From assembly GCF_049075655.1 (NCBI RefSeq), contig NZ_CP157522.1, forward strand, positions 1,408,001-1,472,000: a DNA stretch of 64,000 nucleotides. The letters run 5' to 3'. Position 1 is the stretch's first letter. The number at the start of each line of letters is the position of its first letter. Positions 1 to 64,000 of the stretch are shown piece after piece. The stretch comes from Methanothermococcus sp. Ax23 (GTDB lineage: Archaea > AGJL01 > Methanococci > Methanococcales > Methanococcaceae). The notes beneath the pieces are model-generated. The model searched no databases, had not been told where the DNA came from, and worked only from the letters and a program-made list of their open reading frames with translations. The translations under genes were made by a program, and so were the position numbers.

Positions 1-1
1 A

Positions 2-412
2 CCCAATAACTTAGATGCTAAAAGTTTATTATTTGCAAAACTAATTCGTGATGCAGATAAACTGGATATTTGGCGTGTTGTGATTGATTATTATGAAAAA
101 AAATCAGACAATGAAAAAATTGGGCTTGGATTTTTGGATGAACCATATATCTCTGATGAAACATACTACGCTGTAAAAAATAAGGAAATTGTGGGATATG
201 AGAAAGTAAAAACCATCAATGATTTAAAATTGCTCCAAATGGCATGGATTTATGATATAAACTTCCATAGAACCTTTGAAATAATAAAGGAAAGAAATTA
301 TTTAAAAAGGATATATAATACATTGCCAAAATCTGAAAAAACATATAATATTTATAAAGACATGAAAAACTATCTAAATAATATATTAAAGAATAACATA
401 AGAAAAAAATGA
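2..412 (+). CDS. HD-domain phosphohydrolase, C-terminal part (5' truncated by window edge)
   Basis: Frame open from base 2: PNNLDAKSLLFAKLIRDADKLDIW; IRDADKLD is the HD-domain C-terminal motif. Confidence 0.7.
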   Translation, partial: PNNLDAKSLLFAKLIRDADKLDIWRVVIDYYEKKSDNEKIGLGFLDEPYISDETYYAVKNKEIVGYEKVKTINDLKLLQMAWIYDINFHRTFEIIKERNYLKRIYNTLPKSEKTYNIYKDMKNYLNNILKNNIRKK

Positions 413-452
413 AAAGAAAAAATAAATAAATAAAAATAAATTTGATGATACT

Positions 453-839
453 ATGGATTTATTTCATTCAAAATATAAAACACTAAAATACAATCGAGAT
501 ATGGTAATTAAAATAAGCGGTGAGCTCTTCCCAGATGAGCTCTGTGAAAGATGTGGTAGGTGTTGCATAGTAAATGTTTTTAAGGATTCGGACGGCGTTC
601 CTGTAATAATCTACTGTGAGCATTTTGATAAAGAAACGAAACTATGTAGAATATACTACGACAGATTTAAAAAAGAAAAAACCTGCCTATCCATGATGGA
701 AGCAATAATGGCTCAGGCGTTGCCTAAGGACTGCCCTTATGTAAAAAATTTAAAAAACTACATAGAACCGAGATGCTATGAACTGTTAAGGAGCTATGAA
801 AAAACAATGAAAAAAGAAATAACCGAAGGGGAAGAGTAA
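453..839 (+). CDS. YkgJ-like cysteine-cluster (CxxCxxCC) protein
   Basis: CERCGRCC...CEHFD...LCRIY...C pattern. Confidence 0.7.
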   Translation: MDLFHSKYKTLKYNRDMVIKISGELFPDELCERCGRCCIVNVFKDSDGVPVIIYCEHFDKETKLCRIYYDRFKKEKTCLSMMEAIMAQALPKDCPYVKNLKNYIEPRCYELLRSYEKTMKKEITEGEE

Positions 840-843
840 TAAT

Positions 844-1578
844 TTATATACTCGTAAGATACCCCCTGAGCTCGTCAATAGTCATTCTCTCCTTTGCATG
901 TTCTATTGGTATGATGTATATGAATTTTGGTTTATGGGGCTCCCCTTTTAACCCCAATATTATTACATCAACTTCTGGTTTATTATCATACAATCGTATA
1001 ATTTCATTTATTGGATAGGATTTCTTATAAACGGGATAAACTAATTTATCATTATAATACAGTAAATTATTTTCAAATTTAAGCCCCTTTTCTATCAAGT
1101 ATGTAATGAACCCTTTTGTTTCTGAATCTTCTGGAATAATCTTAATACCATCTTCTTCAATTGCTATTGGAGGTATTTCTTTTATCATATTATTGTCTTT
1201 ATCATCTTTATTATTATCTTTTACAGATATTGTTAATTTGCTTTCTTCTGGCTTTTGTCCTTTCTTTTTATTTTGTATTCCCTGTTTTTTCTCCTTTTCG
1301 GATTCTATTGAAATGGATTTTGCAAAATGTATTTTTACCTCTCCGTTTTGTGATTCATTCTTTATTTTTATTTTCTTCTTATTAATATTCTTTATAAATT
1401 CTTTAATAGATTTTTTAAACTTTCTATATCCTAAATAAATCAATATCAATAATACTGCTCCGATGAATAGGGGCGATAGAAGTATTGCCAAAATCATTAG
1501 TAAAGTGAGCAGTAATAATATAGCAATAATCCCAGAAACCCCATCTAATCGATATACTTTAAACATATTATCACACAT
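844..1578 (-). CDS. Hypothetical membrane-anchored protein
   Basis: N-terminal hydrophobic hairpin, charged linker, soluble C-terminal domain. Confidence 0.6.
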   Translation of the reverse strand: MCDNMFKVYRLDGVSGIIAILLLLTLLMILAILLSPLFIGAVLLILIYLGYRKFKKSIKEFIKNINKKKIKIKNESQNGEVKIHFAKSISIESEKEKKQGIQNKKKGQKPEESKLTISVKDNNKDDKDNNMIKEIPPIAIEEDGIKIIPEDSETKGFITYLIEKGLKFENNLLYYNDKLVYPVYKKSYPINEIIRLYDNKPEVDVIILGLKGEPHKPKFIYIIPIEHAKERMTIDELRGYLTSI

Positions 1579-1605
1579 TAACTTAATATTTATATTTATA
1601 TAAAT

Positions 1606-2580
1606 CTAAAACCACGATTCAAGAGTGGTTTGGCTTTTTTTCTTATTGACCATTTTTTCCAGTTTTTTAATAGATGGCATAATTCTATCCTCTGAAAAAT
1701 CATTCTCTTCAATTAAAAATTCTTTTAATCCTTCAATGTCGGGAGCTCCCAATTTCAAATCATAATCATCAGTTATTTTTGGATTTTTAAATATATTTTT
1801 TATCACTTCATAGTTATCAATATCCTTTATATACTCTTCCATTTTATTGTTTTTTACTATATCTAATGCTTTTTTAGGACCAATTCCCTTAATGCCCCCC
1901 ATGTTATAATCCGTTCCAATCAATATTGCCATATCTATGAGATTATCAAGTGATATATTTAGAGCTCCTAAAACTTCATCCAATTCAATTAACTCCACTG
2001 GTTTGTTTGATGCCGTGATGTTTCTAACAGTTCTCGGAGCTCCGTATAATAGGGCATCGTAATCCTGACTTACAACCGCATAGGCATCTCCTTTTTTTAC
2101 CATGTATGAGCACTGTGCCTCTCCTTCTGATGGTGCATTTATGTAAGGAATTCCCATTAAATCTAAAAGCTTTTTTGAATTTTCAACAACCTTTGGTTCT
2201 AAATAATTGATTCTTTTTGCATATTTCTGCATGTCTTCTACATTCCCTTCCTCTTTTGCCTTTATATAGTCATCCAGTGCTTTTTCCTTTACCTTTTTTC
2301 TTTCCTCTCTTGTTTTAGTTTTTAATTCCGGCGGTTTTCCATCAAATACCCACACCGGCGTAATGTCATTTTCAAGCATATATACATTCTTATAAAATAT
2401 ACCGTTGTATGTTGAAGTGATTTCCCCTTTTGAATTCCTAAGGGGGCTTCCATCCCTTAACCTTATACTTGATAGAAATTGATATAATATGTTCATGGAA
2501 TCAATTGCTATGGTTTTATTCTTTAAATCCTTTAACGATATTTCTTTTTTTGGGATTAATTCATTAAACTGCACTCCCAT
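1606..2580 (-). CDS. fen: Flap endonuclease 1
   Basis: MGVQF start after GGTGA RBS; VFDG, APSEGEAQ, SQDYD, GTDYN, GIGPK motifs; C-terminal PIP box QTTLESWF. Confidence 0.97.
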   Translation of the reverse strand: MGVQFNELIPKKEISLKDLKNKTIAIDSMNILYQFLSSIRLRDGSPLRNSKGEITSTYNGIFYKNVYMLENDITPVWVFDGKPPELKTKTREERKKVKEKALDDYIKAKEEGNVEDMQKYAKRINYLEPKVVENSKKLLDLMGIPYINAPSEGEAQCSYMVKKGDAYAVVSQDYDALLYGAPRTVRNITASNKPVELIELDEVLGALNISLDNLIDMAILIGTDYNMGGIKGIGPKKALDIVKNNKMEEYIKDIDNYEVIKNIFKNPKITDDYDLKLGAPDIEGLKEFLIEENDFSEDRIMPSIKKLEKMVNKKKSQTTLESWF

Positions 2581-2773
2581 TTTATTCACCAAGATGTTTG
2601 TTAAATTCATAAAAATATGGTTTTTTGATTATTATCAGTAGTAAATTATAATTAAATTATAACATAACCTAAATTTCGTTTAAATTTCTTATTTTTTCCT
2701 TTAAATAGCATACTGAGCTCTAAATGTATGATAAAAATATTATAAATTATTATATTATTATTTATACTCATCA

Positions 2774-4027
2774 TTATATAATTATCTTCCCATTCATTAA
2801 CAAAGGCGGTGAAATAAGCTTTCCACGCTGTTCTACCCTATCCAATGGAATGGCATCTTTAAGAATTTCAAATATGTTTCCAGAAAGCATACCTTTTTTA
2901 ACTGGTATTTTTTCACCGTTTTTTACTATGTAGCTGTTGCTTATTTCAACTGAAAAGTCCCCGGTAATAGGATTTGAAGTATGGCATCCAATAAGCCCAT
3001 TTATATATAAATATTCGTCAAAATTATCGATTTTTTCAACTGGTTCTATTATAAAGTTTGAAGCTGAAACACTTGGCAAACTGCTGTATCCTCTCATTCC
3101 GTTTCCTGTGGATTCCTTTCCTTCGATATTCGCCCTTTTTATGTCATATAAATAGTTCTTTAAAACACCATCTTCCACAAGAACAGTTCTTTTTGTTGGT
3201 GTTCCTTCACCATCAACTTTGGCAGAATATAAACCATTGTCCAGAGCTCCGTCATCAATGATATTAATGTTCTCCCCAAATATTTCTTCTCCAATTTTTC
3301 CAGCAAGAACAGACCTGTTTCTCTGGACATTCTCAGCATTGAAGGATGGTATAAGCGTATATCCTAAAAGAGAACTTAACGCCCTTGTGGTTAATACAAT
3401 ATTTCCTTCGTATTCGGTTTTAATGCTCTTTGGTAGTGTCAGTAGTTCTTTAACGGTATTTGCTATTTCTTCAACATTAAATTTATAGGTTCTTGTTAAA
3501 TAATCATAAGCTGTTTCGTTGTCTTTTATTCCAGAAATTGATGCTGAATAGTGTGTAAATTCCTCTTCAACATCCAATCCTTTTGAATTTACTATTCTAT
3601 TGTATTCATAGGATTTACTTACGCCTCCGCCTGTAATGGTAATGCCACTTTCCGCCAATATATCTTTCATGGTGATTAAATCATCTATAAGCTCTTTTTC
3701 ATCCATATTTATAATATCTTTGTAAAACATCCCCTTTGGATTTGGATATTTTTCTGCGAGCTCCGGGAAGTTGGTATATTCATCGGGAACAAGGTTTTCC
3801 ATAGCTTTATAAATTACCTTTTCATTTTCTTCCGATGAAAATGCAAAGCCAATTTTTTTATCCTTTAATACCCTTACACCAATGCCGAAATCCTTATTTT
3901 CTTCCACACTGTCTAAACTATCTCCATCTAAATCTGCACTTGTGCTGTCTGATTTTGATAAAAAAATATCTACTTCAAAACCGTTTTTTTCTCCGATTTT
4001 TAATATTTTATCTATTAAATGTTCCAT
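2774..4027 (-). CDS. TldD/PmbA family protein
   Basis: DGEGTP, GVLKNYL, STGNG, NPITGDFS motifs. Confidence 0.9.
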   Translation of the reverse strand: MEHLIDKILKIGEKNGFEVDIFLSKSDSTSADLDGDSLDSVEENKDFGIGVRVLKDKKIGFAFSSEENEKVIYKAMENLVPDEYTNFPELAEKYPNPKGMFYKDIINMDEKELIDDLITMKDILAESGITITGGGVSKSYEYNRIVNSKGLDVEEEFTHYSASISGIKDNETAYDYLTRTYKFNVEEIANTVKELLTLPKSIKTEYEGNIVLTTRALSSLLGYTLIPSFNAENVQRNRSVLAGKIGEEIFGENINIIDDGALDNGLYSAKVDGEGTPTKRTVLVEDGVLKNYLYDIKRANIEGKESTGNGMRGYSSLPSVSASNFIIEPVEKIDNFDEYLYINGLIGCHTSNPITGDFSVEISNSYIVKNGEKIPVKKGMLSGNIFEILKDAIPLDRVEQRGKLISPPLLMNGKIII

Positions 4028-4110
4028 AATTACACCTAAAAATCTTTTAAAAAATAAAAAAGAAAAAATAAAATTTTTATAAAAAATAATAAATAAAGTA
4101 TTAATAAAAA

Positions 4111-5361
4111 TTATTCAAATACAAACTCAATTTCTGACAGTCTTCTTTTTACTTCATTTAATATTCTGTCTTCTTCTTCCTCTGATACTTCTCCATCTTT
4201 AAATGCTGGGAAACATGCCGCTAATCTTACAAAGCTTCCTGCATCATCCCATGGAACTGTTGAAATTAGCTTTTCTTTTATTAAATACTGTGAGAACTCC
4301 TCAGCGTTGTTGAATACGATGCCGTCCTTTGTTCCTTTTGGTATTTTTAAGTATAGATAGAATGTTCCGCCCGGCATTTTAGCATCAAATCCTAATTCAT
4401 TGAATATCTCTACCATCTTTTTTAATCTTCTTTCGTATTTCTGTCTTGTTCTTTCGGTGATTTCTGGATGCTTTAAACAGTATATTCCTGCCTTTTGAAT
4501 TGGTATAAACTGACCACTATCGAAATTATCCTTAACTGTTGCAAAACCTTTTACTATTAACTCGTTTCCAACTACAAATGCCAATCTCCAACCTGTCATG
4601 TTGTATGCCTTTGAGAAACTGTGGATTTCCACACCAACATCCTTTGCACCATCTACTGATAAAAATGATAATGGCTTACCGTTGTAGGTGAGAGCTCCGT
4701 AAGCTGCATCCTGAACAACAATTATGTTGTTTTCTTTTGCAAATTCAACAACTTCCTTGTAAAATTCCACAGTTGCCTGAGCTCCGGTGGGGTTGTTTGG
4801 GTAGTTTAAGTATAATATTTTTGCCCTCTTTTTTACGTCCTCTGGGATGCTTTCTAAATCTGGTAAAAATCCATTTTCTTCAAGCAATGGGAGTTTATAA
4901 ACTTCTCCACCATACCATTCTGTGTGTGTGGCAGTTACTGGATAACCTGGAACAGTCATAAGTGTAATATCTCCCGGATTTATGAAAACTGATGTAATGT
5001 ATGCCAATGCTGGTTTTGAGCCAATTGAGTGTATTACTTCATTTACTGGGTCAATACCTTTAACGCCATATACATTTTCCATATATTCAACAACAGCATC
5101 CTTTAACTCTTGAATTCCGTTGTCTGCGTATCCTCTGTTTTCGTGTTTTTTCGCCTCTTCATATAATGTTTCTATTACTTCTGGGTCTGCCATTTCGTCA
5201 GGTTCCCCAACTCCCATGTCTATCAATTCAACATCTGGAAACCTTTTTTTTGCTTCCATCTTTGCTCTTTTTATCTTTTCAAACTTGTAAATTACATCCT
5301 CTTTACCGAAATTTTTTCCTCCAATTCTCTCAGCAAATAGATTTTGAATATAGCTTTCCAT
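4111..5361 (-). CDS. dapL: LL-diaminopimelate aminotransferase
   Basis: Class I PLP motifs NYPNNPTG, DAAY, SFSKAYNMTGWR; N-terminus FAERIGG typical of DapL2. Confidence 0.88.
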   Translation of the reverse strand: MESYIQNLFAERIGGKNFGKEDVIYKFEKIKRAKMEAKKRFPDVELIDMGVGEPDEMADPEVIETLYEEAKKHENRGYADNGIQELKDAVVEYMENVYGVKGIDPVNEVIHSIGSKPALAYITSVFINPGDITLMTVPGYPVTATHTEWYGGEVYKLPLLEENGFLPDLESIPEDVKKRAKILYLNYPNNPTGAQATVEFYKEVVEFAKENNIIVVQDAAYGALTYNGKPLSFLSVDGAKDVGVEIHSFSKAYNMTGWRLAFVVGNELIVKGFATVKDNFDSGQFIPIQKAGIYCLKHPEITERTRQKYERRLKKMVEIFNELGFDAKMPGGTFYLYLKIPKGTKDGIVFNNAEEFSQYLIKEKLISTVPWDDAGSFVRLAACFPAFKDGEVSEEEEDRILNEVKRRLSEIEFVFE

Positions 5362-5529
5362 ATTAACACCTTATTTTAATTTTATTATAGGATTTGTTAT
5401 GTTATTTTATTAATTATATTATTTTTTATTAATTTTACTATTCTTATAATATTATATTTCTATTTTTTTATGTTGTATTTAATTATATATTTATTTATAA
5501 AATTTAAATATCATCATTGTTTTATTATA

Positions 5530-6571
5530 ACCTTAGTTCCCATCAAACATATAACTATATAAATGTAGTAGCAATAATCCAATAAAAAAGGAGATAAAAA
5601 TATGTTTATGTTTCCATTTTTAGCAAGTTGGATAAAGTGTAGTAGTAATAATCTAATAAAAAAGGAGATAAAAATGAAAAAATCAAAGGTTCCTAATATT
5701 AAGCGTTTGATTCAAATTATGCGTTCCAAATTTTATCCAATTATAAGGAGGTATGAATCACCATACCTCCGCAGAGAAATTATATCGCTCTTGGACTTAA
5801 TAATCTTTTCGGTTTTATGTATGATATACTTCTCAGGAGTATATAAGAGAGGGTACGAAATTTTAATAGATGCTTTTGAATTATTTCCAAAAATAAGATA
5901 TAACAAACTGGTTGAACGGATAAATAGGTATGAATCTTTATTATTTAAAATTCAAAAAACATTTCTGAATAAGAACTGCCTATTGTTTATAGATACGATT
6001 CCAATTGAAACTAAGCAGATTATAAGAAAGAACAGGCATGAAAAAATTGGATACTCAGAAATCATTAAAAAAGGGGTGCAGTTGGATACAATTCTTCAAA
6101 AAAACGCTGGTATTTTGGATATAAAGCTACCGTTATTACAGACGAGGCTCACTTGTATCTACTGTATATTACACCTGCCAATCAGCATGATTTAGATATC
6201 TTAAAAGAAAACCACAAAGAATTTATTAAAGAATTCAGTTATTGCAGTATTATAGGAGATAAGGGTTATATCTCCGAGTATTTTAAAAACCAGTTAAGAC
6301 ATAACCATGTCTATTTAGACAGTATAAAACGAAGAAATATGCTTAAATCCTTCACAGAAAAGATAAAATACCGTAGATTAAATAAGTTAAGAAGGATAAT
6401 TGAAACAAACTTCTCAAAGTTTGTTGAGAAGTTTCCAAAACATATTAGGGCAGTAAGTAAGAATGGTTTAAGTGTTAAACTCTTACTCTTCACAATTGCT
6501 TATAATATTGAAATATTAAATGAAGTTAATTTATATTAATAAATATTTAAGTATGTGATGGGAACTACGGT
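5530..6571 (+). mobile_element. IS982-family insertion sequence
   Basis: Terminal IRs ACCTTAGTTCCCATCA / ACCGTAGTTCCCATCA (15/16), 7-bp target duplication TATTATA (5523-5529, 6572-6578), ~1 kb. Confidence 0.85.
5674..6539 (+). pseudogene. IS982 DDE transposase split by a -1 frameshift near 6067-6076
   Basis: IDTIP in frame 1; GYNSSKKRWYFGYK, ANQHD, GDKGY, RRIIETNFS in the -1 frame; junction at AAAAAAGGGG. Confidence 0.8.
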
Positions 6572-6688
6572 TATTATATTAATTGTAGTTATACCGCACA
6601 TATAATTTTTTTATAATTTTTTTATAATTTGTATTCTTGTATTATAATCTTGTATTATAATTAATATAATATTAATATCGGTGAAATT

Positions 6689-8122
6689 ATGAAGATTGTA
6701 GTCGTAGGTGGGGGAACATCGGGTTTGTTATCCGCCCTAGCACTTGAAAAGAAAGGTCATGATGTAATAGTCCTTGAAAAAGATAAAATTGGCGGATTAT
6801 GTAGAAGCGAGCATATAGATGGTTATACTGTTGATATTGGAGTTCATGCCATTACTATGTTAAATGATGGACCGTTGATAAGGTTGTTAAAAAAATATTC
6901 AAAATATCTTCCAAATTTTAGACCTTATGGGGATTATTATATCAGAACTGATAAATTACATAATATACCTGTGTCTATGCAGGAATGGACAACCACCCCA
7001 ATAGTCCCAAACAGGGATAAGATTTTAATTACCACAAAAATAATAGATTTGATGACAAGTGGTTTTTCAAAGGAAACTTCTGTTTATGATGTAATTAAGG
7101 ATATGAATTTAAGCAAAACATCAATTGATTTTTTTGATACAATATGTTATTTTTTAAGTGGGGAAGATGCTAAAAAAACACCACTGTGGAGATTATTCAC
7201 CGGTGCAGGATATATACCAGAAGATGACATATTGCCTTTTATATATGAAGATTTAAAAATAAACCCATTAAAAACCGTATTATTCAAAAAATTTAACAGA
7301 AATAAAATTATGGACATATTAAACGCTGGTTTTTTATCATCCATAAAAAGTGGTTCTAAAAGATATATCAATAAATTTATAAATAAAAACAGATACTGGA
7401 CTCAGGGTTATCCTCTCGGAGGAGTTCAATCCATTTGTAATTGTATATTGTATTCCTTAGATAAAACTGATATAAAACAGGAAGAAGTTAAAAAAATCAT
7501 TGAAACGAGCAATAAAAATAATAAAAATAATAAAAATGGCTATATTGTTAAAACCAATAAAAACAGCTATTATGCGGATGTTGTGATATATTCCGCTCCA
7601 TCTAGATTACTCCCAGATATTGCAAAAATACCTGAAATTCAAAAAAATAAACACAATTTAAAAAATATAAAATTCACAGAATCATTAACTGTTTGGATAG
7701 GTCATGAAGAGAACCCATTCCCATATATGGGTTCAGAGGTTTGGATAGATTATCCGTGCTGGGCAACATGCACCTCAAATTACGATAAAAGTTTAGCACC
7801 AGATGGAAAACATTTGCTGGGATTCTCTTTTGTTAATACAAAAAAAGAGGATGCTTTGAATATTATAGAAAATAAATTAAATCTAAATCTAAGTAAAGCG
7901 GATATGATTCATTTTCAGGAGCATATTCCTGAGCAGGCATCCTGTGCAGTTAATCAATTCTTTGTTTATCCAAAAGTGAGGGATAATTTTTATGTAGTTG
8001 GAACAGATGCCGACCCAAGAAGTATGGGTATTACAAGAGCTGCATATTCTGTTGAGGTAATGTTATCAGAGTTCGAAAATACATTCAGCAAAAATAACAA
8101 TAATGATAAAGAACAGCAATAA
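6689..8122 (+). CDS. FAD-dependent oxidoreductase (phytoene desaturase/amine oxidase family)
   Basis: GGGTSG Rossmann motif, LEKDKIGG, YPLGG, SLAPDGKHL. Confidence 0.85.
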   Translation: MKIVVVGGGTSGLLSALALEKKGHDVIVLEKDKIGGLCRSEHIDGYTVDIGVHAITMLNDGPLIRLLKKYSKYLPNFRPYGDYYIRTDKLHNIPVSMQEWTTTPIVPNRDKILITTKIIDLMTSGFSKETSVYDVIKDMNLSKTSIDFFDTICYFLSGEDAKKTPLWRLFTGAGYIPEDDILPFIYEDLKINPLKTVLFKKFNRNKIMDILNAGFLSSIKSGSKRYINKFINKNRYWTQGYPLGGVQSICNCILYSLDKTDIKQEEVKKIIETSNKNNKNNKNGYIVKTNKNSYYADVVIYSAPSRLLPDIAKIPEIQKNKHNLKNIKFTESLTVWIGHEENPFPYMGSEVWIDYPCWATCTSNYDKSLAPDGKHLLGFSFVNTKKEDALNIIENKLNLNLSKADMIHFQEHIPEQASCAVNQFFVYPKVRDNFYVVGTDADPRSMGITRAAYSVEVMLSEFENTFSKNNNNDKEQQ

Positions 8123-8234
8123 TAACGAAAATAACAAGGATAAAATTAAATTAGATAAAAAATTAATATAAAATAAAATATAAAAAATAAATAAAAGATA
8201 AAAAAGAAAAAGAAAAAATAAAAACGGTGATATT

Positions 8235-8786
8235 GTGAAATTATTAGAGGATACCTTAAAATCATGCCCAATTGTAAAAAGAGGAATATATAACTACTTC
8301 ATACATCCAATATCTGATGGAGTTCCTGTGATGAATCCTCAGTTATTGAGGGAAGTGGCAACAAAAATTATAAAAATTGCCGATATGGATGTCGATAAAA
8401 TAGTTACGGCTGAAGCCATGGGAATACCAATTGTAACTGCAATATCTCTATATACAGATATTCCTTATGTAATCATGAGGAAAAGGGAATATTTACTTGA
8501 AGGGGAAATACCTGTTCATCAGGAGACTGGATACAGTAAAGGCGAATTATATTTAAATGGAATAAATAAGGGGGATAAAGTTTTGATAATTGATGATGTC
8601 CTATCCACAGGCGGAACAATGGTTGCAATAATCAAAGCCTTGGAAAGAGCAGGAGCTCACATAAAAGATATTGTTTGTGTAATTGAAAGAGGAAACGGTA
8701 AGGAAGAGGTAAAGGAAAAAACAGGTTATGACATAAAAACTCTTGTTAAAATAGATGTAGTAGATGGAAAAGTTATGATTTTATAA
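8235..8786 (+). CDS. hpt: Hypoxanthine/guanine phosphoribosyltransferase (archaeal)
   Basis: [19 protein letters not shown] motif [11 protein letters not shown]. Confidence 0.88.
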
Positions 8787-8829
8787 AATGATTAAATAAT
8801 AATTAAAATAAATTATTTTTTGGGATTCT

Positions 8830-9546
8830 ATGGACACTATGAGGATATTAGACATAGATTTGGATTTTTTCCTAAACAAAATAGTGTTTTGGAAAAAGGA
8901 CAATAAACGATTAAATGAAAAAGAATATATCCCCTGGAAAAAAGAAAAATTAACTGACTTTTTAGAAAATCAGTGTGGATTATCAACAAATAATAAAATC
9001 AAAGGGAGAATCATTAAAAAACATCATGAGGCATTTTACTTTTGGAAGGAGCTCATACACAAAAACGAACTTACCACACCATTTGAGGTTGTGCATGTTG
9101 ATGCCCATGCTGACTTGGGATTGGGGGATATGTCATATAAATATATCATGGAGGAGCTCCTTCATAAACCTGTAAATGAAAGGGATAGTCCTAATCCAAA
9201 ACACATTTGTGAAGGAAATTATTTGGCATTTTCAATTGCAAATAGGTGGATAGGTAAATTAACATACATCACCCATCCAAAAGGTGGAAATGACCTTTTA
9301 AAAGAGCATTTTATGAATTACGACATAAACAGTGGATACATACAAATGAAGAAAATGAAGGATGCAGATAATCCTGACAGCATCCTATCTCTTGAACCAA
9401 AGGTAAAGTTTGAAAAAATAGCCCTTGCAGATTTTAAGGATACGGGGGATTTTAACTATATTGTGTTGGCAATTTCACCGCGATATACTCCAAAACGGGC
9501 AGATGCACTTATACCAATATTTAAAAAATATATTGATGAAATATAA
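8830..9546 (+). CDS. UPF0489-like protein
   Basis: LDIDLDFF, HHEAF, VHVDAHADL, SPRYTP motifs. Confidence 0.75.
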   Translation: MDTMRILDIDLDFFLNKIVFWKKDNKRLNEKEYIPWKKEKLTDFLENQCGLSTNNKIKGRIIKKHHEAFYFWKELIHKNELTTPFEVVHVDAHADLGLGDMSYKYIMEELLHKPVNERDSPNPKHICEGNYLAFSIANRWIGKLTYITHPKGGNDLLKEHFMNYDINSGYIQMKKMKDADNPDSILSLEPKVKFEKIALADFKDTGDFNYIVLAISPRYTPKRADALIPIFKKYIDEI

Positions 9547-9681
9547 GATTAATATAATTTAATAGGTTTATAACTTAATAGTTTTAATATTTATTTATAA
9601 TTTTAATAATTATTTTGGCATGCAATTTAAAAAGATAAAAGAAAATATTTAATAAAAAATTAAAGTTAAATTTGTGATACT

Positions 9682-10296
9682 ATGACATTGAATATAAATC
9701 CAACAAAGATAATCTGCGTAGGTTTAAATTATATAGACCATGCGAAAGAATTGAATATGGAAATTCCAGAAGAGCCAATTATATTCCTAAAACCAACATC
9801 TTCAATAATATATAACAACGATAAAATAATTATGCCGAAACAATCAAATAGGGTGGATTATGAGGTAGAGCTCGCAGTGGTAATTGGTAAAAAATGTAAA
9901 AATGTAAAAAAAGAAGATGCACTAAATTACATTAAGGGATACACCATACTAAACGACATAACAGCAAGAGACCTTCAAGAAAAGGATGGACAATGGACTA
10001 GGGCAAAATCATTTGACACATTCTGCCCAATAGGTCCAAAAATAGTTAAAAACATCGATTCACATAATCTAAACATTCAGTTAAAAGTGAATGGGGAAAT
10101 AAAACAAAAGTCTAACACAAAAAATATGATTTTTACCGTTGAAGAATTGATAGAATTCATATCCTCCATTATGACATTATATCCCGATGATGTAATTTCA
10201 ACGGGAACTCCTCCAGGTGTCGGAAAATTAAATAATGGAGATATTGTTGAGGCAGAAATTGAAAATATAGGAATTTTGAGAAATTATGTAGTCTGA
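9682..10296 (+). CDS. Fumarylacetoacetate hydrolase family protein
   Basis: CVGLNYIDH, DYEVEL, NDITARD, KSFDTFCP, TGTPPGVG. Confidence 0.93.
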   Translation: MTLNINPTKIICVGLNYIDHAKELNMEIPEEPIIFLKPTSSIIYNNDKIIMPKQSNRVDYEVELAVVIGKKCKNVKKEDALNYIKGYTILNDITARDLQEKDGQWTRAKSFDTFCPIGPKIVKNIDSHNLNIQLKVNGEIKQKSNTKNMIFTVEELIEFISSIMTLYPDDVISTGTPPGVGKLNNGDIVEAEIENIGILRNYVV

Positions 10297-10380
10297 CCCA
10301 CTCCAACGAATAAATTCGTTGGGTTCATTTGTGGAGTTTAACCTTACAATAGTGGCCAAGCCCCTGCCCTTACTCATTAA
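10293..10380 (-). mobile_element. Isolated right-end fragment of family-1 IS200/IS605-type MITE
   Basis: Reverse strand GGGCTTGGCCACT...GAACCCAACGAATTTATTCGTTGGAGTGGGTCAG matches right ends at 10684, 15541, 49328; inner boundary approximate. Confidence 0.8.
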
Positions 10381-10401
10381 TGTATTAAATAATTTATTTA
10401 C

Positions 10402-10684
10402 GATAAACCGCCGAGAAAGCCAACGACTTTAGTCGTTGGATGAAAGGCGCACATTATATAATCGTAAATAGTAAAATATAAATATGTGAATTCCCATAGT
10501 AAGTAATGCTGCCAGTCCAAGTTCTAATGGGTAGGGTTAGTGAAAACTCTATCGCTGGTAGTGTTTGGAGATTCAAAAGGTAGCCCTGAACCCATTAATG
10601 GGTAGGGGTAGTGGGCTTGGCCACCCTTGTAGGGTTAAACCCTGCTAAAAGAACCCCACGACTTCAGTCGTGGGAGTAGGTCAG
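10402..10684 (+). mobile_element. Family-1 non-autonomous IS200/IS605 derivative (copy A, 283 bp)
   Basis: TTAC|GATAAACCGCCGAGAAAG + subterminal hairpin; right end GAAC + hairpin + GGTCAG; no ORF; homologous to 15541-15915 and 49011-49328. Confidence 0.88.
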
Positions 10685-10968
10685 AATATCCTTTTGAATT
10701 ATCGTTATTTTCCACAGTTTTTAGAATATCCTCCCTACTAACATAATCATGCCAAACCATCGGAGTTCATCAGTAATATATCACCATTAGTTAAATCCCA
10801 TTCGTAATCATCTACTTTAAATTCATCCATGCCTCTTTTAAAATTCTTTTATCTCTTCAATTGATAATTTTCATTGTATTTTTCCGTTATAATGTTATTT
10901 AGAGTACCTATTGCCATTTCTAATGTAACTTCTCCCGAATTATGCCCTCCAACACCATATGCAACTGC

Positions 10969-11274
10969 CGTTTAAAACTGTTTAGTTTTTTGTGAGTATT
11001 TGTGAGTGTATGGGAGCATTTAGTTTTCGAAATGTTTATATAGTATTTTCATGCATAGTTTATAGTGTCAATCTAATCAACCCCAAGACTTTCCTAAACC
11101 TCTTTTAAACATGTTAAAACATCCAACAAATTGTCGAATTGATGGGTGGAGCTGGGGTCCCCACGACAGGGGAGGAGACCGATGACATGCTCCCAATGAA
11201 CCCAGAGGGATATAAGGTTGATGACGCCCAAGTCCAATGTGGGCATTTACTCACCAACGCTCACATTGGACAGA
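10969..11274 (+). mobile_element. Family-2 306-bp non-autonomous element, probably IS607-derived (copy 1)
   Basis: Homologous to 32108-32413; no terminal IR or TSD; GTGAG-type repeats at ~10-bp spacing at the left end and inverted at the right end; C-run junctions. Confidence 0.8.
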
Positions 11275-11584
11275 CCCCAATATGTAAGTATTATTTATTT
11301 TTCTAATTAGAATGTTATCTTCGTTATTTTCTCTATTTCCTTTGTGGGATATGCCGTAGGCATTATCTTCCTTAAAAGCAATTTCATTACGGTCAAAAGT
11401 TTCAATAAGTTCAATTTCTGGAATTTCTATTTTAGGGTTATAGTTGATATATCTCCTTCATTGTTTGTTGTGATTTCTTCGTTGAGTATGTTGTTAGTAT
11501 CCTTAATTTCATCAATATCAAAATGTTCCTACAATAATAAAGTGGGTCAAAGAATATAAAAAAATATAAGCTTAAAGGAATTGG

Positions 11585-11633
11585 ATGAAATCACTTCGTG
11601 ATTTCATTGCTATCCTTCGCTATCGCTCGGATA
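11585..11633. repeat. Two adjacent mini-hairpins
   Basis: ATGAAATCACTTCGTGATTTCAT and TATCCTTCGCTATCGCTCGGATA; relatives at ~15598-15620 and 16362-16374. Confidence 0.7.
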
Positions 11634-11761
11634 CAACTGTGAGATTAGTCAGGAGAGGAATCAGATTTTCCAAATCCCTCGATATGCATAACACTGTAAT
11701 GGATTTATTAGTATATTTCTACAATAATGAGTTATAACCAAATGTTTAGCATTACTATAAA

Positions 11762-12883
11762 TTAAGTGTTAAATACTTCGGAAGACACTTCAACAGTCTC
11801 AAAATTATCTCCATAAAGCACACATTTTATTTGAGAAGTTTCACCACGAGGGATTTTTACAACCGCCTCCGCAGAACCCCGAGCTCCTTCAACATAATCA
11901 TCCAATTCAATAACATGGTCAGGTTTCCATACATAACCATCCCCCTTACTTAATGCCAATGCACATATATACAATTTAGGATTTTTAGCAGTCCCTGAAC
12001 CAATATTTTCAATATCGCAATGCACTTTGTAGTAGATATAGGAGGCATCATAACTTATATAATTTGCAGAGAATGAGAGCTCCATCTTAGGAATTTGAAT
12101 CATTGGGCGAATTATTGCATTTGTGTTTTTATACTCATCAGGTATCTCTCCAATATTCCAGCCAGTATCGGTTGTTTCTAAATAATAGTATCTATTGCCG
12201 TTATATTCGTAGTAGCTTCCGTATATTCCATCTCCTCCTTTGATGCCTACTGCCATATGATTTGGGAGCTCTATTAATACCACATCATATCCCATCTCTT
12301 TTAATAATGATGCTGTAAGTATTGCAGTATCTTCACAATCCCCACCATCATCTACGAGAGTTTCTATTGGATAACGAGGATATTCATCGTATCCTGTGGT
12401 TGTGCTGTCCGAAGTATATTTCAGTGATTGAACAAAGGATACCACAAACATTACAGTGTCATAGTCAGAGTATCCTTTTTCAGCAGAAACCTCTTTGAAT
12501 TTTTGAATTATCGAGTCTAAATATGGCTTATCGTAATCTGATAGTGCATATTGGGCATAGTTTTCTTCCCTGTTGTGAGGTTTATTTTTATAATAGTTGT
12601 AGAGCTCCTTAGGAATTTTCAAATCCCATGTCCATAAATTCCCTTTATATTTCCATTCATAGTGTCTGATATAATATTTATTGGAATTTGATGTTTTATA
12701 GCTGTCATTGGCGTCGTTGATTGTATTAGCAATATTATTGTCTTTGGCATAATTATATTCGTTGTTATTGTTGGCATCAATATTGTAACCATTATATTCT
12801 CCCGCCCCCAAGTTGTCATAGGGACTTATGCACCCAGAAAAACACAGGCATATTATTAACCCGATTAGTGCATAATTCCTCAT
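11762..12883 (-). CDS. Transglutaminase-like lipoprotein
   Basis: Lipobox FSGC; YPIETL...GGDCEDTAIL, HMAVG, YYLETT. Confidence 0.85.
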   Translation of the reverse strand: MRNYALIGLIICLCFSGCISPYDNLGAGEYNGYNIDANNNNEYNYAKDNNIANTINDANDSYKTSNSNKYYIRHYEWKYKGNLWTWDLKIPKELYNYYKNKPHNREENYAQYALSDYDKPYLDSIIQKFKEVSAEKGYSDYDTVMFVVSFVQSLKYTSDSTTTGYDEYPRYPIETLVDDGGDCEDTAILTASLLKEMGYDVVLIELPNHMAVGIKGGDGIYGSYYEYNGNRYYYLETTDTGWNIGEIPDEYKNTNAIIRPMIQIPKMELSFSANYISYDASYIYYKVHCDIENIGSGTAKNPKLYICALALSKGDGYVWKPDHVIELDDYVEGARGSAEAVVKIPRGETSQIKCVLYGDNFETVEVSSEVFNT

Positions 12884-12884
12884 A

Positions 12885-14084
12885 TTATCCTCCCTTAAAG
12901 AATTTTTTAAATAAATCTTTTAAAATGGTTGAAGGATTATCCATGTCTCCTTTTTCGTTTATATATTCTGTAAAATTATTTTTTATGATAAATTCTAAAA
13001 GTTTATCAATTTTTTTATCATCCATTTTTTTTATTATGCTTCTAAATTTCAGTCCAAAATCAATTTCACTTCCAATATTTTTTTTCCAAAGGAGCTCATA
13101 ATTTTTTAAATAATTTAAATCATAACCATTTGTTAAATATTCATCTACAATTTTTCCACAGATTTTGGCACATTTTGCTCCATAATACAACCCCCCGCCA
13201 CTTAAAGGTTTAACCTGCCCTGCGGCATCACCCACAAGCATTAGATTGTTTTTTACAGTAGTTTTTAGGTAGCCCATTGGAAGTGTCCCAACTGAAAATT
13301 CTACGGGAACTGCATTTTTTAATATTTTGGAAGCTATCGGATGTTCGTTTATAAAATTTAAAAGTTTATTGTATGAGTTTGAGCTATCACAGAGTCCAAC
13401 TCTTACTCTATCCTTTCCCATGGGAATTATCCATATAAAGAAATCCTTACAAAAAGTTCTATCAAAAAAGACATGAACAAAGTCATCATCAATATCCACA
13501 TTAACCATTTCTATCTGAGCTCCGGACAATACCTCCCTCTTCATCGAAAGACCTGCGGATTTTCCAATGCCTGACCTTGCACCATCTGCGCCGATTATAA
13601 TCTCTGGATGAAGTTCGTAGCTCTCCCCAAGATGATTGATAGATATGCCGTATTTTAAATCTTCCGAGTTTTTCAAAAAATTCAACCTGTCGAAACTTAA
13701 TAAATTCTTTTTTTTATTTAAATTATCATTTATTAATCTACCATATGCCTTTAATAAAAAATCAGCTTTTTTTGATGCCCTTGTAGCTATATCTTTATCC
13801 ATTACTTTCCTTTCAAATACATATGCCCTAATTTCTTCATTTCCAATTTTTATAGTGTTATTTTTTGAATGAATATAGGCTCCCCTCACTTTATTTACAC
13901 AACCTTTGGGATTGCCGAGCTCCTTCACACCTTTTTTACTTATCAATCCTGCACACTGCAACGGAGCTCCTATTGCCTGATGTTCTTCAATAATCAAAAC
14001 TTTATGATGTTTTATATGTTCCCCTGTAATGCATCCAGCAGGACCTCCACCTACTATAATTACATCGTATTTTTCAAAATCCAT
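12885..14084 (-). CDS. Geranylgeranyl reductase family flavoprotein
   Basis: GGGPAG, PLQCAG, IIGADG, VGDAAGQVKPLSGGG. Confidence 0.88.
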   Translation of the reverse strand: MDFEKYDVIIVGGGPAGCITGEHIKHHKVLIIEEHQAIGAPLQCAGLISKKGVKELGNPKGCVNKVRGAYIHSKNNTIKIGNEEIRAYVFERKVMDKDIATRASKKADFLLKAYGRLINDNLNKKKNLLSFDRLNFLKNSEDLKYGISINHLGESYELHPEIIIGADGARSGIGKSAGLSMKREVLSGAQIEMVNVDIDDDFVHVFFDRTFCKDFFIWIIPMGKDRVRVGLCDSSNSYNKLLNFINEHPIASKILKNAVPVEFSVGTLPMGYLKTTVKNNLMLVGDAAGQVKPLSGGGLYYGAKCAKICGKIVDEYLTNGYDLNYLKNYELLWKKNIGSEIDFGLKFRSIIKKMDDKKIDKLLEFIIKNNFTEYINEKGDMDNPSTILKDLFKKFFKGG

Positions 14085-14251
14085 ATATTTCCCCTTAAAA
14101 TAGTAGATAAGATTATTAATATTATTTTAGATAAAATATTTATTTATTATAAAATACCATATGACAAATATATAATATAATTTTTAATATATTTATTCTA
14201 ATACATAATAAATATAATTCTTTTAAATATAAAAAGTGAAATCGTGAAAAT

Positions 14252-14413
14252 ATGATTGTGTTAGATAAATGTGTTGGATGTGGCGAATGTGTTCCCTTCT
14301 GCCCATTTGAAGCGATTACTACATATGGGAGAGCTATTGTTGATGAAGAGAAATGCACAGAGTGTGGAGTTTGTGCCAATTACTGCCCTATTGATGCAAT
14401 TATAGTAAAATAA
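14252..14413 (+). CDS. 2[4Fe-4S] ferredoxin, 53 aa (not in ORF track)
   Basis: MIVLDKCVGCGECVPFCP...KCTECGVCANYCPIDAIIVK*; two CxxCxxCxxxCP motifs. Confidence 0.92.
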   Translation: MIVLDKCVGCGECVPFCPFEAITTYGRAIVDEEKCTECGVCANYCPIDAIIVK

Positions 14414-14485
14414 AAAATAATAAAATAATAAATAAAAAGATAAAAAAGATAAATAGTAATAAATAATAAAACATAATGTGAAAAA

Positions 14486-15493
14486 ATGATAATCATACCG
14501 AGATACATAGTTATTGAAGAGAATGGAATTGAGATATTATATGATATACTTTCAAAACTTAATTTAAAAAATCCTCTTGTAATTGCAGGTAAAAAAACCA
14601 AAAAATATACTCCCGATTTTGATTATATGTATTACTCGGATGTCGATTTAGATGATATACCATCTATTAAAAAACTTACAAAGGATTACGATTCTATAAT
14701 TGGTGTTGGTGGTGGAAAGTCCATAGATATTGGAAAATATATAGCACATCATTCAAAAAAGCCTTTTATATCTATACCTACCACGGCATCAAATGATGGT
14801 ATAGCATCACCAATTATATCACTAAAACAGCCTTCAATTATGGCAGAATCTCCAATCGCTATAATTGCAGATATAACCACCATAAAAAAATCCCCTAAAA
14901 GACTTTTAAATGCTGGATTGGGGGATGTTGTTTCAAATATTACTGCGGTATTAGATTGGAATCTTGCCCATAAAGAAGTTGGTGAAGAATACAGCGAGAG
15001 CTCGGCAATATTCTCAAAAACAATAGCCAAGGAATTAATAGATTATGTGTTAAATGAGCCCGATATTCATGAATATTCAAAAAAACTTGTTAAGGCACTT
15101 ATTGGAAGCGGAATTACAATAGCAATAGCAGGTTCTACAAGACCAGCCTCTGGAAGTGAGCATCTTTTCTCCCATGCACTTGATTATTTAAAAACAAAAT
15201 ATGATTTAAAAGTAAATAGCCTCCACGGAGAGCAATGCGGTGTAGGAACAATTATTTCATCATATATGCACTACAATGAAGGAAATTTAAATAAAGAAGA
15301 TATGGAACATATAAAATTATCCCTTAAAAAGATAAATGCCCCAACCACTGGGAAGGAGCTCGGTTTTGATGACGATATTTTAATAGAGGCTTTGACAATA
15401 GCACATAATATTAGAAATCGATACACCATATTAAGAAAGGGAATATCAAAAGATAAGGCAGAGACAATATTAAAAGAGACGGAAATAATATAA
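14486..15493 (+). CDS. egsA: sn-glycerol-1-phosphate dehydrogenase
   Basis: [37 protein letters not shown]. Confidence 0.95.
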
Positions 15494-15540
15494 AATAAAA
15501 TTCACCATAAGATAAGATATAATAATATGATAAAAAGAGT

Positions 15541-15915
15541 CTGACCTACTCCAACGAGTGAACTCGTTGGGTTCTCGCTTACGGTAGTAAGCGAGCAACG
15601 AAATCATGAAGTGATTTCGTCTAATTTTAGTAGGGTTTAACCCTACACGGGTGGCCAAACCCACTACCCCTATCCCCGTTTAGGAGATTCAGGGCTACCT
15701 TTTGAACTTCCAAACACTACCAGCGGTAGAGTTTTCGATAACCCTACCCATAGATACTTGGACTGGTAGCGTTACTTACTACTAATCTTCACATATTTAT
15801 ATTTTACTACTTACTAGCCGATATAATGTCCGCCTCTCATCCAATCTCGTAAGAGATTTTACAAAACTATGTTTTGTATAACGATTAAAATCGTTGGCTT
15901 TCTCGGCGGTTTATC
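15541..15915 (-). mobile_element. Family-1 IS200/IS605 derivative (copy B, 375 bp, with extra hairpin inserts)
   Basis: Reverse complement runs TTAC|GATAAACC...GTAGGTCAG; inserts at ~15574-15623 and ~15843-15879. Confidence 0.88.
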
Positions 15916-15941
15916 GTAAATTGCACTATTTTATAATTTTA

Positions 15942-16190
15942 AAATATCTCCCAACATTAACACCATATCTTCATCCTTGGCAGACGCCATGTCCGATGGC
16001 TAACCCATGTTGGGAGTGATATAGGATTTTTGCTGTATCGTGCTCATCCTAAGGGAGCTCTCCCTATCACACGACTCGCCCAAAAATCCATTTTAAAAAA
16101 ATATACCTTCAATTTCGAACCCGCTATCATTGCAAGGTCACCCATGAGCTCCATGTAGGTCGGTTTATTGAAGGTATATTATAATATATT
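15942..16190 (-). ncRNA. Three-hairpin H/ACA pseudouridylation guide RNA (HgcG/Pab40-like)
   Basis: Three stems (CCTTCAAT/ATTGAAGG, GGATTTTTG/CAAAAATCC, CTCCCAACAT/ATGTTGGGAG) with internal pockets, ATGA K-turn/K-loop motifs and trailing ANA-like triplets; TATA-like run at ~16198-16207. Confidence 0.72.
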
Positions 16191-16255
16191 AATCTAGTAT
16201 ATATATTTTTGTATGTAATTTTTGTATGGTTATTTTAGAAAAAAATTTTTTTTAT

Positions 16256-17745
16256 CTAATGTCGGCGGAAAGACCCCTTCCGTCTTAAAAACCTACGGTT
16301 TTTAAAATCACCGAACGAAGTGAGGTGAGCTACAAAAATCGCTAGATTTTTGTTTAATCTCCTCGCTACGCTCGAAGATAAGGGCGGGGATGAGAGCCGA
16401 CAGAAAAATACAAATATCATAATCTATAATATTATATATATAATATAATTGGTGATATAATGTATCTTACTCAAAAAAATCACTTACGAGGTGATAAAAA
16501 AACATACAAAATATTAAAAATATTAACGAGATTATCAAAAAATCTATATAATTACACATTATACACAGTTAGACAGTATTTTGAATTAAATAATCAATTT
16601 CTAAATTATGAAAGTGCATATCATCACATAAAAGAAAATGAAAATTATAAATTATTGCCATCACAAGTGGCACAACAAACAATGAAAATAGTAGATAGAA
16701 GTTTCAAATCATTCTTCAGATTAATACAAGAAAGACAAAAAGGAAATTACAACAGACCAATAAAAATGCCTTATTACTTACCAAAAAATGGTTATTTCGT
16801 GATAATATTTCCAAAAAATATGTTCAAAATCATTAATAATAAAATAAGATTATCATTAGGTAGAAACTTCAAGAAAGAATGTGGAATTCAATATTTAGAA
16901 TTCCAACTTCCTAAAAACATTATTGGAAAGAAAATTAAAGAAGTAAGAATAATCCCAAAATATAATGGTTTATGGTTTGAGATTGAGTATGTTTATGAAG
17001 TTGAATCAATTGATTTGAAATTAGATAAAAATAATTACTTATCAATTGATTTAGGATTGGATAATTTTGCTACTTGTTTCTCAACCACCAGTAGGACTCC
17101 CTTCATTATTGAAGGTCGAGATATTAAATCATTCAACTGCTGGTGGAATAAAAGAAAAGCAGAGTTGCAATCAATCTATGATAAACAAGGAATTAAGTTT
17201 GGTAAAAAAATGACTTACTTACTGAATAAAAGAAAAAATGTAATAAACAATTTTATGAACCAATCAGTAAATTATATTATTAAATATTGTATCAAAAATA
17301 ATATTGGTAGGGTAGTAATTGGTGAATTGAAGGAAATAAAACAAAACATAAATCTTGGTAAGAATAACAATAGGAATTTTGTTTTAATTCCTTATGGATT
17401 ATTCAAACAAAAATTGCAATCAAAATGTAAATTATTTGGTATTGATTATATTGAAGTTGATGAGGCTTACACTTCAAAATGTGATGCATTGGCATTAGAA
17501 CCAATTAAAAAACATAAAAAATATTTAGGTAATAGAATTAAAAGAGGATTATTTCAATCATCAATTGGCAAATTAATCAATGCTGATGTTAATGGTGCTA
17601 TTAATATACTACGAAAGATAGCTGGGGATTCCCTTGTTAAAGGGATACTCAGTAATGGGCTCGTGAATAGTCCTGTAAGGGTGAGAGTTGTATAACTCGA
17701 TGACATACCTTACGAAGCCCCTCCCATAAGGGAGGAGTAATTCAC
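16256..17745 (+). mobile_element. tnpB-only IS200/IS605-family element (IS1341 type)
   Basis: Follows TTTAT; left and right subterminal hairpins; ends TTCAC; joining the flanks restores nadA ...GTT AAA TAA. Confidence 0.9.
16460..17695 (+). CDS. tnpB: RNA-guided endonuclease TnpB
   Basis: SKNLYN, SIDLG (RuvC-I), EAYTSKC, INADVNGAINI (RuvC-III). Confidence 0.93.
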   Translation: MYLTQKNHLRGDKKTYKILKILTRLSKNLYNYTLYTVRQYFELNNQFLNYESAYHHIKENENYKLLPSQVAQQTMKIVDRSFKSFFRLIQERQKGNYNRPIKMPYYLPKNGYFVIIFPKNMFKIINNKIRLSLGRNFKKECGIQYLEFQLPKNIIGKKIKEVRIIPKYNGLWFEIEYVYEVESIDLKLDKNNYLSIDLGLDNFATCFSTTSRTPFIIEGRDIKSFNCWWNKRKAELQSIYDKQGIKFGKKMTYLLNKRKNVINNFMNQSVNYIIKYCIKNNIGRVVIGELKEIKQNINLGKNNNRNFVLIPYGLFKQKLQSKCKLFGIDYIEVDEAYTSKCDALALEPIKKHKKYLGNRIKRGLFQSSIGKLINADVNGAINILRKIAGDSLVKGILSNGLVNSPVRVRVV

Positions 17746-17762
17746 TTAACATTTAACATGTA
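17600..17762 (+). ncRNA. Predicted TnpB omega-RNA overlapping the tnpB 3' end, guide taken from flank (5' limit unknown)
   Basis: GTGAAT (~17663) can pair with terminal ATTCAC; terminal hairpin CTCCCATAAGGGAG; inferred from known TnpB architecture. Confidence 0.6.
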
Positions 17763-18662
17763 TTCAATAGCTTTTTTCGCTTTTTCTATTACTTCATCAT
17801 CCAAGGTAATTTCATATTTTTCTTCAATTAAACATTTTTCAACTTTTTCAAGGGTCATCTGTTTCATAGGGTCACAGATGGCATCCTTTCTAAGTGGTAT
17901 CAATTTTTTTGTTTTTCCAACTTTTTCAAGTTCAATTTTTAACCTTGTTATCATGTCACATTCTGTTCCAATAATGAACTCTTCCTTATCGGAGCTCAGG
18001 ACATGTCTAAGTATTCCCCCTGTGCTAAGAACATAATCTGCCAAATCTTGAACCTCTGGATTACATTCAGGATGCACTAAAACATCAGCATTAGGGTATT
18101 GTTTTTTAATATTAATCACATCATCAGCGGTGAATTTCTTATGAACATAGCAGTGCCCATCCTCAGGCATACCGATTATTTTTTTATCGGTTTTTTTGCT
18201 CACATAATATCCAAGATTTTGGTCTGGTCCAAATAATATCTCGTTTTCTTCAAATGAATTTACAATCTTATCTGCATTTGCTGATGTGCAGGTTGCATCT
18301 GCAAGTGCCTTTGCCGAAGCAAGGGTATTTACATATATAACAACTTTCGCATCAGGATGCCCCTTTTTAGCATTTTCTATTACTTCAGGTGGAAGCTGAT
18401 GAGCCATAGGGCATTCTGTATCCTTTATTTCAGGCATCAAAACTTTTTTGTCTTTATTAAGTATTTTTGCAGTTTCTGCCATAAAATCTACGCCGCAGAA
18501 CAAAATAATATCTGCATCAGTTTCCTTTGCTTTTATACATAATTCCAATGAATCTCCTATGAAATCAGCTATCCTTTGAATTTCTTCTGGCTGGTAATTA
18601 TGTGCCAATATTATCGCATTTTTCTCTTTTTTTAACTTATTTATTCTTTCTACTATCTCCAT
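17742..18662 (-). CDS. nadA: Quinolinate synthase
   Basis: LAHNYQ, GDSLEL, CGVDFMAETAK, VHPEC, three cluster Cys. Confidence 0.96.
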   Translation of the reverse strand: MEIVERINKLKKEKNAIILAHNYQPEEIQRIADFIGDSLELCIKAKETDADIILFCGVDFMAETAKILNKDKKVLMPEIKDTECPMAHQLPPEVIENAKKGHPDAKVVIYVNTLASAKALADATCTSANADKIVNSFEENEILFGPDQNLGYYVSKKTDKKIIGMPEDGHCYVHKKFTADDVINIKKQYPNADVLVHPECNPEVQDLADYVLSTGGILRHVLSSDKEEFIIGTECDMITRLKIELEKVGKTKKLIPLRKDAICDPMKQMTLEKVEKCLIEEKYEITLDDEVIEKAKKAIEYMLNVK

Positions 18663-18788
18663 AATATCTCCTATTTTTTGGTATTTAATTATGGTTTATA
18701 TTATTGTAAAATTTAATTAAAATAATTTACTATAATATTAATTTAATATAATATTATAAAAATAAAAACTCAATATATATTTATAGTA

Positions 18789-19403
18789 TTATATTTTATT
18801 TAAAACTTTTAAACATTCAATTACCATTTTTTTGGATATCTCATCAAGAGTATATGGTGTTATAGGTTCGCCATCTCTTATAAATCTCCCAGTTCCAACA
18901 ACGATATGCCCTTCTTCTTTGATATTCATATACTGAACTGGTCCATTTGCATATTTTGCATCGGAAACCTTAACTTTTTCGTCAATTCCAAAAACTCCAT
19001 TAGTTCCTATGGTTTTTATACCGTTCTTTGCACAGTATTCTATTATCCCATTTCTTATGGGGGCTGTATCGCCACCTGCAATACATATAATAGCAACATC
19101 TCCTTTAATCAAATCAAGATTATCTAATGTTATGTTTTCAGTAATTCCAACAACTTTATCGCTGAAAAACCTCTCTGCAAATTTAACCTTGTATTCTCCG
19201 ATTTCTCCGCCAAACTTCCTGTGGATTATGTCATTTTTATCAATTTTTGCATTATCGAATAAATATATTTTCTGAGCTCCGCCTCTATGAACTTCAAGTA
19301 AATCCATTACAACGCGAATTCCTAATCTTCCACATCCGATTACTGAAACATTTCCTTTTGGAATAAGTTTTTTTTCTAAATCATTTACATTTTCAATTTC
19401 CAT
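18789..19403 (-). CDS. hcgE: ThiF/E1-like adenylyltransferase, likely FeGP-cofactor biosynthesis HcgE
   Basis: GCGRLG, EVHRGG, CIAGG, TNGVFGI, recalled as the methanogen HcgE family. Confidence 0.7.
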   Translation of the reverse strand: MEIENVNDLEKKLIPKGNVSVIGCGRLGIRVVMDLLEVHRGGAQKIYLFDNAKIDKNDIIHRKFGGEIGEYKVKFAERFFSDKVVGITENITLDNLDLIKGDVAIICIAGGDTAPIRNGIIEYCAKNGIKTIGTNGVFGIDEKVKVSDAKYANGPVQYMNIKEEGHIVVGTGRFIRDGEPITPYTLDEISKKMVIECLKVLNKI

Positions 19404-19466
19404 TATTTCGACCTGAATTAATTCTATTTATTATCTATTCTTCAATTATTTATTTTTATTTTATTA

Positions 19467-20489
19467 TCATTCTTCATTGAAATTATACTCAAATGCCTTT
19501 AAAAGACCCACGCATCCAGTAATCATCACATCTCCACCGGGATAGGCATATTTTCCATATTCTTTAAACAAACTTCTATTTGGTCCTGCAATTAATATAT
19601 CCTCAGGATTTATTTTATCAACAACTGTGGCACCATGCCCCCTATCGTTGAATATTTCTTCATTTGTTAAAAGTCCATTTGAAAGTTTATTAACAATCTT
19701 TTTTAATTTTTCAGGAGTTAATAATCTCGTGTGGTGTTCAAATATTCCCTTTATTTCGCCGTCTTTTATAGAAACTCCCAATGTATGGCCATTCCCAATG
19801 TCAAGACCTACAAACTCATTTATGCCGTTTTCATTTGCATAGTCCAGTATTCCACATATGGATGCTACCTTACTATCCATTACAAATCCATTGTAGTTAT
19901 TTTCATTTAACATTTCCAATATGCTGTTGAATCTTGAAAATGCATTACAGTCGTTATACTTCAATATAAATTCATACGGATTTGCAGTTTTTTTCAGTAG
20001 TTCCTCAAAGTATTTAAATCTTGTAATTCTGTCACTTTGCCCCTTCACAAAACCGTGGTCTTGGCAGGCAACACACACAAAATCAGGTTTGAATTCTTCT
20101 CCAAAAGTATTAAAAATATTTTTAAGCATATCAAAATCCAAATCTCCAAATATTACATTTGGATTGTCTATTTCATCCTTTAAAATTATTCCCCTTTTAG
20201 CCACTTCCTCCAAATCATCCCTAATGGTTTTTGCCGCATTTTTGGAGATTTCAACCTTAAATCCTTTTTGAATATGGTCATCAATTGCTTTATTTACTGG
20301 ACCTCCGCCCATTATTTTTCCATCTATTCTTAAATCTTCATTCATATTTCTTATTTTATTGGCAATTATGCTTGTTGGTGATGGAAGTATAAGCTTTACG
20401 GCATTTTCTATATTGTTTTTGTTTTTTTCGGTGTTGAAATATAATATATCCTGAGTTCCCTTTCCAATGTCTATACATAAAATATTCAT
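19467..20489 (-). CDS. DUF1786 family (actin-like fold) protein
   Basis: IDIGKGTQD, MGGGP, QDHG, DIGNGHT, FEHHT. Confidence 0.8.
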   Translation of the reverse strand: MNILCIDIGKGTQDILYFNTEKNKNNIENAVKLILPSPTSIIANKIRNMNEDLRIDGKIMGGGPVNKAIDDHIQKGFKVEISKNAAKTIRDDLEEVAKRGIILKDEIDNPNVIFGDLDFDMLKNIFNTFGEEFKPDFVCVACQDHGFVKGQSDRITRFKYFEELLKKTANPYEFILKYNDCNAFSRFNSILEMLNENNYNGFVMDSKVASICGILDYANENGINEFVGLDIGNGHTLGVSIKDGEIKGIFEHHTRLLTPEKLKKIVNKLSNGLLTNEEIFNDRGHGATVVDKINPEDILIAGPNRSLFKEYGKYAYPGGDVMITGCVGLLKAFEYNFNEE

Positions 20490-20504
20490 AATATCCCTCT
20501 TATT

Positions 20505-21077
20505 TTAAATAACTCCCTTGGTGCTCACAATTCCCTTTCTTTCGTCAATTTGGGTTGCATTATCGAGAGCAATTCCAAACGCTTTAAAAAGTGCCTCTAT
20601 TTTATGGTGTTCGTTCTCTCCAATGACCTCAAAATGTATATTCATATTTCCATTGTTTGCTACTGATTCAAAAAAATGAACTACATTTTCAGTTGAAAGG
20701 TCTCCAACCTTGTCCCTTTTTGGAGTATAATCTCCAACAACATATGGTCTTCCGCCTAAATCAATTGAAACCATAGCTCTCGCTTCATCCATTGGAACAA
20801 TAGCCCATCCAAATCTCTTTATATTTTTCTTTTCAATTTTATCCAATGCCATCCCCAAACATATACCAACATCCTCAACTGTATGATGGTCATCTACTTC
20901 CAAATCTCCAACTGCATCCAGATACAAATCAAATGAACCGTGCTTTGCAAAGGATGAAAGCACATGGTCAAAAAAAGGAATTTTTGTGTTTATTTCGTAT
21001 TTTCCTGTGCCGTCTATATTTATCTTTAAGTTTATATCAGTCTCGCCTGTTTTCCTTTTGATTTCAAAAACTCGCAA
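20505..21077 (-). CDS. hisB: Imidazoleglycerol-phosphate dehydratase
   Basis: [24 protein letters not shown]. Confidence 0.97.
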
Positions 21078-21242
21078 TATACCACCCGTATCTAGTTTAT
21101 TTATTATTGAATATATATTAATATATTATTGTATATTACCTCATTTATATTATTACATTTATATTTTTATAATGTTTAATGGTATTAAATTAATTTTTTC
21201 GTATAACTTAATTTTATATTATTAATTCAAATTATATATAAA

Positions 21243-22568
21243 TTACATATTATTTTTAAGCTGTTTTCCAACGGCATCATCTACCTTTTTTAAAAATTCC
21301 TCTATGTGAATTTTTGGAACTCTGGCACCAGATGCTACATTGTGCCCTCCACCATCTCCTCCAAATTCAACTGCAATTTTCATAACCTCGGAGAGATTCA
21401 GACCCTCATTTACAAGAGTTTCATTACCTCTCGATGATATTTTATAATATTCTCCCTCTTCGTAAATACCTAAAACTGGCTTATCCTTCACAAGTAATGA
21501 TGCTATAAGTCCAGTCATGCTTTTTTTTCCAAAGAAATATTCTATATTATTTAGCGAGTTTATTTTAGTATCTTTTAACTGGATAATAATTTCTTCTTTA
21601 TATTCAATGTAGGTTTCTTTTGCAATTTTTATACATTCATCATCTTCAAGAGCCACGCCTATACCTACTGAACCCTTATCTTTTCTACCGCATGCATTTA
21701 GGAGCTCCGATAGGTAAAATGCGTCATTGATTTTATGTTTTATAACATACCTATCAACGATAATATCGTCCTTTTCCACATATGCCATAAGTGCAATTTC
21801 CAGCTTTTGCCTATCTTCTTCATTAAAACTTGTTTTATTTGGGTCTATGTCTAATTTTTTCAAAAAATTAATTATTTTATTTTTGTCGTTGAGCTCCCGA
21901 ATATAGGGCTGAGTGGAATATAACATGGATTTCCAAACAGGCAAATCATAGCAGTTATAAACTATATCCTTTAAAATACCTGTTATATATCGGTATTCCC
22001 GAGCTTCATTTATTATATATTTGTTCATTCCAGAGAAGGGCCTATGTTGCATATCACCAATTGCCCCAGTAATTGCCAAAATACTCAAATCATAAAATCC
22101 AAATTCTCGTGCAACCAAATAGCACACTCCACTTGCAGAGATTTCCTTAGCTCCATTGATACCAAAGATATGTGAATTTAATTGATAAATCCCTTCAATT
22201 TCCAAATCATCTATTGCTGGAGGGTGGTGGTCTAAAATAATGGCATTGAATTTGTTGTTTAATATGTCTTTTATCTGTCCGCTTCCCATGTCACAAAAAA
22301 TGTATAATATATCGTTTTTATTATCATGTTCCTCGCCAAGTCTGTCGATAACTTCTTTTGATAGATATTCTACAATAGAAAGATGAAACTCCTTATTTAA
22401 TCTGTAAAGCATTTTTATGACTATTGCTCCTGAGGTTAGTCCATCTGTGTCGTGATGCGTAATTACCCTTATTAGTCCTTCGTGATTTCTAATCCTTTCT
22501 GTAATCTTTTTTAGAATATATTTATATCTCTGGATGCCCTCATCGTCCTTAAAGATGTTTGTTATCAT
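21243..22568 (-). CDS. RecJ-like DHH phosphoesterase
   Basis: HHDTDG, DMGSG, LDHH, GAIGD, GGGH. Confidence 0.9.
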   Translation of the reverse strand: MITNIFKDDEGIQRYKYILKKITERIRNHEGLIRVITHHDTDGLTSGAIVIKMLYRLNKEFHLSIVEYLSKEVIDRLGEEHDNKNDILYIFCDMGSGQIKDILNNKFNAIILDHHPPAIDDLEIEGIYQLNSHIFGINGAKEISASGVCYLVAREFGFYDLSILAITGAIGDMQHRPFSGMNKYIINEAREYRYITGILKDIVYNCYDLPVWKSMLYSTQPYIRELNDKNKIINFLKKLDIDPNKTSFNEEDRQKLEIALMAYVEKDDIIVDRYVIKHKINDAFYLSELLNACGRKDKGSVGIGVALEDDECIKIAKETYIEYKEEIIIQLKDTKINSLNNIEYFFGKKSMTGLIASLLVKDKPVLGIYEEGEYYKISSRGNETLVNEGLNLSEVMKIAVEFGGDGGGHNVASGARVPKIHIEEFLKKVDDAVGKQLKNNM

Positions 22569-22714
22569 AAAAATCCCAATGCTCCAGTTTGTTATTATTA
22601 TTTAAATTTCATTTATTATATTAATTGTAGCATAGATTATATTATATCGTATAGAGCTCTGCATATAAGCAAAGTGTCCAACTACATCTGTCATTATATT
22701 CCACATATAAATTA

Positions 22715-23329
22715 TTAACAACTGCCATACATGATTTTTTCTACAACCTGGGAATTTGGCATTACTTCTTCAAAAACCTGTGCTTGAAATGAGTATATAT
22801 TTACTTTGCGCTCCAACCAAGTATTTGGAGGTAATCCTGCTTTTAAACATAGATTGGATAAATATTGGGCAACATCCCAATCAAATTCAACTGGAACTTG
22901 TGGCAACAACAATCCTCTACATGTCTCACACTCTATAACCAACCCATCTCTTCCAATTTTTATTTTTTCCAAATATTCAGCAGGGTCTTCCACCTCCACT
23001 AATTTTGGAATTGTCAAAATACTAACTTCGATAACGATTTCATCTAATTCATCAAGATTTACGGCTGGGAATCTCGGGTCATTAACTGCTGCACTTATTG
23101 AAGCCTCTTTCAATGCATCTATTAACGGCATTACAGGTTCAGGTATTCCAATACATCCTCTTAAATTATGTTCAGGGTATGTATGAAGTGATACAAAAAC
23201 ACCTCTTGGTTCATTGAATTTTTCAGGAAAATCAACTAATATGGTATCTTCACCGGTTAAATAACTTTCAATAACAGTTCGTGCAAATTTTACTGCAAAA
23301 GTTCCTTCTTCAAGTGTTAATTTTTCCAT
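22715..23329 (-). CDS. AMMECR1-domain protein
   Basis: GVFVSL, LRGCIG, DPRF, GLLLPQV, LCLKAGL. Confidence 0.92.
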   Translation of the reverse strand: MEKLTLEEGTFAVKFARTVIESYLTGEDTILVDFPEKFNEPRGVFVSLHTYPEHNLRGCIGIPEPVMPLIDALKEASISAAVNDPRFPAVNLDELDEIVIEVSILTIPKLVEVEDPAEYLEKIKIGRDGLVIECETCRGLLLPQVPVEFDWDVAQYLSNLCLKAGLPPNTWLERKVNIYSFQAQVFEEVMPNSQVVEKIMYGSC

Positions 23330-23532
23330 GGTATCCCCCTCTGTATTTTTCATATTTTTATGTTAGGAATATTTAATTATTAATTGTTTAAACTATATTT
23401 TGGTTTTTATCTTTTAAATAGATATTATATATTAAATATTAAATAGTTATAAAGATATAATGACCAATGATAAGAATTATATATTTATTAATAAAATTAT
23501 TTAAATACATATGATGATTTTAAGGTGATATT

Positions 23533-24399
23533 TTGATTTTACTTGCATTACCAAATAAAGGAAGGATTTCAGAACCTATCAATAAAATTTTAGAGAAAGC
23601 AGGATTAAAAATGACAGTCCAAGGAAGGAGTTTATTTGCTAAAACAGTTGATAAAGATATAAATGTAATGTTTGCCAGGGCAAAGGATATTCCCGAGTTT
23701 GTTGCAGATGGTGTGGCAGATGTTGGTATTACAGGATACGATTTAATACTTGAGAGGGGCGTGGAGAATAAAGTTGAGTTTTTACTTGATTTTGAATTTG
23801 GAAAGGCAAATTTGGTTATTGCAGCACCAGAAGATTCAAATATAAACTCTATCGATGACATAAAGGATGGAATGAAAATAGCAACAGAGTTCCCACACCT
23901 TACAGAGAAATACTTAAAAAGCAAAAATCTTAACCTTGAAATTATAGAGCTCAGCGGGGCAACAGAAATTGCACCGTTCATTGGTGTTGCAGACCTAATA
24001 AGTGATTTAACCTCCACGGGAACAACATTGAAATTGAATAGATTAAAACCAATAGAAACGATAGTTTCATCTACAACAAGATTAATAGCAAATAAGGAGA
24101 GCATAAAAAATCCAGAAAAACAGGCAAAGATAAATCAAATAGTTTCAGGGATAAAAAGCGTTCTTTATGCCCAAACAAAAAGATTGATTATGATGAATGC
24201 TCCAAAGGACAAAGTAAATGAAATAAAAAATATCATCCCTGGAATGAGCGGACCTACAATTTCAGAAGTTTTATCAAATGATGACATGGTGGCAATACAT
24301 GTGGTAATTGATGAAAAGGAAGTGTTCCATGTTGTTGCTAAATTGGAGGAGCTCGGTGCTAAGGATGTACTTGTAGTTCCGATTGAGAGAATTCTTTAA
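23533..24399 (+). CDS. hisG: ATP phosphoribosyltransferase (long form)
   Basis: [30 protein letters not shown]. Confidence 0.97.
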
Positions 24400-24403
24400 T
24401 ATA

Positions 24404-25306
24404 TTATATATAATTTTTAATATATTTTAAAATCTCTTCTGGAATATCTGCAAAATTCATAACACCTCTAAACTGCGGTGTAATATTCATTTCTAAAATA
24501 TATGGATTGTCATTTTTGTCAATTAGCACATCTACACCAACAATATCGGCATTGACTTTTTTTACAGATTTTAAAACAATATCTTCAACATCTTCATTTA
24601 AATCAAATCTTTTGATATCTGCACCAAGTGAATAATTTGCCCTCCAATCATCCTTTGGAATCCTCTCCATAGCACATATGATTTTATTACCAATAACAAA
24701 AACCCTTATATCATGCTTATATGGAATATATTTCTGAATAAATACCTCCTTCTTATTGAATTTCAATATCTCAAAAATGTTTTTTAATTCATCCAAGCTA
24801 TTTATCTTTAAAACACTATTTCCATAACCGCCATATATTGGCTTTACAACAATGGGAAAATCAAAATCGTTATTTTTTAATGTGTTTTTTATATCTTCAA
24901 AATCATCGGTGTAGGTTAAGAATGATTTTGGCATGAGCTCCTTTAATTTAACATAAGTTAAATATTTATTTTGACAGGTTTCTATACATTCCGATGAGTT
25001 GATTATTTTTATATCATTTTTATTATTTTCATTGGCAATGCTTTCAATATATTTCAATGCATAAATTCCTTCTAATAAATAATCCCTTTCAACTCGTGAA
25101 ATGATTAAATCATAATCAAAATCATTATTTTTTAATCCAGAAACAACTTTTAAAGTATCTAAAAAAGATACATCATATTTATTTTTTAATTTTTCATAAA
25201 TCATCATGTTTTCCGGTGTTTTTTTATGGCAAAGTATTGCAATTTTCCTTGGAAAATTCACAAATCTTTGATTTGGGTAAACTTTAATACTATCACCTAT
25301 AAGCAT
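24404..25306 (-). CDS. RimK/LysX-family ATP-grasp ligase
   Basis: VVKPIYGGYG, IQKYI, DIRVFVIG, WRANYSLG, LEMN; exact substrate not assignable. Confidence 0.85.
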   Translation of the reverse strand: MLIGDSIKVYPNQRFVNFPRKIAILCHKKTPENMMIYEKLKNKYDVSFLDTLKVVSGLKNNDFDYDLIISRVERDYLLEGIYALKYIESIANENNKNDIKIINSSECIETCQNKYLTYVKLKELMPKSFLTYTDDFEDIKNTLKNNDFDFPIVVKPIYGGYGNSVLKINSLDELKNIFEILKFNKKEVFIQKYIPYKHDIRVFVIGNKIICAMERIPKDDWRANYSLGADIKRFDLNEDVEDIVLKSVKKVNADIVGVDVLIDKNDNPYILEMNITPQFRGVMNFADIPEEILKYIKNYI

Positions 25307-26094
25307 TTTACCTTAATGCTTTCCAAATCACCGCCCATTTTATAGGACAATTCAATATTTAATACTCCATTCTTAATTACTGGATTTTCTATTGGGATTA
25401 TTAACGGTGGATTTAACATTGGTGTGCTTCCTGCAATTATCTTTTCGTTTAATTCTGTATATGAGTTTAATCTAACTCCAAGTGATATATTTTCTATATT
25501 TTTTATATCCTCATTTATGTTAAATTTCAAATTATACGATACTTCTTCATCATTTATTTTATAAAAATCAACTGTGCTATAATGTATTTCCTCTGAGATT
25601 GGCTCTGAAATCACTTCCTCATCATAATATATATGACCCATTTTAGCTATGACTATCTGGGCAGTATTGTGAGCTCTCTCAGGGACGATTTTTCCCCCTT
25701 CTTTAAGTAGTCCTTTTTTGAGAATTGAGTTCAAAACTGGGACTTGTGGTTCTGTAATAAGTGCGGTGTCCAGCATCTCAGCAATAATTACATCAGCAGG
25801 TTCTTTAAAATTATACTCCGATGCATCAGCTTCTATTAAATTTATGTTTTCAAAGTTATTGATTTTTATATTTTCCTTTGCATACTCATAAGTGATTGGG
25901 TCGAGCTCTACGGCATAAACATTTTTTGTAATTCGAGATGCAATCATTGCCAATATTCCGCTACCTGTTCCCAAGTCATAAACTACATCGCCAGTTTTAA
26001 CAGTTTTTTCAATCGCCTCTTTAAAAACTGCCACCCTATCTCTGTCAAGAAGCATGCTGTAATGCCATTGTGGGACGCTTAATTTGAGTTTCAT
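25297..26094 (-). CDS. SAM-dependent methyltransferase (PRMT/PrmA-like)
   Basis: MLLDRDR, DLGTGSGIL, AEMLDT; AGGAGG RBS before 26094. Confidence 0.85.
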   Translation of the reverse strand: MKLKLSVPQWHYSMLLDRDRVAVFKEAIEKTVKTGDVVYDLGTGSGILAMIASRITKNVYAVELDPITYEYAKENIKINNFENINLIEADASEYNFKEPADVIIAEMLDTALITEPQVPVLNSILKKGLLKEGGKIVPERAHNTAQIVIAKMGHIYYDEEVISEPISEEIHYSTVDFYKINDEEVSYNLKFNINEDIKNIENISLGVRLNSYTELNEKIIAGSTPMLNPPLIIPIENPVIKNGVLNIELSYKMGGDLESIKVKCL

Positions 26095-26167
26095 AATAAA
26101 CCTCCTTAAAAATGTAGATAATAAAAAAATAATAAAAAATAAAATAAAAAAATATATTGTATATAAA

Positions 26168-28975
26168 TTATCCTTTAACAACACCCATTGGCTTCATTCT
26201 ACTGACTTTTAAAGATATTCCTGAGTTATGGGCAACATCCGCCACTAATTCAATGCTTTTATATGCTTCGGAGCATTCCTCAGCGATTACCCCTTTTGAA
26301 TCTGCCATGATATATATTCCCTTTCTTTCGAGCTCAGCCTTAATATTATTTGAGTCATACAACTTCAATGCCTTTGCCCTACTGAGAGCTCTCCCAGCAC
26401 CATGAGCCGTAGAGCCAAAGGTTTCTTCCATGGCGGTTGTTGTCCCGTGCATTAGATAGGAAGCTGTTCCCATATCTCCCGGAATAATTACCGGCTGTCC
26501 TATTTTTCTATATTCTTCTGGTATATCCTCACAACCTGGTCCAAATGCCCTAGTTGCCCCTTTCCTATGCACCATCACATTTTTTAACTTACCGTCTATT
26601 TTATGTTTCTCCCTCTTTGCTATGTTATGTGCTACATCATACAGTATATTCATTTCAAGGTCTTCTGCTGGTGTTTTAAATACCTCTTCAAAGCTTTCCC
26701 TTACCCAATGTGTGATAAGCTGCCTGTTTGTCCATGCGTAGTTTGCACCACAGTTCATTGCCTTGAAGTATCTGATACCCTCCTCGGAGTTGATTGGAGC
26801 ACATGCCAACTGCCTATCTGGTAATTTTATATTGTATTTTCTAGCCGCCTTTTCCATATATCTAAGATAATCGGAACATATTTGATGCCCCAACCCTCTG
26901 GAACCTGTGTGAATCATAATTACTACTTGATTTTTTTCAATTCCATACACTTTTGCAGCTTCTTCGTCAAACACTTCATCTACATACTGGATTTCTAAAA
27001 AGTGGTTCCCACTACCTAATGAACCTAACTGCGGAAGCCCTCTTTTCTTAGCATTATCTGAAACAAATGAAGCGTCTGCCTCCTTCATACATCCATTTTC
27101 TTCAATATATTTTGTATCTTCATCCCATCCGTAGTTGTTATCTATTGCCCATTTTACCCCTTCTTCAAGGACATCATCTATTTCATTTTTTGTAATTCTT
27201 ATCTTTCCTTTACTTCCAAGACCTGATGGAATATTTTTAAATAGTTTATGTACGAGTTCCTTTATTTTTGGTTGCACATCTTCTTTTGTAAGATTGGTTT
27301 TTAATAATCTTACTCCGCAGTTATGAACTACAATTCCATTTGCTATGAAGTTGTGTTCTTTGCTTGCTATTCCAACATCATATAGTTTTGAATTGTATGG
27401 TATTTTTTCAATTTCTTTTATTTTATCAATTATGAATCCTCCTTTAACTCCGTATTTTTTAATAAACTCTTCTAATGTTTCAAAATTATTTGCGAATGTT
27501 TTATTTTGCTCCACTTTTGAAATTCCTTCTTTGTCTATATTTTCCCATATAATCAATTTTCTCCTTAAATATTCTGTAATTATTAAAATTTTCTCATCAT
27601 TGCAATATACATAACCAATTTTAGATAGAAAATTATAGAGCTCCTTATTGTCTGAGCTCATATATAACCTATACATAATTTTCTCATCATACTCTTTAAC
27701 TTTGTAGATTTTTGCATTTATATCAAATTCTTTTAACATATATACTAATTCATCTAAATAGTTTATAAGTTCATTTTCAATATCATTTGTCTTTGAGATT
27801 GTTAAAGATATTGGGCTTATGGCGTATTTATCGTTTTTAGTCCTTGATATTGGCTTACTTCCATCTGCTCCAAACAATCCTGCTAAGAAATTTGCTTTTA
27901 CCCATTTTGGAGATTCCTTTATCCAGTCTGGAACTTTTGGAATTTGATTTATTTTTTTACCAATTGGCATTCCTAATTTATGCATAAACAATGCAAATGC
28001 TTTTGATGCTATTTTTATATAGTTGTCTTCACATGAGCTTATATATTCGCTACCCCACGCATTTTTTATTTTAATATCTCTATTTCTTGAATATATTTTT
28101 GAACTTTTTACGCCTAATTTTTCTAAATCTTCCTTAATCTTAATTAATGTTTCTTTCTTTCCATAATATGCAACATATAACCTTTTTCTATCTCCATTTT
28201 CTTGAACAATACTTCCATCACCAAGAGCAAAACCCAACAATCGTGCTATTGCTCCTATTTGTTTATGATTCATTTTTAATGGCAATAAACCCCTTTCTTT
28301 TAAATATTTTACTATTTGAGCATCATATTCTGCAAAATCCTTTTCATCCAATATTATATCATCAGATGGCTCTCCATACTCCACACCTTCAAAAGGATAA
28401 ACTATAATATCATGTCCTTCTTCTAACATGCCCATTGGAACATAGCCGTTTGGTGTTAAAACTGGATGGTCTGCACTACCTTCCAAAACTCTTCCAAATT
28501 CTGTTTTTATCTTTATTATATCTTCTTCTGCATCTCTTTCAGAAACAAATAATACATTTGAATGCTTTTCTTTACTTTCTTCTATATTATAAACTTTTAG
28601 GCATAAATCTAGTTTTTCTTTTAAGTCCTCCAATTTTATAAAGTATTTATCTTCTGTCAATATTTTTGAGTTTGGTGTGAGACATGATATATCAAATCCC
28701 ACGCCCCCAGGGCTTATTACTCCCGTTTTTTCGTCAAATGCCGCCACTCCGCCGATACAGAACCCATATCCATAGTGAGCGTCGGGCATTGCTAAGGAAT
28801 ACTTTTGAATACCTGGAAGACATGCAACATTCGATACTTGTTCAAGAACATCATCTTCCATGTTTTCAAAGAGCTCATCATTTAAATAAACTCTACCTGG
28901 AACTTTCATTTCCTTTTTATACTCCTTTGGGAGCTCCCATACATTTTCCTTAACCTTCACCATGTTTTCCTTCAT
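26168..28975 (-). CDS. rtcB: RNA-splicing ligase RtcB containing an intein
   Basis: [14 protein letters not shown]|[25 protein letters not shown]. Confidence 0.96.
27320..28684 (-). mobile_element. 455-aa intein with LAGLIDADG homing endonuclease in rtcB
   Basis: Starts CLTPNSK, ends VHN|C; LLGFALGDG and [10 protein letters not shown] blocks. Confidence 0.93.
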
Positions 28976-29091
28976 CGTATCACCAACATGTAAAATTAAA
29001 ATATAATATATCAATTAAAAGATGATTAAAATAGTAATAAATTATATCATTTACTATATCTATTACACACTTATAAAATTATGGTGAAATT

Positions 29092-29508
29092 ATGGAAGAT
29101 TACATAATTACAATTCATGCGACGGGGCACCCAAATGTCAAATCCACCCACAAAACAACATTGGAAATTACAAAAGAAGATTATTTAACACCAACGGGAG
29201 ATTGTATTATTGGAATAAACGCCGATAAATCCATGGCTGATTTTTCAGAAGAACTTAGAGAAAGAATCAGAAATTCTGGTAAAATTATTATAGAAATTGT
29301 TGTTGGAGATTTGAAAGATACCATAATTGGAAAAGGACATAAGGATTTAATTTTAAACCATCCAACCGATATTGTAATAAGAAAAAGTAATTTCATCTGC
29401 CCGAGAACTTTAATGATAAACGCAGATAAAAGTGCAAAGGAATTGAACTATAAAATTGTAGAAAGATTGAAAAAAGGAGAAGATTTAATTTTTAGGATAA
29501 TTATTTAA
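29092..29508 (+). CDS. DUF371 family protein
   Basis: GHPNV, HKTTLEITKE, GDCIIG, VIRKS. Confidence 0.85.
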   Translation: MEDYIITIHATGHPNVKSTHKTTLEITKEDYLTPTGDCIIGINADKSMADFSEELRERIRNSGKIIIEIVVGDLKDTIIGKGHKDLILNHPTDIVIRKSNFICPRTLMINADKSAKELNYKIVERLKKGEDLIFRIII

Positions 29509-29540
29509 ATTATTTTATCAAAGTATAATTAGGTGAGCTC

Positions 29541-30443
29541 ATGGAATTTAATAAAATATATTGCATGGATTGTTTGGAAGGCATGAAATTAATGGATGAT
29601 AATGAAGTTGATATAATAATCACATCCCCGCCATATAATATTGGAATAAATTATAACAAATACAATGATAATAAATCGAATGATGAATATTTGGTGTGGA
29701 TTGAAGAGATTGGAAAAGAATTAAATAGAATATTAAAAAAAGATGGCTCATTTTTCTTAAATATGGGATATACATGCAGTAATCCATACATAGCTTGGGA
29801 AGTTGCATTTAGGTTAAGAAAATATTTTAAACTTCAAAATGTAATCCACTGGATAAAATCAATAGCAATTCAAAAAGAAGATGTGGGAAATTACCCAAAT
29901 ATAATTGGAGATATTGCCGTTGGACACTATAAACCAGTAAATAGCGATAGATATTTAAGCAACATGCACGAGTATATATTTCACTTTACAAAAACTGGAA
30001 ATGTAAAATTAAATAAATTAGCAATTGGAGTTCCATACCAAGACAAAAGCAATATAAAAAGATTCAATAGAAAAAATGATTTAAGAGATAGGGGAAATAC
30101 ATGGTTTATTCCTTATGAGACAATACAATCAAAAAACAAAGAAAGACCACATCCTGCAACTTTTCCATCAAAACTGGCTGAAATGTGTATAAAATTACAC
30201 GGTGTCGAAAAAACTAAATTAGTGTTAGACCCATTTATGGGATTGGGAAACACTGCTATTGCATGTGCTAAATTGGGAGTTAATTTTATTGGTTTTGAAA
30301 TTGATGATTATTACTGCGATATTGCTAAAAAAAGATTAGATGAAATAATTAAAAAGAATGCTAAAAAGACTATTAAATCAGATACTGGGACCAATACATG
30401 CATTACTGCATCTCTTGATAATTACATACAGTCAAATTTATAA
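29541..30443 (+). CDS. Beta-class amino-DNA methyltransferase (probable m4C, M.MjaV-like)
   Basis: TSPPY precedes HPATFP and LDPFMGLG. Confidence 0.88.
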
Positions 30444-31123
30444 TTTTTACTGCATATCACTAATTCCTCATCATATAACTCTTTATTAGAAGCATTAAAT
30501 TCTCTTTTTATAGAACCTGTCAATTTATATAAATCTACGATTTTAAAACCTGTTGCATAGTAGTTATTGTTTATTTTTTCAATTTTAAAGGATATTACAA
30601 TATGTGGTGCATCATGGATTATTTTAAATCCATCTTTATCATTAGGTGGTGATGCATAAAATGTTCTCTGTGATGAATTTACATTTTTCTCATTGTATGT
30701 TTTTATTTCAATATAAACGACCCTACCCTCATTTTCAGATTTTCCACCATACCAAAATTCAATATCTGGATAACCTGTTGATTTATGTTTTCCGTTTTTA
30801 GTCTTTGGAGTAGTTGCATATCCATATTTGGATAGTGCTTTTTTAACATAAGGTTCTATATGATTTCCCACTTCATTTACTCGTTTTGGAGTTTCCCCAT
30901 CTTTTGTTTTTATACCCTTTGTATTTCTTATATCTTTGATTACTTCATTAGATGCTTTTATTAAATCATCAACAAGTTTTTTATCTTTATTGGCTGATAA
31001 ATCCAAAGGTATTACCTTGTATCCGCTAATTACTCTTATGAATGTGGAAAAAGATATTTTTTCTATCGGCTGTAATATTTGTCTTAATATTAGTTCAATT
31101 TCATTATAATAATCGTCATCCAT
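30422..31123 (-). CDS. Probable type II restriction endonuclease (PD-(D/E)xK)
   Basis: GYPDIE...YIEIKT; convergent with and overlapping the MTase. Confidence 0.75.
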
Positions 31124-31140
31124 AATATCGCCTAAAATAT

Positions 31141-31797
31141 TTATTTCAAGAGCTCCCATATTTTCTTCAACTTAACAACATCAACTTGCCCAGGTGCCGA
31201 GCTCCTACCTTCCATAGATGAGAATGTTAAAATGCTACCAAAATCAACCCCTAAAATTCTTGTTAATTTGCCCTCTTCACCCATACCTATACCTATTATT
31301 TTGCCTTCAAACTCATTTACAATCCTTAAAATATTCAAAACATCCTTTTTTGATTTCGCCATTGTGGCAAACTTTGCAATATCTCCTATTTCAAGTTCTC
31401 TTTTAACGATTTGTAGGAGCTCACCATAATCTGGTGTTTTTTCAAAATCGTGATACGATACGATAATTTTAGTTTCTGAGTTTATGCTGTTTCTAAATTC
31501 AACAAGTTCCTTATTTTTTTCTTCTTTTAATTCAATATCTATGAATTTTACATTATTTTCAATTGCCGTTTTATATAATTCCATCCTTTTGTCGTTATCT
31601 CCGGTATATTCTCCTCCTTCCCAATCTGCCCTTATTGTGATAATTGACGGATATTTTGCCATTTTTGCTATGTCCTCTTTATCTACGCTTTCAAGCATAT
31701 CAACTCTAAATTCCACAATATCGGCAACTTTTAAGGCATTTTCTGCACTTTTTAAAGCATCATCCACATTTTTATCAATTACTGGAATGCAAATCAT
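31141..31797 (-). CDS. aroD: Type I 3-dehydroquinate dehydratase
   Basis: [34 protein letters not shown]. Confidence 0.95.
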
Positions 31798-32734
31798 GAT
31801 TATCGCCTCTTTCAGTTAATATATTTTTTAGACCGTTCAATCCAAGAACATAATCAACATCCTTATATTTATCAAACAACACATACATTGGGATATTATT
31901 TATTTCTACTATTTTTTTATTTCCCTTTTTTATAATTTTAACTCGCTCGTAGGGGTGAAAAGTGCCATCTATCTTGATACCATTTTGGTAAAATCTCAAT
32001 TTTGTTGGAATTAATTCAATAATGATGAACAAAAATATTCCATATATCAAAAGAATATACACGCACGTTGGAATAGTTATATATTTATTTAATTGAAGGA
32101 AAAATGCCGTTTAAAACTGTTTAGTTTTTTGTGAGTATTTGTAAGTGTATAGGGGCATTTAGTTTTCGAAATGTTTATATAGTATTTTCATGCATAGTTT
32201 ATAGTGTCAATCTAATCAACCCCAAGACTTTCCTAAACCTCTTTTAAACACATTAAAACAACCAAAATTATCAAATTATTAGGCGGAGTTGGGGTTCCCG
32301 TGACTGGGGTGAAGGTCGATGATTTACTCTCCGATGAACCCAGAGGAGAGTTGAGATTGATGACGCCCAAGTTCAATGTGAGCATTTACTCACCAACGCT
32401 CACATTGGACAGACCCCATAATTATACCCATGCCAATTAATAGAAAAAATCTTAATATATAAAATTTTAATGGATAAAATACCCATTTTTCCTTTAAAAA
32501 TTTCCCTTCATGGATTTTATGGAGTTCTTTTTTAAATATTTTTTCAATAATTGATTTACTAATTACATACGACAGTCCAAATAAAAAAACTATAAGAAAT
32601 AAAGTAAATAGCCAATAATTGTATGATGACGCAGATATTATCCACAATCCACTAATAAAGGTCATTATTCGGATTGTGAAATCTGCATATTTATCTAAAT
32701 TACACCGTTTTAAATAGTAAAATAACCTCCCCAT
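31775..32734 (-). pseudogene. Membrane-protein gene split by the 306-bp element
   Basis: Removing 32108-32413 fuses the 114-aa and 95-aa ORFs in frame: IIMG|AFFLQLNKYITIPTCVYILL. Confidence 0.8.
32108..32413 (+). mobile_element. Family-2 306-bp non-autonomous element, probably IS607-derived (copy 2)
   Basis: Same length and ends as 10969-11274; first ~160 bp near identical. Confidence 0.8.
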
Positions 32735-32755
32735 TATTTCACCCTTCTTTTTATT

Positions 32756-35110
32756 TTATTTCTCATACTTTTCTGTAAGAACTGCTTTTATCTTTTTCGC
32801 TGTTATTTTTCCTACTCCCTCTACTTCCATGAGCTCATCCTCAGAAGCATTCACAATGTTTTCAATAGTGCCAAATTTCATAAGTAAATTTTCAGCAGTC
32901 AGAGCTCCTACATCTGGGAAACTCTCAACTATAAATCTCTGCCTTTCTTTTAAAGACATCGGTTTTTTTCCTGTTCTTATGGCTATTGTTCGTTTAGTCC
33001 TTAATTGCTCCCTTTCAGCCATTTTTACCAATATATTTGCTGTCTCCTCTGCATCCTTTGAAAACATTACTGGAATATTAAAATCGAGCATTATGGAAAT
33101 TACCGCACCATTTACTATTTTTTCAGATAATCGGAAATAATTGTCCCCTTCTATGATTAAAATAGGTCTTTCATATTTTTTCAAATCCTTCAATTGTTTG
33201 AATAATCTTTTATCTATTATAGAGCTCTCAAAATCCTCTGCGGTTTTTCGTTCTACAATTACCCTATCGCTTAGTATATAGTCCCCATTTTCAAGATTTT
33301 TGAATTCCAGCTCTGCTTTATCGAATAAATACCTACTTACAATTTTTTCTCTGTTATCCACCACTATTTTTATAGGTTTTTGAGCATTTGTATTTTTAAT
33401 TTCAAATTCCGTATTTTTTAAATCTTCTTTTTTATCCCCTTCACATTTAATTTTTTCTTCTTTTTCTTCATCTCCTTTAATTTCTTCCTTAATTATATTA
33501 TCTTCTTTTTCTTTTTTCTCTTTTTTATCTTCCCCATTTTCTTTATTTAAAAGATAATCAAGTGTATTTTTATCCTCAATAATGTATTTATCCCTGTTCC
33601 GTTCTTCAAGTTTTTCATTTAATATTCTTTGCATATCCTTTAAAAGACGCTTCATTTTTCTTTCCTTATTTATCGCAGACCAATAATATCCTTCATCCCT
33701 GCTATCCTTTGTAATTAGAATAATGCACTCTCCACCTTCACCTCTCGAAGCTCTACCCCTTCTCTGTATAAACCTTACCTCAGAAGGCACAGGCTCGTAG
33801 AATATTACATAATTTACGCTCATAATGTCAATACCTTCCTCAGATACGCTGGTGGATACTAAAACATTTATATTGTCGTCATTTTTGAATTTTTCAACTG
33901 CCTCAACCTGTTTCTTTTGAGACATCCCTTTTCCATCCTTATTCGACTGCCCAACAAATGGTATTGCATTTATTCCCTTTGAATTAAGAACATTTACAAT
34001 TTTATCAACCGTATCCCTATACTGTGCAAATATAATTATTTTTTCTTTATTTCCGCTTTCATTATTTTTATTTAAAATATTATTTACAATCTCAATGAGT
34101 TTTTCCATCTTTGGATGCTCAATTTCGGAAGTCCTTAGCTTATACACTGCCTTTAAAACCTTGGCATCCCTTACAATAGCCTTTGCAGATTTTGTATTTT
34201 GACTTCCCAATCTTTCATAGTAGTTTAAAAATGCCTCCTTCCCTTGACATTCCAATGTCTCAATGGCATAATCCAGTTTTATAGCCTCGGAAGCTATTTT
34301 TATGAGCTCATACTTTGAACTATCGGGAATTGTCATAATTTTCTTTTGAAGCATTAGGAGCTCCGATTTATTTACATTCATAGAGTAAATTATTTTATTA
34401 TCTCTCAGCACTTTCAACCTTTCTTTAAAGGCATTTTTAAGTAAATTAATACATTCCCCATATTCCTTTGGGAGCTCCACTTTTACAGGTCTAAGTTTAA
34501 CAGTTTTTATATACTCCCTTACATCTGCATCATCGTAGGTTCTTATTTCCACATGCTCGATTCCCAAATTTTCGCATATTTCAAGTATCTTATCAATATT
34601 TGACCCGGGGGAAGCAGTTAATCCAAGAACATGTGCCTTATTTCTGAATACCGATGCTACAAATGTATAGGAATGGTTTCCAGTTGTATGGTGTGCCTCA
34701 TCTGCAATAAGAAGCACAAAATCATCGGTATTAATTCTATTTGCTACAATATCGTTTTCCACAATCTGCGGAGTGGCAATAAATATCTTTCCTTCTTCCC
34801 AAAGCTTTTTCCTCTTTGTTGGTGCTATTTTTCCAGTTAAAATTATTATTTTATCCTCATCAATATTTAAAAAAGTTTTTAAACTGTTGTAATGCTGTTC
34901 CACCAATGGACGAGACGGAGCAACAATTAAAACCTTCCCATCCTTTTTTGAAAGCATTCCCGCAATTGTTAGAGTAGCAACCGCAGTTTTTCCAAGTCCA
35001 GTCCCCAAAACACATAGAGTGTTCTTTTTTAAAGCATTTGCCACAATTATTTGCTGATATAATCGTGATTCCATGGTGTTTGGTTTTATAAGTGGGTGAT
35101 TGATATACAT
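32756..35110 (-). CDS. hef: Hef helicase/ERCC4 nuclease
   Basis: TGLGKT, DEAHH, TASP, QRRGR, VERKT nuclease motif, C-terminal HhH. Confidence 0.93.
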   Translation of the reverse strand: MYINHPLIKPNTMESRLYQQIIVANALKKNTLCVLGTGLGKTAVATLTIAGMLSKKDGKVLIVAPSRPLVEQHYNSLKTFLNIDEDKIIILTGKIAPTKRKKLWEEGKIFIATPQIVENDIVANRINTDDFVLLIADEAHHTTGNHSYTFVASVFRNKAHVLGLTASPGSNIDKILEICENLGIEHVEIRTYDDADVREYIKTVKLRPVKVELPKEYGECINLLKNAFKERLKVLRDNKIIYSMNVNKSELLMLQKKIMTIPDSSKYELIKIASEAIKLDYAIETLECQGKEAFLNYYERLGSQNTKSAKAIVRDAKVLKAVYKLRTSEIEHPKMEKLIEIVNNILNKNNESGNKEKIIIFAQYRDTVDKIVNVLNSKGINAIPFVGQSNKDGKGMSQKKQVEAVEKFKNDDNINVLVSTSVSEEGIDIMSVNYVIFYEPVPSEVRFIQRRGRASRGEGGECIILITKDSRDEGYYWSAINKERKMKRLLKDMQRILNEKLEERNRDKYIIEDKNTLDYLLNKENGEDKKEKKEKEDNIIKEEIKGDEEKEEKIKCEGDKKEDLKNTEFEIKNTNAQKPIKIVVDNREKIVSRYLFDKAELEFKNLENGDYILSDRVIVERKTAEDFESSIIDKRLFKQLKDLKKYERPILIIEGDNYFRLSEKIVNGAVISIMLDFNIPVMFSKDAEETANILVKMAEREQLRTKRTIAIRTGKKPMSLKERQRFIVESFPDVGALTAENLLMKFGTIENIVNASEDELMEVEGVGKITAKKIKAVLTEKYEK

Positions 35111-35148
35111 GAGCTCACCAAGGTATAATAATATCATAAGTATAATTA

Positions 35149-35589
35149 TTATAAATCAACAATATACTTTATAACATACTCATCATTTTCCTTTTTAATT
35201 TCCATTTTATGGTATGTAATTGCCTTTACCTCTTCCTTAGGTTCGTGCTTTTCTTTATCCAGTTCTTCGCCGTAAGCTACGCATTTTAAAATATATTCTT
35301 CTTCATTTTCATTTTCCGTTCTGTTTTTTTTATGTATTTTAATATCAAAATCTGAGAATATTAAATACTCGCTGTCCAAGATTATTAGGAGCTCCGTTAA
35401 AAAATCATAAAGCAAACTGTATAAATCCTCTGAACTGATTTCAATTTCCCTTTTAATTCTTTTTTCAACAGTACCTATATTTACCATTAGATTAGATAGT
35501 GCTTTTGCAGATTCCTCAAATGCCTCTTCAAGTGTTTTTCCTCTGGCAATAACGCCCATATCTGCCATAGTTTCAAAGTATTCAAACAT
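35149..35589 (-). CDS. Archease
   Basis: [20 protein letters not shown]-terminus. Confidence 0.93.
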
Positions 35590-35593
35590 TTTT

Positions 35594-36640
35594 TCACCTA
35601 TATTGTGCTATATTTATCATATCGCATTTTATTAAATATCCCTTGCAGTTATTTTTATTATATTCCAAAATATCAAATTTCACATCTAAAAAGCTTTCAA
35701 CAACATATATATTTGTTAAAGTATGGTTTGTAATCTCCGAAACTCCAACGGTAGATTTGGAATAATATAAAAAAGGTATTATCTGGTCTCCCATGTATTT
35801 ATCAAGTGCCATACCAGTTTTCAACTCCTTTAAAAGATTTTCTACCGCAATCTTTCCAACCATCTCAGACCTTAAACCCTTCTCGCCTAAACAGTGAGCT
35901 CCTATTGTTCCACATTTTAAAAATATCCCAACACCAGTGGAAAGACCTTTTGTATTTTCTATTTTTATATTTGGTGTAAATTTATTCTTCATAAGCAAAT
36001 CTATTGCTGATTTTCTAATTCTTCTTGGAATATTCCCATCCAAATTCTGATTAAAAACTATCCCTTCCACAAATTTGCTTTTATCGTGTTCTATTAAATC
36101 CACAGATTTTAATGTTGAAGGATTTAGTTTTAATTTAACTTCCCCGCCCCCTTCTGGATAGAATCCCCTTTTAATTATATCAATACTACCACAGTATCCC
36201 ATTTTACCCAAAATATCCAGTGTAATACTTTTAATATAGTCAATTGGCGGAGCATTTTTCACATCAGTTCCACCTTTTATGGTTATATTTACTGGCTTAT
36301 CTATTACAAGACCCAAAGGCAAAAGTGTTTGGATTACCAAAGAAACACTACCGGCTGTTCCAACATCTAATTTAAAATCTTTTGGAGATATTTTTTTAGG
36401 ATAAAATTCCAATGTCTCAGAACCTACTTTTAATCCTTCTACCTCAGCATTGCACAGTTTTTTAACTGCCTTAACACATGCAACATGTTGATGAGCAAGC
36501 CCCGCATTTCTTCGTTTTTTTCTTATATTTGCTATTTTAACTGGCTTTTGTGTTATTGCAGATAATGAAACCGCTGTTCTAACAATTTGACCGCCACCTT
36601 CTAAATAACTACCATCAATAATAACCACGTCTTTATTCAA
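35594..36640 (-). CDS. rtcA: RNA 3'-terminal phosphate cyclase
   Basis: [34 protein letters not shown]. Confidence 0.95.
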
Positions 36641-36686
36641 AAAATCACCTTAATAATGTATATCTTAATATTTCATAATATTCTTT

Positions 36687-37112
36687 CTAATCATCTTTTT
36701 TCAATAATCTTTTTATTATAAAGCTAATGGTATCGAGCTCATCATTAGATATTTCCTCAGATTTTATAACATTTAAAATTTTATGAATTTTTAAATAATT
36801 TTTCTTATAAACTTCAAAAATTTTTTCAGAGTTTTCCGTCAATTTATAAATCTTTTTTTCTTTTCCTGTTTTTGTTTTTTCAATAGATTTAACCTCTAAA
36901 CAATTTAATTTTTTTAGTTCCTTTAATGCATTACTTATGGTTTGTTCTTTGACATAATGAGCATAATGATTTTCAATATCAATAGATTTTAGATTTTTAA
37001 TATTTTGATTGAGTTTTTTTGTAATATTGTATATGGTTAATTCATCCCCTTTATTGCCAAGAGTCAGTATATATTCCATTATTTTTAATTTATCATGAAC
37101 TTTTTTTGGCAT
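36687..37112 (-). CDS. Putative winged-helix DNA-binding protein
   Basis: TISNALKELKKLNCL...KKIYKLTE pattern; GGGAGA RBS. Confidence 0.6.
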   Translation of the reverse strand: MPKKVHDKLKIMEYILTLGNKGDELTIYNITKKLNQNIKNLKSIDIENHYAHYVKEQTISNALKELKKLNCLEVKSIEKTKTGKEKKIYKLTENSEKIFEVYKKNYLKIHKILNVIKSEEISNDELDTISFIIKRLLKKDD

Positions 37113-37224
37113 TACCTATCTCCCCTTTTAAAATAAACTTCAAAATAAAATGCTGGATTTTTTGAATATGTCTTTATATATTTCATAAGTTTAGTATATG
37201 TTAGAACTTAAAAGGGGTGAGACA

Positions 37225-37263
37225 GTGGCAGCTCCAAGAAAACCAAAAAATCCAAAAAAATAA
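37225..37263 (+). CDS. Candidate 12-aa basic peptide MAAPRKPKNPKK
   Basis: GGGGTGA RBS 4 nt before GTG; no homology evidence. Confidence 0.25.
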   Translation: MAAPRKPKNPKK

Positions 37264-37283
37264 TTATTAATCTTTAAATTACT

Positions 37284-38568
<1,285 letters not shown>

Positions 38569-38577
38569 TATTTCACT

Positions 38578-39432
38578 TTATATTTTGTTAAGATAGATAT
38601 CTGTTGTAGTCATAGGGATAAATCCATAATTATTAGAATGGACAATACATTTTTCTGACATTTTTTCATCATTCACATAATCCAATGTAAGAACGATAAT
38701 ACCATATTTATCTTTTAAGTATTTTAAGTTATTTGCTTGATTATTAACCCATTTTAAATCGTTATTTTCCCAGAAGTGTGCTTTTTTGTGTTTAAAATCA
38801 TAAGTTGTAGTAAAATCCTCAAACAATACTCCATTAATATATGGTGCGGTTTTATCCACAATTTCAAATCCCCTATTTTGTATAATTATTAAATTTGGAT
38901 TTTTTTCCCTAATCTCCTTAATTAATAAAATCGTTTCATCATTTTGATTTGAATATATTGCACTATCTACTGTATCTAAGAATACTCCATCGAATCCCAT
39001 ATTTTTAAACTTTGTGATTTCGTTCAATAGTATATTATGCCATTTTGGTGATTTAATATTTATATAATAAGAACCCCAATTTTGATTTTTTCCTATTGAT
39101 ATATCTTTAACATCATTATAATATGGACGAGATTTGCTAACTTCACCAATACTTAAATATGCAATAACTTTTATGTTTGGATTTAATGATTTTAATTTTT
39201 GAATGTCATCTTTTTTATAATTATATGGTTCAATAATAATTAAATCATATTTTGAAAGTTTTTCTATATTGTTTGAGCCATAATAAACCCAAAAATTGTT
39301 GATATTTAAGTTATTTTTTATATTTGGTTTATCATTAGTTCCATCATTTGTATCATAGATAGTATCTTTTGAATTATTTAAACATCCACAAAATAAAACT
39401 AAAAATAAAAAAATAGGTATGATTTTTTTCAT
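38578..39432 (-). CDS. Endo-alpha-1,4-polygalactosaminidase-like (GH114/GH166, PelA-like) lipoprotein
   Basis: Lipobox FCGC; IAYLSIGE, GFDGVFLDTVD, QNRGF, LFED, LTLDY. Confidence 0.85.
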   Translation of the reverse strand: MKKIIPIFLFLVLFCGCLNNSKDTIYDTNDGTNDKPNIKNNLNINNFWVYYGSNNIEKLSKYDLIIIEPYNYKKDDIQKLKSLNPNIKVIAYLSIGEVSKSRPYYNDVKDISIGKNQNWGSYYINIKSPKWHNILLNEITKFKNMGFDGVFLDTVDSAIYSNQNDETILLIKEIREKNPNLIIIQNRGFEIVDKTAPYINGVLFEDFTTTYDFKHKKAHFWENNDLKWVNNQANNLKYLKDKYGIIVLTLDYVNDEKMSEKCIVHSNNYGFIPMTTTDIYLNKI

Positions 39433-39965
39433 TTTCCCACCCTTTTTAAAGTGAGTAATGGGATTGTTATTAATGTTATAATTAAAGCACTTAATGGAAT
39501 TGGAGTTTTCGCTGTTTGATTAGATTCCGTTTGATGAGAACCAAAATCTGATTCTAAAATTCCTCCAAAATGCATTAATTCGCCATCTTCATCCCCCCAC
39601 TGATCATTTGCGGGATTATAACCTACATTGGAAGGATGTTCTCCCGAAGCATTAAATAACTCTGCATTGTATTTTACTGATTTATATCCGTTTATAGTTG
39701 TAACATTGGTATATATTCCATAACTGCCCCCTTCAAGTTTAGCCCAAATTGTAAATCTTGCATAAGGAGTTTCTTTTATGATTGGATTATCCTTAGTGTT
39801 ATCTTTCCATACTTTAACTGAAAAGTTATATGGGGATGATAAAGATGTCCAATTTGCCTCAGTAATTGAATACTTAATAGTTACATCTGCATAACTTTGA
39901 GATATAAAGGCAATTACCAATATCGAAAAAATAATGGATGAAAGTTTATAGTTTCGCATAACCAT
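39429..39965 (-). CDS. Secreted protein with PIP-CTERM sorting signal
   Basis: Signal peptide; C-terminal KTPIP + hydrophobic helix + KRVGK. Confidence 0.8.
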   Translation of the reverse strand: MVMRNYKLSSIIFSILVIAFISQSYADVTIKYSITEANWTSLSSPYNFSVKVWKDNTKDNPIIKETPYARFTIWAKLEGGSYGIYTNVTTINGYKSVKYNAELFNASGEHPSNVGYNPANDQWGDEDGELMHFGGILESDFGSHQTESNQTAKTPIPLSALIITLITIPLLTLKRVGK

Positions 39966-40027
39966 CTCCCTGTGTTATTTACGCTTATATTTTTATAGCA
40001 ACTAATATTTAATTTTTTTTTAATTTT

Positions 40028-40993
40028 TTAAATTTTCCATTTATGAACATATCCCCCAAATTTAAATTCATCACTATCGATATAATGCCCATCATCTATT
40101 ACTTTTCCAATTTTTATAGATTTGGTGCTTAGCTTCCGGAGCTCATCCTCAACATCATTATATTTTTTAGTTGTAAATAGGAGCTCGAACTCTTCACCAC
40201 TATTTAAAGCAACATCTATTGGATTTAAATCAAATCTATCGCAAAATTCCATCACATCCTTTGGGAGAGTATTTAAAAGTTTTTTTGATGAGATTTCAAA
40301 GTTCCCAACATAGTATAAATCCTTTCCAAGACCATCAGATATATCACAGCAGGAATTAACATATTTATTTATGGCAATCCCCTCTTTAACCCTTGCTCTT
40401 GGTTCAGATAATTTTTTTATAATATCCGAATATTCATTTAAAAGATTTTTAAAAACCCTTTTATTAATTATTCCTTTATTCTTCATTTCAATGATTTTCA
40501 ATGCACAATAAACCCTTCCAACATCGTTTGTAATCGCTATATCGTCCCCCACTTCACCACCTCTATATATTGGATTATCTGTAATTCCAAAGGCAGTCCC
40601 ACATAATGCCAGTTCTTTTGATTTATTCGTATCTCCTCCAACAACGGGGCATTCATATTCTTTTGCTATGAAATCCATCCCCTTTGTAAGTTCTTCTATA
40701 AATTCCTTTTTTGGATGATTAAAACCCATTGAGACTACAATTCCCAATGGTTTAGCACACATTGCCGCTATATCTGATACATTTGCCGTAATTACCCTCA
40801 TACCAATTTGGAATGGTGTTAAAATCTCTGGAAAATGTGTGGATTTAAACATCATATCCGTTGTAATTGTTAAATACTGATTTCCCAATTTAAAAACCGC
40901 ACAATCATCCCCAATGGTTTTTACTGCCTTTCCAGTATATTTTAAATTACTATATATTGTTTTTATGATATCCAGTTCATTCATTATATCCAT
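40028..40993 (-). CDS. thiL: Thiamine-monophosphate kinase
   Basis: IGDDCA, NVSDIAAM, GGDT, DISDGL, GEEFELL. Confidence 0.95.
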   Translation of the reverse strand: MDIMNELDIIKTIYSNLKYTGKAVKTIGDDCAVFKLGNQYLTITTDMMFKSTHFPEILTPFQIGMRVITANVSDIAAMCAKPLGIVVSMGFNHPKKEFIEELTKGMDFIAKEYECPVVGGDTNKSKELALCGTAFGITDNPIYRGGEVGDDIAITNDVGRVYCALKIIEMKNKGIINKRVFKNLLNEYSDIIKKLSEPRARVKEGIAINKYVNSCCDISDGLGKDLYYVGNFEISSKKLLNTLPKDVMEFCDRFDLNPIDVALNSGEEFELLFTTKKYNDVEDELRKLSTKSIKIGKVIDDGHYIDSDEFKFGGYVHKWKI

Positions 40994-41070
40994 GAGCTCA
41001 CCTAAATTTTAAATCATCTAAATTTTAAATTTTCAATAACTATATATATTAGTAATACATAATATATTTT

Positions 41071-41128
41071 GGTGGATGATGACCGGAGTAGCTTCTGATT
41101 TATGATGATAGATGGGCGAGCTGACACC
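41071..41128 (+). ncRNA. C/D-box methylation guide sRNA
   Basis: GGTG-gATGATGA-12nt-CTGA-ttt-ATGATGA-12nt-CTGA-CACC; upstream TATA run, downstream T-tract. Confidence 0.92.
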
Positions 41129-41234
41129 GCTTTTTTTAAAAGATTTAATTTTAATTTATAACTTTATAATGACTTTTATTTAGATTAATTTATTTAATTA
41201 TAATAGTTATAATAATTATGATTTTGTGGTATTT

Positions 41235-42560
41235 ATGAAAAATGTGGCACTAATTTATCCAAACAAATTTAAAGGGGGCATCTCTTGTTTAGCAATGCAT
41301 ATTTTACACCACCATTTAAATAAATACCATGATATAAACTGCAATATGTATTTTATCGAGAATTACAACGAAATAAAGAATAAAGATGCTATAATTATCA
41401 CCTTGCAATATGAAAACGATTATTTTAATGTGGTTAAAATAATAGCTGAATTAAGGCAAAAAAACCCAAATGCTGTTTTTATAGGCGGCGGTCCATGTGC
41501 AATTGCCAATCCTCTGCCATTGAGTAGTTTTTTTGATGCCTTTGTAATTGGTGAGATTGAAGACACAGACATAATGTATGAGCTCATCCATAAAAAAACC
41601 GATTTAGATGGTGTTTATTATCCAAAACTTGATGGGACAGATAGGGAAGATTTTAGGAAAATAAAGAGAATTTATCCAAAAAAAATTACAATAGATGATT
41701 ACCCAATAAATCAATTTACCCATCCATCTGGTGCATATGGGGATGCTTTTTTGTTGGAGATTGGAAGGGGATGCCCAAGAAGATGCAAGTTTTGCATGGC
41801 AAAAAACATATACTACCCACCAAGATTTAGAAAACTTGACGATTTAAAGTATCTTGTCGATGAAGGACTAAAACACACAAAAACAAATAAAATTGCGTTA
41901 ATATCCCCATCTGTTGGGGATTATAAATATATAATTGATTTATGCCAGCATATAAAGGAAAAGAATGAGAACATTTCAATATCTCCATCATCACTAAGGG
42001 CAGACACTATAAAGGATGAGCTCCTAAAAATCCTTAACCTTAAAACCCTTACAATAGCACCAGAAGCTGGGAGCGAGAGATTAAGGGAATATATAAAAAA
42101 GGATATATCAAATGATGATATCTTAAATGCCGTGGAAATAGCAAAAAATAACAACATTGATAAGGTAAAATTATATTATATGGTTGGACTTCCAACAGAA
42201 ACCGAAGAAGATATCGAAGAGATAATAAATTTATCCAAGGACATTAAAAAGGATTTTAGGAAGGTAGAAATAAGCGTAAATCCATTTATACCAAAACCAC
42301 ATACTGAATTTGAAAACGAACCATTTAATTTAGAATCAAAAAATAGCATAAAATATATTGAAAAATCCTTAAAAAAATCCAATATAAAGGTAAATTATGA
42401 AAATTTCAACTCCATGATTATTCAATGCGTTTTGTGTCGTGGTGGTGCTGAGCTCGGGGATTTAATAGAAATAGAAAATTATAATAAACCTGTGCAGTTT
42501 TTAAAGTATTTGAAAAAGAATGATATGTTGGAGAACTATCTAAGCAAATATGCGTTTTAG
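41235..42560 (+). CDS. B12-binding-like/radical SAM protein
   Basis: GRGCPRRCKFC, APEAGSERLR, YYMVGLP, FIPKPHT. Confidence 0.9.
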   Translation: MKNVALIYPNKFKGGISCLAMHILHHHLNKYHDINCNMYFIENYNEIKNKDAIIITLQYENDYFNVVKIIAELRQKNPNAVFIGGGPCAIANPLPLSSFFDAFVIGEIEDTDIMYELIHKKTDLDGVYYPKLDGTDREDFRKIKRIYPKKITIDDYPINQFTHPSGAYGDAFLLEIGRGCPRRCKFCMAKNIYYPPRFRKLDDLKYLVDEGLKHTKTNKIALISPSVGDYKYIIDLCQHIKEKNENISISPSSLRADTIKDELLKILNLKTLTIAPEAGSERLREYIKKDISNDDILNAVEIAKNNNIDKVKLYYMVGLPTETEEDIEEIINLSKDIKKDFRKVEISVNPFIPKPHTEFENEPFNLESKNSIKYIEKSLKKSNIKVNYENFNSMIIQCVLCRGGAELGDLIEIENYNKPVQFLKYLKKNDMLENYLSKYAF

Positions 42561-42574
42561 TCAATTAGTCTTAA

Positions 42575-43819
42575 TTATCTACTACCCTTTATAATCTTAA
42601 TTATCTTTTTTAAGTTAATCGATTCATCGTAAATCAGAGCTCCGATTCTAAATAGTTTCACAGAAATAATAAATGACAGCACCGAAAATATAAGCATAAC
42701 TCCCATAGATGCCAAAACCTCCCAGAGCTCTACATGAGTAATGGACATCCTCATCAACATTATTTGCGGAGCTGTAAATGGAACATAGGAGAGAACCTTT
42801 ACAATCCAATGATTAGGATTTGTAAATATGAGAGATAGCATCAATAGTGGTATCATCTGAATCATCAATATTGGGCTTATTATCTGTCCAGCATCCTTTG
42901 GATTTGTAAATAAAGATGCAATTCCACACAGGAGAGAAACATAGAACAGATATGCAAGTATAAAAAATATCACAGCAGAGAGCATTAAAGATAGTGGAAC
43001 ATTTATAGCATATATAAATATAATAGGAAGGGCAAACAACAGCCATATGGACATCTGAACAAATCCAAGAATGGATATTCCAAAAATCTTACCTATAATT
43101 ATGTTTTTAGCATTTGTAAAGGATAGTAGAACTTCCATTATACGGTGCTGTTTTTCCTCGATTATGCTGTTTATACTGAGTCCTGAAACTGATGTAATTG
43201 CAAGATACAGTAGCATAACAAACCCTATTGGCATCATTTGAGAGAATATGTTTTCCTTTTCCTCGCCTTCTTTGCTTATACTGTATATTTCAAGGTTTAA
43301 TGGTGATTTAACACGAATATATGTTTTATTATCTACTTTGTCTTTTAAAATATTTGCAAGCAGTATATCCCTCAGTGTTTCGGTAATTACTGGATTAACC
43401 GATTTTGATTTGGAATATACTGTTATTGTCCCATTATCTAAATAATCCTTTGGAATTATTATAAGAACATCTATTTTGCCATTTAATACATCGTTTTTGC
43501 CTTGTTCAATATTTTTATATTCTTTAAAACTTAATGTAATATTTTTTTGCTGAACAGCGTTGTATTTTATGGCATTATTTGGAATAGACACCCCAAAGTT
43601 ATCAATATATCCTATTTTTTGATTGGTTGCGTATGATGAAAAATAGGCACTAGCCAAGGTAATTGCTACAAATATTATGGGAATAAGCACAGTCATTATA
43701 ATAAATTGCTTCCTTTTTATGTTGCTTAGTATTTCGTGTTTTGCTATGGATTTTATCTTTGAAAAGTTTATTTTATTTTTATCGCCTTTATTACTACTTC
43801 CCATTATTCCACCCGCCAT
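42575..43819 (-). CDS. ABC-2 type permease (NatB-like)
   Basis: EEKQHRIMEVLL, GKIFG, TM topology. Confidence 0.88.
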   Translation of the reverse strand: MAGGIMGSSNKGDKNKINFSKIKSIAKHEILSNIKRKQFIIMTVLIPIIFVAITLASAYFSSYATNQKIGYIDNFGVSIPNNAIKYNAVQQKNITLSFKEYKNIEQGKNDVLNGKIDVLIIIPKDYLDNGTITVYSKSKSVNPVITETLRDILLANILKDKVDNKTYIRVKSPLNLEIYSISKEGEEKENIFSQMMPIGFVMLLYLAITSVSGLSINSIIEEKQHRIMEVLLSFTNAKNIIIGKIFGISILGFVQMSIWLLFALPIIFIYAINVPLSLMLSAVIFFILAYLFYVSLLCGIASLFTNPKDAGQIISPILMIQMIPLLMLSLIFTNPNHWIVKVLSYVPFTAPQIMLMRMSITHVELWEVLASMGVMLIFSVLSFIISVKLFRIGALIYDESINLKKIIKIIKGSR

Positions 43820-44615
43820 TCTTATCCTTTATAAATAAATCTTCCAAAGAAGTTCTCACTTCAAATTTAACAAGGTTCGATATGATGTTATTATTCTGTA
43901 TCAGATTTAAAGCATCCTTATGCGCTAAATTTTTCTTTATTAATTTTCCGTTTTCGATGTATTCAACATATGCGGTTTTATTTTGACATATTTCATCTAA
44001 CCGCCCGTAATGGATAGTTTTTCCTTCCTTTAAAATAAGTATTCTATCGCAAAATCTCTCTATCTTTTCAAGCTGGTGTGTGGATAGTATTATGGATTTT
44101 CCCTCATTCTTTAACTCAAATATTATATCTTTTAAAAGATTTAAATTAATCACATCAAGACCAGAAAAAGGTTCATCAAGTATTATTATGTCAGGATTGT
44201 GAATTATAGAAACTAAAAATTGGATTTTTTGCTGATTTCCTTTTGAAAGTGTTTTTATTTTGCTATTTTTGTATTTGGCAATATTCAACCTGTTCAAATA
44301 ATAATCAATCCTTTTTTCAATGGTTTTATTGTCCATTCCCGATAATTCCCCAAAGAATTTTAAAACATCCTTAACTTTTTCATCCTTATAAAGCCCCCTT
44401 TCTTCTGGAAGATATCCAATTTTTCCGTTTATATAAACCTCTCCGTCGTAATTATCAACTATTCCGCTGATAATTCGTAATGTTGTAGTTTTTCCAGCTC
44501 CATTATGTCCCAATAGTCCGAATATTTCCCCGCTTTTTACATTAAATGATAAATCTTTTATTGCCATCTTTGAGCCGTAGGATTTTGAAACATTTTTTAA
44601 TATGATTCTCTCCAT
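43794..44615 (-). CDS. ABC transporter ATP-binding protein
   Basis: GHNGAGKT, LSKGN, LDEPFSGLD; start MERII after GGTGG RBS. Confidence 0.92.
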   Translation of the reverse strand: MERIILKNVSKSYGSKMAIKDLSFNVKSGEIFGLLGHNGAGKTTTLRIISGIVDNYDGEVYINGKIGYLPEERGLYKDEKVKDVLKFFGELSGMDNKTIEKRIDYYLNRLNIAKYKNSKIKTLSKGNQQKIQFLVSIIHNPDIIILDEPFSGLDVINLNLLKDIIFELKNEGKSIILSTHQLEKIERFCDRILILKEGKTIHYGRLDEICQNKTAYVEYIENGKLIKKNLAHKDALNLIQNNNIISNLVKFEVRTSLEDLFIKDKNGGWNNGK

Positions 44616-44810
44616 TCTTCCACCGAATTTATATATTAAATAAATATAATGTAGATACTGATATACATGATTCTTAAATATTTTTAAATAATTTATTATC
44701 GATATATTGATGATTTTTATTTGGCTTAATATTATAATTAAAAGAGAGCGTGAAATATACATAAAATCGAAGATTTTATATTTTTTCACTAAAAGAAAGA
44801 GCGTGAAAAC

Positions 44811-45992
44811 ATGGCAATATTAGGACTTGTAGGAAAACCAAATGTGGGAAAATCAACTTTATTCAACGCAATGACAGAAAAAGTGGCAGACATTGGAAAT
44901 TACCCATTTACAACAATAAATCCAAACATTGGAACATCCTTTGTGAGCTCACCCTGTCCATGTAAAGAATTAAACATCCAATGCAACCCAAATAATTCAA
45001 AATGTATTGATGGAATAAGATACATTCCTGTTGAAATAATAGATGTTGCTGGGCTCGTTCCAGAAGCTCATAAAGGAAAAGGTATGGGAAACAAATTTTT
45101 AGATGATTTGAGACAAGCTGATGCTTTTATTGTAGTTGTTGATGCAAGTGGTAAAACAGATTTAGAAGGAAATCCTGCTGAAAATCACGACCCAACCGAA
45201 GATGTTAAATTTTTATTGGATGAGCTCGACATGTGGATTTATGGAATTTTAACTAAAAACTGGGATAAGTTATCGAGAAAGGCACAACAGCAAAAAAACA
45301 CTTCAAAGATAATCTCTGAACAGTTAAGCGGGCTCAATATCTCAGAAGAACAGGTGGAAAATGCCATTCGTAATTTAGACGACAGCCCTATAAAATGGAC
45401 TGATGATGACCTTTTATATTTGGCAAAAACTCTCAGAAAGCTTTCAAAACCTATGATTATAGCCGCAAATAAAGCAGACCATCCCGATGCAGAAGAGAAT
45501 ATCAAAAAATTAAGGGAAGAATTTAAGGATTACATTGTAATACCAACATCAGCAGAGATAGAACTGGCATTGAAGAGAGCAGAAAAGGCGGGAATTATCA
45601 AATACGATAGAACTAAAAATGATTTTGAAATAATAAATGAATCATTAAATGACGCACAGAAAAACGCCTTAAACTACATGAAAGAATACTTAAAAAAACA
45701 TAATGGAACAGGCATACAGGAGCTCCTAAACAGAGCATACTTTGACCTATTGGATATGATTGTTGTATATCCCGTGGAAGATGAAAACAAATACTGCGAT
45801 AAAAAAGGAAATGTTCTTCCAGATGCCTATTTGGTAAAAAAAGGAACCACTGCAAAGGATTTGGCATTTAAAATACATACAGACATAGGAAATAAATTTA
45901 TATATGCCGTTGATGCAAGAAAGAAAATAAGAATTGGTGCAGACCAAGAGTTGAAGGATGGAGATATAATAAAAATCGTATCTGCGGCTTAA
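44811..45992 (+). CDS. ychF: Obg-family YchF-like ATPase/GTPase
   Basis: GKPNVGKS, YPFTT, DVAG, ANKAD, C-terminal TGS. Confidence 0.9.
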   Translation: MAILGLVGKPNVGKSTLFNAMTEKVADIGNYPFTTINPNIGTSFVSSPCPCKELNIQCNPNNSKCIDGIRYIPVEIIDVAGLVPEAHKGKGMGNKFLDDLRQADAFIVVVDASGKTDLEGNPAENHDPTEDVKFLLDELDMWIYGILTKNWDKLSRKAQQQKNTSKIISEQLSGLNISEEQVENAIRNLDDSPIKWTDDDLLYLAKTLRKLSKPMIIAANKADHPDAEENIKKLREEFKDYIVIPTSAEIELALKRAEKAGIIKYDRTKNDFEIINESLNDAQKNALNYMKEYLKKHNGTGIQELLNRAYFDLLDMIVVYPVEDENKYCDKKGNVLPDAYLVKKGTTAKDLAFKIHTDIGNKFIYAVDARKKIRIGADQELKDGDIIKIVSAA

Positions 45993-46029
45993 TATTAATT
46001 ATTAATTATATATTATTTACGGTGATATA

Positions 46030-46362
46030 ATGGAAAATGAAGCAAATAAAGAAATAATCGAAAATATGAAGTGCCCAATATGTGGTGGAGATGACTGCAT
46101 AAAAAAATCTGCTGTCGAGCTCTACCTCAACATGATAAAAATGTTCTTCAAATACCAAGATAAAGACAGCGATATAACTTATAGAAAATACCCAACAGTT
46201 GGGGAAATAGGAGAGTGCAAAAAAACATTTAAAAGAATATGGCTTTGCCCATACTGTAAAAAACCATTTGAATCAAACTACGAACTGGGAAAGGTCGTGG
46301 TCAAATGTCCGCACTGTGATGAAACATTATGTATTCCAGTTTCAAACAGAACCTTTTGCTAA
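46030..46362 (+). CDS. Cys-rich zinc-ribbon protein
   Basis: CPIC, CPYC, CPHC motifs. Confidence 0.7.
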   Translation: MENEANKEIIENMKCPICGGDDCIKKSAVELYLNMIKMFFKYQDKDSDITYRKYPTVGEIGECKKTFKRIWLCPYCKKPFESNYELGKVVVKCPHCDETLCIPVSNRTFC

Positions 46363-46404
46363 TCTATTTTTTAAAATAAAATAAATAAAATGAAAATAAA
46401 ACAT

Positions 46405-46875
46405 TTATTTTTTCCTTTTTTTAATGACCTTATCAAATAACTCATCAGGAGTAGGTTTTTCCGCCCCTAGGTATTTAACAACAAGGGAGCCGTATTTTAA
46501 ATACTCCTCTTCAACAGGTAAATCCCCAACGAATAATCCGGGGCAATTATTTAAAAACCATCCATCATAAGTTAATACCAATTTTCCATTTTTCAGCTGT
46601 GGAGAATATGGTCTTAATCTGCAAATTAGCGGTCTTACTTTGTATATGGAGCATTTATTATTTTTTAAAAATACGCATTTACCTTTAATTTCTTTCAACT
46701 CGCCGTATGTTCCATCAAAATATGTTAAATATTTTTTAACCGTTTCTTCAAATGGTATTTTTAAATAACCGCTTATATTTGCTATATCCTTTTTTGTTAT
46801 TGTTGGGGAATCACAGCATTTTCCACACATTCTGCATGTCCATGCTATTCCTTTTGTATCTGCCTTAATTTTCAT
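46405..46875 (-). CDS. YkgJ family cysteine-cluster protein
   Basis: CRMCGKCC, CVFL..NKCSIY..RPLICR. Confidence 0.88.
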   Translation of the reverse strand: MKIKADTKGIAWTCRMCGKCCDSPTITKKDIANISGYLKIPFEETVKKYLTYFDGTYGELKEIKGKCVFLKNNKCSIYKVRPLICRLRPYSPQLKNGKLVLTYDGWFLNNCPGLFVGDLPVEEEYLKYGSLVVKYLGAEKPTPDELFDKVIKKRKK

Positions 46876-47033
46876 GTTTTCACTTTTTAAATAGTAGTTG
46901 CGAATTTTTCTTATTTTTCCTTTTTTATTTTTGACTAATATTGATTAATTTTGTAATTTAATGAAATTCTTTTTAAGTTTTATAAGTTCGAAAGACCTCC
47001 GGTTTCCTGAATGGTGATTATGTAAAAAACCTT

Positions 47034-47855
47034 TTAAGTTTTAGGTTTTTGTTGCTCACCTACTTTATAAGCAAGTTGAAAATCGCTTCGATAACCAATT
47101 CCTTCGGAATTTATTCCAGTCGGTGAGTCCAAATGATTGGCTTTGATTTCGGTAGTAGTATTTTTTTCACATATTCTTGCACATACGCCATAATGCCCCG
47201 ATAAATAGTTAAGTGCATTGTGTATTTTTAAATGAATATTTTTAGGAAGTCGATATAGAATATATGCAAATATTACCCCAGTAATTACATCAACAATCCA
47301 GTGCTGTCCCATAAATAGGGTCGAAATTGGTATTAATATACCCAGTGCATAGAACAAATACCTTATTTTGCTTTTTTCATCTTTAAAATGCAGTGCCATG
47401 AGAACAGAGTATGCAGTATGCAGGGAAGGAATTTCATAAGTAGGTTTTGTAAATATCCACAAGTAAGGAGTATTTACTAAATCCTGTGCAACACCAACTT
47501 GGAATGGAGATTGAACTATAAAAAATGTATAAATTAACCCTGCTATGAGCCATCCAAGTGCAATATCTATTAAAATTATATCTGCTTTTAGATAATTCTT
47601 TTTTATAATCAAATAATAGCCGATTCCTCCAACTACGCAAATTGTAAATAAATACATATAAACTATTCTAAAAAATTCCACTATCCAATATGGTGATGTT
47701 TGAAGAATATGATAAAATTTAGCATTGCATAAGGGAATATAATGCAAATAATTGGTAAAATCAAAGGGGGTAATTATTTGGGAATACCACATTAATCCCC
47801 CCCACATAATATAGGCAATAGGGTATGTAATTAATCTTATTTTTATCATTTTCAT
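47034..47855 (-). CDS. PAP2/IPC-synthase-like membrane phosphoesterase
   Basis: PSLHTA and STL..GQHW..DVI.G motifs. Confidence 0.8.
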   Translation of the reverse strand: MKMIKIRLITYPIAYIMWGGLMWYSQIITPFDFTNYLHYIPLCNAKFYHILQTSPYWIVEFFRIVYMYLFTICVVGGIGYYLIIKKNYLKADIILIDIALGWLIAGLIYTFFIVQSPFQVGVAQDLVNTPYLWIFTKPTYEIPSLHTAYSVLMALHFKDEKSKIRYLFYALGILIPISTLFMGQHWIVDVITGVIFAYILYRLPKNIHLKIHNALNYLSGHYGVCARICEKNTTTEIKANHLDSPTGINSEGIGYRSDFQLAYKVGEQQKPKT

Positions 47856-47862
47856 AATATCC

Positions 47863-48918
47863 CTATGGGAAGTATGTATCCAATTCTTTAATACAGGAGC
47901 TCACCAACTTAACAGTTTCATCTAAATCAGATATACCAATTACTTCAACAGGAGTGTGTATATATCTTGAAGGAACTGAAATCACACCAGTTGGAATACC
48001 GTCTCTCGTTAGGTGAATTGCAGTAGCATCTGTTGTTCCACCTTCTCCAACTTCATACTGAACAGAGATATTGTATTTCTTTGATACTTCTTTTATCATA
48101 TCTAAAACCTTTGGATGAGTAATTAAACCTCTTCCAGAAGCATCCACTATACCGACTACTGGACCCTTACCTAATTCAACAGGAGCATCTTCCATTTTTA
48201 TACCCGGATGGTCTCCACAGATTGTCACATCAAGTGCAAGTGCCACATCTGGATTAATGCCAAAAGCTGATGTTCTCGCACCCTTTAATCCAACCTCTTC
48301 CTGAACAGTTCCAACGAAATATATTTGGCAATTTAATTCCATTTCGCTCAATTCCTTTGCAACTTCCAATAAAACAGCACATCCTGCTCTGTCGTCAAAT
48401 GCCTTACATGATATTCTGTTGTTGCCGAGCTCATCAAAATCTGATTTAAATGAAATCCATGAGCCTATCTCTACACCCATATTTTGAGCGTCTTCTCTAT
48501 CTTTTGCCCCAATATCAATAAACATGTCCTCGTATTTTATTAATTTATTTCTTTCACTTTCTTTCATTTTGTGCGGTGGTTTTGAACCTAAAACACCTAC
48601 AATATCCCCTTTGTCAGTATGAACAATTACTTTCTGGTTTAAAAGCATCTGGTCATTTATTCCTCCAATTTTTGTGAATTTTAAGAATCCTTTATCGTCT
48701 ATGTATTTAACCATCAATCCAATTTCATCCATATGTGCCGCAAGCATTATTTTAGGTCCCTTATTTCCTTTTTTTGCAATTAAGTTTCCAAATTTATCTG
48801 TATATACCTCATCGCAGTATTTTTTAAGCTCTCTTTCCATTATGGTTCTTATTCTATCTTCCCTTCCTGAAATACCTTCTGCTGTTGATAGTTCCTTTAA
48901 ATAATCAAGCACAGCCAT
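47863..48918 (-). CDS. M42 (TET-type) aminopeptidase
   Basis: [33 protein letters not shown]. Confidence 0.93.
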
Positions 48919-49010
48919 TATATCACCTTTTTTAGATTTTAGCAAAAAATATTAAAAATATTATTAAATACGCAAAATACAAGTATGATATTATAATATA
49001 TAACAATTAC

Positions 49011-49328
49011 GATAAACCGCCGAGAAAGCCAACGATTTTAATCGTTGGATGAGAGGCGGACATTATATCGGCTAGTAAGTAGTAAAATATAAATATGAGA
49101 AGATTAATAGTAAGTAACGCTACCAGTCCAAGTTCTAATGGGTAGGGTTAGTGAAAACTCTACCGCTGGTAGTGGTTGGTATCGTGGTTTGTTTTGATAG
49201 AGTAATCTTAGTGATACAGCGTAGCCCTGAATCTCCTAAACGGGGATAGGGGTAGTGGGCTTGGCCACCCATGTAGGGTTAAACCCTGCTAAAAGAACCC
49301 AACGAGTTCACTCGTTGGAGTAGGTCAG
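49011..49328 (+). mobile_element. Family-1 IS200/IS605 derivative (copy C, 318 bp)
   Basis: TTAC|GATAAACC...GTAGGTCAG; central segment ~49175-49222 differs from copies A and B. Confidence 0.88.
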
Positions 49329-49361
49329 AATATGGTGAATAGGTATAAAATATTTATTGAA

Positions 49362-49757
49362 TTATTCCTGCAATTCAAAATAATTCTTCTGCTTAACAAC
49401 TATTATAGGGATGCCCATATCAATAAGCCTTCTTTTTAAATCCTTGTCATTTGTGCATACAACGATTTTATTGCCCTTATCCTTTTGGTATTTTGCATAG
49501 TTTATTATTATCTCATCGGCATACTTTCCAATATTGTAATCATCTGTTTTATATTTTTTAATTAAGGATAATAATAGATTTATTGAAAATTTCTCCTTAC
49601 CTTTTAATTGGGTTTTAAGTTTTTCCAATTCTTCCCTTATGCAATTGAGTATTATAACTTCATAATTATTTAATATTCTGTCGAGCTCATAATCTATATT
49701 TATATTATGTTTAATGGCATATATTAAAAAATTTGTATCTGGTATTACTATTATCAT
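49362..49757 (-). CDS. PIN-domain protein (Fcf1/VapC-like)
   Basis: PDTNFL, EEL, YAD, CTNDKDL. Confidence 0.88.
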   Translation of the reverse strand: MIIVIPDTNFLIYAIKHNINIDYELDRILNNYEVIILNCIREELEKLKTQLKGKEKFSINLLLSLIKKYKTDDYNIGKYADEIIINYAKYQKDKGNKIVVCTNDKDLKRRLIDMGIPIIVVKQKNYFELQE

Positions 49758-49765
49758 TTTATCAC

Positions 49766-50145
49766 GACTCCTTCGGCAGGAAGCCAACGGCTCCGCAACG
49801 AAGTTGCGACCTAAAACCTTCGGTTTTAAGTTTTCCTCACTTTCGTTCGGAAATGCTATAAAAATCCGAAGGATTTTTATTCAATTAGCCGTTGGAGGAT
49901 GCCGAAAAATTTATATGTTGTATAAACTATATATTGTAATAAACCCTAAGGCACGAAGCTCGGTAGAGTGGATACGGTTGGAAGGGCACATATTAAATGT
50001 GATATTTATAGGGCTGTTGTCAGCCAGCCTAATGTCCTCCGCCCTTATTATTGAGGGAGTTGGATTGAATAAATTCCTTCGGAATTTATAGCTCTCCGCT
50101 TCGCTACGAAGGGCAAGCCAACGACTTTAGTCGTTGGTAGCTGAC
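49766..50145 (+). mobile_element. Family-3 non-autonomous IS200/IS605 derivative (380 bp)
   Basis: TCAC|GACTCC...GAAG+hairpin; right end CAAG+hairpin+GCTGAC; removal gives rad50 TAA-GTGAT-AAA-ATG PIN. Confidence 0.82.
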
Positions 50146-53130
50146 TTAGGAATTAGTTATTACTGAATCCTCTCCAATCTTTTTTATGTTTATAATATTA
50201 TTTGCCACCTGTTCCAATTCGTTGTGGTGAGATATTACAAAAATCTGAGAAATGGTTTTTATGTTTCCAAAGATGTTTAACAGTTTTTTACGCCTATCTT
50301 CATCAAGGAATGCCGTTGGTTCGTCCAGTATTATACATTGTAGATTATTACAAACCGCTTTTGCTATTCCAAGCCTAAGTGCAAGGGATACTGCTATCTG
50401 CTCACCACCACTTAAAGTTTTTACAGGGAGCTCATCCACAATTATATCATAATCATTCTTAATTTGGATGTGGCTGTATGGCAATTCGAACTCATTAAAT
50501 ATTTCATTGGTGTATCTCTGAATAAGTGGAATATACTTTTCTCTTAAATACTGCTGAAATCCGTTCTTTGAAAAGACATTTTCCCTTATATCTATTAAAT
50601 AACCTATATAATTCTCCAATCTTTCCTTTTCTTTTTCTTTATCGTGCAATTCATTTAGATTATTTATTTGTTTTTGCAGTTGTTCCTCTTTGGAATTTAA
50701 ATATGATGTAATTTCTATAATCTGATTATTTGCATCATTTAATTTGTTGAATATTTTTTCATAATCCTCTTTTAATTTGTTGTGGTAGGTATTGTCATAA
50801 TTTAAATTATCCAGCTCTTCTAAAATATCTTTTTTGTTATCTTTTAATGATTCTATCTCTTTATTTTTATTATTTATAATCTCATTTACCGTATTTTCCA
50901 GTTTGTCAATATCTGTTCCGTATCTTTTGCAATAGTTTTCTAACACCGCAAGGGCATTTTTATATTTGCTGTAAGGTTCTTCATACATTTCCATTTCTTT
51001 TTCTATTTTGGATTTTTTCTGCTCTAATTTGATATATTGCTCTGCGTCTTTCTGTATGTTCTCGATTTCTTTTAAAGTATCAATTAACTCTTTTTCCTTA
51101 TTTTTTTTATCATTCATCAGTATTATAATATTATTTAATTTCCCCAAAACATCATTTAATTCCTTCCTTTTAGCATTTACCTTTATTCTATCATAATTGC
51201 CAACTATTTTCAAAAGATTGTTTTTATTTTCTAAAATTTCCTTTTCATTTGCATTTTTTAAATACTCCACACAAAAATTGTATTTGTTATAGTGCTTTTC
51301 TAAATCATTCTTTTTCTTTTCCAAATCTTCGATTTCCTTTTCAATGCTTACGTATTTGCTAATTTCCTTTCGGAGCTCATATAAATCATATATATGATTA
51401 TCTAAATCCCTATTTATATTTTCTAAATTCTCCTTTTTTTCCTTTAATTTTCCGTATTTGTCTTTTAATTTATTTATTTCTTCAAGCTTCTTTTTTAGTT
51501 CCTTTAATTCATTGTCATAATTGTTATATTTTTTGTTAAGTTTAATTAATACCCGTTCTTCCTTTTCAATATCATTGTGGTATGTGTTTAGGAGCTCCTC
51601 CTTTTTCTTCCCATCAATATCTGACTGACACACAGGACATTTATTATCGGTTTCTTTAAGTTTTTCAATTGCCTCTTTCATCTGGTTTATTCTTGTCTCC
51701 TTTTCAACTATTAATTTGTTAAGATTGCTTATTTTTTCCATTAATTCATCATGCTCTTTTATTAGCTCATTTTCAGTATTTATTTTACTTTCGATTTCAT
51801 CAAAATTTGATAGTTCTTTTAGGAGCTCCTCCTTTTTCTTCTTCAAGGTATCTATTTGAGAATTGATACTTTTTTCTTTTTCCTTTAATTTCCCAAAATC
51901 TACAAGTTTTGCATTTAATTCATTTAATTTTTTATTTAATTCTAAATATTCATAATAATATTTTTCATTATTTTTTAATTCTAGTTTATTTTTATTTATC
52001 TCGTTTAGTCGATTGTTTATCTCGTTCAATTCCGTTAATTTTTCCATTACAATATCTAAATTATTAAGTTCTTTTTTAATATTTTCAATATCTTTGTTTA
52101 TTGTTTCAATGTCTTTGTTTTCTGGATTAAGGTTCTTTAAATTGTTTTCAATATCCTTTAAGTTATCTTCCAAATTTTTCTTTGTGCCTCTTAATATATT
52201 GAATTTATCGTAATATTCCTTATATTTTATAATCTCATTAGATAGTTCCTTTAATTTCTCTTCAATTTCATTGTATTTTATATATCCTTCGTTATTTTCC
52301 ATTAAAATTTCACTGTATTTGTTAATGTCTATTAAGTCTTTATTTAAACTACCAATATCTTTTTCAAGAGTTTCTATTTTATGCCCTATTTCTGTCAATA
52401 TTTTATTTAAATCGTTGAATTTTTTTTCCTTTTCATCATAATGATTTAACTCTTCTTTCTTTTTTGCCTCTAATTTTTTAATGTGCTCGTATTTATTTTG
52501 CAGTTCTTTTAATTCCTTTTCCTTATATGATATTTCTTCTTTTAAATTGTTTATATCTTCCTTTATAATATCAATTTGCTTCAACTCCCCCTTTATATAC
52601 TCCAATTTACCATTGAAATTATTAATTGCCTTCCCCATCTCTTCCCAAGTTTTCTCGTATTTTTCAATGCCAAGAAGCTTACCAATAAGTTTCTTTCTTT
52701 CCGCTGGTTTGAGATTTATAAGATTGCTAATCTCCCCCTGTTTTATGTAAATTGCATTTAAAAATACCTCGTGGTCTATTCCAAGTATTTCCCTTACTTT
52801 ATTATTTACTTCATTATTGCCCTCTGCATAAAGTTTATCATTTATATAGAGCCTATCCACATTACTTCCCCTTCCCCGTCCCCTTACAATTTTATACTCG
52901 TTTCCTCCTATTTCGAATGTGAGCTCTATTAAAAATTGGTTGGTTCCCCTCTTTTTTAAGTCCTCAATTCTAGCGCTGCCTCTTGCATATAGTGCGTAAT
53001 TCATGGCTTCAAATATTGACGATTTTCCACTTCCATTCTGACCTATTATAGTGGTGATTCCTTTATTAAATGATATTTTGGTGTTTTTATGACTTCTAAA
53101 ATTCTTAATGTCAATTCCCTTTATTATCAT
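50146..53130 (-). CDS. rad50: DNA double-strand break repair ATPase Rad50
   Basis: GQNGSGKS, CPVC zinc hook, LSGGE, LDEPT, long coiled coil. Confidence 0.95.
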   Translation of the reverse strand: MIIKGIDIKNFRSHKNTKISFNKGITTIIGQNGSGKSSIFEAMNYALYARGSARIEDLKKRGTNQFLIELTFEIGGNEYKIVRGRGRGSNVDRLYINDKLYAEGNNEVNNKVREILGIDHEVFLNAIYIKQGEISNLINLKPAERKKLIGKLLGIEKYEKTWEEMGKAINNFNGKLEYIKGELKQIDIIKEDINNLKEEISYKEKELKELQNKYEHIKKLEAKKKEELNHYDEKEKKFNDLNKILTEIGHKIETLEKDIGSLNKDLIDINKYSEILMENNEGYIKYNEIEEKLKELSNEIIKYKEYYDKFNILRGTKKNLEDNLKDIENNLKNLNPENKDIETINKDIENIKKELNNLDIVMEKLTELNEINNRLNEINKNKLELKNNEKYYYEYLELNKKLNELNAKLVDFGKLKEKEKSINSQIDTLKKKKEELLKELSNFDEIESKINTENELIKEHDELMEKISNLNKLIVEKETRINQMKEAIEKLKETDNKCPVCQSDIDGKKKEELLNTYHNDIEKEERVLIKLNKKYNNYDNELKELKKKLEEINKLKDKYGKLKEKKENLENINRDLDNHIYDLYELRKEISKYVSIEKEIEDLEKKKNDLEKHYNKYNFCVEYLKNANEKEILENKNNLLKIVGNYDRIKVNAKRKELNDVLGKLNNIIILMNDKKNKEKELIDTLKEIENIQKDAEQYIKLEQKKSKIEKEMEMYEEPYSKYKNALAVLENYCKRYGTDIDKLENTVNEIINNKNKEIESLKDNKKDILEELDNLNYDNTYHNKLKEDYEKIFNKLNDANNQIIEITSYLNSKEEQLQKQINNLNELHDKEKEKERLENYIGYLIDIRENVFSKNGFQQYLREKYIPLIQRYTNEIFNEFELPYSHIQIKNDYDIIVDELPVKTLSGGEQIAVSLALRLGIAKAVCNNLQCIILDEPTAFLDEDRRKKLLNIFGNIKTISQIFVISHHNELEQVANNIINIKKIGEDSVITNS

Positions 53131-53265
53131 TATCCCACCGATTTGGTTATTTTAGTTATAGTTATAGTTAGTTATTAGTTATTTTATCGTTGCTTCATTA
53201 TTTTTTTATTATTTTAATTATTTTAATTATTTTTATTATTTTTTATCTTATTCCTACCTATTTTT

Positions 53266-54447
53266 TTATTTACTTAGTATATTATGCTTAAAATGCTCAA
53301 CAAGGTATGCACATAAGTCCCTATTATTTAAAACTTCATTGTATATTCCATAAACAAAATCTATATCGTAATTTTTGTTTTCAAGGAATTCCCTAAATAT
53401 TTCATCAACATTTTTATTTTGAATGTCAATTATTGTATCCTCTGTTTCATCCTCAACAATGGATAATCTGCTGTAAAGTGCCTTTTTTTCTAAAATATCC
53501 TTTAAATGTCCAAAAAGTTCTTTAACAACATTGCAAATAACCACTGGATTTGATTTTGATTCCATTTCATTTATAAGATTTTCAAAATCCTCTTTATTCA
53601 TGATTTTTTTATCTATTATAAAATCCCTGCATTTTATATCTATTTTATCCACATCGTTTATATCAAAATCCCCTCCACTCATATCAACTAAATAAAACCC
53701 CTTTCCGTTCTTTTCATAGTCCCTGTATTCATCATAAGACCAAATTTCTGTGGAACCGCTGTAAGCAAAGACGCCGTTTGTTGTGTTTGCTGTATTTGTG
53801 TTTATATTTGCCGTATCATCGTTATTTACTGTTTTAAGGATTCTCTGGTGAATATGCCCCCCTGCATAGTAGTTAAATCCCTTTGGAAAGTTGTTCAGTT
53901 GGAGCTCATATATGGGCAAGTTTGAGTAGGAGTAAATACTTTGATGAAACAGCAGTATTTTATTATTATACTTTTTAGATTCATTTTCTATTAGTTTATA
54001 GTCCTCGAAAAGATTGTTTATTTTGCTTTTAAATGTGAAATCAGAGCCCCCTATAAATATTTCCTCACTTCCTTTTCTAAAAATATGGTATTTTCTGCTG
54101 ACAAATGTTTTTAGATTATCGCCTAAAATACCCTTCAATATTTTGAAAGGAGAGCCTTTGGAATTTCTCTTTGGCAAATCATGATTGCCGTGAATAATAT
54201 AAACTGGTATATTATGTCTTTTTAGTCTATTAAACCCCTCTATTGCCGTGTAAATTGCATTAATTGATGGTTCTGGACTTTCAAACAAATCACCACTATG
54301 AACTACAAAATCTGGTTTTATCTCAATTATTTTATCAATGCACTGGTTAAATGAGCTGTAAATATCCCGTTCTCGTTCATCTAAATTATACTGCCTGTAT
54401 CCCAAATGGTTGTCGGATATATGGACAAACTGCAATTTCATCACCAT
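53266..54447 (-). CDS. mre11: DNA double-strand break repair nuclease Mre11
   Basis: SDNHLG, GDLF, GNHD, GHIH, YSGS; upstream of rad50. Confidence 0.94.
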   Translation of the reverse strand: MVMKLQFVHISDNHLGYRQYNLDERERDIYSSFNQCIDKIIEIKPDFVVHSGDLFESPEPSINAIYTAIEGFNRLKRHNIPVYIIHGNHDLPKRNSKGSPFKILKGILGDNLKTFVSRKYHIFRKGSEEIFIGGSDFTFKSKINNLFEDYKLIENESKKYNNKILLFHQSIYSYSNLPIYELQLNNFPKGFNYYAGGHIHQRILKTVNNDDTANINTNTANTTNGVFAYSGSTEIWSYDEYRDYEKNGKGFYLVDMSGGDFDINDVDKIDIKCRDFIIDKKIMNKEDFENLINEMESKSNPVVICNVVKELFGHLKDILEKKALYSRLSIVEDETEDTIIDIQNKNVDEIFREFLENKNYDIDFVYGIYNEVLNNRDLCAYLVEHFKHNILSK

Positions 54448-54556
54448 AATATTTTATACTTCGTATTCGCATGTAATTATTCATGTGTAATTAATATACA
54501 TTATTATATTATTACTTAGTTTATTAATTTATTTATTTTTCATCCATGGTGAGATT

Positions 54557-55348
54557 GTGGAATTAGGATTAAAGATAGAAGATGCTGTAAAATTGAACAA
54601 AGAATTGCAAAAGTATGCTTTTTATAAAAACGGAAGAATTAGAATAGACTTTAAGAATAAAGAAGCACTGTATCTATATAATAAAACAATTTTAAAACAT
54701 CTGTTTGATTTAGATATGGAATTTCACAAAAATGCACTTATACCTACGCCTATAAATCGATATTTATTCGTTAAAAATGTATTTGAAAATAATAATACTA
54801 ATAATCATCAAATAAAAACAGTTTTAGAGATTGGAACAGGCTCAGGCATAATTTCCATGATGATAGCAAAATACTACAACTGCAAAGTTTATGCAACGGA
54901 AACTGTAAAGGAATATATAAATATGGCAAATGAAAATATCATAAAAAATAATCTAAATAATAGTATAAAAATAATTGATTCAAATAATAAAATTATTGAA
55001 GGTATAGATGAGCTCACCAACAAAAAATTTGATTTAATTATATCCTATCCTCCTTTTTATGACTCCAACTCTGTTCCATCAAAGAGAAGTTTTGGCGGAG
55101 CTCATGCCACAGATGTGGAGCTCATAGGTGGTGGAAAATACGGTGAAGAATTCTCTTTAAAGATAATTGAAGAAGGTGTAAATTATCTAAATAAAGATGG
55201 ATTAATTGCATTAATGTTTCCACATAAACCTGTGGAGAGAAGAAAAGCCGTGGAGAATAAAATAAAAGATGTAGGTTTAATATTAAAAACAGATGAGATT
55301 AAAACTGGCAAAAGAATAAGGCACATTATTAAGGGATATAAAATATAA
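54557..55348 (+). CDS. RlmF/METTL16-like SAM methyltransferase
   Basis: IDFKN, LIPTPINR, LEIGTGSG, YPPFY. Confidence 0.8.
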   Translation: MELGLKIEDAVKLNKELQKYAFYKNGRIRIDFKNKEALYLYNKTILKHLFDLDMEFHKNALIPTPINRYLFVKNVFENNNTNNHQIKTVLEIGTGSGIISMMIAKYYNCKVYATETVKEYINMANENIIKNNLNNSIKIIDSNNKIIEGIDELTNKKFDLIISYPPFYDSNSVPSKRSFGGAHATDVELIGGGKYGEEFSLKIIEEGVNYLNKDGLIALMFPHKPVERRKAVENKIKDVGLILKTDEIKTGKRIRHIIKGYKI

Positions 55349-55392
55349 CATTATATTTAAAAATATCAAGAATATTAAAATTAGGTGAAAAC

Positions 55393-56013
55393 ATGGCTAG
55401 ATGGACGGCATACAAAATTCATCCAGAAGAATTTTTAAATAGCGAAATTAATGAAAAAGCGTTAATAATAGATGGTAAAAGAATACACAGGGTTAGGCTA
55501 TTGGGAGAAGTAAAAAATGTATCAGTTTCAACTATTATATCCTTTGAATTAGATGGCGTGGTTATCAAAGATTTTGAAAAAAAGGCAGAAGATATTGAAG
55601 AGGGGGATTTTGTAGATATTATAGGAAGAGTGGGGGAGTATGAAGGTTCAAAATATGTTGCATTGGAAGTGTATAAAAAGAGAAATGATGACAAAGAAAA
55701 ATGGAAAGAATTAAGAACCCTTGAAATAGAAAAGACAAGAAAGTATTTAGAAGATGAAGAATCTACATCTCAGTATGGAAGTGAAAAAAGCGATAACTCC
55801 GTAGCTGATGAAGTATTGGAAGATATTTATAGTGATGAAGAATGTCCAAAAGATTTAATTTTAAATATTATAAATGAAAATGACGAAATAACTTATGAAG
55901 AACTAGCTGAAAAGGCTGGAATGGATGAGAAAGAACTCGATAATATATTGGAAGAGTTAATTGATGATGGGGAAATATATGAACCTAAAACCGGAGTATA
56001 TAGAATATTATAA
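55393..56013 (+). CDS. RPA32-like OB-fold protein with C-terminal winged helix
   Basis: RVRLLGEV OB fold; L..DGEIYEP wH motif. Confidence 0.75.
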   Translation: MARWTAYKIHPEEFLNSEINEKALIIDGKRIHRVRLLGEVKNVSVSTIISFELDGVVIKDFEKKAEDIEEGDFVDIIGRVGEYEGSKYVALEVYKKRNDDKEKWKELRTLEIEKTRKYLEDEESTSQYGSEKSDNSVADEVLEDIYSDEECPKDLILNIINENDEITYEELAEKAGMDEKELDNILEELIDDGEIYEPKTGVYRIL

Positions 56014-56076
56014 TTATAGGTTAATAATTATAGGTTATTAAATGGGAATAACATACAATAAAATAAGTGGGGTATT

Positions 56077-57003
56077 ATGAAAAAAATATATTTATTTGCA
56101 GGCGGTGCATTTGTATTAATGATTATAATGGTTATAGCAATGTGTTTATTTTTAATATCTGGTTCAAATGGATGGAACTTCAAATCAGGTGGTGGAAACA
56201 TTGCAGTAATAAACATTGATAACATGCTTGTTTTAAATTCGGCATCCTCAGGAGTATTCAGTGTTAAAGAACCAAGTGTTAAAGACTACATCGGAGCTCT
56301 GGATGATGCAGAAAATGACCCAAATATTAAAGCCATAATTTTAAAAATAAACTGCCCAGGTGGAGAGGTTGTAGCAAGTGAAAAACTTGCAAGAAAGGTT
56401 AAAGAAGTTTCTGAGAAAAAAACCGTGGTAGCTTATGTTGAAACCCTTGGAGCTTCTGGTGCATATATGGCCATTGCTCCTGCAAATTATATTGTAGCTG
56501 AAAAACATTCTATTGTGGGAAGTATTGGAGTTAGGATGGATATGATTCATTATTATGGACTTATGGAAAAGCTTGGTGTGAATGCAACAGTCATAAAAGC
56601 TGGGAAGTATAAAGACATTGGTTCGCCATACAGACCGATGACTCCGGAAGAAAAAGAGTATTTGGAAAAAATGATAAATGAAACCTATATGGATTTTGTT
56701 AAATGGGTTGCAGAAAACAGAAATATGACAATAAATGAAACATTAAAAGTTGCCGATGGTAAAATATACTCAGGTAGTGATGCTAAAAAAGCTGGGCTTG
56801 TTGATGCCGTGGGAACAGAAGAAGATGCCATAAATATAACAGCAGAGATTGCAAATATATCCAATCCTAAAACTGTGGAATACACTCCATTAAAATCCGC
56901 TGGAATTTTCAGCATGATGTCAAATATAGTTTATAATTTGGGATATGGCATAGGAAAAGGTTTTGGTGAAACCGAAAAAAGTAATATTGGAATGTATTAT
57001 TAA
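56077..57003 (+). CDS. sppA: Signal peptide peptidase A
   Basis: INCPGG, ASGAY, VGSIGV, KAGKYKD, GLVD. Confidence 0.92.
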   Translation: MKKIYLFAGGAFVLMIIMVIAMCLFLISGSNGWNFKSGGGNIAVINIDNMLVLNSASSGVFSVKEPSVKDYIGALDDAENDPNIKAIILKINCPGGEVVASEKLARKVKEVSEKKTVVAYVETLGASGAYMAIAPANYIVAEKHSIVGSIGVRMDMIHYYGLMEKLGVNATVIKAGKYKDIGSPYRPMTPEEKEYLEKMINETYMDFVKWVAENRNMTINETLKVADGKIYSGSDAKKAGLVDAVGTEEDAINITAEIANISNPKTVEYTPLKSAGIFSMMSNIVYNLGYGIGKGFGETEKSNIGMYY

Positions 57004-57125
57004 TACTAAATATTAAATTACGGCACCAAATAAAAAAATAAGAATAAACAAGTATAATATAAATATAATTATAATATAATCACAAATAAACTAAAAAAAT
57101 AAATATAAATAATATTTTACTATTT

Positions 57126-58685
57126 TTAAGGCCAGGTGATTACCTTTGGAATTTCTGGCATTTTTCCTATTTTCTTTTGCACCAATTCAGGCCAGTCGTC
57201 ATAATTAAATCCATATTGTGCCAAGAAACCAATTACCCATCTTGTGAGACCATATCCTGTGCATCCAGTCCATACTTTTCTTCCTTTATAGTCTTTTATT
57301 CCAAATCCTTCAACAAAATGAGTTCCATGAACATTTGCGGATGTTACAGCCACCCCTTTTCTTTCATCCTTTATATGTGGCAACCATAATCTCATTTCAT
57401 ATTTAGGAACTTCTGGGAACTCTATACATCTATCCTCTTTTTTCCTACCTTCAAGATAGAATGGGTCATCTCCAACCTCTGTCCAATATTCCAAATCAAG
57501 CTTTTCAGCAAGTTTTTCAGCATATTTTAATGTTTCATCCCTGGTTTTTTCAACAAATTCTGGACTTCCCATCTCTACGCATTCTATCCTTAAAAACTCA
57601 TTAACTCTATCAAGTCCTTTTGCACCGCCACCTTCCCATCTATATGTCCATCCACTTTTATCTACAAACTTTATAGGTTTATCTACATCAATGAGCTCAT
57701 GGTCAAAGAATTGGTAGAATGGCTCACACTGAGCAGGTGCCAAAACATACCCTGGGTTTCTCAATAAATCATTTAATTTATGGATAGGTATCTCTTTTTT
57801 TATCATCATTTCATTTACAAACTCTCTGAACATTTCAGGGTCTCTTTTTGGAGGGCAGACATAATACATTCCCTCAGGAAGTCCTTCCAAATACCTCATT
57901 TTATACATAACTTCCAATGGAATTAACTTCGGGAACAGACATTCATCAAATCCTATTTTGTTGATACACTCTTCCATTATGAGCTCCTCAAATGCCCTAA
58001 ATAATTTTGTCATAGGCGGAGTATAGAACCACTGCCCCTTTCCAATAAATCTTTTAACCCACCCAAGTTCCTCAGCAACTTCCGTTGGGTCTTTATCAAA
58101 TGTAATTGTCCTTTTTGCTTTATACTCACTAACTATTGTTCCAGGAGCTATCGCACAGACATCAAAGGTTAAATCTTTCTCTTCTTCCTTTTCAAGTTCA
58201 TTTCTTACGAATTTTATCGCTCTATCTACAATATTCCTTTTTAATTCACTATCTCCGATGTTTTCGAATATTATTTTTACGGCATTATTGTCATAATCAA
58301 TCTCAGTTTCGCATTCTGGAACTTTGATGCCCTTTATAGTTTCAAGAACTTCCTTTTCAGCAGGTATTGTTATTTCATAATGTTCTATGACGATATCTCT
58401 TATACCTGTTTTATGTTTTCTTCCAACTTTTTCCATGATAGGTTTTTTCAACCTCATTATTGCCTCATGAGCTCTTGCATAAGTTCCTGATACGATGTTT
58501 AATTTTAATTCCTTTCCCTCAAAATCATAGCTTATTATCTTTGAAGCTTCATCTTCCTTTCCTTTTGGGACTCCTTTTAGAAATATTTCCCTGCTATTGT
58601 CCAATACTTCTATTATATCCTTTTGTGCATCCTCGTTCAATTCCTTGCTAAATATAATTTTCCCATTTAATTCAAACTTCATCAT
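57126..58685 (-). CDS. serS: Methanogen-type seryl-tRNA synthetase
   Basis: [32 protein letters not shown]. Confidence 0.95.
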
Positions 58686-58848
58686 TTCACCGTTTTTATA
58701 AATATATAAAATTGATTAATGCCTTGCAATTATACGCATAATAAAAATTAAAAACTAAAAATTAAAAAATTCATTTAATGGAATATTCGTTATTTTATTT
58801 AAATATTTATCATGAGTTTATATACTAATATCCATGATTTTGGATTTA

Positions 58849-59859
58849 TTAACTTCTATTTTTTATTTCCTCAATTATCTTGTCTGTGAGCTCAGTAGTT
58901 TTTAAATTTCCACCTAAATCTGGAGTCATATATCCTTTTTTCAACACTGATTTAACGGAATCTCTTAACAATCTACTTTTTTCTTTCATTCCTAAATAAT
59001 ACAGCATCATAGATGCACTTAATATTGAAGCTATTGGATTTGCTATGCCCTTTCCTGCAATGTCTGGTGCCGAACCATGAACTGGCTCAAATAATCCGTG
59101 TTTATCCCCAATGTTTGCAGATGGTGCCAGCCCAAGACCTCCTAGCAATCCAGAAGCTTCATCGGATAGTATGTCTCCAAACAAGTTTGTAGTTACCATG
59201 ACATCAAACATCTGCGGATTTTTTAGGATATACATAGCAGTGGCATCCACCAAATAATTATCACTATCTATATTAAACTTTTTGTATTGCTCTCCAATCT
59301 CATTAAATATTTTTAAAAAGAGACCGTCAGTTATTCTCAAAATATTTGCCTTATGTATGCAGGATACTTTTTTCCTATGGTGTTTCAGTGCATAATCAAA
59401 TGCAAATTTAATTATTCTGCTACTTCCCTTCTTAGAAATAACTCTTTCTGCAACAGCTATTTCTTTTTCATCGTCATAATATTCCCTATTAACATATAAT
59501 CCTTCGGTATTTTCCCTTATAATTACAAAATCAATATCTTCAAAATTATTGATTGGTCTAACATTTGCGTATAAATCGAGCTCCTTTCGTAGTGTTAATA
59601 TGGGACTTTTATACATCTTCCTTTCTAATTCATCAGGCTTTGGCGTAGTTACTGCACCAAATAATATTGCATCGCACTCCTTGGCAGTTTCAAGGGTTCT
59701 ATCTGGTATAGCACTATTGCATCTCTTAAAACATTCATAGCCTGCATGTTCTTTAATAAATTCAAAATCTCCGAGCTCATTTAAAATTCTTACAGTTTCA
59801 GGAATTACTTCCTTACCTATTCCATCTCCTTCTATAACGCATATTTTATATATTTTCAT
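58849..59859 (-). CDS. aksF: Homoisocitrate dehydrogenase (coenzyme B pathway)
   Basis: GDGIGKEV, TTPKP..YKSPI, NLFGDILSD, EPVHGSAPDIAG; the SPI motif favours AksF over LeuB. Confidence 0.82.
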   Translation of the reverse strand: MKIYKICVIEGDGIGKEVIPETVRILNELGDFEFIKEHAGYECFKRCNSAIPDRTLETAKECDAILFGAVTTPKPDELERKMYKSPILTLRKELDLYANVRPINNFEDIDFVIIRENTEGLYVNREYYDDEKEIAVAERVISKKGSSRIIKFAFDYALKHHRKKVSCIHKANILRITDGLFLKIFNEIGEQYKKFNIDSDNYLVDATAMYILKNPQMFDVMVTTNLFGDILSDEASGLLGGLGLAPSANIGDKHGLFEPVHGSAPDIAGKGIANPIASILSASMMLYYLGMKEKSRLLRDSVKSVLKKGYMTPDLGGNLKTTELTDKIIEEIKNRS

Positions 59860-60292
59860 TAAATCACCAGTGTGTATAAAATGGGCTAATTATATAATTA
59901 TCGATAATTTCATCAAACTTAAAATCGTGTATAAAAGAGACAAAGAAATTATTTAAAAAATAGATGATAATTTTAATATATATCATTAACCATAGAATAT
60001 TATTATATTAAGTTATATTCATAATATTGTTGATTAATTATACTTATTAATGGTCCATTAATAACTTTTGGTAATGCTTACACTGGACACTAATAACAAT
60101 CAATAAAAAATTAGTGGTGTTTCCAATTTTGCATATACTAGTAATTGATTCTAATAATCTCCATACTACGAATTATTGAATTATAGCAAATGTTTAACAC
60201 TGCCACAATTTGATTAATATTAATATATCATATTGTGGTATATTAATATTATAGTATATTATATGCTCGCAAATTTTAATAGGGAGATATTT

Positions 60293-63200
60293 ATGTATGA
60301 TGATATACCGCAAGAAGAACTTTCAAAATTATTTAAAGAATATTGTGAATTGGATTGGAAAAAGAAATCTGAGGCAGCCCGAATATTGGGACATATTAAC
60401 GACATTAATGAGCTTAAGAAAATACAAGAGCAAATTATAAAATTAGCCCAGGATAAAAACTTAGCTACAAGAGTAAATCTAATGAACTCTATAAAGAAGC
60501 TCATTTTAGACCACCGCATTATTAATGAGGATATATTTGTTTTACTCTATTTTTGGGCCAATTCCTTCAACACCACAACATCAGAATTTGCCAAACAAAT
60601 TATAAACTCCTTAAATGTGAATGTGATTGTCGACTACATCCTCTCATTATCCATAAAACTTTATTCTTCCAATCCTTATGAAGTAGCATATGCCATGGCA
60701 TCCTTAGGATTGATATCAACAGTTACCCCTGAACACTTAACAAATACCCTCCCTGAGATTGTATTAATGTCCAACGGTCATAAATACAAGATACTTCAAG
60801 TGCTTGCTATTGAAATACTTGAAGAATTTAAAACATTGGATAAACATTATCTAATTAATTCGTATTTTATGGTATATCTAGAATACCATAAAAACGTTTT
60901 TGATACTACTGGTTTAGATAATAAATCCCTGAAATTCCTTAAATTTTTATATAATACGTATTTCAAAGAAACTGCTTCCAGAGAAGATATATTAAAAATC
61001 ATAAATGCTCTGGAAAATAGGGAACCTTTTGTAAAATCCATTATTATGGCTACATTATATACTCATGCCGATGTTTTATATCAGATATTAAAGGAGGATA
61101 AAAAATTAAGTAATTACTTGATAGATGAAACAATAAGCTCTTTTAAAAATCCTGACCGGATGATTAGGCTTTCATCCATGTTTTTGTTTATAAAGTTGAT
61201 ATTCTTTGATAAAATATATATTAAAAATGAATACTTAGATATGTTTTTTGACAAAATCCTTGAAAATTTCAATGATAAATATATTGTAAAGGGATTTTCT
61301 CTTGAAATATTATACTACCTATTAAAAAATACAGAATCGAAATATATTAAAAAGAAAGTATCTGAGGTTATTGATAAAATTGATTTAAAAAGTATAATGA
61401 ATGAAGGGCATTTATGCTATTATAATGGGTTATATTTGGCATATGAATTAAAAAAATATGAATGTTTCTCAGCAACATCTTCTCCTAATTTTAATATGGG
61501 TTTTATAGAGGAATTCAAAGATATGGATATATTGGAATTCCAGAAGCTGATTAAATCCCTATATATTGATACAAAAAGAAAAGGCTGGATAAATAGATAC
61601 TACGCTGGAAAATATTTAGGTAATGCAATATATGCAAGACCCGGTTATGCATCCAATATGTTTGATATAATCGATAATATGTTGTATGACAACACATATT
61701 TGGTAAGAAATATGGGAATATGGTTATTGAGAATGATAGTTGAGTTAAACAATGAGACTCCAAATAATCTTATTATTAAATCTACATCTTTGTTTGATGA
61801 TTGGTATTTCGGAAACCGAATCGAATATTTATTATTTTATAATATATTAATAGAGAATTACCCAAATAGTCTTGAAAAAGAAGAAATCAGAAAAAATATT
61901 ATTTCAGCAATTATGACAAAATATTTAACAGATAAACATAGATTTGTAAAAGATATTAGCAAAAACTTATTGGATAAATTATTGATTAAATTTCCAGAAT
62001 ATAAGGAATTTTTAGATTATCATAACATATCTATCAAAGAACGTTTTGATTTAATTGAAAAATATTTAAAATTTCCTGAAACGAGGAAAGCCACCATATT
62101 GCTCGCCAAAATTGAACTAAAGCGACACATCAAAAAGGGCGAGGATAACTCCATTAGAGTGATTTTAAAAGTCTTTGAGAATAATATCTACGAAGAAATA
62201 ATATATATTCTTCCAGAGATCATTGCATTGAAAGGAAAATCTGAAATAGCTAAAAAGATTGTTGAGGATTACATATCAAAATACCCCACATTACCAAAAG
62301 AGATGGATGATATTACATATCGTTTTATTGAGGAACCCATATTTAAAATAAGAAATACTCACTTAAAAAAATTATTAAGATTTATCAAGGAAGGATTGAT
62401 AATAAGCGATAAGTTATTAAACAGAGTTAAAGAATTAATAATATATGAACGTGTAGTTGAGGAAAATATCAATCTTGCATTATCAATACTTGAAGAAATA
62501 AATGAACCTGAAAGTGTAGCCATAATTAAAGAAAAAAGGGAATTAATAGAACATCTGAAAAAGAATCCATTAAATCTTGATAAAATCGAAAATGGAGATA
62601 TTGAATGGGAAAAATACCATATCAAAATAACATATATCCCAACAAAAGATGTTATTAAAATTTTTGGAAGCGACGACATTAAAGATATTGTAAAAACGAT
62701 TATTCACATATTAAATCTTGAAGAAGCAGTAATTTTGAAGATAATGGTCATGGATTTGTTAATTGAAGAGATTTCTAAAAATGGGAAGTTATTGGACGAA
62801 TTATTGTCAAATAATATATATGACATACTATCAAAATTAGCATTATTGGATGGTTATGGATTATTATCAGAAAAAGCATTAGTATTACTTGAAGGAATAG
62901 CATTGAAAAAAGATAACTGGCTGAAAAATAATCTATTAAACAATCCTGGGAAAAAACCCACATTAAAAATTATAAGAAAATTTTTAAGACATAATACATC
63001 AATCTATGTTAAATTGGAAATTATTGAGGTTTTGGAATACCTGCTAAAAAATGACATTATTATATGTGATAAACACACTGCATCTGCATTTATATACACT
63101 CTTGTGAATATTGGTAACGACCAGCCATGGATAGTATTTAAAAAAGCTGTGGATGTTATTGGTTCCTGCCAGTATATACGAGAAGATAAGAAACTTTTAA

Positions 63201-63361
63201 GTAAAATCGTTAAAAAAATTATGGAATATATTGAGGCATCCACATGTCCTGGTGTTAAAGAATATCTAATGAAAGTTCTTGAATCATTAAATGTAGAAAA
63301 AAAACTTGATAAAGATATTGTCGAAGAATATATTGAAGAATACAGTAAATTAAAAAAATAA
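60293..63361 (+). CDS. Large HEAT/ARM-repeat-like alpha-helical protein (~1020 aa)
   Basis: Repeated W/Y-xxR-xx-A-xx-LG and D-xx-VR-type segments; GGGAGA RBS; no catalytic motif seen. Confidence 0.65.
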   Translation: MYDDIPQEELSKLFKEYCELDWKKKSEAARILGHINDINELKKIQEQIIKLAQDKNLATRVNLMNSIKKLILDHRIINEDIFVLLYFWANSFNTTTSEFAKQIINSLNVNVIVDYILSLSIKLYSSNPYEVAYAMASLGLISTVTPEHLTNTLPEIVLMSNGHKYKILQVLAIEILEEFKTLDKHYLINSYFMVYLEYHKNVFDTTGLDNKSLKFLKFLYNTYFKETASREDILKIINALENREPFVKSIIMATLYTHADVLYQILKEDKKLSNYLIDETISSFKNPDRMIRLSSMFLFIKLIFFDKIYIKNEYLDMFFDKILENFNDKYIVKGFSLEILYYLLKNTESKYIKKKVSEVIDKIDLKSIMNEGHLCYYNGLYLAYELKKYECFSATSSPNFNMGFIEEFKDMDILEFQKLIKSLYIDTKRKGWINRYYAGKYLGNAIYARPGYASNMFDIIDNMLYDNTYLVRNMGIWLLRMIVELNNETPNNLIIKSTSLFDDWYFGNRIEYLLFYNILIENYPNSLEKEEIRKNIISAIMTKYLTDKHRFVKDISKNLLDKLLIKFPEYKEFLDYHNISIKERFDLIEKYLKFPETRKATILLAKIELKRHIKKGEDNSIRVILKVFENNIYEEIIYILPEIIALKGKSEIAKKIVEDYISKYPTLPKEMDDITYRFIEEPIFKIRNTHLKKLLRFIKEGLIISDKLLNRVKELIIYERVVEENINLALSILEEINEPESVAIIKEKRELIEHLKKNPLNLDKIENGDIEWEKYHIKITYIPTKDVIKIFGSDDIKDIVKTIIHILNLEEAVILKIMVMDLLIEEISKNGKLLDELLSNNIYDILSKLALLDGYGLLSEKALVLLEGIALKKDNWLKNNLLNNPGKKPTLKIIRKFLRHNTSIYVKLEIIEVLEYLLKNDIIICDKHTASAFIYTLVNIGNDQPWIVFKKAVDVIGSCQYIREDKKLLSKIVKKIMEYIEASTCPGVKEYLMKVLESLNVEKKLDKDIVEEYIEEYSKLKK

Positions 63362-63386
63362 TTAAAAAATAAAATTCATATTTAAA

Positions 63387-63944
63387 TTATCTATTAACAA
63401 CATTATCTAGGAAATATTTATAAACTTTATACCCCTCATCCGAGAGCTCCGGATGGAATGCTATTGCCATGTATTTACCTTCCCTTACTCCAACAATATT
63501 ATCTCCCTCTTTTGCTATGATTTCAACAGCATCATCTAAAAGTTCATCTACAACAGGAGCTCTGATAAATACCGCATGAACTTTTTCGCCATCTAACTCA
63601 ATTTCTTCTTCAAAACTTTCCCTCTGGCTACCATAGGCGTTTCTTTTAATGGTTATATTCATTAACTCTAAAAGTGGCTGTTCCCTTCCAGTTCCTTTTG
63701 AAAGCAATACCATACCTGCACAAGTTCCCAATATTGGAAAATCAGAGTTTTTTAAAGCTTCAATAAAGCCATATTTTTTCATAAGTTTCCCCATTGTGGT
63801 GCTTTCTCCACCTGGAATAATAAGTGCATCAATATCATCTAAATCAGCAGGTGTTCTAATCCTTTTTGGCGTGCAATTTATCCTTTTAACCATTTCTTCA
63901 TGCTCTTCAATATCTCCCTGAATACCTAAAATACCTATATTCAT
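63387..63944 (-). CDS. pdxT: PLP synthase glutaminase subunit
   Basis: QGD, PGGESTT, GTCAG, RNAYG, FIRAP, FHPEL. Confidence 0.97.
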
Positions 63945-64000
63945 ACTCTCACCATTTATGTAAATAATATTAGTAAAAATAAAAAAACTTCTAAAATAAA

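Follow-up and report, generated by a model that had tools for sequence, protein, structure and literature searches.

GAGCTC as an archaeal counterpart of the cyanobacterial palindrome HIP1, with a dpd cassette as its candidate partner

The hexamer GAGCTC is almost certainly a genuine word driven at the DNA level and constitutes an archaeal equivalent of HIP1, the highly iterated palindrome of cyanobacteria, which is likewise hyper-abundant and itself unexplained. The window, a 64,000-nucleotide stretch of a 1,670,680-base (1.67 Mb) genome (G000), contains exactly 92 GAGCTC sites between positions 522 and 63562. In 100 dinucleotide-preserving shuffles of the window, the word occurred 3.77 ± 1.78 times with a maximum of 10, and no shuffle reached 92. 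These values agree with the preliminary description, which gave about 90 sites against 3–5 expected; its span of 522–63450 was correct at the start but too short at the end because the site at 63557 had been overlooked. Genome-wide, GAGCTC occurs 2,089 times and ranks first among all 4,096 hexamers by observed/expected ratio (O/E; 19.7-fold, first-order Markov), and the next palindrome, ATATAT, reaches only 1.8-fold. The flanks of the genomic sites are nearly uninformative and their spacing, analyzed as the preliminary description had proposed, is Poisson-like (variance/mean 1.03–1.2), indicating that GAGCTC is not a repeat element.

Codon usage does not explain the abundance of GAGCTC, given an excess over synonymous shuffles in every frame and a 28-fold intergenic excess. 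Our crude gene calling, which places 1,571 ATG-initiated ORFs of ≥80 residues on 84% of the chromosome, divides the 2,085 sites there into 1,073 in frame 0 (GAG-CTC), 613 in frame 1 (nGA-GCT-Cnn), 220 in frame 2 (nnG-AGC-TCn) and 179 between genes. The dicodon-preserving shuffle suggested earlier fixes the frame-0 count by construction and cannot serve as a null. Thirty synonymous-codon shuffles that preserve every protein and the codon usage of each gene yielded 82, 84 and 23 sites (maxima 97, 104 and 31) in frames 0, 1 and 2 versus 1,074, 613 and 220 observed, corresponding to enrichments of 13-, 7- and 10-fold. The 179 intergenic sites compare with 6.3 expected at first order (28-fold) or 33 at third order, and GAGCTC also tops the intergenic hexamers. 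In the window, crude ORF calls assign 56 sites to GAG-CTC (Glu-Leu), 23 to nGA-GCT-Cnn, 7 to nnG-AGC-TCn and 6 to intergenic DNA.

Translational selection for GAG-CTC as a codon pair, or some other bias at the coding level, would suit the location of about half of the sites in frame 0. GAG-CTC encodes 1,074 of the 3,869 Glu-Leu pairs, 16-fold above the 65 expected from codon usage, and 1,074 of the 2,768 CTC codons are preceded by GAG. This explanation is scarcely credible, however, in view of the enrichment in frames 1 and 2 and between genes, and of the word itself, a perfect palindrome that is symmetrically extended to the octamer GGAGCTCC in a related genome (G010), where 286 of the 1,259 octamers are intergenic, at a density above that of coding DNA. 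The synonymous shuffles, the intergenic excess and the intergenic octamers of G010 refute coding-level bias as the sole cause. The preliminary description had read the word as a HIP1-like signal beyond codon usage, present in more than one coding frame and in non-coding DNA, and had named a lack of intergenic enrichment as grounds for abandoning that reading; the hexamer ranks, the shuffles and the intergenic counts all bear it out.

The six intergenic sites of the window by ORF calls (2715, 16055, 16146, 22654, 29535 and 40994) match the non-coding places named previously, and the ggtGAGCTCatg start-codon contexts are likewise found at 29535 (+), 35111 (−) and 40994 (−) (Table 1). The H/ACA label once attached to the sites at 16055 and 16146 has as its sole basis a sub-threshold Rfam HgcG match (42 bits versus a gathering score of 77). 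At the positions of the 29535 and 35111 sites, the closest relative of G000 (G003) has GATATT and the one-step variant GAACTC, respectively. Across the genome, 13 sites adjoin a start codon, and there are 14 occurrences of GGTGAGCTCATG.

Table 1. Coordinates of GAGCTC sites, site-free stretches and the dpd cassette (window positions unless stated otherwise)
Feature	Position	Strand	Remarks
Intergenic site	2715–2720		Sequence and ORF calls
Site-free 3.9 kb	4785–8652		P(0) = 0.004; split DDE-transposase ORFs 5602–6539; FAD/NAD-binding oxidoreductase ORF 6689–8122
Non-coding site	16055–16060		Within sub-threshold HgcG match 15940–16230, minus strand
Second non-coding site	16146–16151		Within the same HgcG-like stretch, 15940–16230
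Site-free TnpB gene (OrfB_IS605/Cas12f-like)	16460–17695	+	
Intergenic site	22654–22659		Sequence and ORF calls
Start-context site	29535–29540	+	Occupies the whole spacer from a GGTGA ribosome-binding motif to the methyltransferase ATG (aggtGAGCTCatg)
Strain-specific R-M-like pair	29541–31159		N4/N6 DNA methyltransferase 29541–30443 (+); convergent unnamed ORF 30422–31159 (−)
Site-free MITE-like repeat, ∼315 bp	32102–32421		
ggtGAGCTCatg start-context site	35111–35116	−	At the 793-aa gene 32756–35137
Site-free ORF pair	38578–39965	−	One with a GH114-like domain, one unnamed
ggtGAGCTCatg start-context site	40994–40999	−	At gene 40028–40993
Site-free 1,042-aa ORF	60233–63361	+	No Pfam match; 27% G+C; no G010 homologue; P(0) = 0.011
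dpd cassette	G000 C1:1537329–1542521		Outside the window; DpdA, DUF6884/DpdC-like protein, UvrD-type helicase, PD-(D/E)XK nuclease

The comparison of young and shared DNA supports the view that mobile or strain-specific DNA carries fewer GAGCTC copies. All of the regions previously described as site-free (the transposase, tnpB, the MITE, the R-M coding region, 38578–39965 and the 3-kb gene) were confirmed as such. The R-M-like pair, which has an orthologue only in G003, is site-free over 29541–31149, with a lone site (31150) at the first codons of the unnamed ORF. The MITE-like repeat has at least nine further copies in the genome with 85–89% identity, one of them in the window (10963–11279). 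The site-free stretches are weak one by one (P(0) 0.004 to 0.17) and, when pooled, amount to 11,230 bp with zero sites (P ∼1e-7). Genes without a G010 homologue contain 0.82 sites per kb versus 1.47 for genes shared with that relative. The earlier statement that newly acquired DNA lacks the sites thus stands with respect to reduced number but not absence, since 0.82 per kb is still ∼13 times the first-order genome expectation (0.06 per kb).

The high-GAGCTC trait is lineage-specific. Five of 40 genomes of the order have 1,321–2,089 sites, or about one per 0.8–1.1 kb (0.9–1.25 per kb), and are labeled HIGH; relatives without the excess are labeled LOW. The HIGH genomes consist of four members of one genus (G000, G003, G010 and G012), which form a single clade with support of 1.0 in two gene trees, and one genome of another genus (G037). 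Their sister genomes are almost free of AGCT. G010, the most basal HIGH member of the genus, uses GGAGCTCC instead (O/E ∼307); the octamer accounts for 77% of its sites and for 13–16% of those in G000 and G037.

The orthologous-codon comparison proposed in the preliminary description revealed AT-rich synonymous codons in LOW relatives at the positions of the sites. Only 22–30% of the coding sites of G000 coincide with a site in G010. Of the conserved Glu-Leu pairs, 208 are sites in both genomes, 414 only in G000, 110 only in G010 and 1,131 in neither. Lineage-specific gains involve two to four substitutions, transversions included, and four such multi-substitution gains lie within ∼10 kb of G012. 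G012 also has the lowest ratio of GAGTTC/GAACTC to GAGCTC (0.17) and, by this measure, does not look like a decaying relic. In the HIGH clade and in G037, which belongs to a neighboring genus, substitutions have steadily created the palindrome in all three frames and between genes, against an A+T-rich codon preference, and the site-creating process is directional and ongoing. Site gain comes partly at the cost of amino-acid changes. In 229,556 aligned codons, Glu-Leu occurs 1,934, 1,970 and 1,631 times in G000, G010 and the LOW genome G005, respectively, and Gly-Ala-Pro, which GGAGCTCC encodes in frame, occurs 76, 198 and 32 times.

According to PMC4390886, over-represented HIP words accompany their cognate methyltransferases in cyanobacteria, and where the set of enzymes differs, other words such as GGCGCC take their place. 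By this model, an orphan methyltransferase would mark GAGCTC or AGCT, and methylation-linked biased repair (Vsr-like or methyl-directed) would convert near-matches. The depletion of transition neighbors in Glu-Leu pairs (0.29 of the expected number for GAA-CTC and 0.32 for GAG-CTT) is in line with such conversion, and every HIGH genome has some methyltransferase of unassigned specificity. However, none of the 13 genomes of the genus yielded a C5-cytosine methyltransferase (PF00145) above the cut-off, and no PF01555, PF02384 or PF02086 enzyme is common to the HIGH genomes; PF01555 is represented only once in G010 and not at all in G012. The orphan methyltransferase search proposed earlier showed that all recognizable DNA methyltransferases of G000 reside in a strain-specific R-M insertion absent from G010. 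A search of five genomes for a Vsr-type repair nuclease found none, the one-step neighbors GAGTTC/GAACTC bear no Vsr-like signature genome-wide (O/E 1.2), and the observed gains require multiple substitutions, some of them transversions. We therefore consider the methyltransferase link suggested in the preliminary description decidedly improbable.

The best candidate partner found for GAGCTC is 7-deazaguanine insertion by DpdA, and the dpd cassette of G000 is tentatively proposed as the factor that reads the word. DpdA is a DNA-guanine transglycosylase that replaces guanine with the 7-deazaguanine preQ0, for which QueC is required; QueC is present in all five genomes tested. DpdA scores 420 bits (NCBIfam equivalog cut-off 200; PADLOC 402 bits), and its alignment with the solved Salmonella DpdA structure (7ui4, E 1e-82) spans the entire protein. 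DUF6884 corresponds to the DpdC family, as stated in a preprint (bioRxiv 10.1101/2025.02.24.639861). According to PMC10164549, the activity of Salmonella DpdA/B lies at the PvuII site CAG/CTG, C must be the base after the target G, and bacterial Dpd modification occurs at ∼1 per 10^3 nucleotides. The reported target CAGCTG has the same AGCT core as GAGCTC, and the reported modification density resembles the site density observed here.

Among the 40 genomes of the order, four have DpdA, namely 3 of 5 HIGH genomes and 1 of 35 others (G023), with a naive Fisher P of 0.004 that treats related genomes as independent, which they are not. The cassette occupies the same kinase–PAC2 locus in G010, G000 and G037 and is cleanly absent from LOW G005, where the flanking genes are adjacent. 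Cassette proteins of G000 and G037 are 76–85% identical, versus 67% for a conserved 793-aa marker, and those of G010 are 65–69% identical. Word length goes with the cassette allele and not with the species, G000 and G037 using the 6-mer and G010 the 8-mer. Against a DpdA link, the cassette is missing, with a clean empty site, from two HIGH genomes, G012 (2,070 sites; 99% complete) and G003 (1,321 sites; 90% complete), and G012 is still gaining sites. Moreover, G023, whose cassette is 46–59% identical, shows no word excess, with 130 GAGCTC and 300 CAGCTG, as in congeners without DpdA. Twenty-five loci with DpdA relatives in other phyla (3–21 kb each) contained no word of comparable excess, whereas each of the 20-kb pieces of HIGH-genome DNA used as controls did. 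Targets of restriction-type systems are normally avoided, and enrichment runs counter to this. A further point against the link is that DpdB was not seen in the cassette. The sole raw-read run located in a search was Illumina.

Sites in the cassette genes are 3–4 times denser than the mean of the genome (18 versus 6.5 in G000; 16 versus 4.5 in G037), an observation that a passenger island traveling among HIGH genomes explains at least equally well. Such a passenger is expected if GAGCTC is an uptake or recombination signal that is read by a core-encoded DNA-binding component of transformation or recombination and spreads by molecular drive, fragments with the word being preferentially taken up or recombined. 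DUS of Neisseria and USS of Pasteurellaceae, which are read in natural transformation, share the hallmarks of density, occurrence in all frames and between genes, a peptide footprint, dialects, partly shared sites and poor young DNA with GAGCTC. This scenario requires no accessory gene and accommodates the cassette-free HIGH genomes and the gains in G012. The exchange of a site-rich cassette between G000 and G037 is expected of DNA so traveling, and its excess identity over the marker demonstrates DNA exchange between HIGH lineages. Nonetheless, we regard an uptake signal as rather unlikely. No receptor or competence difference was identified, and known uptake sequences are 9–12 nt and not palindromic. 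The patchy distribution, with nearly AGCT-free sisters, would require receptor specificity to be gained twice or transferred; the spacing is no more even than random; and both the tracking of the cassette allele by word length and the match to the DpdA target core are left unexplained.

Alternatively, GAGCTC could be a naturally selected binding site of a core protein for chromosome organization, repair or replication, with the HIGH and LOW states reflecting an allelic change rather than gene presence. A symmetric dimer would be a fitting reader of palindromic 6–8-mers, the HIGH genomes of the genus are monophyletic, and no accessory gene matches the HIGH state perfectly; the gene screen registers presence or absence, is blind to allelic differences and covered 1.2 of 1.5 Mb of the LOW genome. 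Yet no candidate protein was identified, any one of ∼2,000 sites would have a very small selective value, the second origin of the same word in another genus calls for convergence or transfer, and Poisson-like spacing argues against a need for regular coverage. This alternative is therefore unlikely.

If DpdA is the reader, GAGCTC would be its target, and the exchanged base would be the G that precedes C, in keeping with what is reported of Salmonella DpdA at CAGCTG. More speculatively, modified sites would then mark the genome as 'self' for the helicase-nuclease, a role modeled on Chi for RecBCD/AddAB; we infer this Chi-like step purely by analogy. DNA rich in marked sites, whether resident or incoming from kin, would survive and recombine better, so that a high site density would be both selected and driven further up, with fewer sites in young DNA. 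GAGCTC is a real HIP1-like archaeal word and possibly the recognition target of an enzyme system that exchanges DNA guanine for a modified base.

The palindrome GAGCTC occurs 92 times in the window (positions 522 to 63562; 28–33% G+C), in line with the roughly 90 sites estimated in the preliminary description. An expectation of 3.77 ± 1.78 sites, with a largest count of 10, was obtained from 100 dinucleotide-preserving shuffles. The excess extends to the whole source genome (G000; 1,670,680 bases in two contigs), in which the window occupies C1:1408001-1472000. This genome contains 2,089 GAGCTC sites, of which the chromosome carries 2,085 and the second contig four, at a density of 1,251 per Mb. 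In the genome-wide hexamer count against Markov models that had been proposed as a check, GAGCTC ranks first of 4,096 hexamers with an observed/expected (O/E) ratio of 19.7 under a first-order model; ATATAT, the palindrome with the second-highest ratio, stands at just 1.8. The ratio drops to 4.9 under a third-order model and to 1.6 under a fourth-order model, which already includes GAGCT and AGCTC. On the second contig (7,732 bp), which is plasmid-like by assumption, the density is 0.52 per kb, well above the 0.06 per kb that the first-order model predicts for the genome.

The flanks of GAGCTC in G000 are nearly uninformative, the spacing is near exponential with a mean of 797 bp, and the counts per bin are Poisson-like (variance/mean 1.03–1.2). 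Very short spacings (≤20 bp) are under-represented, with 27 observed versus 52 expected, and neither even spacing nor periodicity was seen in this genome. The uninformative flanks and the near-exponential, Poisson-like spacing identify GAGCTC as a dispersed six-letter word and eliminate a repeat element or MITE as its carrier.

Gene calling was crude: ORFs were taken from their first ATG, kept if they spanned 80 aa or more and selected greedily by length (1,571 genes, 84% of the chromosome). With these calls, the chromosomal sites of G000 are divided into 1,073 in the GAG-CTC frame, 613 in the nGA-GCT-Cnn frame, 220 in the nnG-AGC-TCn frame and 179 between genes, where the intergenic class includes small or RNA genes missed by the crude ORF calls. 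Synonymous-codon shuffles within genes (n = 30) gave 82, 84 and 23 sites in the three frames (maxima 97, 104 and 31) versus 1,074, 613 and 220 observed, an excess of 13-, 7- and 10-fold, respectively. GAG-CTC writes 1,074 of the 3,869 Glu-Leu pairs, with 65 expected, and 1,074 of the 2,768 CTC codons come after GAG. GAGCTC is also the top hexamer of intergenic DNA, where the 179 sites compare with 6.3 (first order, 28-fold) or 33 (third order) expected. Codon usage, previously considered insufficient as an explanation, is ruled out together with codon-pair bias by the synonymous shuffles and the intergenic excess; both results contradict selection on codon pairs, which is left with a negligible probability. 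A dicodon-preserving shuffle, on which refutation was to have been based, cannot serve as a null because it keeps the frame-0 count by construction. In the window, the sites are split into 56 GAG-CTC, 23 nGA-GCT-Cnn, seven nnG-AGC-TCn and six intergenic sites. The three ggtGAGCTCatg start contexts reported for the window were recovered, as were the places between genes, and 13 sites genome-wide abut a start codon.

Several other features were recognized in the window and are collected with those of the dpd locus in the table. The MITE-like repeat is present in at least nine further copies in the G000 genome, with 85–89% identity.

Coordinates of features in the window and at the dpd locus (C1, G000 chromosome; L043 and L197, pieces of G010 and G000, respectively)
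Feature	Location	Strand	Length	Remarks
MITE-like repeat	window 32102-32421, 10963-11279; elsewhere e.g. C1:367228-367544		~315 bp	
H/ACA sRNA HgcG match	window 15940-16230	-		sub-threshold (42 vs 77 bits, E 5e-10); includes two GAGCTC sites
RtcB tRNA-splicing ligase gene	window 26168-29014	-	948 aa total	intein with LAGLIDADG homing-endonuclease domain
R-M-like pair	window 29541-31159			PF01555 methyltransferase and convergent 245-aa ORF without Pfam match; between DUF371 and 3-dehydroquinase genes; in G000 and G003 only
Methyltransferase of the window	window 29541-30443			insertion missing from G010; orthologue in G003 only
C/D-box sRNA sR2	window 41072-41126	+		above Rfam gathering score
DpdA	C1:1541259-1542521 (outside window)		420 aa	TGT-fold DNA-guanine transglycosylase by homology
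DUF6884 protein (DpdC family, YaaA-related)	dpd cassette		150 aa	DUF6884 65 bits; weak DpdC and YaaA matches
UvrD-type helicase	dpd cassette		772 aa	
PD-(D/E)XK nuclease	dpd cassette		311 aa	Cas4/AddB-like
GmrSD-type gene (modification-dependent restriction)	L043:8805-10463 (G010)	-		between nuclease and DpdA; missing from G000, G037 and G023 cassettes
High-depth stretch	L197:7341-9175 (= C1:1542341-1544175)			just downstream of DpdA; includes 322-aa ORF found in G000 only
Leucyl-tRNA synthetase gene	C1:1533223-1536264; L043:15593-18532 (G010)			adjoins dpd cassette

The distribution of the word was surveyed in 40 genomes of the order, of which 32 were counted for GAGCTC and the other eight were judged by the octamer GGAGCTCC only. 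Five genomes contain the word in excess (hereafter high-count genomes): G000, its congeners G012 (2,070 sites; 99% complete genome), G010 (1,645 sites) and G003 (1,321 sites in a 90% complete genome), and G037 (1,515 sites), which belongs to another genus of the same family. Densities range from 886 to 1,251 per Mb, and the hexamer O/E ratio is 20–23. The remaining genomes counted for GAGCTC have 4–229 sites, and none of the 35 genomes outside the high-count set exceeds 35 copies of GGAGCTCC. In two gene trees, the high-count congeners form one clade with a support of 1.0, (G010,(G012,(G000,G003))), and its sister group G002/G007/G008 contains only 4–16 sites. In a 793-aa marker, G037 is 67% identical to G000, and the low-count congeners are all closer (72–79%). 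Because G037 lies outside the high-count clade and is more distant than the low-count congeners, the high-count state has either two or more origins or a history of transfer.

The high-count genomes use two dialects of the word. In G010, 1,259 of the 1,645 sites lie within GGAGCTCC, whose O/E ratio is 307. The octamer accounts for 333 of the 2,089 sites in G000 (331 of 2,085 on the chromosome), 335 of 2,070 in G012, 184 of 1,321 in G003 and 191 of 1,515 in G037. A mild GGAGCTCC excess, far below the high-count state, is also found across the whole sister family (17 genomes, G013–G029), with 16–35 copies per genome versus 0–4 of a reversed control word. The AGCT core itself is avoided in every context in four low-count congeners (G005, G008, G002 and G007), with an O/E ratio of 0.12 in the 1.2 Mb of G005 examined (pieces L110–L169) and only 12–33 AAGCTT in G008, G002 and G007 versus 286 in G012. 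Within one genus, AGCT is thus purged from certain genomes and hyper-abundant in others, including the sister clade of the purgers.

Codon alignments were made for 1,210 G000 genes with G010 and for 863 with the part of G005 that was covered. Among the coding sites of G000, 22–30% are also GAGCTC in G010 and 0–1% in G005, and relatives lacking the orthologous site carry AT-rich synonymous pairs such as GAATTA and GAACTT. At Glu-Leu pairs conserved between G000 and G010, the site is present in both genomes at 208 positions, in G000 only at 414, in G010 only at 110 and in neither at 1,131 (odds ratio 5.2). In window positions 22500–40000, ten places carry the site in G000, G003 and G012 and not in G010, five carry it in all four genomes, five in G010 only and four in G012 only. 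Each of the four G012-only gains needs two to four substitutions. No G003-only gain was found in this interval, and no G000-only gain among its fully covered places; G003 has lost three sites there by single transitions. The ratio of the one-step words GAGTTC and GAACTC to GAGCTC is lowest in G012 (0.17), followed by G010 (0.20), G000 (0.22), G037 (0.28) and G003 (0.34). Among the high-count genomes, only G003 shows hints of decay, with 944 sites per Mb and its three one-step losses.

GAGCTC has also changed proteins, as indicated by shifts in peptide counts. In 229,556 codons aligned in G000, G010 and G005, Glu-Leu occurs 1,934, 1,970 and 1,631 times, respectively, approximately 20% more in G000 and G010 than in G005. 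The corresponding counts are 76, 198 and 32 for Gly-Ala-Pro, which is 6-fold more frequent in G010 than in G005, and 705, 752 and 583 for Ser-Ser. GAGCTC writes 516 of the 687 aligned [RG]-A-[LPHQR] tripeptides of G000, and the conservation of these tripeptides towards G005 is 0.46 for those bearing a site versus 0.64 for the others. The site density is 0.82 per kb in G000 genes without a G010 homologue versus 1.47 per kb in the rest (P 1e-18). The idea that newly acquired DNA lacks the word thus holds in that such genes are poorer in it; they are not devoid of it, as 0.82 per kb is still far above the first-order expectation of 0.06 per kb. Overall, the observation is confirmed and is stronger than initially thought: the word is genome-wide and clade-specific, with an 8-mer dialect and a protein footprint.

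A methyltransferase shared by the high-count genomes, suggested by analogy with cyanobacterial HIP1, was not found in the four Pfam families searched. PF00145 enzymes are absent from all 13 genomes of the genus, and PF01555, PF02384 and PF02086 enzymes are patchy, so that a member of these four Pfam families common to the high-count genomes, and with it a shared methyltransferase behind GAGCTC, is rejected. All G000 methyltransferases sit in insertions missing from G010. Vsr was found in none of five genomes. That methylation coupled to biased repair drives the word is, on this evidence, quite improbable, and recognition of GAGCTC by some core DNA-binding factor is also considered unlikely. 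The avoidance expected of a restriction-modification target fails for GAGCTC, which is enriched 20-fold. The SacI-type endonuclease model PF09566 matched none of 23 genomes; it is also silent in all 14 control genomes and hence uninformative. Other palindromes are avoided in G000 (O/E of 0.03 for GATC, 0.15 for GTAC, 0.19 for GGCC and GCGC, 0.21 for CTAG and 0.32 for ACGT), as are all four tested GTNNAC words (GTTAAC, GTATAC, GTCGAC and GTGCAC) and all four tested CTNNAG words (CTGCAG, CTTAAG, CTATAG and CTCGAG), a pattern suggestive of long-standing pressure from restriction enzymes.

In cyanobacteria, highly iterated palindromes were recognized three decades ago, and no mechanism is agreed upon. 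The available portion of PMC4390886 gives 300–2,700 copies per Mb and O/E ratios of 55–228 for HIP1 (GCGATCGC). Like HIP1 and its replacement words, such as GGCGCC of Calothrix PCC 7103, GAGCTC is a G+C-rich short palindrome that numbers hundreds to thousands per Mb, lies in coding as well as non-coding DNA, is distributed patchily among lineages and has variant words in related genomes. It shares with this class its position as the top-outlier palindrome, its dispersed, non-repeat nature and its excess in all frames and in non-coding DNA. The core is AGCT in GAGCTC and GATC in HIP1, and the host is, unlike HIP1 hosts, an archaeon of 30–32% G+C. The likeness therefore stands for behavior and breaks down at the co-occurring methyltransferase: GAGCTC is HIP1-like without a cognate methyltransferase of the four families searched that is common to its carriers, the one mechanistic tie of HIP1, and the sole modification system correlated with it is a guanine-exchange (DpdA) cassette.

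Uptake sequences provide a second comparison. The DUS of Neisseriaceae and the USS of Pasteurellaceae occur approximately once per kb in all frames, leave a peptide footprint, form lineage dialects and are scarcer in recently acquired DNA, and their accumulation is ascribed to drive and not to a benefit per site. GAGCTC resembles them in density, frames, proteome footprint, dialects and fewer copies in young DNA. DUS and USS are asymmetric words of 9–12 nt; GAGCTC is a palindrome of 6 nt, or 8 nt in G010. No receptor candidate for word-specific DNA uptake was found, and no description of sequence-specific DNA uptake in archaea was found in the literature searched. An uptake- or recombination-based drive of this type is possible but doubtful.

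The DpdA cassette was identified by screening for genes that G000 and G010 share and G005 lacks. The screen returned 272 candidates, most of which are probably false because 0.3 Mb of G005 was missing from it. Twelve loci were left after adjacent flanking genes were demanded in G005, and one of them is the dpd cassette; among 10 proteins from six of the 12 loci that were annotated via their G010 orthologues, the others are metabolic or transport proteins. DpdA scores 420–443 bits against the NCBIfam equivalog NF041059 (cut-off 200; 420 bits in the screened cassette) and 402 bits against the PADLOC model, and it aligns over its full length with the solved Salmonella enzyme (7ui4). The archaeal protein is clearly orthologous to DpdA of the bacterial Dpd system (dpdA-K; 2'-deoxy-preQ0 and dADG; Salmonella Montevideo type). 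The two systems also share a DUF6884/DpdC-like partner and the precursor pathway, as QueC of the preQ0 supply pathway was found in five of five genomes tested. No match to DpdB, a partner that the Salmonella enzyme requires, was obtained among the cassette proteins and DpdD-K were not found in the cassette, which has the UvrD-type helicase and the PD-(D/E)XK nuclease where bacterial Dpd has DpdB and DpdD-K.

DpdA is found in four of the 40 genomes, i.e. in three of the five high-count genomes (G000, G010 and G037) and in one of the 35 others (G023, of the sister family). The UvrD-type helicase, searched with the G010 protein, partners DpdA in G000, G037 and G023 and is missing from G012 and G003. 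G000, G010 and G037 share the position of the cassette between a kinase-like gene and a PAC2 gene, and the junction at this locus is empty in G012 and G003. The four cassette proteins of G000 are 85, 84, 76 and 81% identical to those of G037, 66, 65, 65 and 69% identical to those of G010 and 49, 47, 46 and 59% identical to those of G023. The high identity to G037 indicates transfer of the cassette between the lineages of G000 and G037. The alleles parallel the dialects, with the 6-mer accompanying the G000/G037 allele, the 8-mer the G010 allele and no excess the G023 allele.

Two neighbors of the cassette were noted in passing. The stretch just downstream of DpdA is probably a multi-copy mobile element because its contig depths are 5–100 times those of the surroundings in four runs. 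The leucyl-tRNA synthetase gene has close DNA matches in all five high-count genomes in one DNA search; the best match in the portion of G005 covered is only 23% identical and lies two ORFs from the kinase-like gene, and no DNA match was found in G008. This pattern may mean that one synthetase displaced another, or it may be an artefact caused by gaps in the data. The synthetase is dismissed as the cause of the GAGCTC excess, as it cannot account for non-coding sites.

A target of the bacterial enzymes gives the cassette further interest. In the available text of PMC10164549, the activity of Salmonella DpdA/B is assigned to the PvuII site CAG/CTG, a C has to follow the target G, CxGCxG is a partial motif, and bacterial Dpd modification affects approximately 1 in 10^3 nucleotides. 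GAGCTC has the same core, AGCT, in which C follows G, and its density is close to this modification frequency. The same text contains no report of target over-representation in Dpd hosts. Phage DpdA enzymes recognize short motifs such as GA or GGC, according to partial accounts. The cassette, whose bacterial homologue is reported to act on an AGCT core and which has apparently been exchanged, is a concrete candidate for the system behind the word. The favored explanation is that GAGCTC is the target and self mark of this cassette, and the link between the two is held tentatively, at somewhat less than even probability.

Several observations argue against the DpdA link. G012 and G003 are high-count genomes without the cassette, although presence in every high-count genome would be expected of a Dpd-class target, and G012 has both lineage-specific gains and the lowest one-step ratio. 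G023 possesses the cassette without an excess: its 130 GAGCTC and 300 CAGCTG, the two words counted in a search for another hyper-abundant word, are ordinary and equal to those of congeners without DpdA. A comparable word was found around none of 25 DpdA relatives of other phyla, and every 20-kb control from a high-count genome shows the word (ln P −88 to −142). As these distant loci are only 3–21 kb each and may be islands, their result speaks against a general link between DpdA and a word and not against a local one. The cassette genes are themselves rich in GAGCTC (18 versus 6.5 expected in G000; 16 versus 4.5 in G037), which suits a passenger island travelling among high-count genomes. Conversely, the absence from G012 and G003 could represent strain-level loss of a defence island that is still kept in populations. 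As for direct evidence of DNA modification, the 20 public runs listed include no long-read raw run; they offer contigs and a single Illumina raw-read run. Contigs of three isolate-type runs are identical to G000 across the cassette and say nothing on strain polymorphism. A metagenome run contains cassette-skipping joints (2481 to 10506 and 2787 to 9732 of L197), whose shorter sides of 21–22 letters make them unreliable.

In a fuller form of the DpdA proposal, GAGCTC, or GGAGCTCC in one species, would be recognized by an archaeal base-exchange system made up of DpdA and DpdC. Sites marked by 7-deazaguanine would serve the UvrD-type helicase and the PD-(D/E)XK nuclease of the cassette as an epigenetic 'self' signal similar to Chi, and owing to this role the genome would have come to hold approximately 2,000 copies, through a rewriting that reached even its peptide composition. 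Chi of RecBCD/AddAB is a short over-represented 'self' word for a helicase-nuclease, and the cassette proteins likewise include a helicase of the UvrD family and a nuclease resembling AddB/Cas4. Chi itself has an asymmetric sequence and a skewed orientation, carries no modification and is much less enriched than GAGCTC. The analogy is drawn by inference from these likenesses, and the complete proposal, site and self mark together, is a speculative one that is probably incorrect in some part.

A search of a mostly open literature, main texts only, including the available parts of PMC4390886 and PMC4060949, yielded no published account of an excess of GAGCTC or GGAGCTCC in Methanococcales, nor one of 7-deazaguanine in the genomic DNA of these archaea. 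GAGCTC is a second, independent case of a highly iterated palindrome, in archaea. The trait is young and patchy, and high-count, neutral and AGCT-avoiding genomes coexist in one genus, so that gain, loss and cause can be compared. The two dialects help to make the mechanism testable, and the four-gene DpdA cassette, apparently exchanged between two high-count lineages, offers a concrete candidate. In these methanogens, GAGCTC is a strong marker of native versus recently acquired DNA, and SacI- and AluI-type sites are far from random. Should the DpdA link prove wrong, the data would continue to favor some sequence-specific drive, for instance through uptake or recombination, of a kind undescribed in archaea. 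If the link is true, a base-exchange DNA modification reshapes codon choice, and even protein sequence, genome-wide. If the full DpdA/Chi-like proposal is true, the cassette would represent the first DNA hypermodification system that shapes genome-wide word content and would provide a mechanistic model for highly iterated palindromes generally.

Follow-up and report, generated by a model that had tools for sequence, protein, structure and literature searches.

The stretch of DNA analysed here (the window) comprises 64,000 nucleotides of Methanothermococcus sp. Ax23 (contig NZ_CP157522.1, positions 1,408,001 to 1,472,000) and carries three protein-less mini-elements, all three intergenic and containing no open reading frame of 80 amino acids or longer. 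Their presence as full copies had been proposed in an earlier reading of the letters (henceforth the sequence-only reading), and all three were found where it had placed them. The features of copy 1 and its surroundings, followed by those of copies 2 and 3, are listed below in window coordinates.

10293..10382 (about), minus strand: degenerate solo right-end remnant, abutting copy 1
10398..10401, plus strand: TTAC target site and putative TnpB TAM of copy 1, directly 5' of the left end
10402..10684, plus strand: mini-element copy 1, of 283 bp; the shortest form, lacking all three modules (A, B and C)
10402..10459, plus strand: left end of copy 1, with the AAAG guide tetranucleotide followed by hairpin CCAACGACTTTAGTCGTTGG within a CCGCC/GGCG stem
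10473..10484, plus strand: TATA-like box AAAATATAAATA, with core TATAAATA at 10477-10484
10508..10562, plus strand: two-tier 5' hairpin H1, with a homologous hairpin inside the cognate tnpB reading frame
10580..10684, plus strand: omega-RNA-type scaffold of 105 nt (P1/P2, P3, P4 and P5, the latter being the right-end hairpin), with TCAG end
10618..10622, plus strand: pseudoknot, 5' half (UGGCC), within the P3 loop (alignment columns 42-46, pairing with 120-124)
10651..10674, plus strand: GAAC guide tetranucleotide (10651-10654) and right-end hairpin CCCACGAC-TTCA-GTCGTGGG
10679..10683, plus strand: pseudoknot, 3' half (GGUCA), which shares bases with the TCAG cleavage site
10685..10700, plus strand: predicted 16-nt guide of copy 1, that is, its 3' flank, assigned by the TnpB rule
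15541..15915, minus strand: mini-element copy 2, of 375 bp; module A is in its left-end hairpin, module C ahead of GAAC
15916-15919, minus strand: TTAC target site of copy 2
15525-15540, minus strand: predicted guide of copy 2
49011..49328, plus strand: mini-element copy 3, of 318 bp; module B is in its linker between H1 and scaffold
49007-49010, plus strand: TTAC target site of copy 3
49329-49344, plus strand: predicted guide of copy 3

The three copies differ in length because of three inserted modules of 37, 30 and 50 nt, and the recurrence of their shared ends is far beyond chance. The remnant abutting copy 1 shows 80% identity to element positions 192-283 and, in a separate comparison, scores 56.8 bits. 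All of the hairpin variants quoted in the sequence-only reading as signs of compensatory change do exist, with the correction that the third terminal hairpin, CCAACGAATTTATTCGTTGG, comes from this degenerate remnant and not from a full copy. Scanning the whole genome for both ends returned 39 left ends and 41 right ends, from which 37 pairs were formed: 27 mini-elements (283-405 bp), nine tnpB elements (1381-1568 bp) and one mini-element that is broken by about 1 kb, the ends of which are common to the other 36. The left end is identical in type on mini-elements and tnpB elements, and in all 27 mini-elements as well as in the tnpB elements hairpins lie near both ends, in subterminal position, and are not terminal inverted repeats. 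Across the 27 copies, the linker is the most diverse part (0.237), and lower values are seen for H1 (0.056), the scaffold (0.072) and the right end (0.065).

TTAC lies directly 5' of the element in 37 of 37 paired elements. In IS608, a guide tetranucleotide 5' of each hairpin matches the cleavage site, and TnpA-type ends require subterminal hairpins and guide tetranucleotides alone. The proposed fit of AAAG/TTAC and GAAC/TCAG to this rule holds in that AAAG goes with TTAC and GAAC with TCAG in all aligned copies except two, which have TGAAC for AGAAC. IS608 of Helicobacter pylori shares the target TTAC and the AAAG before the left hairpin, whereas its right-end pairing is GAAT/TCAA and that found here is GAAC/TCAG; thus, the last base of the guide and the last base of the cleavage site change together. 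IS608 carries both tnpA and tnpB, while the mini-elements have neither. In a congeneric genome (G016) the site orthologous to that of copy 3 is empty and reads ...GAATTAC followed directly by AATATGATGA..., that is, TTAC and then the right flank, without duplication. Insertion took place 3' of TTAC and left no duplicated target, probably by the single-strand mechanism of TnpA-type transposition. TTAC at all 37 elements, together with the empty congeneric site, bears out their description as non-autonomous IS200/IS605 derivatives, and the window copies are non-autonomous members of the IS200/IS605 family of the PATE/MITE type.

A TnpB encoded elsewhere in the genome had been postulated, and cognate tnpB genes with the same ends are indeed present. 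Two of these are intact (genome positions 431440-432820 and 1300979-1302447), coding for proteins of 404 and 420 amino acids that score 87.8 bits with Pfam PF07282 and 75 bits with PF01385 and match solved TnpB/Cas12f chains. The translation contains DLG, GEL and NADxN motifs, which we take, with the alignment to the solved chains, to be the RuvC triad, as well as two CxxC pairs. The remaining seven of the nine cognate copies are frame-broken by a 47-nt insert; this insert was considered as an archaeal bulge-helix-bulge intron and rejected, as by eye no 4-bp helix with 3-nt bulges is seen at its ends. Nested double-hairpin inserts of 47-50 nt were observed; possibly they form a tiny mobile element in their own right, with tnpB and the loops of the RNA as its homing sites. 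Of the transposase and nuclease genes expected with these ends, tnpB was thus found (nine elements, two intact genes), and tnpA was absent from the genome: there is no match to PF01797 genome-wide, the sole trace being a 23-amino acid vestige of a TnpA C-terminus (E 0.009). One relative (G021) has an element that carries both tnpA and tnpB and ends on the right in this manner. As the genome lacks tnpA, the family may be a fossil, and the strain today would offer no excision joint for TnpB to cut. Over their last 104-108 nt the mini-elements can be aligned with the tnpB elements, to a stretch made up of the 3' end of the coding sequence and the right end, and they probably derive, by internal deletion, from an IS1341-group element that carried tnpB alone and belonged to the same genome.

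The retention of a promoter-like motif was confirmed in that AAAATATAAATA is present at 10473-10484 and the position of the box is conserved across genera. The core TATAAATA ends 23 nt ahead of the first G of H1, and the purine-rich AGTAAA upstream of the box would fit a BRE. Relatives have TTTATATA-type boxes, with a spacing between box and H1 of 23 nt in 10 of 13 copies and a range of 23-28 nt. Within the source genome the box is weakened (ACATAAATA) in 5 of the 27 copies. In an alignment that was fitted to the model, and that thereby leans toward the structure, H1 shows changes on both sides in 7 of 10 and 5 of 9 pairs, and its homologue in the tnpB reading frame carries compensatory changes of which some are synonymous. 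H1 could be a second TnpB-recognition or regulatory module, previously unnoticed, that is common to mRNA and guide RNA. A pairing between the internal loop of H1 (UCCAAG) and the P3 loop (CUUGG) was considered and dropped, as it is not kept in relatives (UCCACG with UUUGGCGG).

The 3' part of the element, of about 190 nt, folds with -80.5 kcal/mol (z = -5.2), and none of 200 shuffles folds as well. Homologous mini-elements with promoter, H1 and scaffold occur in 14 of 40 genomes of the class; those of relatives were recovered only by covariance model, a BLAST search with the whole element returning no full-length copy outside the source genome among 23 family genomes. Five helices and one pseudoknot make up the scaffold, and their covariation extends over three genera of the class. 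This was assessed by applying a hand-written structure to 28 scaffolds of 12 genomes aligned with MAFFT; as the structure was drawn from these sequences, the assessment leans toward it. Paired cells amount to 94.0% in the 28 scaffolds, against 37.6-50.2% with partners slid, and the covariation score is 0.367, which 0 of 500 shuffles reach, against at most 0.118 slid, though the sequences are related and shuffle counts are not probabilities. Both sides have changed in 7 of 10 pairs of P1/P2 and in 7 of 8 pairs of the right hairpin (P5). The suggested pairing of TGGCC with the terminal GGTCA is supported: both halves are present and the pairing covaries in the 28 scaffolds, the fifth pair being GC in nine, AU in eight and CG in seven, thus three Watson-Crick types, with four unpaired. 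Likewise, covariation outside the DNA end hairpins, on which the RNA proposal hinged, is seen in scaffold and H1 across three genera. G-U pairs are frequent and conserved on the top strand (pair 4:33 is GU in 25 of 28 scaffolds and pair 44:122 in 26 of 28), as would suit a structure read from that strand. In full-length elements P1-P4 coincide with tnpB coding sequence, so that part of the conservation there could be at the protein level, and the top strand is also the single-stranded DNA handled by TnpA, so that a DNA-level role for some helices is possible.

One alternative is that the mini-elements are inert deletion derivatives, the scaffold of which is kept through its physical linkage to the right end and yields no functional RNA. 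Deletion derivatives of IS200/IS605 elements are common (Meers et al. preprint). The missing tnpA, with the family perhaps a fossil, suits inertness too, as does the persistence of mini-elements in two genomes (G022 and G024) in which the query used found no close TnpB homologue at an E of 1e-20 or below. Three features of the elements nevertheless argue against it. About 150 nt beyond what TnpA needs, namely H1 and P1-P4, are kept with compensatory changes across three genera, the TATA-type box stands at a fixed 23-nt distance from H1, and the independent inserts avoid stems, the inserted modules being found only in loops and junctions of the proposed RNA (H1 loop, P2 loop, linker and P4/P5 junction). 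Public RNA-library data are compatible with either view. Contigs of library X1, a metatranscriptome, cover 10395-10437 and 10512-10689 and leave the neighbouring genes at 9800-10360 and 10718-11176 without cover; these are contigs from small-share metatranscriptome runs, from which RNA ends and strand are not readable. The same excess over the element is found in X2, which is probably DNA, and in X8, so that a multi-copy repeat explains the pattern as well as expression does, and neither is favoured. This ambiguity leaves room for inert DNA, and on balance we consider inertness unlikely.

The scaffold stops at the element boundary, and by the TnpB rule the guide would be placed in the flank directly downstream. 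The predicted guide of copy 1 is unique in the genome, with no TTAC-adjacent match at up to two mismatches. For the whole family, 0 of 37 guides have another TTAC-adjacent 16-mer in the genome at up to one mismatch; a 2-mismatch site exists for 2 of 37, only 2- or 3-mismatch AT-rich sites for 20 of 37, and no site at up to three mismatches for 17 of 37. In the sequence-only reading the elements were presented as a dispersed guide-RNA library; in a stronger form of that reading, TnpB would be aimed at loci other than the insertion sites of the elements, for defence or gene control. The many different 3' flanks do amount to 37 different potential guides, but these are fixed by the landing site, as each guide is simply the flank of its element. 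The three window copies all lie between genes. As no targets in trans were found at up to one mismatch, the library reading is rejected as an overreach, and we give it hardly any credence.

The reading that we consider probable is that the mini-elements are standalone omega-RNA elements, with their own 3' flank for guide and with TnpB acting in trans for retention and homing. An RNA driven by the box would have its 5' end at, or adjacent to, the first G of H1, and this RNA would cross the scaffold into the 3' flank and so become a TnpB omega-RNA with an own-flank guide. TnpB from the few intact elements may then load the mini-element RNAs in trans and cut element-free chromosome copies of TTAC plus flank, either an excision joint or a not-yet-invaded copy of the genome, whereupon recombinational repair off an occupied copy would restore or spread the mini-element. 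On this reading the mini-elements are hitch-hikers on TnpB homing and not a guide library of the host.

An RNA may also be made and serve another role, either by titrating TnpB or TnpA, as decoy or regulator, or as a small RNA recruited by the host. With 27 mini-elements to two intact tnpB genes, the mini-element RNAs would compete for TnpB, and the presence of H1 in tnpB mRNA as well suits a protein-binding or regulatory module. In Halobacterium, overexpression of a PATE-derived RNA and a sotRNA improved growth, and titration of TnpA was proposed (PMC4615843). A decoy would have no need, however, of an exact TCAG boundary. The scaffold keeps every part expected of a guide-competent omega-RNA, covarying pseudoknot included, right up to the nucleotide that borders the flank, and no host target is apparent. 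We thus rate a role of this kind as somewhat less likely still than inertness.

The concept of standalone omega-RNAs is itself already known. Standalone omega-RNAs that act in trans have been described (PMC10691335), PATEs are stated to 'often encode omega-RNAs' and to need TnpB from other IS elements in trans (Meers et al. preprint), and a transcribed PATE-derived RNA is on record from an archaeon (PMC4615843). The conserved RNA and its use in trans are published, and the novelty claimed for them does not stand. New are some details, namely H1, the double-hairpin inserts of 47-50 nt in nested position and a genome devoid of tnpA. The bacterial standalone omega-RNAs and PATEs resemble the present elements in being protein-less and in sharing a genome with effector loci; they are mobilised and need TnpB or IscB in trans, both of which would hold here too. 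Unlike these, the elements described here have an archaeal host, a TATA/BRE-type box 23 nt before the RNA, an extra 5' hairpin from the interior of tnpB, no tnpA and a class-wide design.

An archaeal parallel is found in Halobacterium salinarum, the sotRNAs of which come, as here, from the 3' end and right end of IS1341-type tnpB, and in which VNG_R0052 is a transcribed gene-less PATE with a right-end tetraloop hairpin (PMC4615843). The scaffolds of relatives align helix by helix to Rfam RF02656, sot0042 (IS1341 tnpB 3' transcripts), at E 2.5e-7 to 6e-6, with scores of 34.9-39.6 bits that lie below the gathering score of 88 bits and thus denote resemblance, not membership. The own copy that was compared gave no Rfam hit at E 0.01 or better, and the sot0042 model includes neither H1 nor the promoter box. 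ISDra2 of Deinococcus radiodurans has an omega-RNA with a 116-nt core, stems and a pseudoknot at -5 to -3, a tetraloop hairpin about 20 nt before the guide and a dispensable 5' region (PMC10097598). The about 105 nt, stems and pseudoknot at -6 to -2 found here resemble it in size and layout, with no detectable sequence similarity and with a putative TAM of TTAC in place of the TTGAT of ISDra2. The 5' part is ordinary tnpB 3' coding RNA in ISDra2, while here H1 has been joined by deletion.

HgcC RNA (Rfam RF00062) was found by G+C content in Methanocaldococcus jannaschii and was reportedly seen on Northern blots by Klein et al. in 2002. HgcC loci in sister genera appear to be built like the present elements: they have a left end and, some 23 nt ahead of the RNA, a TTTTTATATA box, then a right-end hairpin and ...GGTCAG, and the Rfam model of HgcC extends about 13 nt into the flank. 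A search of the accessible literature for HgcC in combination with TnpB turned up a single paper, from 2015. HgcC differs in having another scaffold and in its target word; of four inspected loci, three have a recognisable left end, and in these the word is TCAC. The true HgcC hits are in other genera and at loci other than those of the covariance-model hits, with 0 of 12 own-genus genomes containing one, and own copies score 24.5-29.6 bits, below the HgcC gathering score of 50 bits.

A broader, and rather speculative, proposal is that promoter-driven mini-elements parasitise TnpB throughout the class, with their RNAs outnumbering the nuclease genes by more than 10:1; in these methanogens, which are polyploid, TnpB would thereby become a within-cell gene drive for gene-less DNA, even after the loss of tnpA. 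In practical terms, the elements may offer a scaffold of thermophilic origin, naturally minimised to about 105 nt, along with a promoter-like box and a putative TTAC TAM. If the proposed RNA is real, they would be a compact natural case of guide-RNA hitch-hiking, with 27 gene-less elements, two intact nuclease genes and no transposase, and would make a clean system in which to ask whether TnpB homing alone maintains or spreads non-autonomous DNA. The HgcC-type G+C islands, an old orphan RNA family of hyperthermophilic methanogens, and the haloarchaeal sotRNA and PATE RNAs would then be of one design, that of a left end, a TATA box, an omega-RNA scaffold and a guide from the flank.

The three intergenic stretches singled out by the sequence-only reading are genuine copies of one element, with no open reading frame of at least 80 aa found inside them.

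Gene-less IS605-type mini-elements and adjoining remnant in the window
10402–10684, forward strand: copy 1, 283 bp
15541–15915, reverse strand: copy 2, 375 bp
49011–49328, forward strand: copy 3, 318 bp
~10293–10382, reverse strand: a fourth, degenerate right-end remnant abutting copy 1

One of the three terminal hairpins compared in that reading comes from the remnant and not from a full copy. The surrounding genome is archaeal (1.67 Mb, 32% G+C, two contigs), and a genome-wide scan for both end words returned 39 left and 41 right ends, 37 of them paired. The paired elements comprise 27 gene-less mini-elements of 283–405 bp, nine elements with tnpB (1381–1568 bp) and one mini-element split by an unrelated ~1 kb insert, and TTAC lies directly 5′ of the left end in all 37. 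Comparison of the 27 mini-elements traces their length differences to three optional inserts.

Optional modules among the 27 mini-elements
Module A: 37 nt, within the left-end hairpin, 21 copies
Module B: 30 nt, in the linker, 5 copies
Module C: 50 nt, directly before the right-end guide word, 18 copies

The ends follow the IS200/IS605 layout, the left end reading TTAC/...GAGAAAG and then a hairpin, and the right end AGAAC, a hairpin and AGTAGGTCAG/ (slashes mark boundaries). In IS608, AAAG pairs with TTAC and GAAT with TCAA; the former pairing is the same here, whereas the latter is GAAC with TCAG, its last base changed in coordination on both sides. The empty site of copy 3 is preserved in the congener G016, where both flanks, 87–88% identical to ours, are contiguous (...GAATTAC/AATATGATGA...), compared with ...CAATTAC/[318 bp]/AATATGGTGA... 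at the occupied site. This comparison demonstrates the mobility of the element and shows that copy 3 was inserted precisely, 3′ of TTAC and without duplication. A PF01797 search of the genome for a Y1 transposase gave no match, and tblastn with a relative's TnpA recovered only a 23-residue C-terminal vestige beside one tnpB (E 0.009). An autonomous tnpA and tnpB element with a right end of the same kind is present in the sister-genus genome G021.

Set against the tnpB elements, a mini-element resolves into four pieces.

Pieces of a mini-element, in order
Piece 1: left end
Piece 2: short A+T-rich stretch carrying a TATA-like box
Piece 3: 43 nt, 90–95% identical to H1, a two-tier hairpin ~630 nt into the full element, within the tnpB ORF
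Piece 4: last 104–108 nt, equal to the tnpB 3′ end and right end of the full element

The tnpB stop codon sits in CCCTGCTAA. This four-piece match identifies the mini-element as a multiply deleted tnpB element. The tnpB ORF is intact in just two of the nine elements that carry it (404 and 420 aa counted from the first ATG); intact TnpB matches PF07282 (87.8 bits), PF01385 (75 bits) and solved TnpB/Cas12f chains (best E 1.2e-17), with nuclease and zinc-ribbon motifs visible in the translation. In the remaining seven, a common 47-nt insert disrupts the reading frame. A related tnpB element outside the window (G000:C1:946082–947430, close to a mini-element at 948051) has a 426-aa open frame, its own H1 variant (GGTATTGAG/CTCAATACC) and a right end scoring 81 bits with the RNA model described below, and the TnpA vestige, the only one in the genome, lies just upstream of its tnpB. 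Within the window, a 411-aa ORF (16460–17695, forward strand), 545 bp from copy 2, shows a weaker match to the TnpB zinc ribbon (PF07282, 46.7 bits, 17393–17608). The ORF is from another tnpB family, of which G000:C1:586051 holds a second copy. Its locus gave no match to the RNA covariance model, so the protein is probably not the cognate nuclease.

Double-hairpin units of 47–50 nt, made of two perfect hairpins and starting T[TC]A[GA][GA][CT]GAAA, were counted 68 times in this genome but only 4–9 times in five shuffled genomes. They occupy 43 distinct sites, mostly after AA. They constitute module C (in copy 2 at window 15594–15643, reverse strand), the frame-breaking insert of the seven tnpB copies, an additional insert, in frame, that three copies carry, and inserts in relatives' H1 and P2 loops; some stand alone. 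Examples across the genome lie at G000:C1:130889, 1125815 and 38501, and BLAST found others elsewhere in the family, in different genera. We know no description of such units, which resemble a tiny mobile or templated insert. In the seven interrupted tnpB elements (G000:C1 130477, 1124975, 1278852, 1504254, 1498246, 1074446 and 893023) the insert is identical and at the same site, and the downstream 318–335 codons keep an open frame with dS up to 0.33 and dN/dS of 0.12–0.26. Entry of the unit at one site into already diverged copies, by homing or short-patch conversion, would explain this, as would continued selection on the interrupted genes, or recombination with intact tnpB copies that creates the combination of insert and dS. 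A separate dispersed repeat at window 49762–50092 overlaps a 125-aa ORF (49714–50091); ~180–305 bp of it recur with 90–91% identity at no fewer than four further genomic positions (1587545, 590904, 1266152 and 165224), and part resembles a double-hairpin unit.

The 3′ part of copy 1 with 20 nt of flank (10495–10704, 210 nt) has a folding energy of −80.5 kcal/mol, whereas its shuffles give −57.4 ± 4.5 kcal/mol (z = −5.2). Whole-element BLAST in 22 other genomes of the family found nothing comparable. A covariance model trained on eight copies from our genome plus one relative retrieved contiguous units of H1 and scaffold (the ~105-nt omega-RNA-type 3′ part), 190–250 nt long and scoring 86–136 bits, in 14 of 40 class genomes and three of the five class genera. 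The 13 relatives inspected have TTAC before the left end (TTTACA in one) and the same order of AAG-hairpin left end, G-rich box, TATA box, H1, scaffold, right hairpin and GTCAT terminus. For the scaffold, 28 distinct sequences were aligned with MAFFT: ten are our genome's own, drawn from both mini-elements and tnpB elements, and the remaining 18 come from 11 further genomes. Two relatives that carry a module inside P2 were left out. The alignment was scored on a structure drawn by hand, comprising P1/P2, P3, P4, P5 (the right-end hairpin) and TGGCC/GGTCA as a pseudoknot. Because the sequences are related, the structure was drawn from them and the H1 alignment is model-fitted, the covariation figures show consistency and not probabilities: 94.0% of 923 scaffold cells are paired, against 37.6–50.2% with partners slid by 1–3 columns, and the covariation score is 0.367, against at most 0.118 when slid, a value reached by none of 500 shuffles. 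Both sides have changed in 18 of 35 scaffold pairs; the lower value for P3 (81%) arises from a one-column shift of one variant in the MAFFT alignment. Covariation outside the DNA end hairpins, on which the sequence-only reading had made its RNA interpretation depend, is present in P1/P2 (both sides changed in 7/10 pairs) and also in the two tiers of H1 (7/10 and 5/9). The TGGCC/GGTCA pairing suggested there likewise fits, as a pseudoknot with four nearly invariant pairs and a fifth that is G-C in 9, A-U in 8, C-G in 7 and unpaired in 4 of the 28 sequences. H1 covaries within tnpB ORFs too (GGTATCAAG/CTTGATACC here, GGAATCGAG/CTCGATTCC in G021), some of the changes being synonymous. G-U pairs are frequent and conserved in the scaffold, and the structure therefore belongs to the top strand, which is the tnpB sense strand and also the strand that TnpA handles. 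Consistent with the working proposed below, modules A–C and relatives' inserts fall in loops or junctions, never in stems, and diversity among the 27 copies peaks in the linker (0.237) and is lower in H1, scaffold and ends.

The promoter-like box reads TTTATATA, or is one mismatch away, in the 13 relatives' copies, its end lying 23 nt from the first G of H1 in ten of them (range 23–28); in our genome TATAAATA stands at the same position with AGTAAA in front, weakened to ACATAAATA in 5 of 27 copies. Archaeal TATA boxes have this spacing to the start site, which would put the first nucleotide of the RNA at the base of H1.

In a permissive Rfam scan of six loci, three relatives' scaffolds aligned helix by helix with RF02656 sot0042, the sense-overlapping transcript from the 3′ end of IS1341-type tnpB genes in Halobacterium, at 34.9–39.6 bits (E 2.5e-7–6e-6), short of its gathering score (88); no match at E ≤0.01 was obtained for the own copy. 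The sole above-threshold Rfam match in the window is the sR2 C/D-box sRNA (41072–41126, forward strand; RF01139, 55.2 bits, gathering score 42). One relative touches RF00062 HgcC at 32 bits against a gathering score of 50, and own copies reach only 24.5–29.6 bits; in a class-wide search the true HgcC loci lie elsewhere, in the two other genera. Four of these were inspected (L125 in G027, L126 in G023, L129 in G029 and L130 in G022). All four have the right hairpin and ...GGTCAG, and the Rfam model extends ~13 nt into the flank. A left end following TCAC is seen at three loci. A TATA-type box, TTTTTATATA or a near variant, precedes the RNA by ~23 nt at three and by a longer distance at the remaining one. 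HgcC looks like the RNA of a further IS605-type mini-element that lacks genes.

PMC4615843 (2015, Halobacterium) had already described sotRNAs from the 3′ ends of tnpB genes, transcription of an RNA derived from a PATE, and a right-end tetraloop seen in HgcC, the only mention of an HgcC–tnpB right-end link within a limited literature search. PMC10097598 gives the ISDra2 core scaffold as 116 nt with four stems and a pseudoknot from nucleotides −5 to −3, the 5′ region being dispensable; the mini-element scaffold has ~105 nt, a pseudoknot at −6 to −2 and a tetraloop hairpin ~20 nt before the boundary. The conserved RNA and its use in trans, initially considered the novelty, are in print: PATEs encoding omega-RNAs (Meers et al. 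preprint), standalone, mobilised omega-RNAs working in trans (PMC10691335) and the transcribed archaeal PATE RNA (PMC4615843). What appears undescribed, within that limited search, is the combination of TATA box, H1 and scaffold as a design conserved class-wide, the presence of the H1 structure in both the tnpB ORF and the RNA of the mini-elements, the HgcC parallel, and the 27:2:0 ratio of mini-elements, intact tnpB and tnpA.

Beyond the anatomy, insertion mode, covarying fold, cognate tnpB and absence of tnpA established here, the most likely working follows the published TnpB mechanism (Meers et al. preprint). An RNA starting at H1 and running through the scaffold into the flank would be loaded by TnpB made elsewhere and would direct a cut at TTAC followed by the flank, the sequence that this locus has when the element is missing; with an occupied copy as template, repair would then bring the element back. 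The sequence-only reading had proposed a dispersed guide-RNA library. None of the 37 flanks has another TTAC-adjacent 16-mer match at one mismatch or fewer, which speaks against it; two have 2-mismatch sites, 20 have only A+T-rich sites with two or three mismatches, and 17 have none. Counting against the working proposed here, a close TnpB was not found in two of five relatives checked, despite their mini-elements. As tnpA is missing, no excision joint forms at present in the strain. Any current activity would be confined to differences among genome copies; Methanococcales are polyploid. The mini-elements are most likely hitch-hikers on TnpB, not a guide library of the host.

Follow-up and report, generated by a model that had tools for sequence, protein, structure and literature searches.

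We propose, with a confidence of roughly 60%, that the mini-hairpins stacked in the window (the whole stretch of 64,000 nt of Methanothermococcus sp. Ax23 DNA analysed here) are the components of minute non-autonomous mobile elements, a family native to the Methanococcales. They would be copies of a very small selfish element (about 45-100 nt) of thermophilic methanogens, which enters, leaving no footprint, the end-hairpins of larger elements and also, in frame, essential genes. That the hairpins belong to independently inserted mobile units is very probable. An earlier note on this DNA had quoted eight hairpin modules from two insertion sequence (IS) left ends, all of which were found in place (Table 1), and had supposed that each ultra-short palindrome was independently mobile. 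They are indeed inserted DNA, but the mobile entity is a module pair of 45-57 nt, or a four-hairpin composite of about 100 nt, and not each hairpin of 13-23 nt.

The left ends (LE) of the tnpB element and of the non-coding family-3 element each fold into a long outer stem around several hairpins. Folded as single-stranded DNA they reached -31.5 and -33.8 kcal/mol (z of -5.15 and -5.54, respectively), and 0 of 200 shuffles folded as well. The genome-wide mining of short palindromes with the quoted loops, proposed in the earlier note, revealed a strong excess: counting perfect stems of at least 6 bp, and taking five third-order Markov genomes as the chance level, the 1.66-Mb chromosome contained 61 hairpins closed by C(TTC)G and 55 closed by C(GAA)G (0-2 each in the Markov genomes), that is, 116 against about 1 expected. 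Perfect hairpins closed by C(GGTA)G (18), C(GTAA)G (15), C(TTAC)G (14) and C(TACC)G (12) were likewise compared with 0-2 in the Markov genomes. CTCGCTACGCTCG, which had been read as a palindrome, pairs only in its GC-TAC-GC core. Among the further relatives that had been listed, those at 11585 and 11611 are present, not as separate modules but as the two halves of one 51-nt unit, that at 15574 is present as part of a 52-nt unit inside a miniature element (MITE), and those at 44761 and 47097 are hairpins that lack a GC-rich partner. An Rfam search of the whole window placed no family over the hairpins, its single match being a C/D-box sRNA elsewhere, and a tRNA search of the window found none.

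The basic unit (45-57 nt) has two parts, a perfect palindrome rich in AT and, attached to it, a GC-rich tail. On the strand bearing the GNA loop it reads 5'-C-(GC-rich tail)-CT/CA-(9-11-bp AT-rich perfect palindrome, C(GAA)G-closed)-YYAAT-3'; the tail holds a GC(GAA)GC mini-hairpin or a longer GC palindrome, and the feet of the AT-rich palindrome read AYRAAA...TTTYRT, followed by YYAAT. The two ends of the unit (C-GGAGCG... and ...YYAAT) are not inverted repeats. Modules pair as palindrome plus tail, so the free module order suggested previously was not borne out. Among the perfect hairpins that combine a YYRAY end with a GC-rich partner, 38 of 41 had the GNA loop on the YYAAT strand, a sample that includes many copies of two IS-borne units. 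The orientation of the loop relative to the tail was flipped in about 4 of 12 full units. The four-hairpin composite, about 95-105 nt long, also moves as a block.

Table 1. Positions within the window of the hairpin modules, the units and the elements that carry them.
Feature	Position	Strand	Basis and remarks
51-nt unit	11580..11630	+	ATTGG, 10-bp palindrome with TTC loop, TG, 21-nt tail; nhmmer E 0.007
MITE from another tnpB family	15497..15927	-	>30 copies, 86-98% identical
52-nt unit	15574..15625	+	GC palindrome with GGTA loop, CA, AT palindrome, CTAAT
Left end (LE) of TnpB-only IS200/IS605-family element	16260..16404	+	sequence, fold, paralogous LE copies
tnpB left-end modules 1-4	16286-16304, 16308-16328, 16332-16353, 16362-16374		sequence
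Module 1	16286..16304	+	AT-rich perfect palindrome, 8-bp stem, loop TAC (GTA on other strand)
Nested 50-nt unit (modules 2+3)	16309..16358	+	homologous 47-nt segment in G033 L075-L077, precisely missing in L083
Module 4	16359..16374	+	GC-rich tail motif, opposite orientation; same motif family as 17-mer tail
tnpB gene, 411 aa	16460..17695	+	Pfam OrfB_IS605 2e-20; Cas12f1-like TNB domain 4e-11
Right-end hairpin and terminus (...ATTCAC) of tnpB element	17718..17745	+	similarity to C1:1055106 stops; orthologous empty-site boundary
Hairpin only	44761..44779	+	8-bp stem, C(GAA)G-type loop; upstream of GTPase-like ORF
Hairpin only	47097..47111	+	6-bp stem, TTC loop; within longer imperfect inverted repeat
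'Family 3' non-coding IS200/IS605-like MITE	49762..50145	+	alignment of 7 copies with different flanks
Family-3 left-end array, four modules	49793-49885		sequence
93-nt four-hairpin composite in family-3 LE loop, end TCAAT	49793..49885	+	TTTT instead in three other copies
45-nt canonical unit (ATTGA, palindrome, AG, 17-nt tail)	50064..50108	+	just upstream of family-3 RE hairpin

The tnpB element holds in its LE an array of 89 nt, set within two stems, an inner one and an outer one formed by 16261-16267 pairing with 16395-16401. The paralogous LE copies at C1:1054805 and C1:1154568 have simple loops, and related copies hold a 4-nt GTAA or GTGA at the position of the array. The four modules are two nested units. 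Modules 1 and 4 form the outer one, and copy L083 of genome G033 holds those two alone; the inner one comprises a GC-rich hairpin with the CGAACGAAGTGAG tail motif, GCT, a 9-bp AT palindrome and a TTAAT end. At least six LE copies in G033 carry the homologous four modules, with changes in both arms that keep the stems perfect. Since whole arrays have been inherited in this way, many stacks are old and were not assembled in place. The tnpB LE of the source genome is preceded by CTAAT, the orthologous site in G033 lacks the entire tnpB IS, and the TnpB-only IS copies of the source genome include pairs that are 99.6% identical.

Similar nests were seen elsewhere in the window. The MITE from another tnpB family contains three hairpins in its LE (15830-15909), and its right-end (RE) hairpin (15551-15570) adjoins the 52-nt unit, which some copies of this IS/MITE family carry at that point and others lack. 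The family-3 MITE has a basic form of about 260 nt, with LE and RE hairpins alike in sequence; its four-hairpin composite is found five more times in different surroundings and again in the family-3 copy C1:1587k, and its RE-proximal unit is missing from 5 of the 7 family-3 copies. The unit at 11580, for which no usable orthologous match was found, was classed as lying in repeated DNA because one of its 150-nt flanks has a second match in the genome.

Ten comparisons between filled and empty alleles, drawn from paralogous IS/MITE ends and from orthologous genes, gave exact boundaries in all ten. The earlier note had named fixed modules with no empty alleles as the outcome that would speak against it; empty and filled alleles were found for both end-hairpin types and for single-copy genes, indicating that the modules were inserted and are not fixed parts of their hosts. 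The first comparison concerns gltX, the single-copy glutamyl-tRNA synthetase (GluRS) gene of the source genome, where an in-frame insert of 57 nt has no match at the site in the other genomes of the family, and the flanks abut as matching pieces in 21 of the 22. The filled site runs CCTTCTAT/C...CCAAT/CTTT where its nearest empty counterpart has CCTTCTAT/CTTT (slashes mark the junctions), and over 58 nt the insert shares 95% identity with C1:567583-567640. The second and third are a 45-nt unit in an ATP-grasp gene and a 48-nt unit in a TPP-enzyme gene; the frames of all three genes stay open, with Pfam domains on both sides of the insert. The others are the RE-proximal 45-nt unit of family 3 (fourth), an additional unit, of 46 nt, that the family-3 copy C1:1587k carries in its LE loop (fifth), tnpB-type LEs filled at three positions (C1:1036336, 1071343 and 706340; empty, 1054805 and 1154568; sixth to eighth), the G033 copies L075-77 (filled) against L083 (ninth), and a 51-nt unit which, within one family, adjoins the RE hairpin of only part of the tnpB genes and MITEs (tenth). 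Units occupy four different positions of one 50-nt end structure. In-frame copies were found in four enzyme genes and one tnpB altogether, and a coding-region unit common to the source genome (G000) and G033 has lost its palindrome. The orthologous alignments of the intergenic units L018 and L019 were too diverged for a readable empty or filled state.

None of the ten comparisons requires a target duplication, the empty site being seamless. In seven insertions there is no duplication, and in the other three (gltX, ATP-grasp and TPP enzyme) a repeat of 4-5 nt from the unit end stands in the flank, so that a short duplication is possible there. Of 26 copies sampled from three other genomes, 25 have a T immediately to their left (-1) and 18 an A one position further out (-2); in two of the ten comparisons the left flank was not T (C at 1071343, G at 1036336). 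The flanking targets, set against the fixed tetra- or pentanucleotide of IS200/IS605-type insertion, are CTAT, CAAT, CTAAT or AAAAT in genes and arrays, and CCCTT, TCCCC or GGGG inside GC-rich IS ends. Tandem head-to-tail units in G037 (L085) share their terminal T, and the arrays, as had been supposed, were built by nesting and tandem insertion. Repeated elements account for 45 of the 65 unit matches and unique DNA for the other 20, and an open frame of at least 80 codons spanning the site is lacking in 55% of the matches, compared with 8.8% of 500 random sites; the enrichment in IS ends and non-coding DNA that the earlier note had put up for testing is therefore real. Two settings in IS200/IS605-type (TnpB) ends are strongly favoured, namely the end-hairpins, at their loops and internal bulges, and the position immediately internal to the RE hairpin; units are also located in spacers and, in frame, in genes. 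Cumulative GC skew was too weak to delimit the replication arms.

The units are patchily distributed across the Methanococcales. The 17-mer of the tail (up to 2 mismatches) was detected in 12 of 40 genomes, belonging to both families, with 0-1 for reversed-pattern controls; a search at the phylum level covered the same 40 genomes as that at the order level. The palindrome plus YYAAT pattern gave 74 matches in the source genome; three relatives had 64, 58 and 24, most of the other genomes did not rise above background, and the copy number can differ sharply between close relatives (74 versus 4). A tractable Methanococcus (genus g2) lacks the units. The non-palindromic tail and ends (C...YYAAT) are common to two Methanococcales families, identical 46-nt units occur in different families, and unit motifs are also present in genomes of the sister family Methanocaldococcaceae. 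As a marker of taxonomic range the tail 17-mer was discarded, its at least 174 prokaryotic and viral loci, mostly in GC-rich bacteria and phages, being at chance level in 596 Gb.

A co-occurring HUH nuclease of the TnpA/RAYT type, put forward as a possibility by the earlier note, did not turn up. In the source genome (98.9% completeness) Pfam PF01797 (Y1 transposase) had 0 matches, and tblastn with Methanocaldococcaceae TnpA retrieved only a 23-aa C-terminal remnant (C1:947365-947430). The second contig (7.7 kb) contains no HUH domain, only a weak DEAD-helicase match, and PF00078 (reverse transcriptase) had 0 matches in the source genome, as had PF04986 (Y2), for which the control also matched nowhere. 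Because the source genome has no Y1 HUH gene, the HUH part of the earlier reading is kept conditional here. Y1 TnpA is also lacking in the unit-rich genomes G037 and G039; among the 40 genomes it is intact in three, namely G007, G014 and G038, and broken in three, the Methanocaldococcaceae enzyme being 144 aa long. The tail motif occurs in 5 of these 6 genomes versus 7 of the 34 others, a co-occurrence that was not counted as a test, since the genomes are related to one another and IS load may underlie both traits. The full tnpA-bearing IS of G007 and G014 inserts after TTAAT or TTTAT, and the unit hairpins are unlike its GC-rich LE/RE hairpins and those of the resident IS families.

Peel-and-paste movement of IS200/IS605 elements follows a single-stranded DNA route and leaves no target duplication. 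It is catalysed by TnpA, as described in excerpts of PMC10055086, and mini-hairpins of the d(GCGAAGC) type melt at about 76 C according to an excerpt of PMC13037366. We take it that units insert precisely and without target duplication directly 3' of a T (mostly AT), and that the unit end (..AAT) recreates this target; new copies therefore land behind or inside old ones, giving stacked arrays. The unit would move as single-stranded DNA, and a strand-specific HUH-type nuclease/ligase (similar to IS200/IS605 TnpA), supplied in trans, would recognise its heat-stable GNA-loop hairpins; a gene of this kind is present in some Methanococcales and has been lost from the source genome. We hold this single-stranded, HUH-type mobilisation tentatively, at somewhat less than even odds. 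The flipped loop orientation of some units is not predicted by a strictly strand-specific process, and we know of no IS200/IS605 end that works as a single-hairpin substrate. In a bolder version, to which we give only a low probability, these single-palindrome 'nano-transposons' of 45-57 nt would be an unrecognised class, the smallest archaeal mobile DNA known; they would move as heat-stable single-stranded hairpins, target other hairpin-forming single-stranded DNA, TnpB element ends and guide-RNA regions among it, and be driven by an enzyme other than canonical Y1 TnpA. The last point is drawn from the units and the TnpB-only IS having multiplied in a lineage now left with a tnpA remnant of 23 aa.

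The units might instead be copied with no dedicated enzyme, by errors of replication or repair (template switching, hairpin-primed synthesis or microhomology-mediated joining) favoured by stalling at very stable hairpins and by the 1-2 nt (T or AT) shared by unit end and target. No Y1, Y2 or reverse-transcriptase gene was found in the genome (the Y2 control being silent), every junction is compatible with an overlap of 1-2 nt, flipped forms of the loops and of the central module exist, insertions cluster in hairpin-forming DNA, and the stems of homologous arrays are perfect yet different, as copying from arm to arm would give. Error-prone copying should, however, leave ragged ends, whereas the boundaries were exact in 10 of 10 comparisons, and the tail and ends kept across two families, together with the identical 46-nt units, argue for a specific recognition machinery. 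We regard enzyme-free copying as unlikely.

Quite unlikely, in our opinion, is that the hairpins are selected functional parts of IS and MITEs (binding the transposase, insulating from outside transcription or stabilising the guide RNA) that are exchanged by recombination or gene conversion. Such a role would agree with the tnpB array of the window being shared module by module, its stems perfect, with at least six G033 copies, with the 45 of 65 unit matches inside repeated elements, and with an RE-proximal unit lying where, judging from TnpB biology, the guide RNA scaffold would be expected. It does not account for the inserts in gltX, the ATP-grasp and the TPP-enzyme gene, which are single-copy with empty orthologues and so have no origin by exchange between IS copies; moreover, empty IS ends are common, units sit at four positions of a single end structure, and the loss of the palindrome from the coding-region unit of G000 and G033 indicates that no selection keeps it there. 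That the hairpins are individually selected host elements acting as RNA (terminators, mRNA stabilisers or protein-binding sites) is very improbable: many units are intergenic, and excerpts of PMC2817692 and PMC3733652 ascribe such roles to bacterial REP elements, but the units occur in both orientations and inside coding frames and IS ends, their favoured loops are DNA-stable GNA triloops in a register without the RNA cUUCGg tetraloop, and there is no Rfam family match.

If the mechanism proposed for the mobile units holds, they would be a minimal substrate, found in nature, for DNA insertion that is guided by hairpins, works at high temperature and leaves no footprint. The nests show which loops of IS200/IS605 ends, and which loops of the expected TnpB guide-RNA region, tolerate insertions of 45-100 nt, and the in-frame copy in GluRS is a clean, datable case of 19 residues gained from selfish DNA. 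The swings in copy number (74 versus 4), together with the lack of a recognisable transposase, raise the question of what moves the units and the TnpB-only elements around them; if a non-canonical enzyme does so, finding the mobiliser would also address the spread of TnpB-only elements.

Among known systems, the REP/BIME likeness drawn by the earlier note holds for the short palindromes and the arrays and fails for the REP tag and the RAYT gene, both of which are missing. REP/BIME are described in excerpts of PMC2817692 and PMC3479197 as short high-copy palindromes, forming mosaics with alternating orientation and thought to be handled as single-stranded hairpins, and the units are also short, high-copy, clustered palindromes. 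REP is defined by a GTAG/CGTC tag at one foot of the palindrome (excerpt of PMC3733652), and RAYT-type subclasses were absent from the 172 archaeal genomes surveyed, as stated in an excerpt of PMC6006769. The source genome has neither this tag nor a RAYT or other Y1 gene, and REP/BIME are extragenic only, whereas the units also enter coding DNA; a REP/BIME-RAYT system was therefore rejected for lack of a Y1 family match and of the tag, and for the in-frame copies. With IS200/IS605 elements and their non-autonomous derivatives, termed PATEs in excerpts of PMC3119063 and PMC10055086, the units share the hairpins, the absence of target duplication, a short and mostly AT-rich target sequence and an empty state that bears no footprint, and the hosts of nested units are IS200/IS605/TnpB elements and their MITEs. 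PATEs keep the LE/RE hairpins of the parent, whereas the units, 5-10 times shorter, are one AT-rich palindrome plus a GC tail. Against an IS200/IS605-derived PATE/MITE speak the lack of parent-like LE/RE hairpins and of a Y1 TnpA in the genome; a classical DDE-driven MITE does not fit, the ends not being inverted repeats and 7 of 10 insertions lacking a duplication. Very short, apparently selfish palindromes are abundant in Volvox mitochondrial and plastid DNA, as described in an excerpt of PMC2670323. These are selfish-like as here, in unrelated hosts and with unrelated sequences.

Rickettsia palindromic elements (RPEs) are 100-150 bp long, bacterial and without sequence relation to the units, which differ in measuring 45-57 nt and in being concentrated in transposon ends. 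Their report is said to be that of Ogata et al. (2000, Science 290:347). An excerpt of PMC2996958 describes them as selfish palindromes lying in frame in housekeeping genes that are not destroyed. The likeness resides in the in-frame inserts found here in GluRS, the ATP-grasp enzyme, the TPP enzyme and TnpB. From the same archaeal order as our source genome come the repeats MJRE1-3 of Methanocaldococcus jannaschii, which reportedly average about 100 nt and would thus fit the four-hairpin composite and not the 45-nt unit. Their source report is said to be Suyama, Lathe & Bork (2005, FEBS Lett 579:5281). The earlier note, which knew of no such description for Methanococcales, is to be corrected here, as palindromic repeats with coding potential were already known in M. 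jannaschii; excerpts of PMC2229807 and PMC2996958 present MJRE1-3 as palindromic repeats between genes and fused in frame into protein genes. The units, occurring in the same two settings, are likened to them by description only, and these citing descriptions, as far as the excerpts extend, make no mention of a two-part unit, of nests within IS200/IS605 ends, of filled and empty alleles or of insertion 3' of T that leaves no footprint. What the units have in common with the MJRE and RPE kind is that they form a palindromic family found both between genes and, in frame, within genes that stay open.

The Ax23 genome comprises a 1.66-Mb chromosome (C1; 32% G+C), which contains the window at 1,408,001-1,472,000, and a 7.7-kb contig (C2). 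Perfect hairpins with a stem of at least 6 bp and a triloop closed by C-G were counted in the chromosome and in five 3rd-order Markov genomes used as control. The short palindromes proposed for genome-wide mining in the earlier note were far above random, with 61 C(TTC)G and 55 C(GAA)G hairpins vs 0-2 of each in every Markov genome, and the tetraloops GGTA/TACC and GTAA/TTAC were likewise over-represented. Stem sequence varied among copies, yet pairing was nearly always perfect, with the pattern AYRAAA...TTTYRT.

When the GC-rich module was used as a query, nearly every match turned out to have an AT palindrome in front of it. The resulting two-part unit reads ATT(G/A)(A/G), a palindrome of 21-23 nt, AG or TG, and a tail of 17-21 nt (CTCTCCGCTTCGCTCCG and variants). 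Within the tail lies GCTTCGC, which is complementary to the mini-hairpin GCGAAGC; in some subfamilies the whole tail forms a GC palindrome around a GGTA or GTA loop. On the opposite strand, where each of the two parts has a G-N-A loop, the order is 5'-C-tail-CT/CA-palindrome-YYAAT-3'. A composite of four hairpins (GC palindrome, AT palindrome, a hairpin whose loop carries the tail motif, a further AT palindrome, then CTAAT) was found five times in other surroundings, and also in the left-end (LE) loops of two copies of family 3, the one in the window and that at C1:1587k.

Features in and outside the window (window positions unless a contig is named)
Feature	Position	Remarks
IS200/IS605-type MITE	15497-15927	different element from the tnpB copy, ~330 nt apart
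TnpB-only IS200/IS605-family element	16260-17745	ends from orthologous-site comparison
tnpB ORF	16460-17695	OrfB_IS605 (2e-20) and Cas12f1-like TNB domain matches
C/D-box sRNA sR2	41072-41126 (+)	Rfam RF01139, 55.2 bits; sole Rfam gathering-level match in window
Family-3 element	49762-50145	non-coding MITE; basic form ~260 nt; LE and right-end (RE) hairpins alike
TnpA remnant	G000:C1:947365-947430	outside window; 70% identity to Methanocaldococcaceae TnpA

The ends of the tnpB element were placed at about these positions because its flanks abut at the orthologous site of the related genome G033 and are separated by ~60 nt between the two flank matches in G027; the neighbouring MITE is also missing at the G033 site. 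A sequence check located all four mini-hairpins of the tnpB LE where the earlier note had placed them, enclosed by an imperfect long stem, and the four further ones quoted sit in the LE loop of the window family-3 copy. Both LEs folded far better than shuffled sequences (z -5.2 and -5.5, respectively). The four tnpB modules form two nested units rather than four independent ones: modules 2 and 3 (16309-16358) constitute one unit, whose insertion has split a second unit into its palindrome (module 1) and its tail (module 4). In a homologous array of G033 the inner unit is present in three loci (L075-77) and missing in L083, the difference being exactly 47 nt. At an orthologous intergenic site, shared by L017 (G000:C1:1276527-1276574) and L130 (G033), the two genomes have the AT palindrome in common but differ in their loops and in the tail, which is a degenerate 17-nt sequence in one of them and a complete GC palindrome in the second; this reflects either turnover of the tail or a renewed insertion at the site.

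That the units are independently inserted, non-autonomous mobile DNA is well supported, and the comparison of filled and empty sites called for earlier yielded both allele types, in IS/MITE ends as well as in single-copy genes. Among the 7 aligned family-3 copies, three are empty near the RE and their LE loop holds TTTT, two carry another, three-hairpin LE, the window copy carries both the 93-nt composite and, at 50064-50108, a 45-nt unit, and the C1:1587k copy has one further unit in the loop and two further hairpins near the RE. Six tnpB-type LEs were found, 2 of them simple with GTAA loops and 4 carrying units, at four positions (in the 5' internal loop, immediately behind the apical loop, in the 3' internal loop and, in the window, at the apex). 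In a second tnpB/MITE family, 3 tnpB copies and 3 MITEs examined carry a 51-nt unit immediately inward of the RE hairpin, and 2 tnpB copies and 3 MITEs lack it.

The sole glutamyl-tRNA synthetase gene (gltX) of Ax23 holds a 57-nt (19-codon) unit without a match at that site in any of the 22 other genomes of the family compared. In 21 of them, some of which are relatives with 92-93% identity, the matches to the two flanks directly adjoin each other; the remaining comparison involved a single flank at a contig end. A copy 440 kb away shares 95% identity with this insert; insertions are therefore copies rather than sequences that arose on the spot. Empty orthologues also exist for an ATP-grasp gene (45-nt unit) and a TPP-enzyme gene (48-nt unit), one tnpB gene holds an in-frame unit, and a CobB/CobQ-like gene has a unit near its end, common to Ax23 and G033, with the palindrome lost in both.

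Removal of C...YYAAT restored the empty site in 10 of 10 comparisons without calling for a duplication. For three (gltX, ATP-grasp and TPP enzyme) the target reads CTAT/CAAT, CAAT or CTAAT, allowing an alternative reading with a 4-5-nt target duplication, which the other seven exclude. Flanks were inspected in 26 copies of non-redundant families chosen by tail matches (17/17 listed for G037, 3/7 for G026 and 6/20 fetched for G039, whose other 14, all with flank ATCT, belonged to one larger repeat and were left out), including one G037/G026 pair with identical flanks. The base preceding the unit was T in 25 of these 26, and the one before it A in 18. Since units end in AAT, a unit's own end is a good target, which explains the stacked arrays; in G037, locus L085 contains head-to-tail units with a common terminal T.

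Profile searches of Ax23 gave 65 matches (E<0.05), of which 45 fall within repeated elements and the other 20 in unique DNA, and no open frame of at least 80 codons spanned 55% of them, vs 8.8% of random sites. At least 4 independent insertions fell in ~330 nt of tnpB-type LE, vs 20 solo units in the remaining chromosome, a very strong concentration that owes something to the common descent of IS copies and to weaker selection at IS ends. Of 40 Methanococcales genomes, 12 contain the tail motif, with both families represented (controls 0-1). The palindrome+YYAAT pattern gave 74 matches in Ax23 (control 2), 64, 58 and 24 in three relatives, and 7-17 in six further genomes (controls 0-4); the others were at background, among them a relative with 93% gltX identity (4, control 6) and all 7 Methanococcus genomes. 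Units of 46 nt are identical between different families. In two different genera, L092 (G037) and L104 (G026) have a unit whose flanks are identical for 60 nt or more, which suggests a shared or transferred segment. A 31% G+C contig of a MAG labelled Bacteroidales (L162), possibly a mis-binned Methanococcales contig, carries a unit of canonical form: ATTGA, a 9-bp palindrome whose loop is TTC, AG and a 17-nt tail, followed by ATTA. The tail 17-mer also directly adjoins a perfect GC-rich hairpin in GC-rich bacterial/viral contigs (L205, L201, L272, L286, L240), some with more CGCT(T/A)CGC motifs nearby. Among the matches listed, a palindrome of at least 6 bp lay within 34 nt upstream of the 17-mer in 11 of 176, and extra core motifs were present in 38 of 174 loci vs 11 for a permuted control; this pairing may reflect chance plus terminators.

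Movement through single-stranded DNA by a putative HUH-type enzyme fits footprint-free insertion, junctions of the form T|C and AAT|, the preference for hairpin-forming DNA, and a strand on which the two loops both belong to the highly stable GNA type (about 76 °C is given for the GCGAAGC mini-hairpin; PMC13037366). Counting against it, unit hairpins differ from those at the resident LE and RE and some loops are flipped, and error-driven copying of the units is a live rival. The co-occurring HUH nuclease that the earlier note looked to was not detected: the Pfam Y1_Tnp profile had no match in Ax23, and tblastn with a TnpA of G007 picked up nothing beyond a 23-aa remnant of the C-terminus. Directly downstream of this remnant is a tnpB that carries an in-frame hairpin unit. 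No reverse transcriptase was found in the genome, nor any HUH domain in C2. This contig (L136), probably a small circular replicon, has a large ORF that appears to span its ends, with a weak DEAD-helicase match, and other ORFs without a Pfam family. Across the order, Y1 TnpA is present in 6 of 40 genomes and intact in 3 of those. The full IS of G007/G014 has an LE built like that of the window and sits after TTAAT/TTTAT, resembling unit targets and ends. Some tnpB copies in Ax23 share 99.6% identity over 1161 nt, and identity among MITE copies reaches 98%, so the IS-type elements have multiplied fairly recently in a lineage now without tnpA.

As to known systems, a survey of 172 archaeal genomes encountered no RAYT-type enzymes (PMC6006769). 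Our literature search found no description of the two-part unit, its nesting in TnpB/IS200-IS605 ends, its insertion signature or filled/empty evidence for it, and full-text searches yielded nothing more on Methanococcales beyond repeats of M. jannaschii. The earlier note knew of no description for this order; those palindromic repeats with coding potential, published in 2005 (as cited in PMC2229807 and PMC2996958), precede it.
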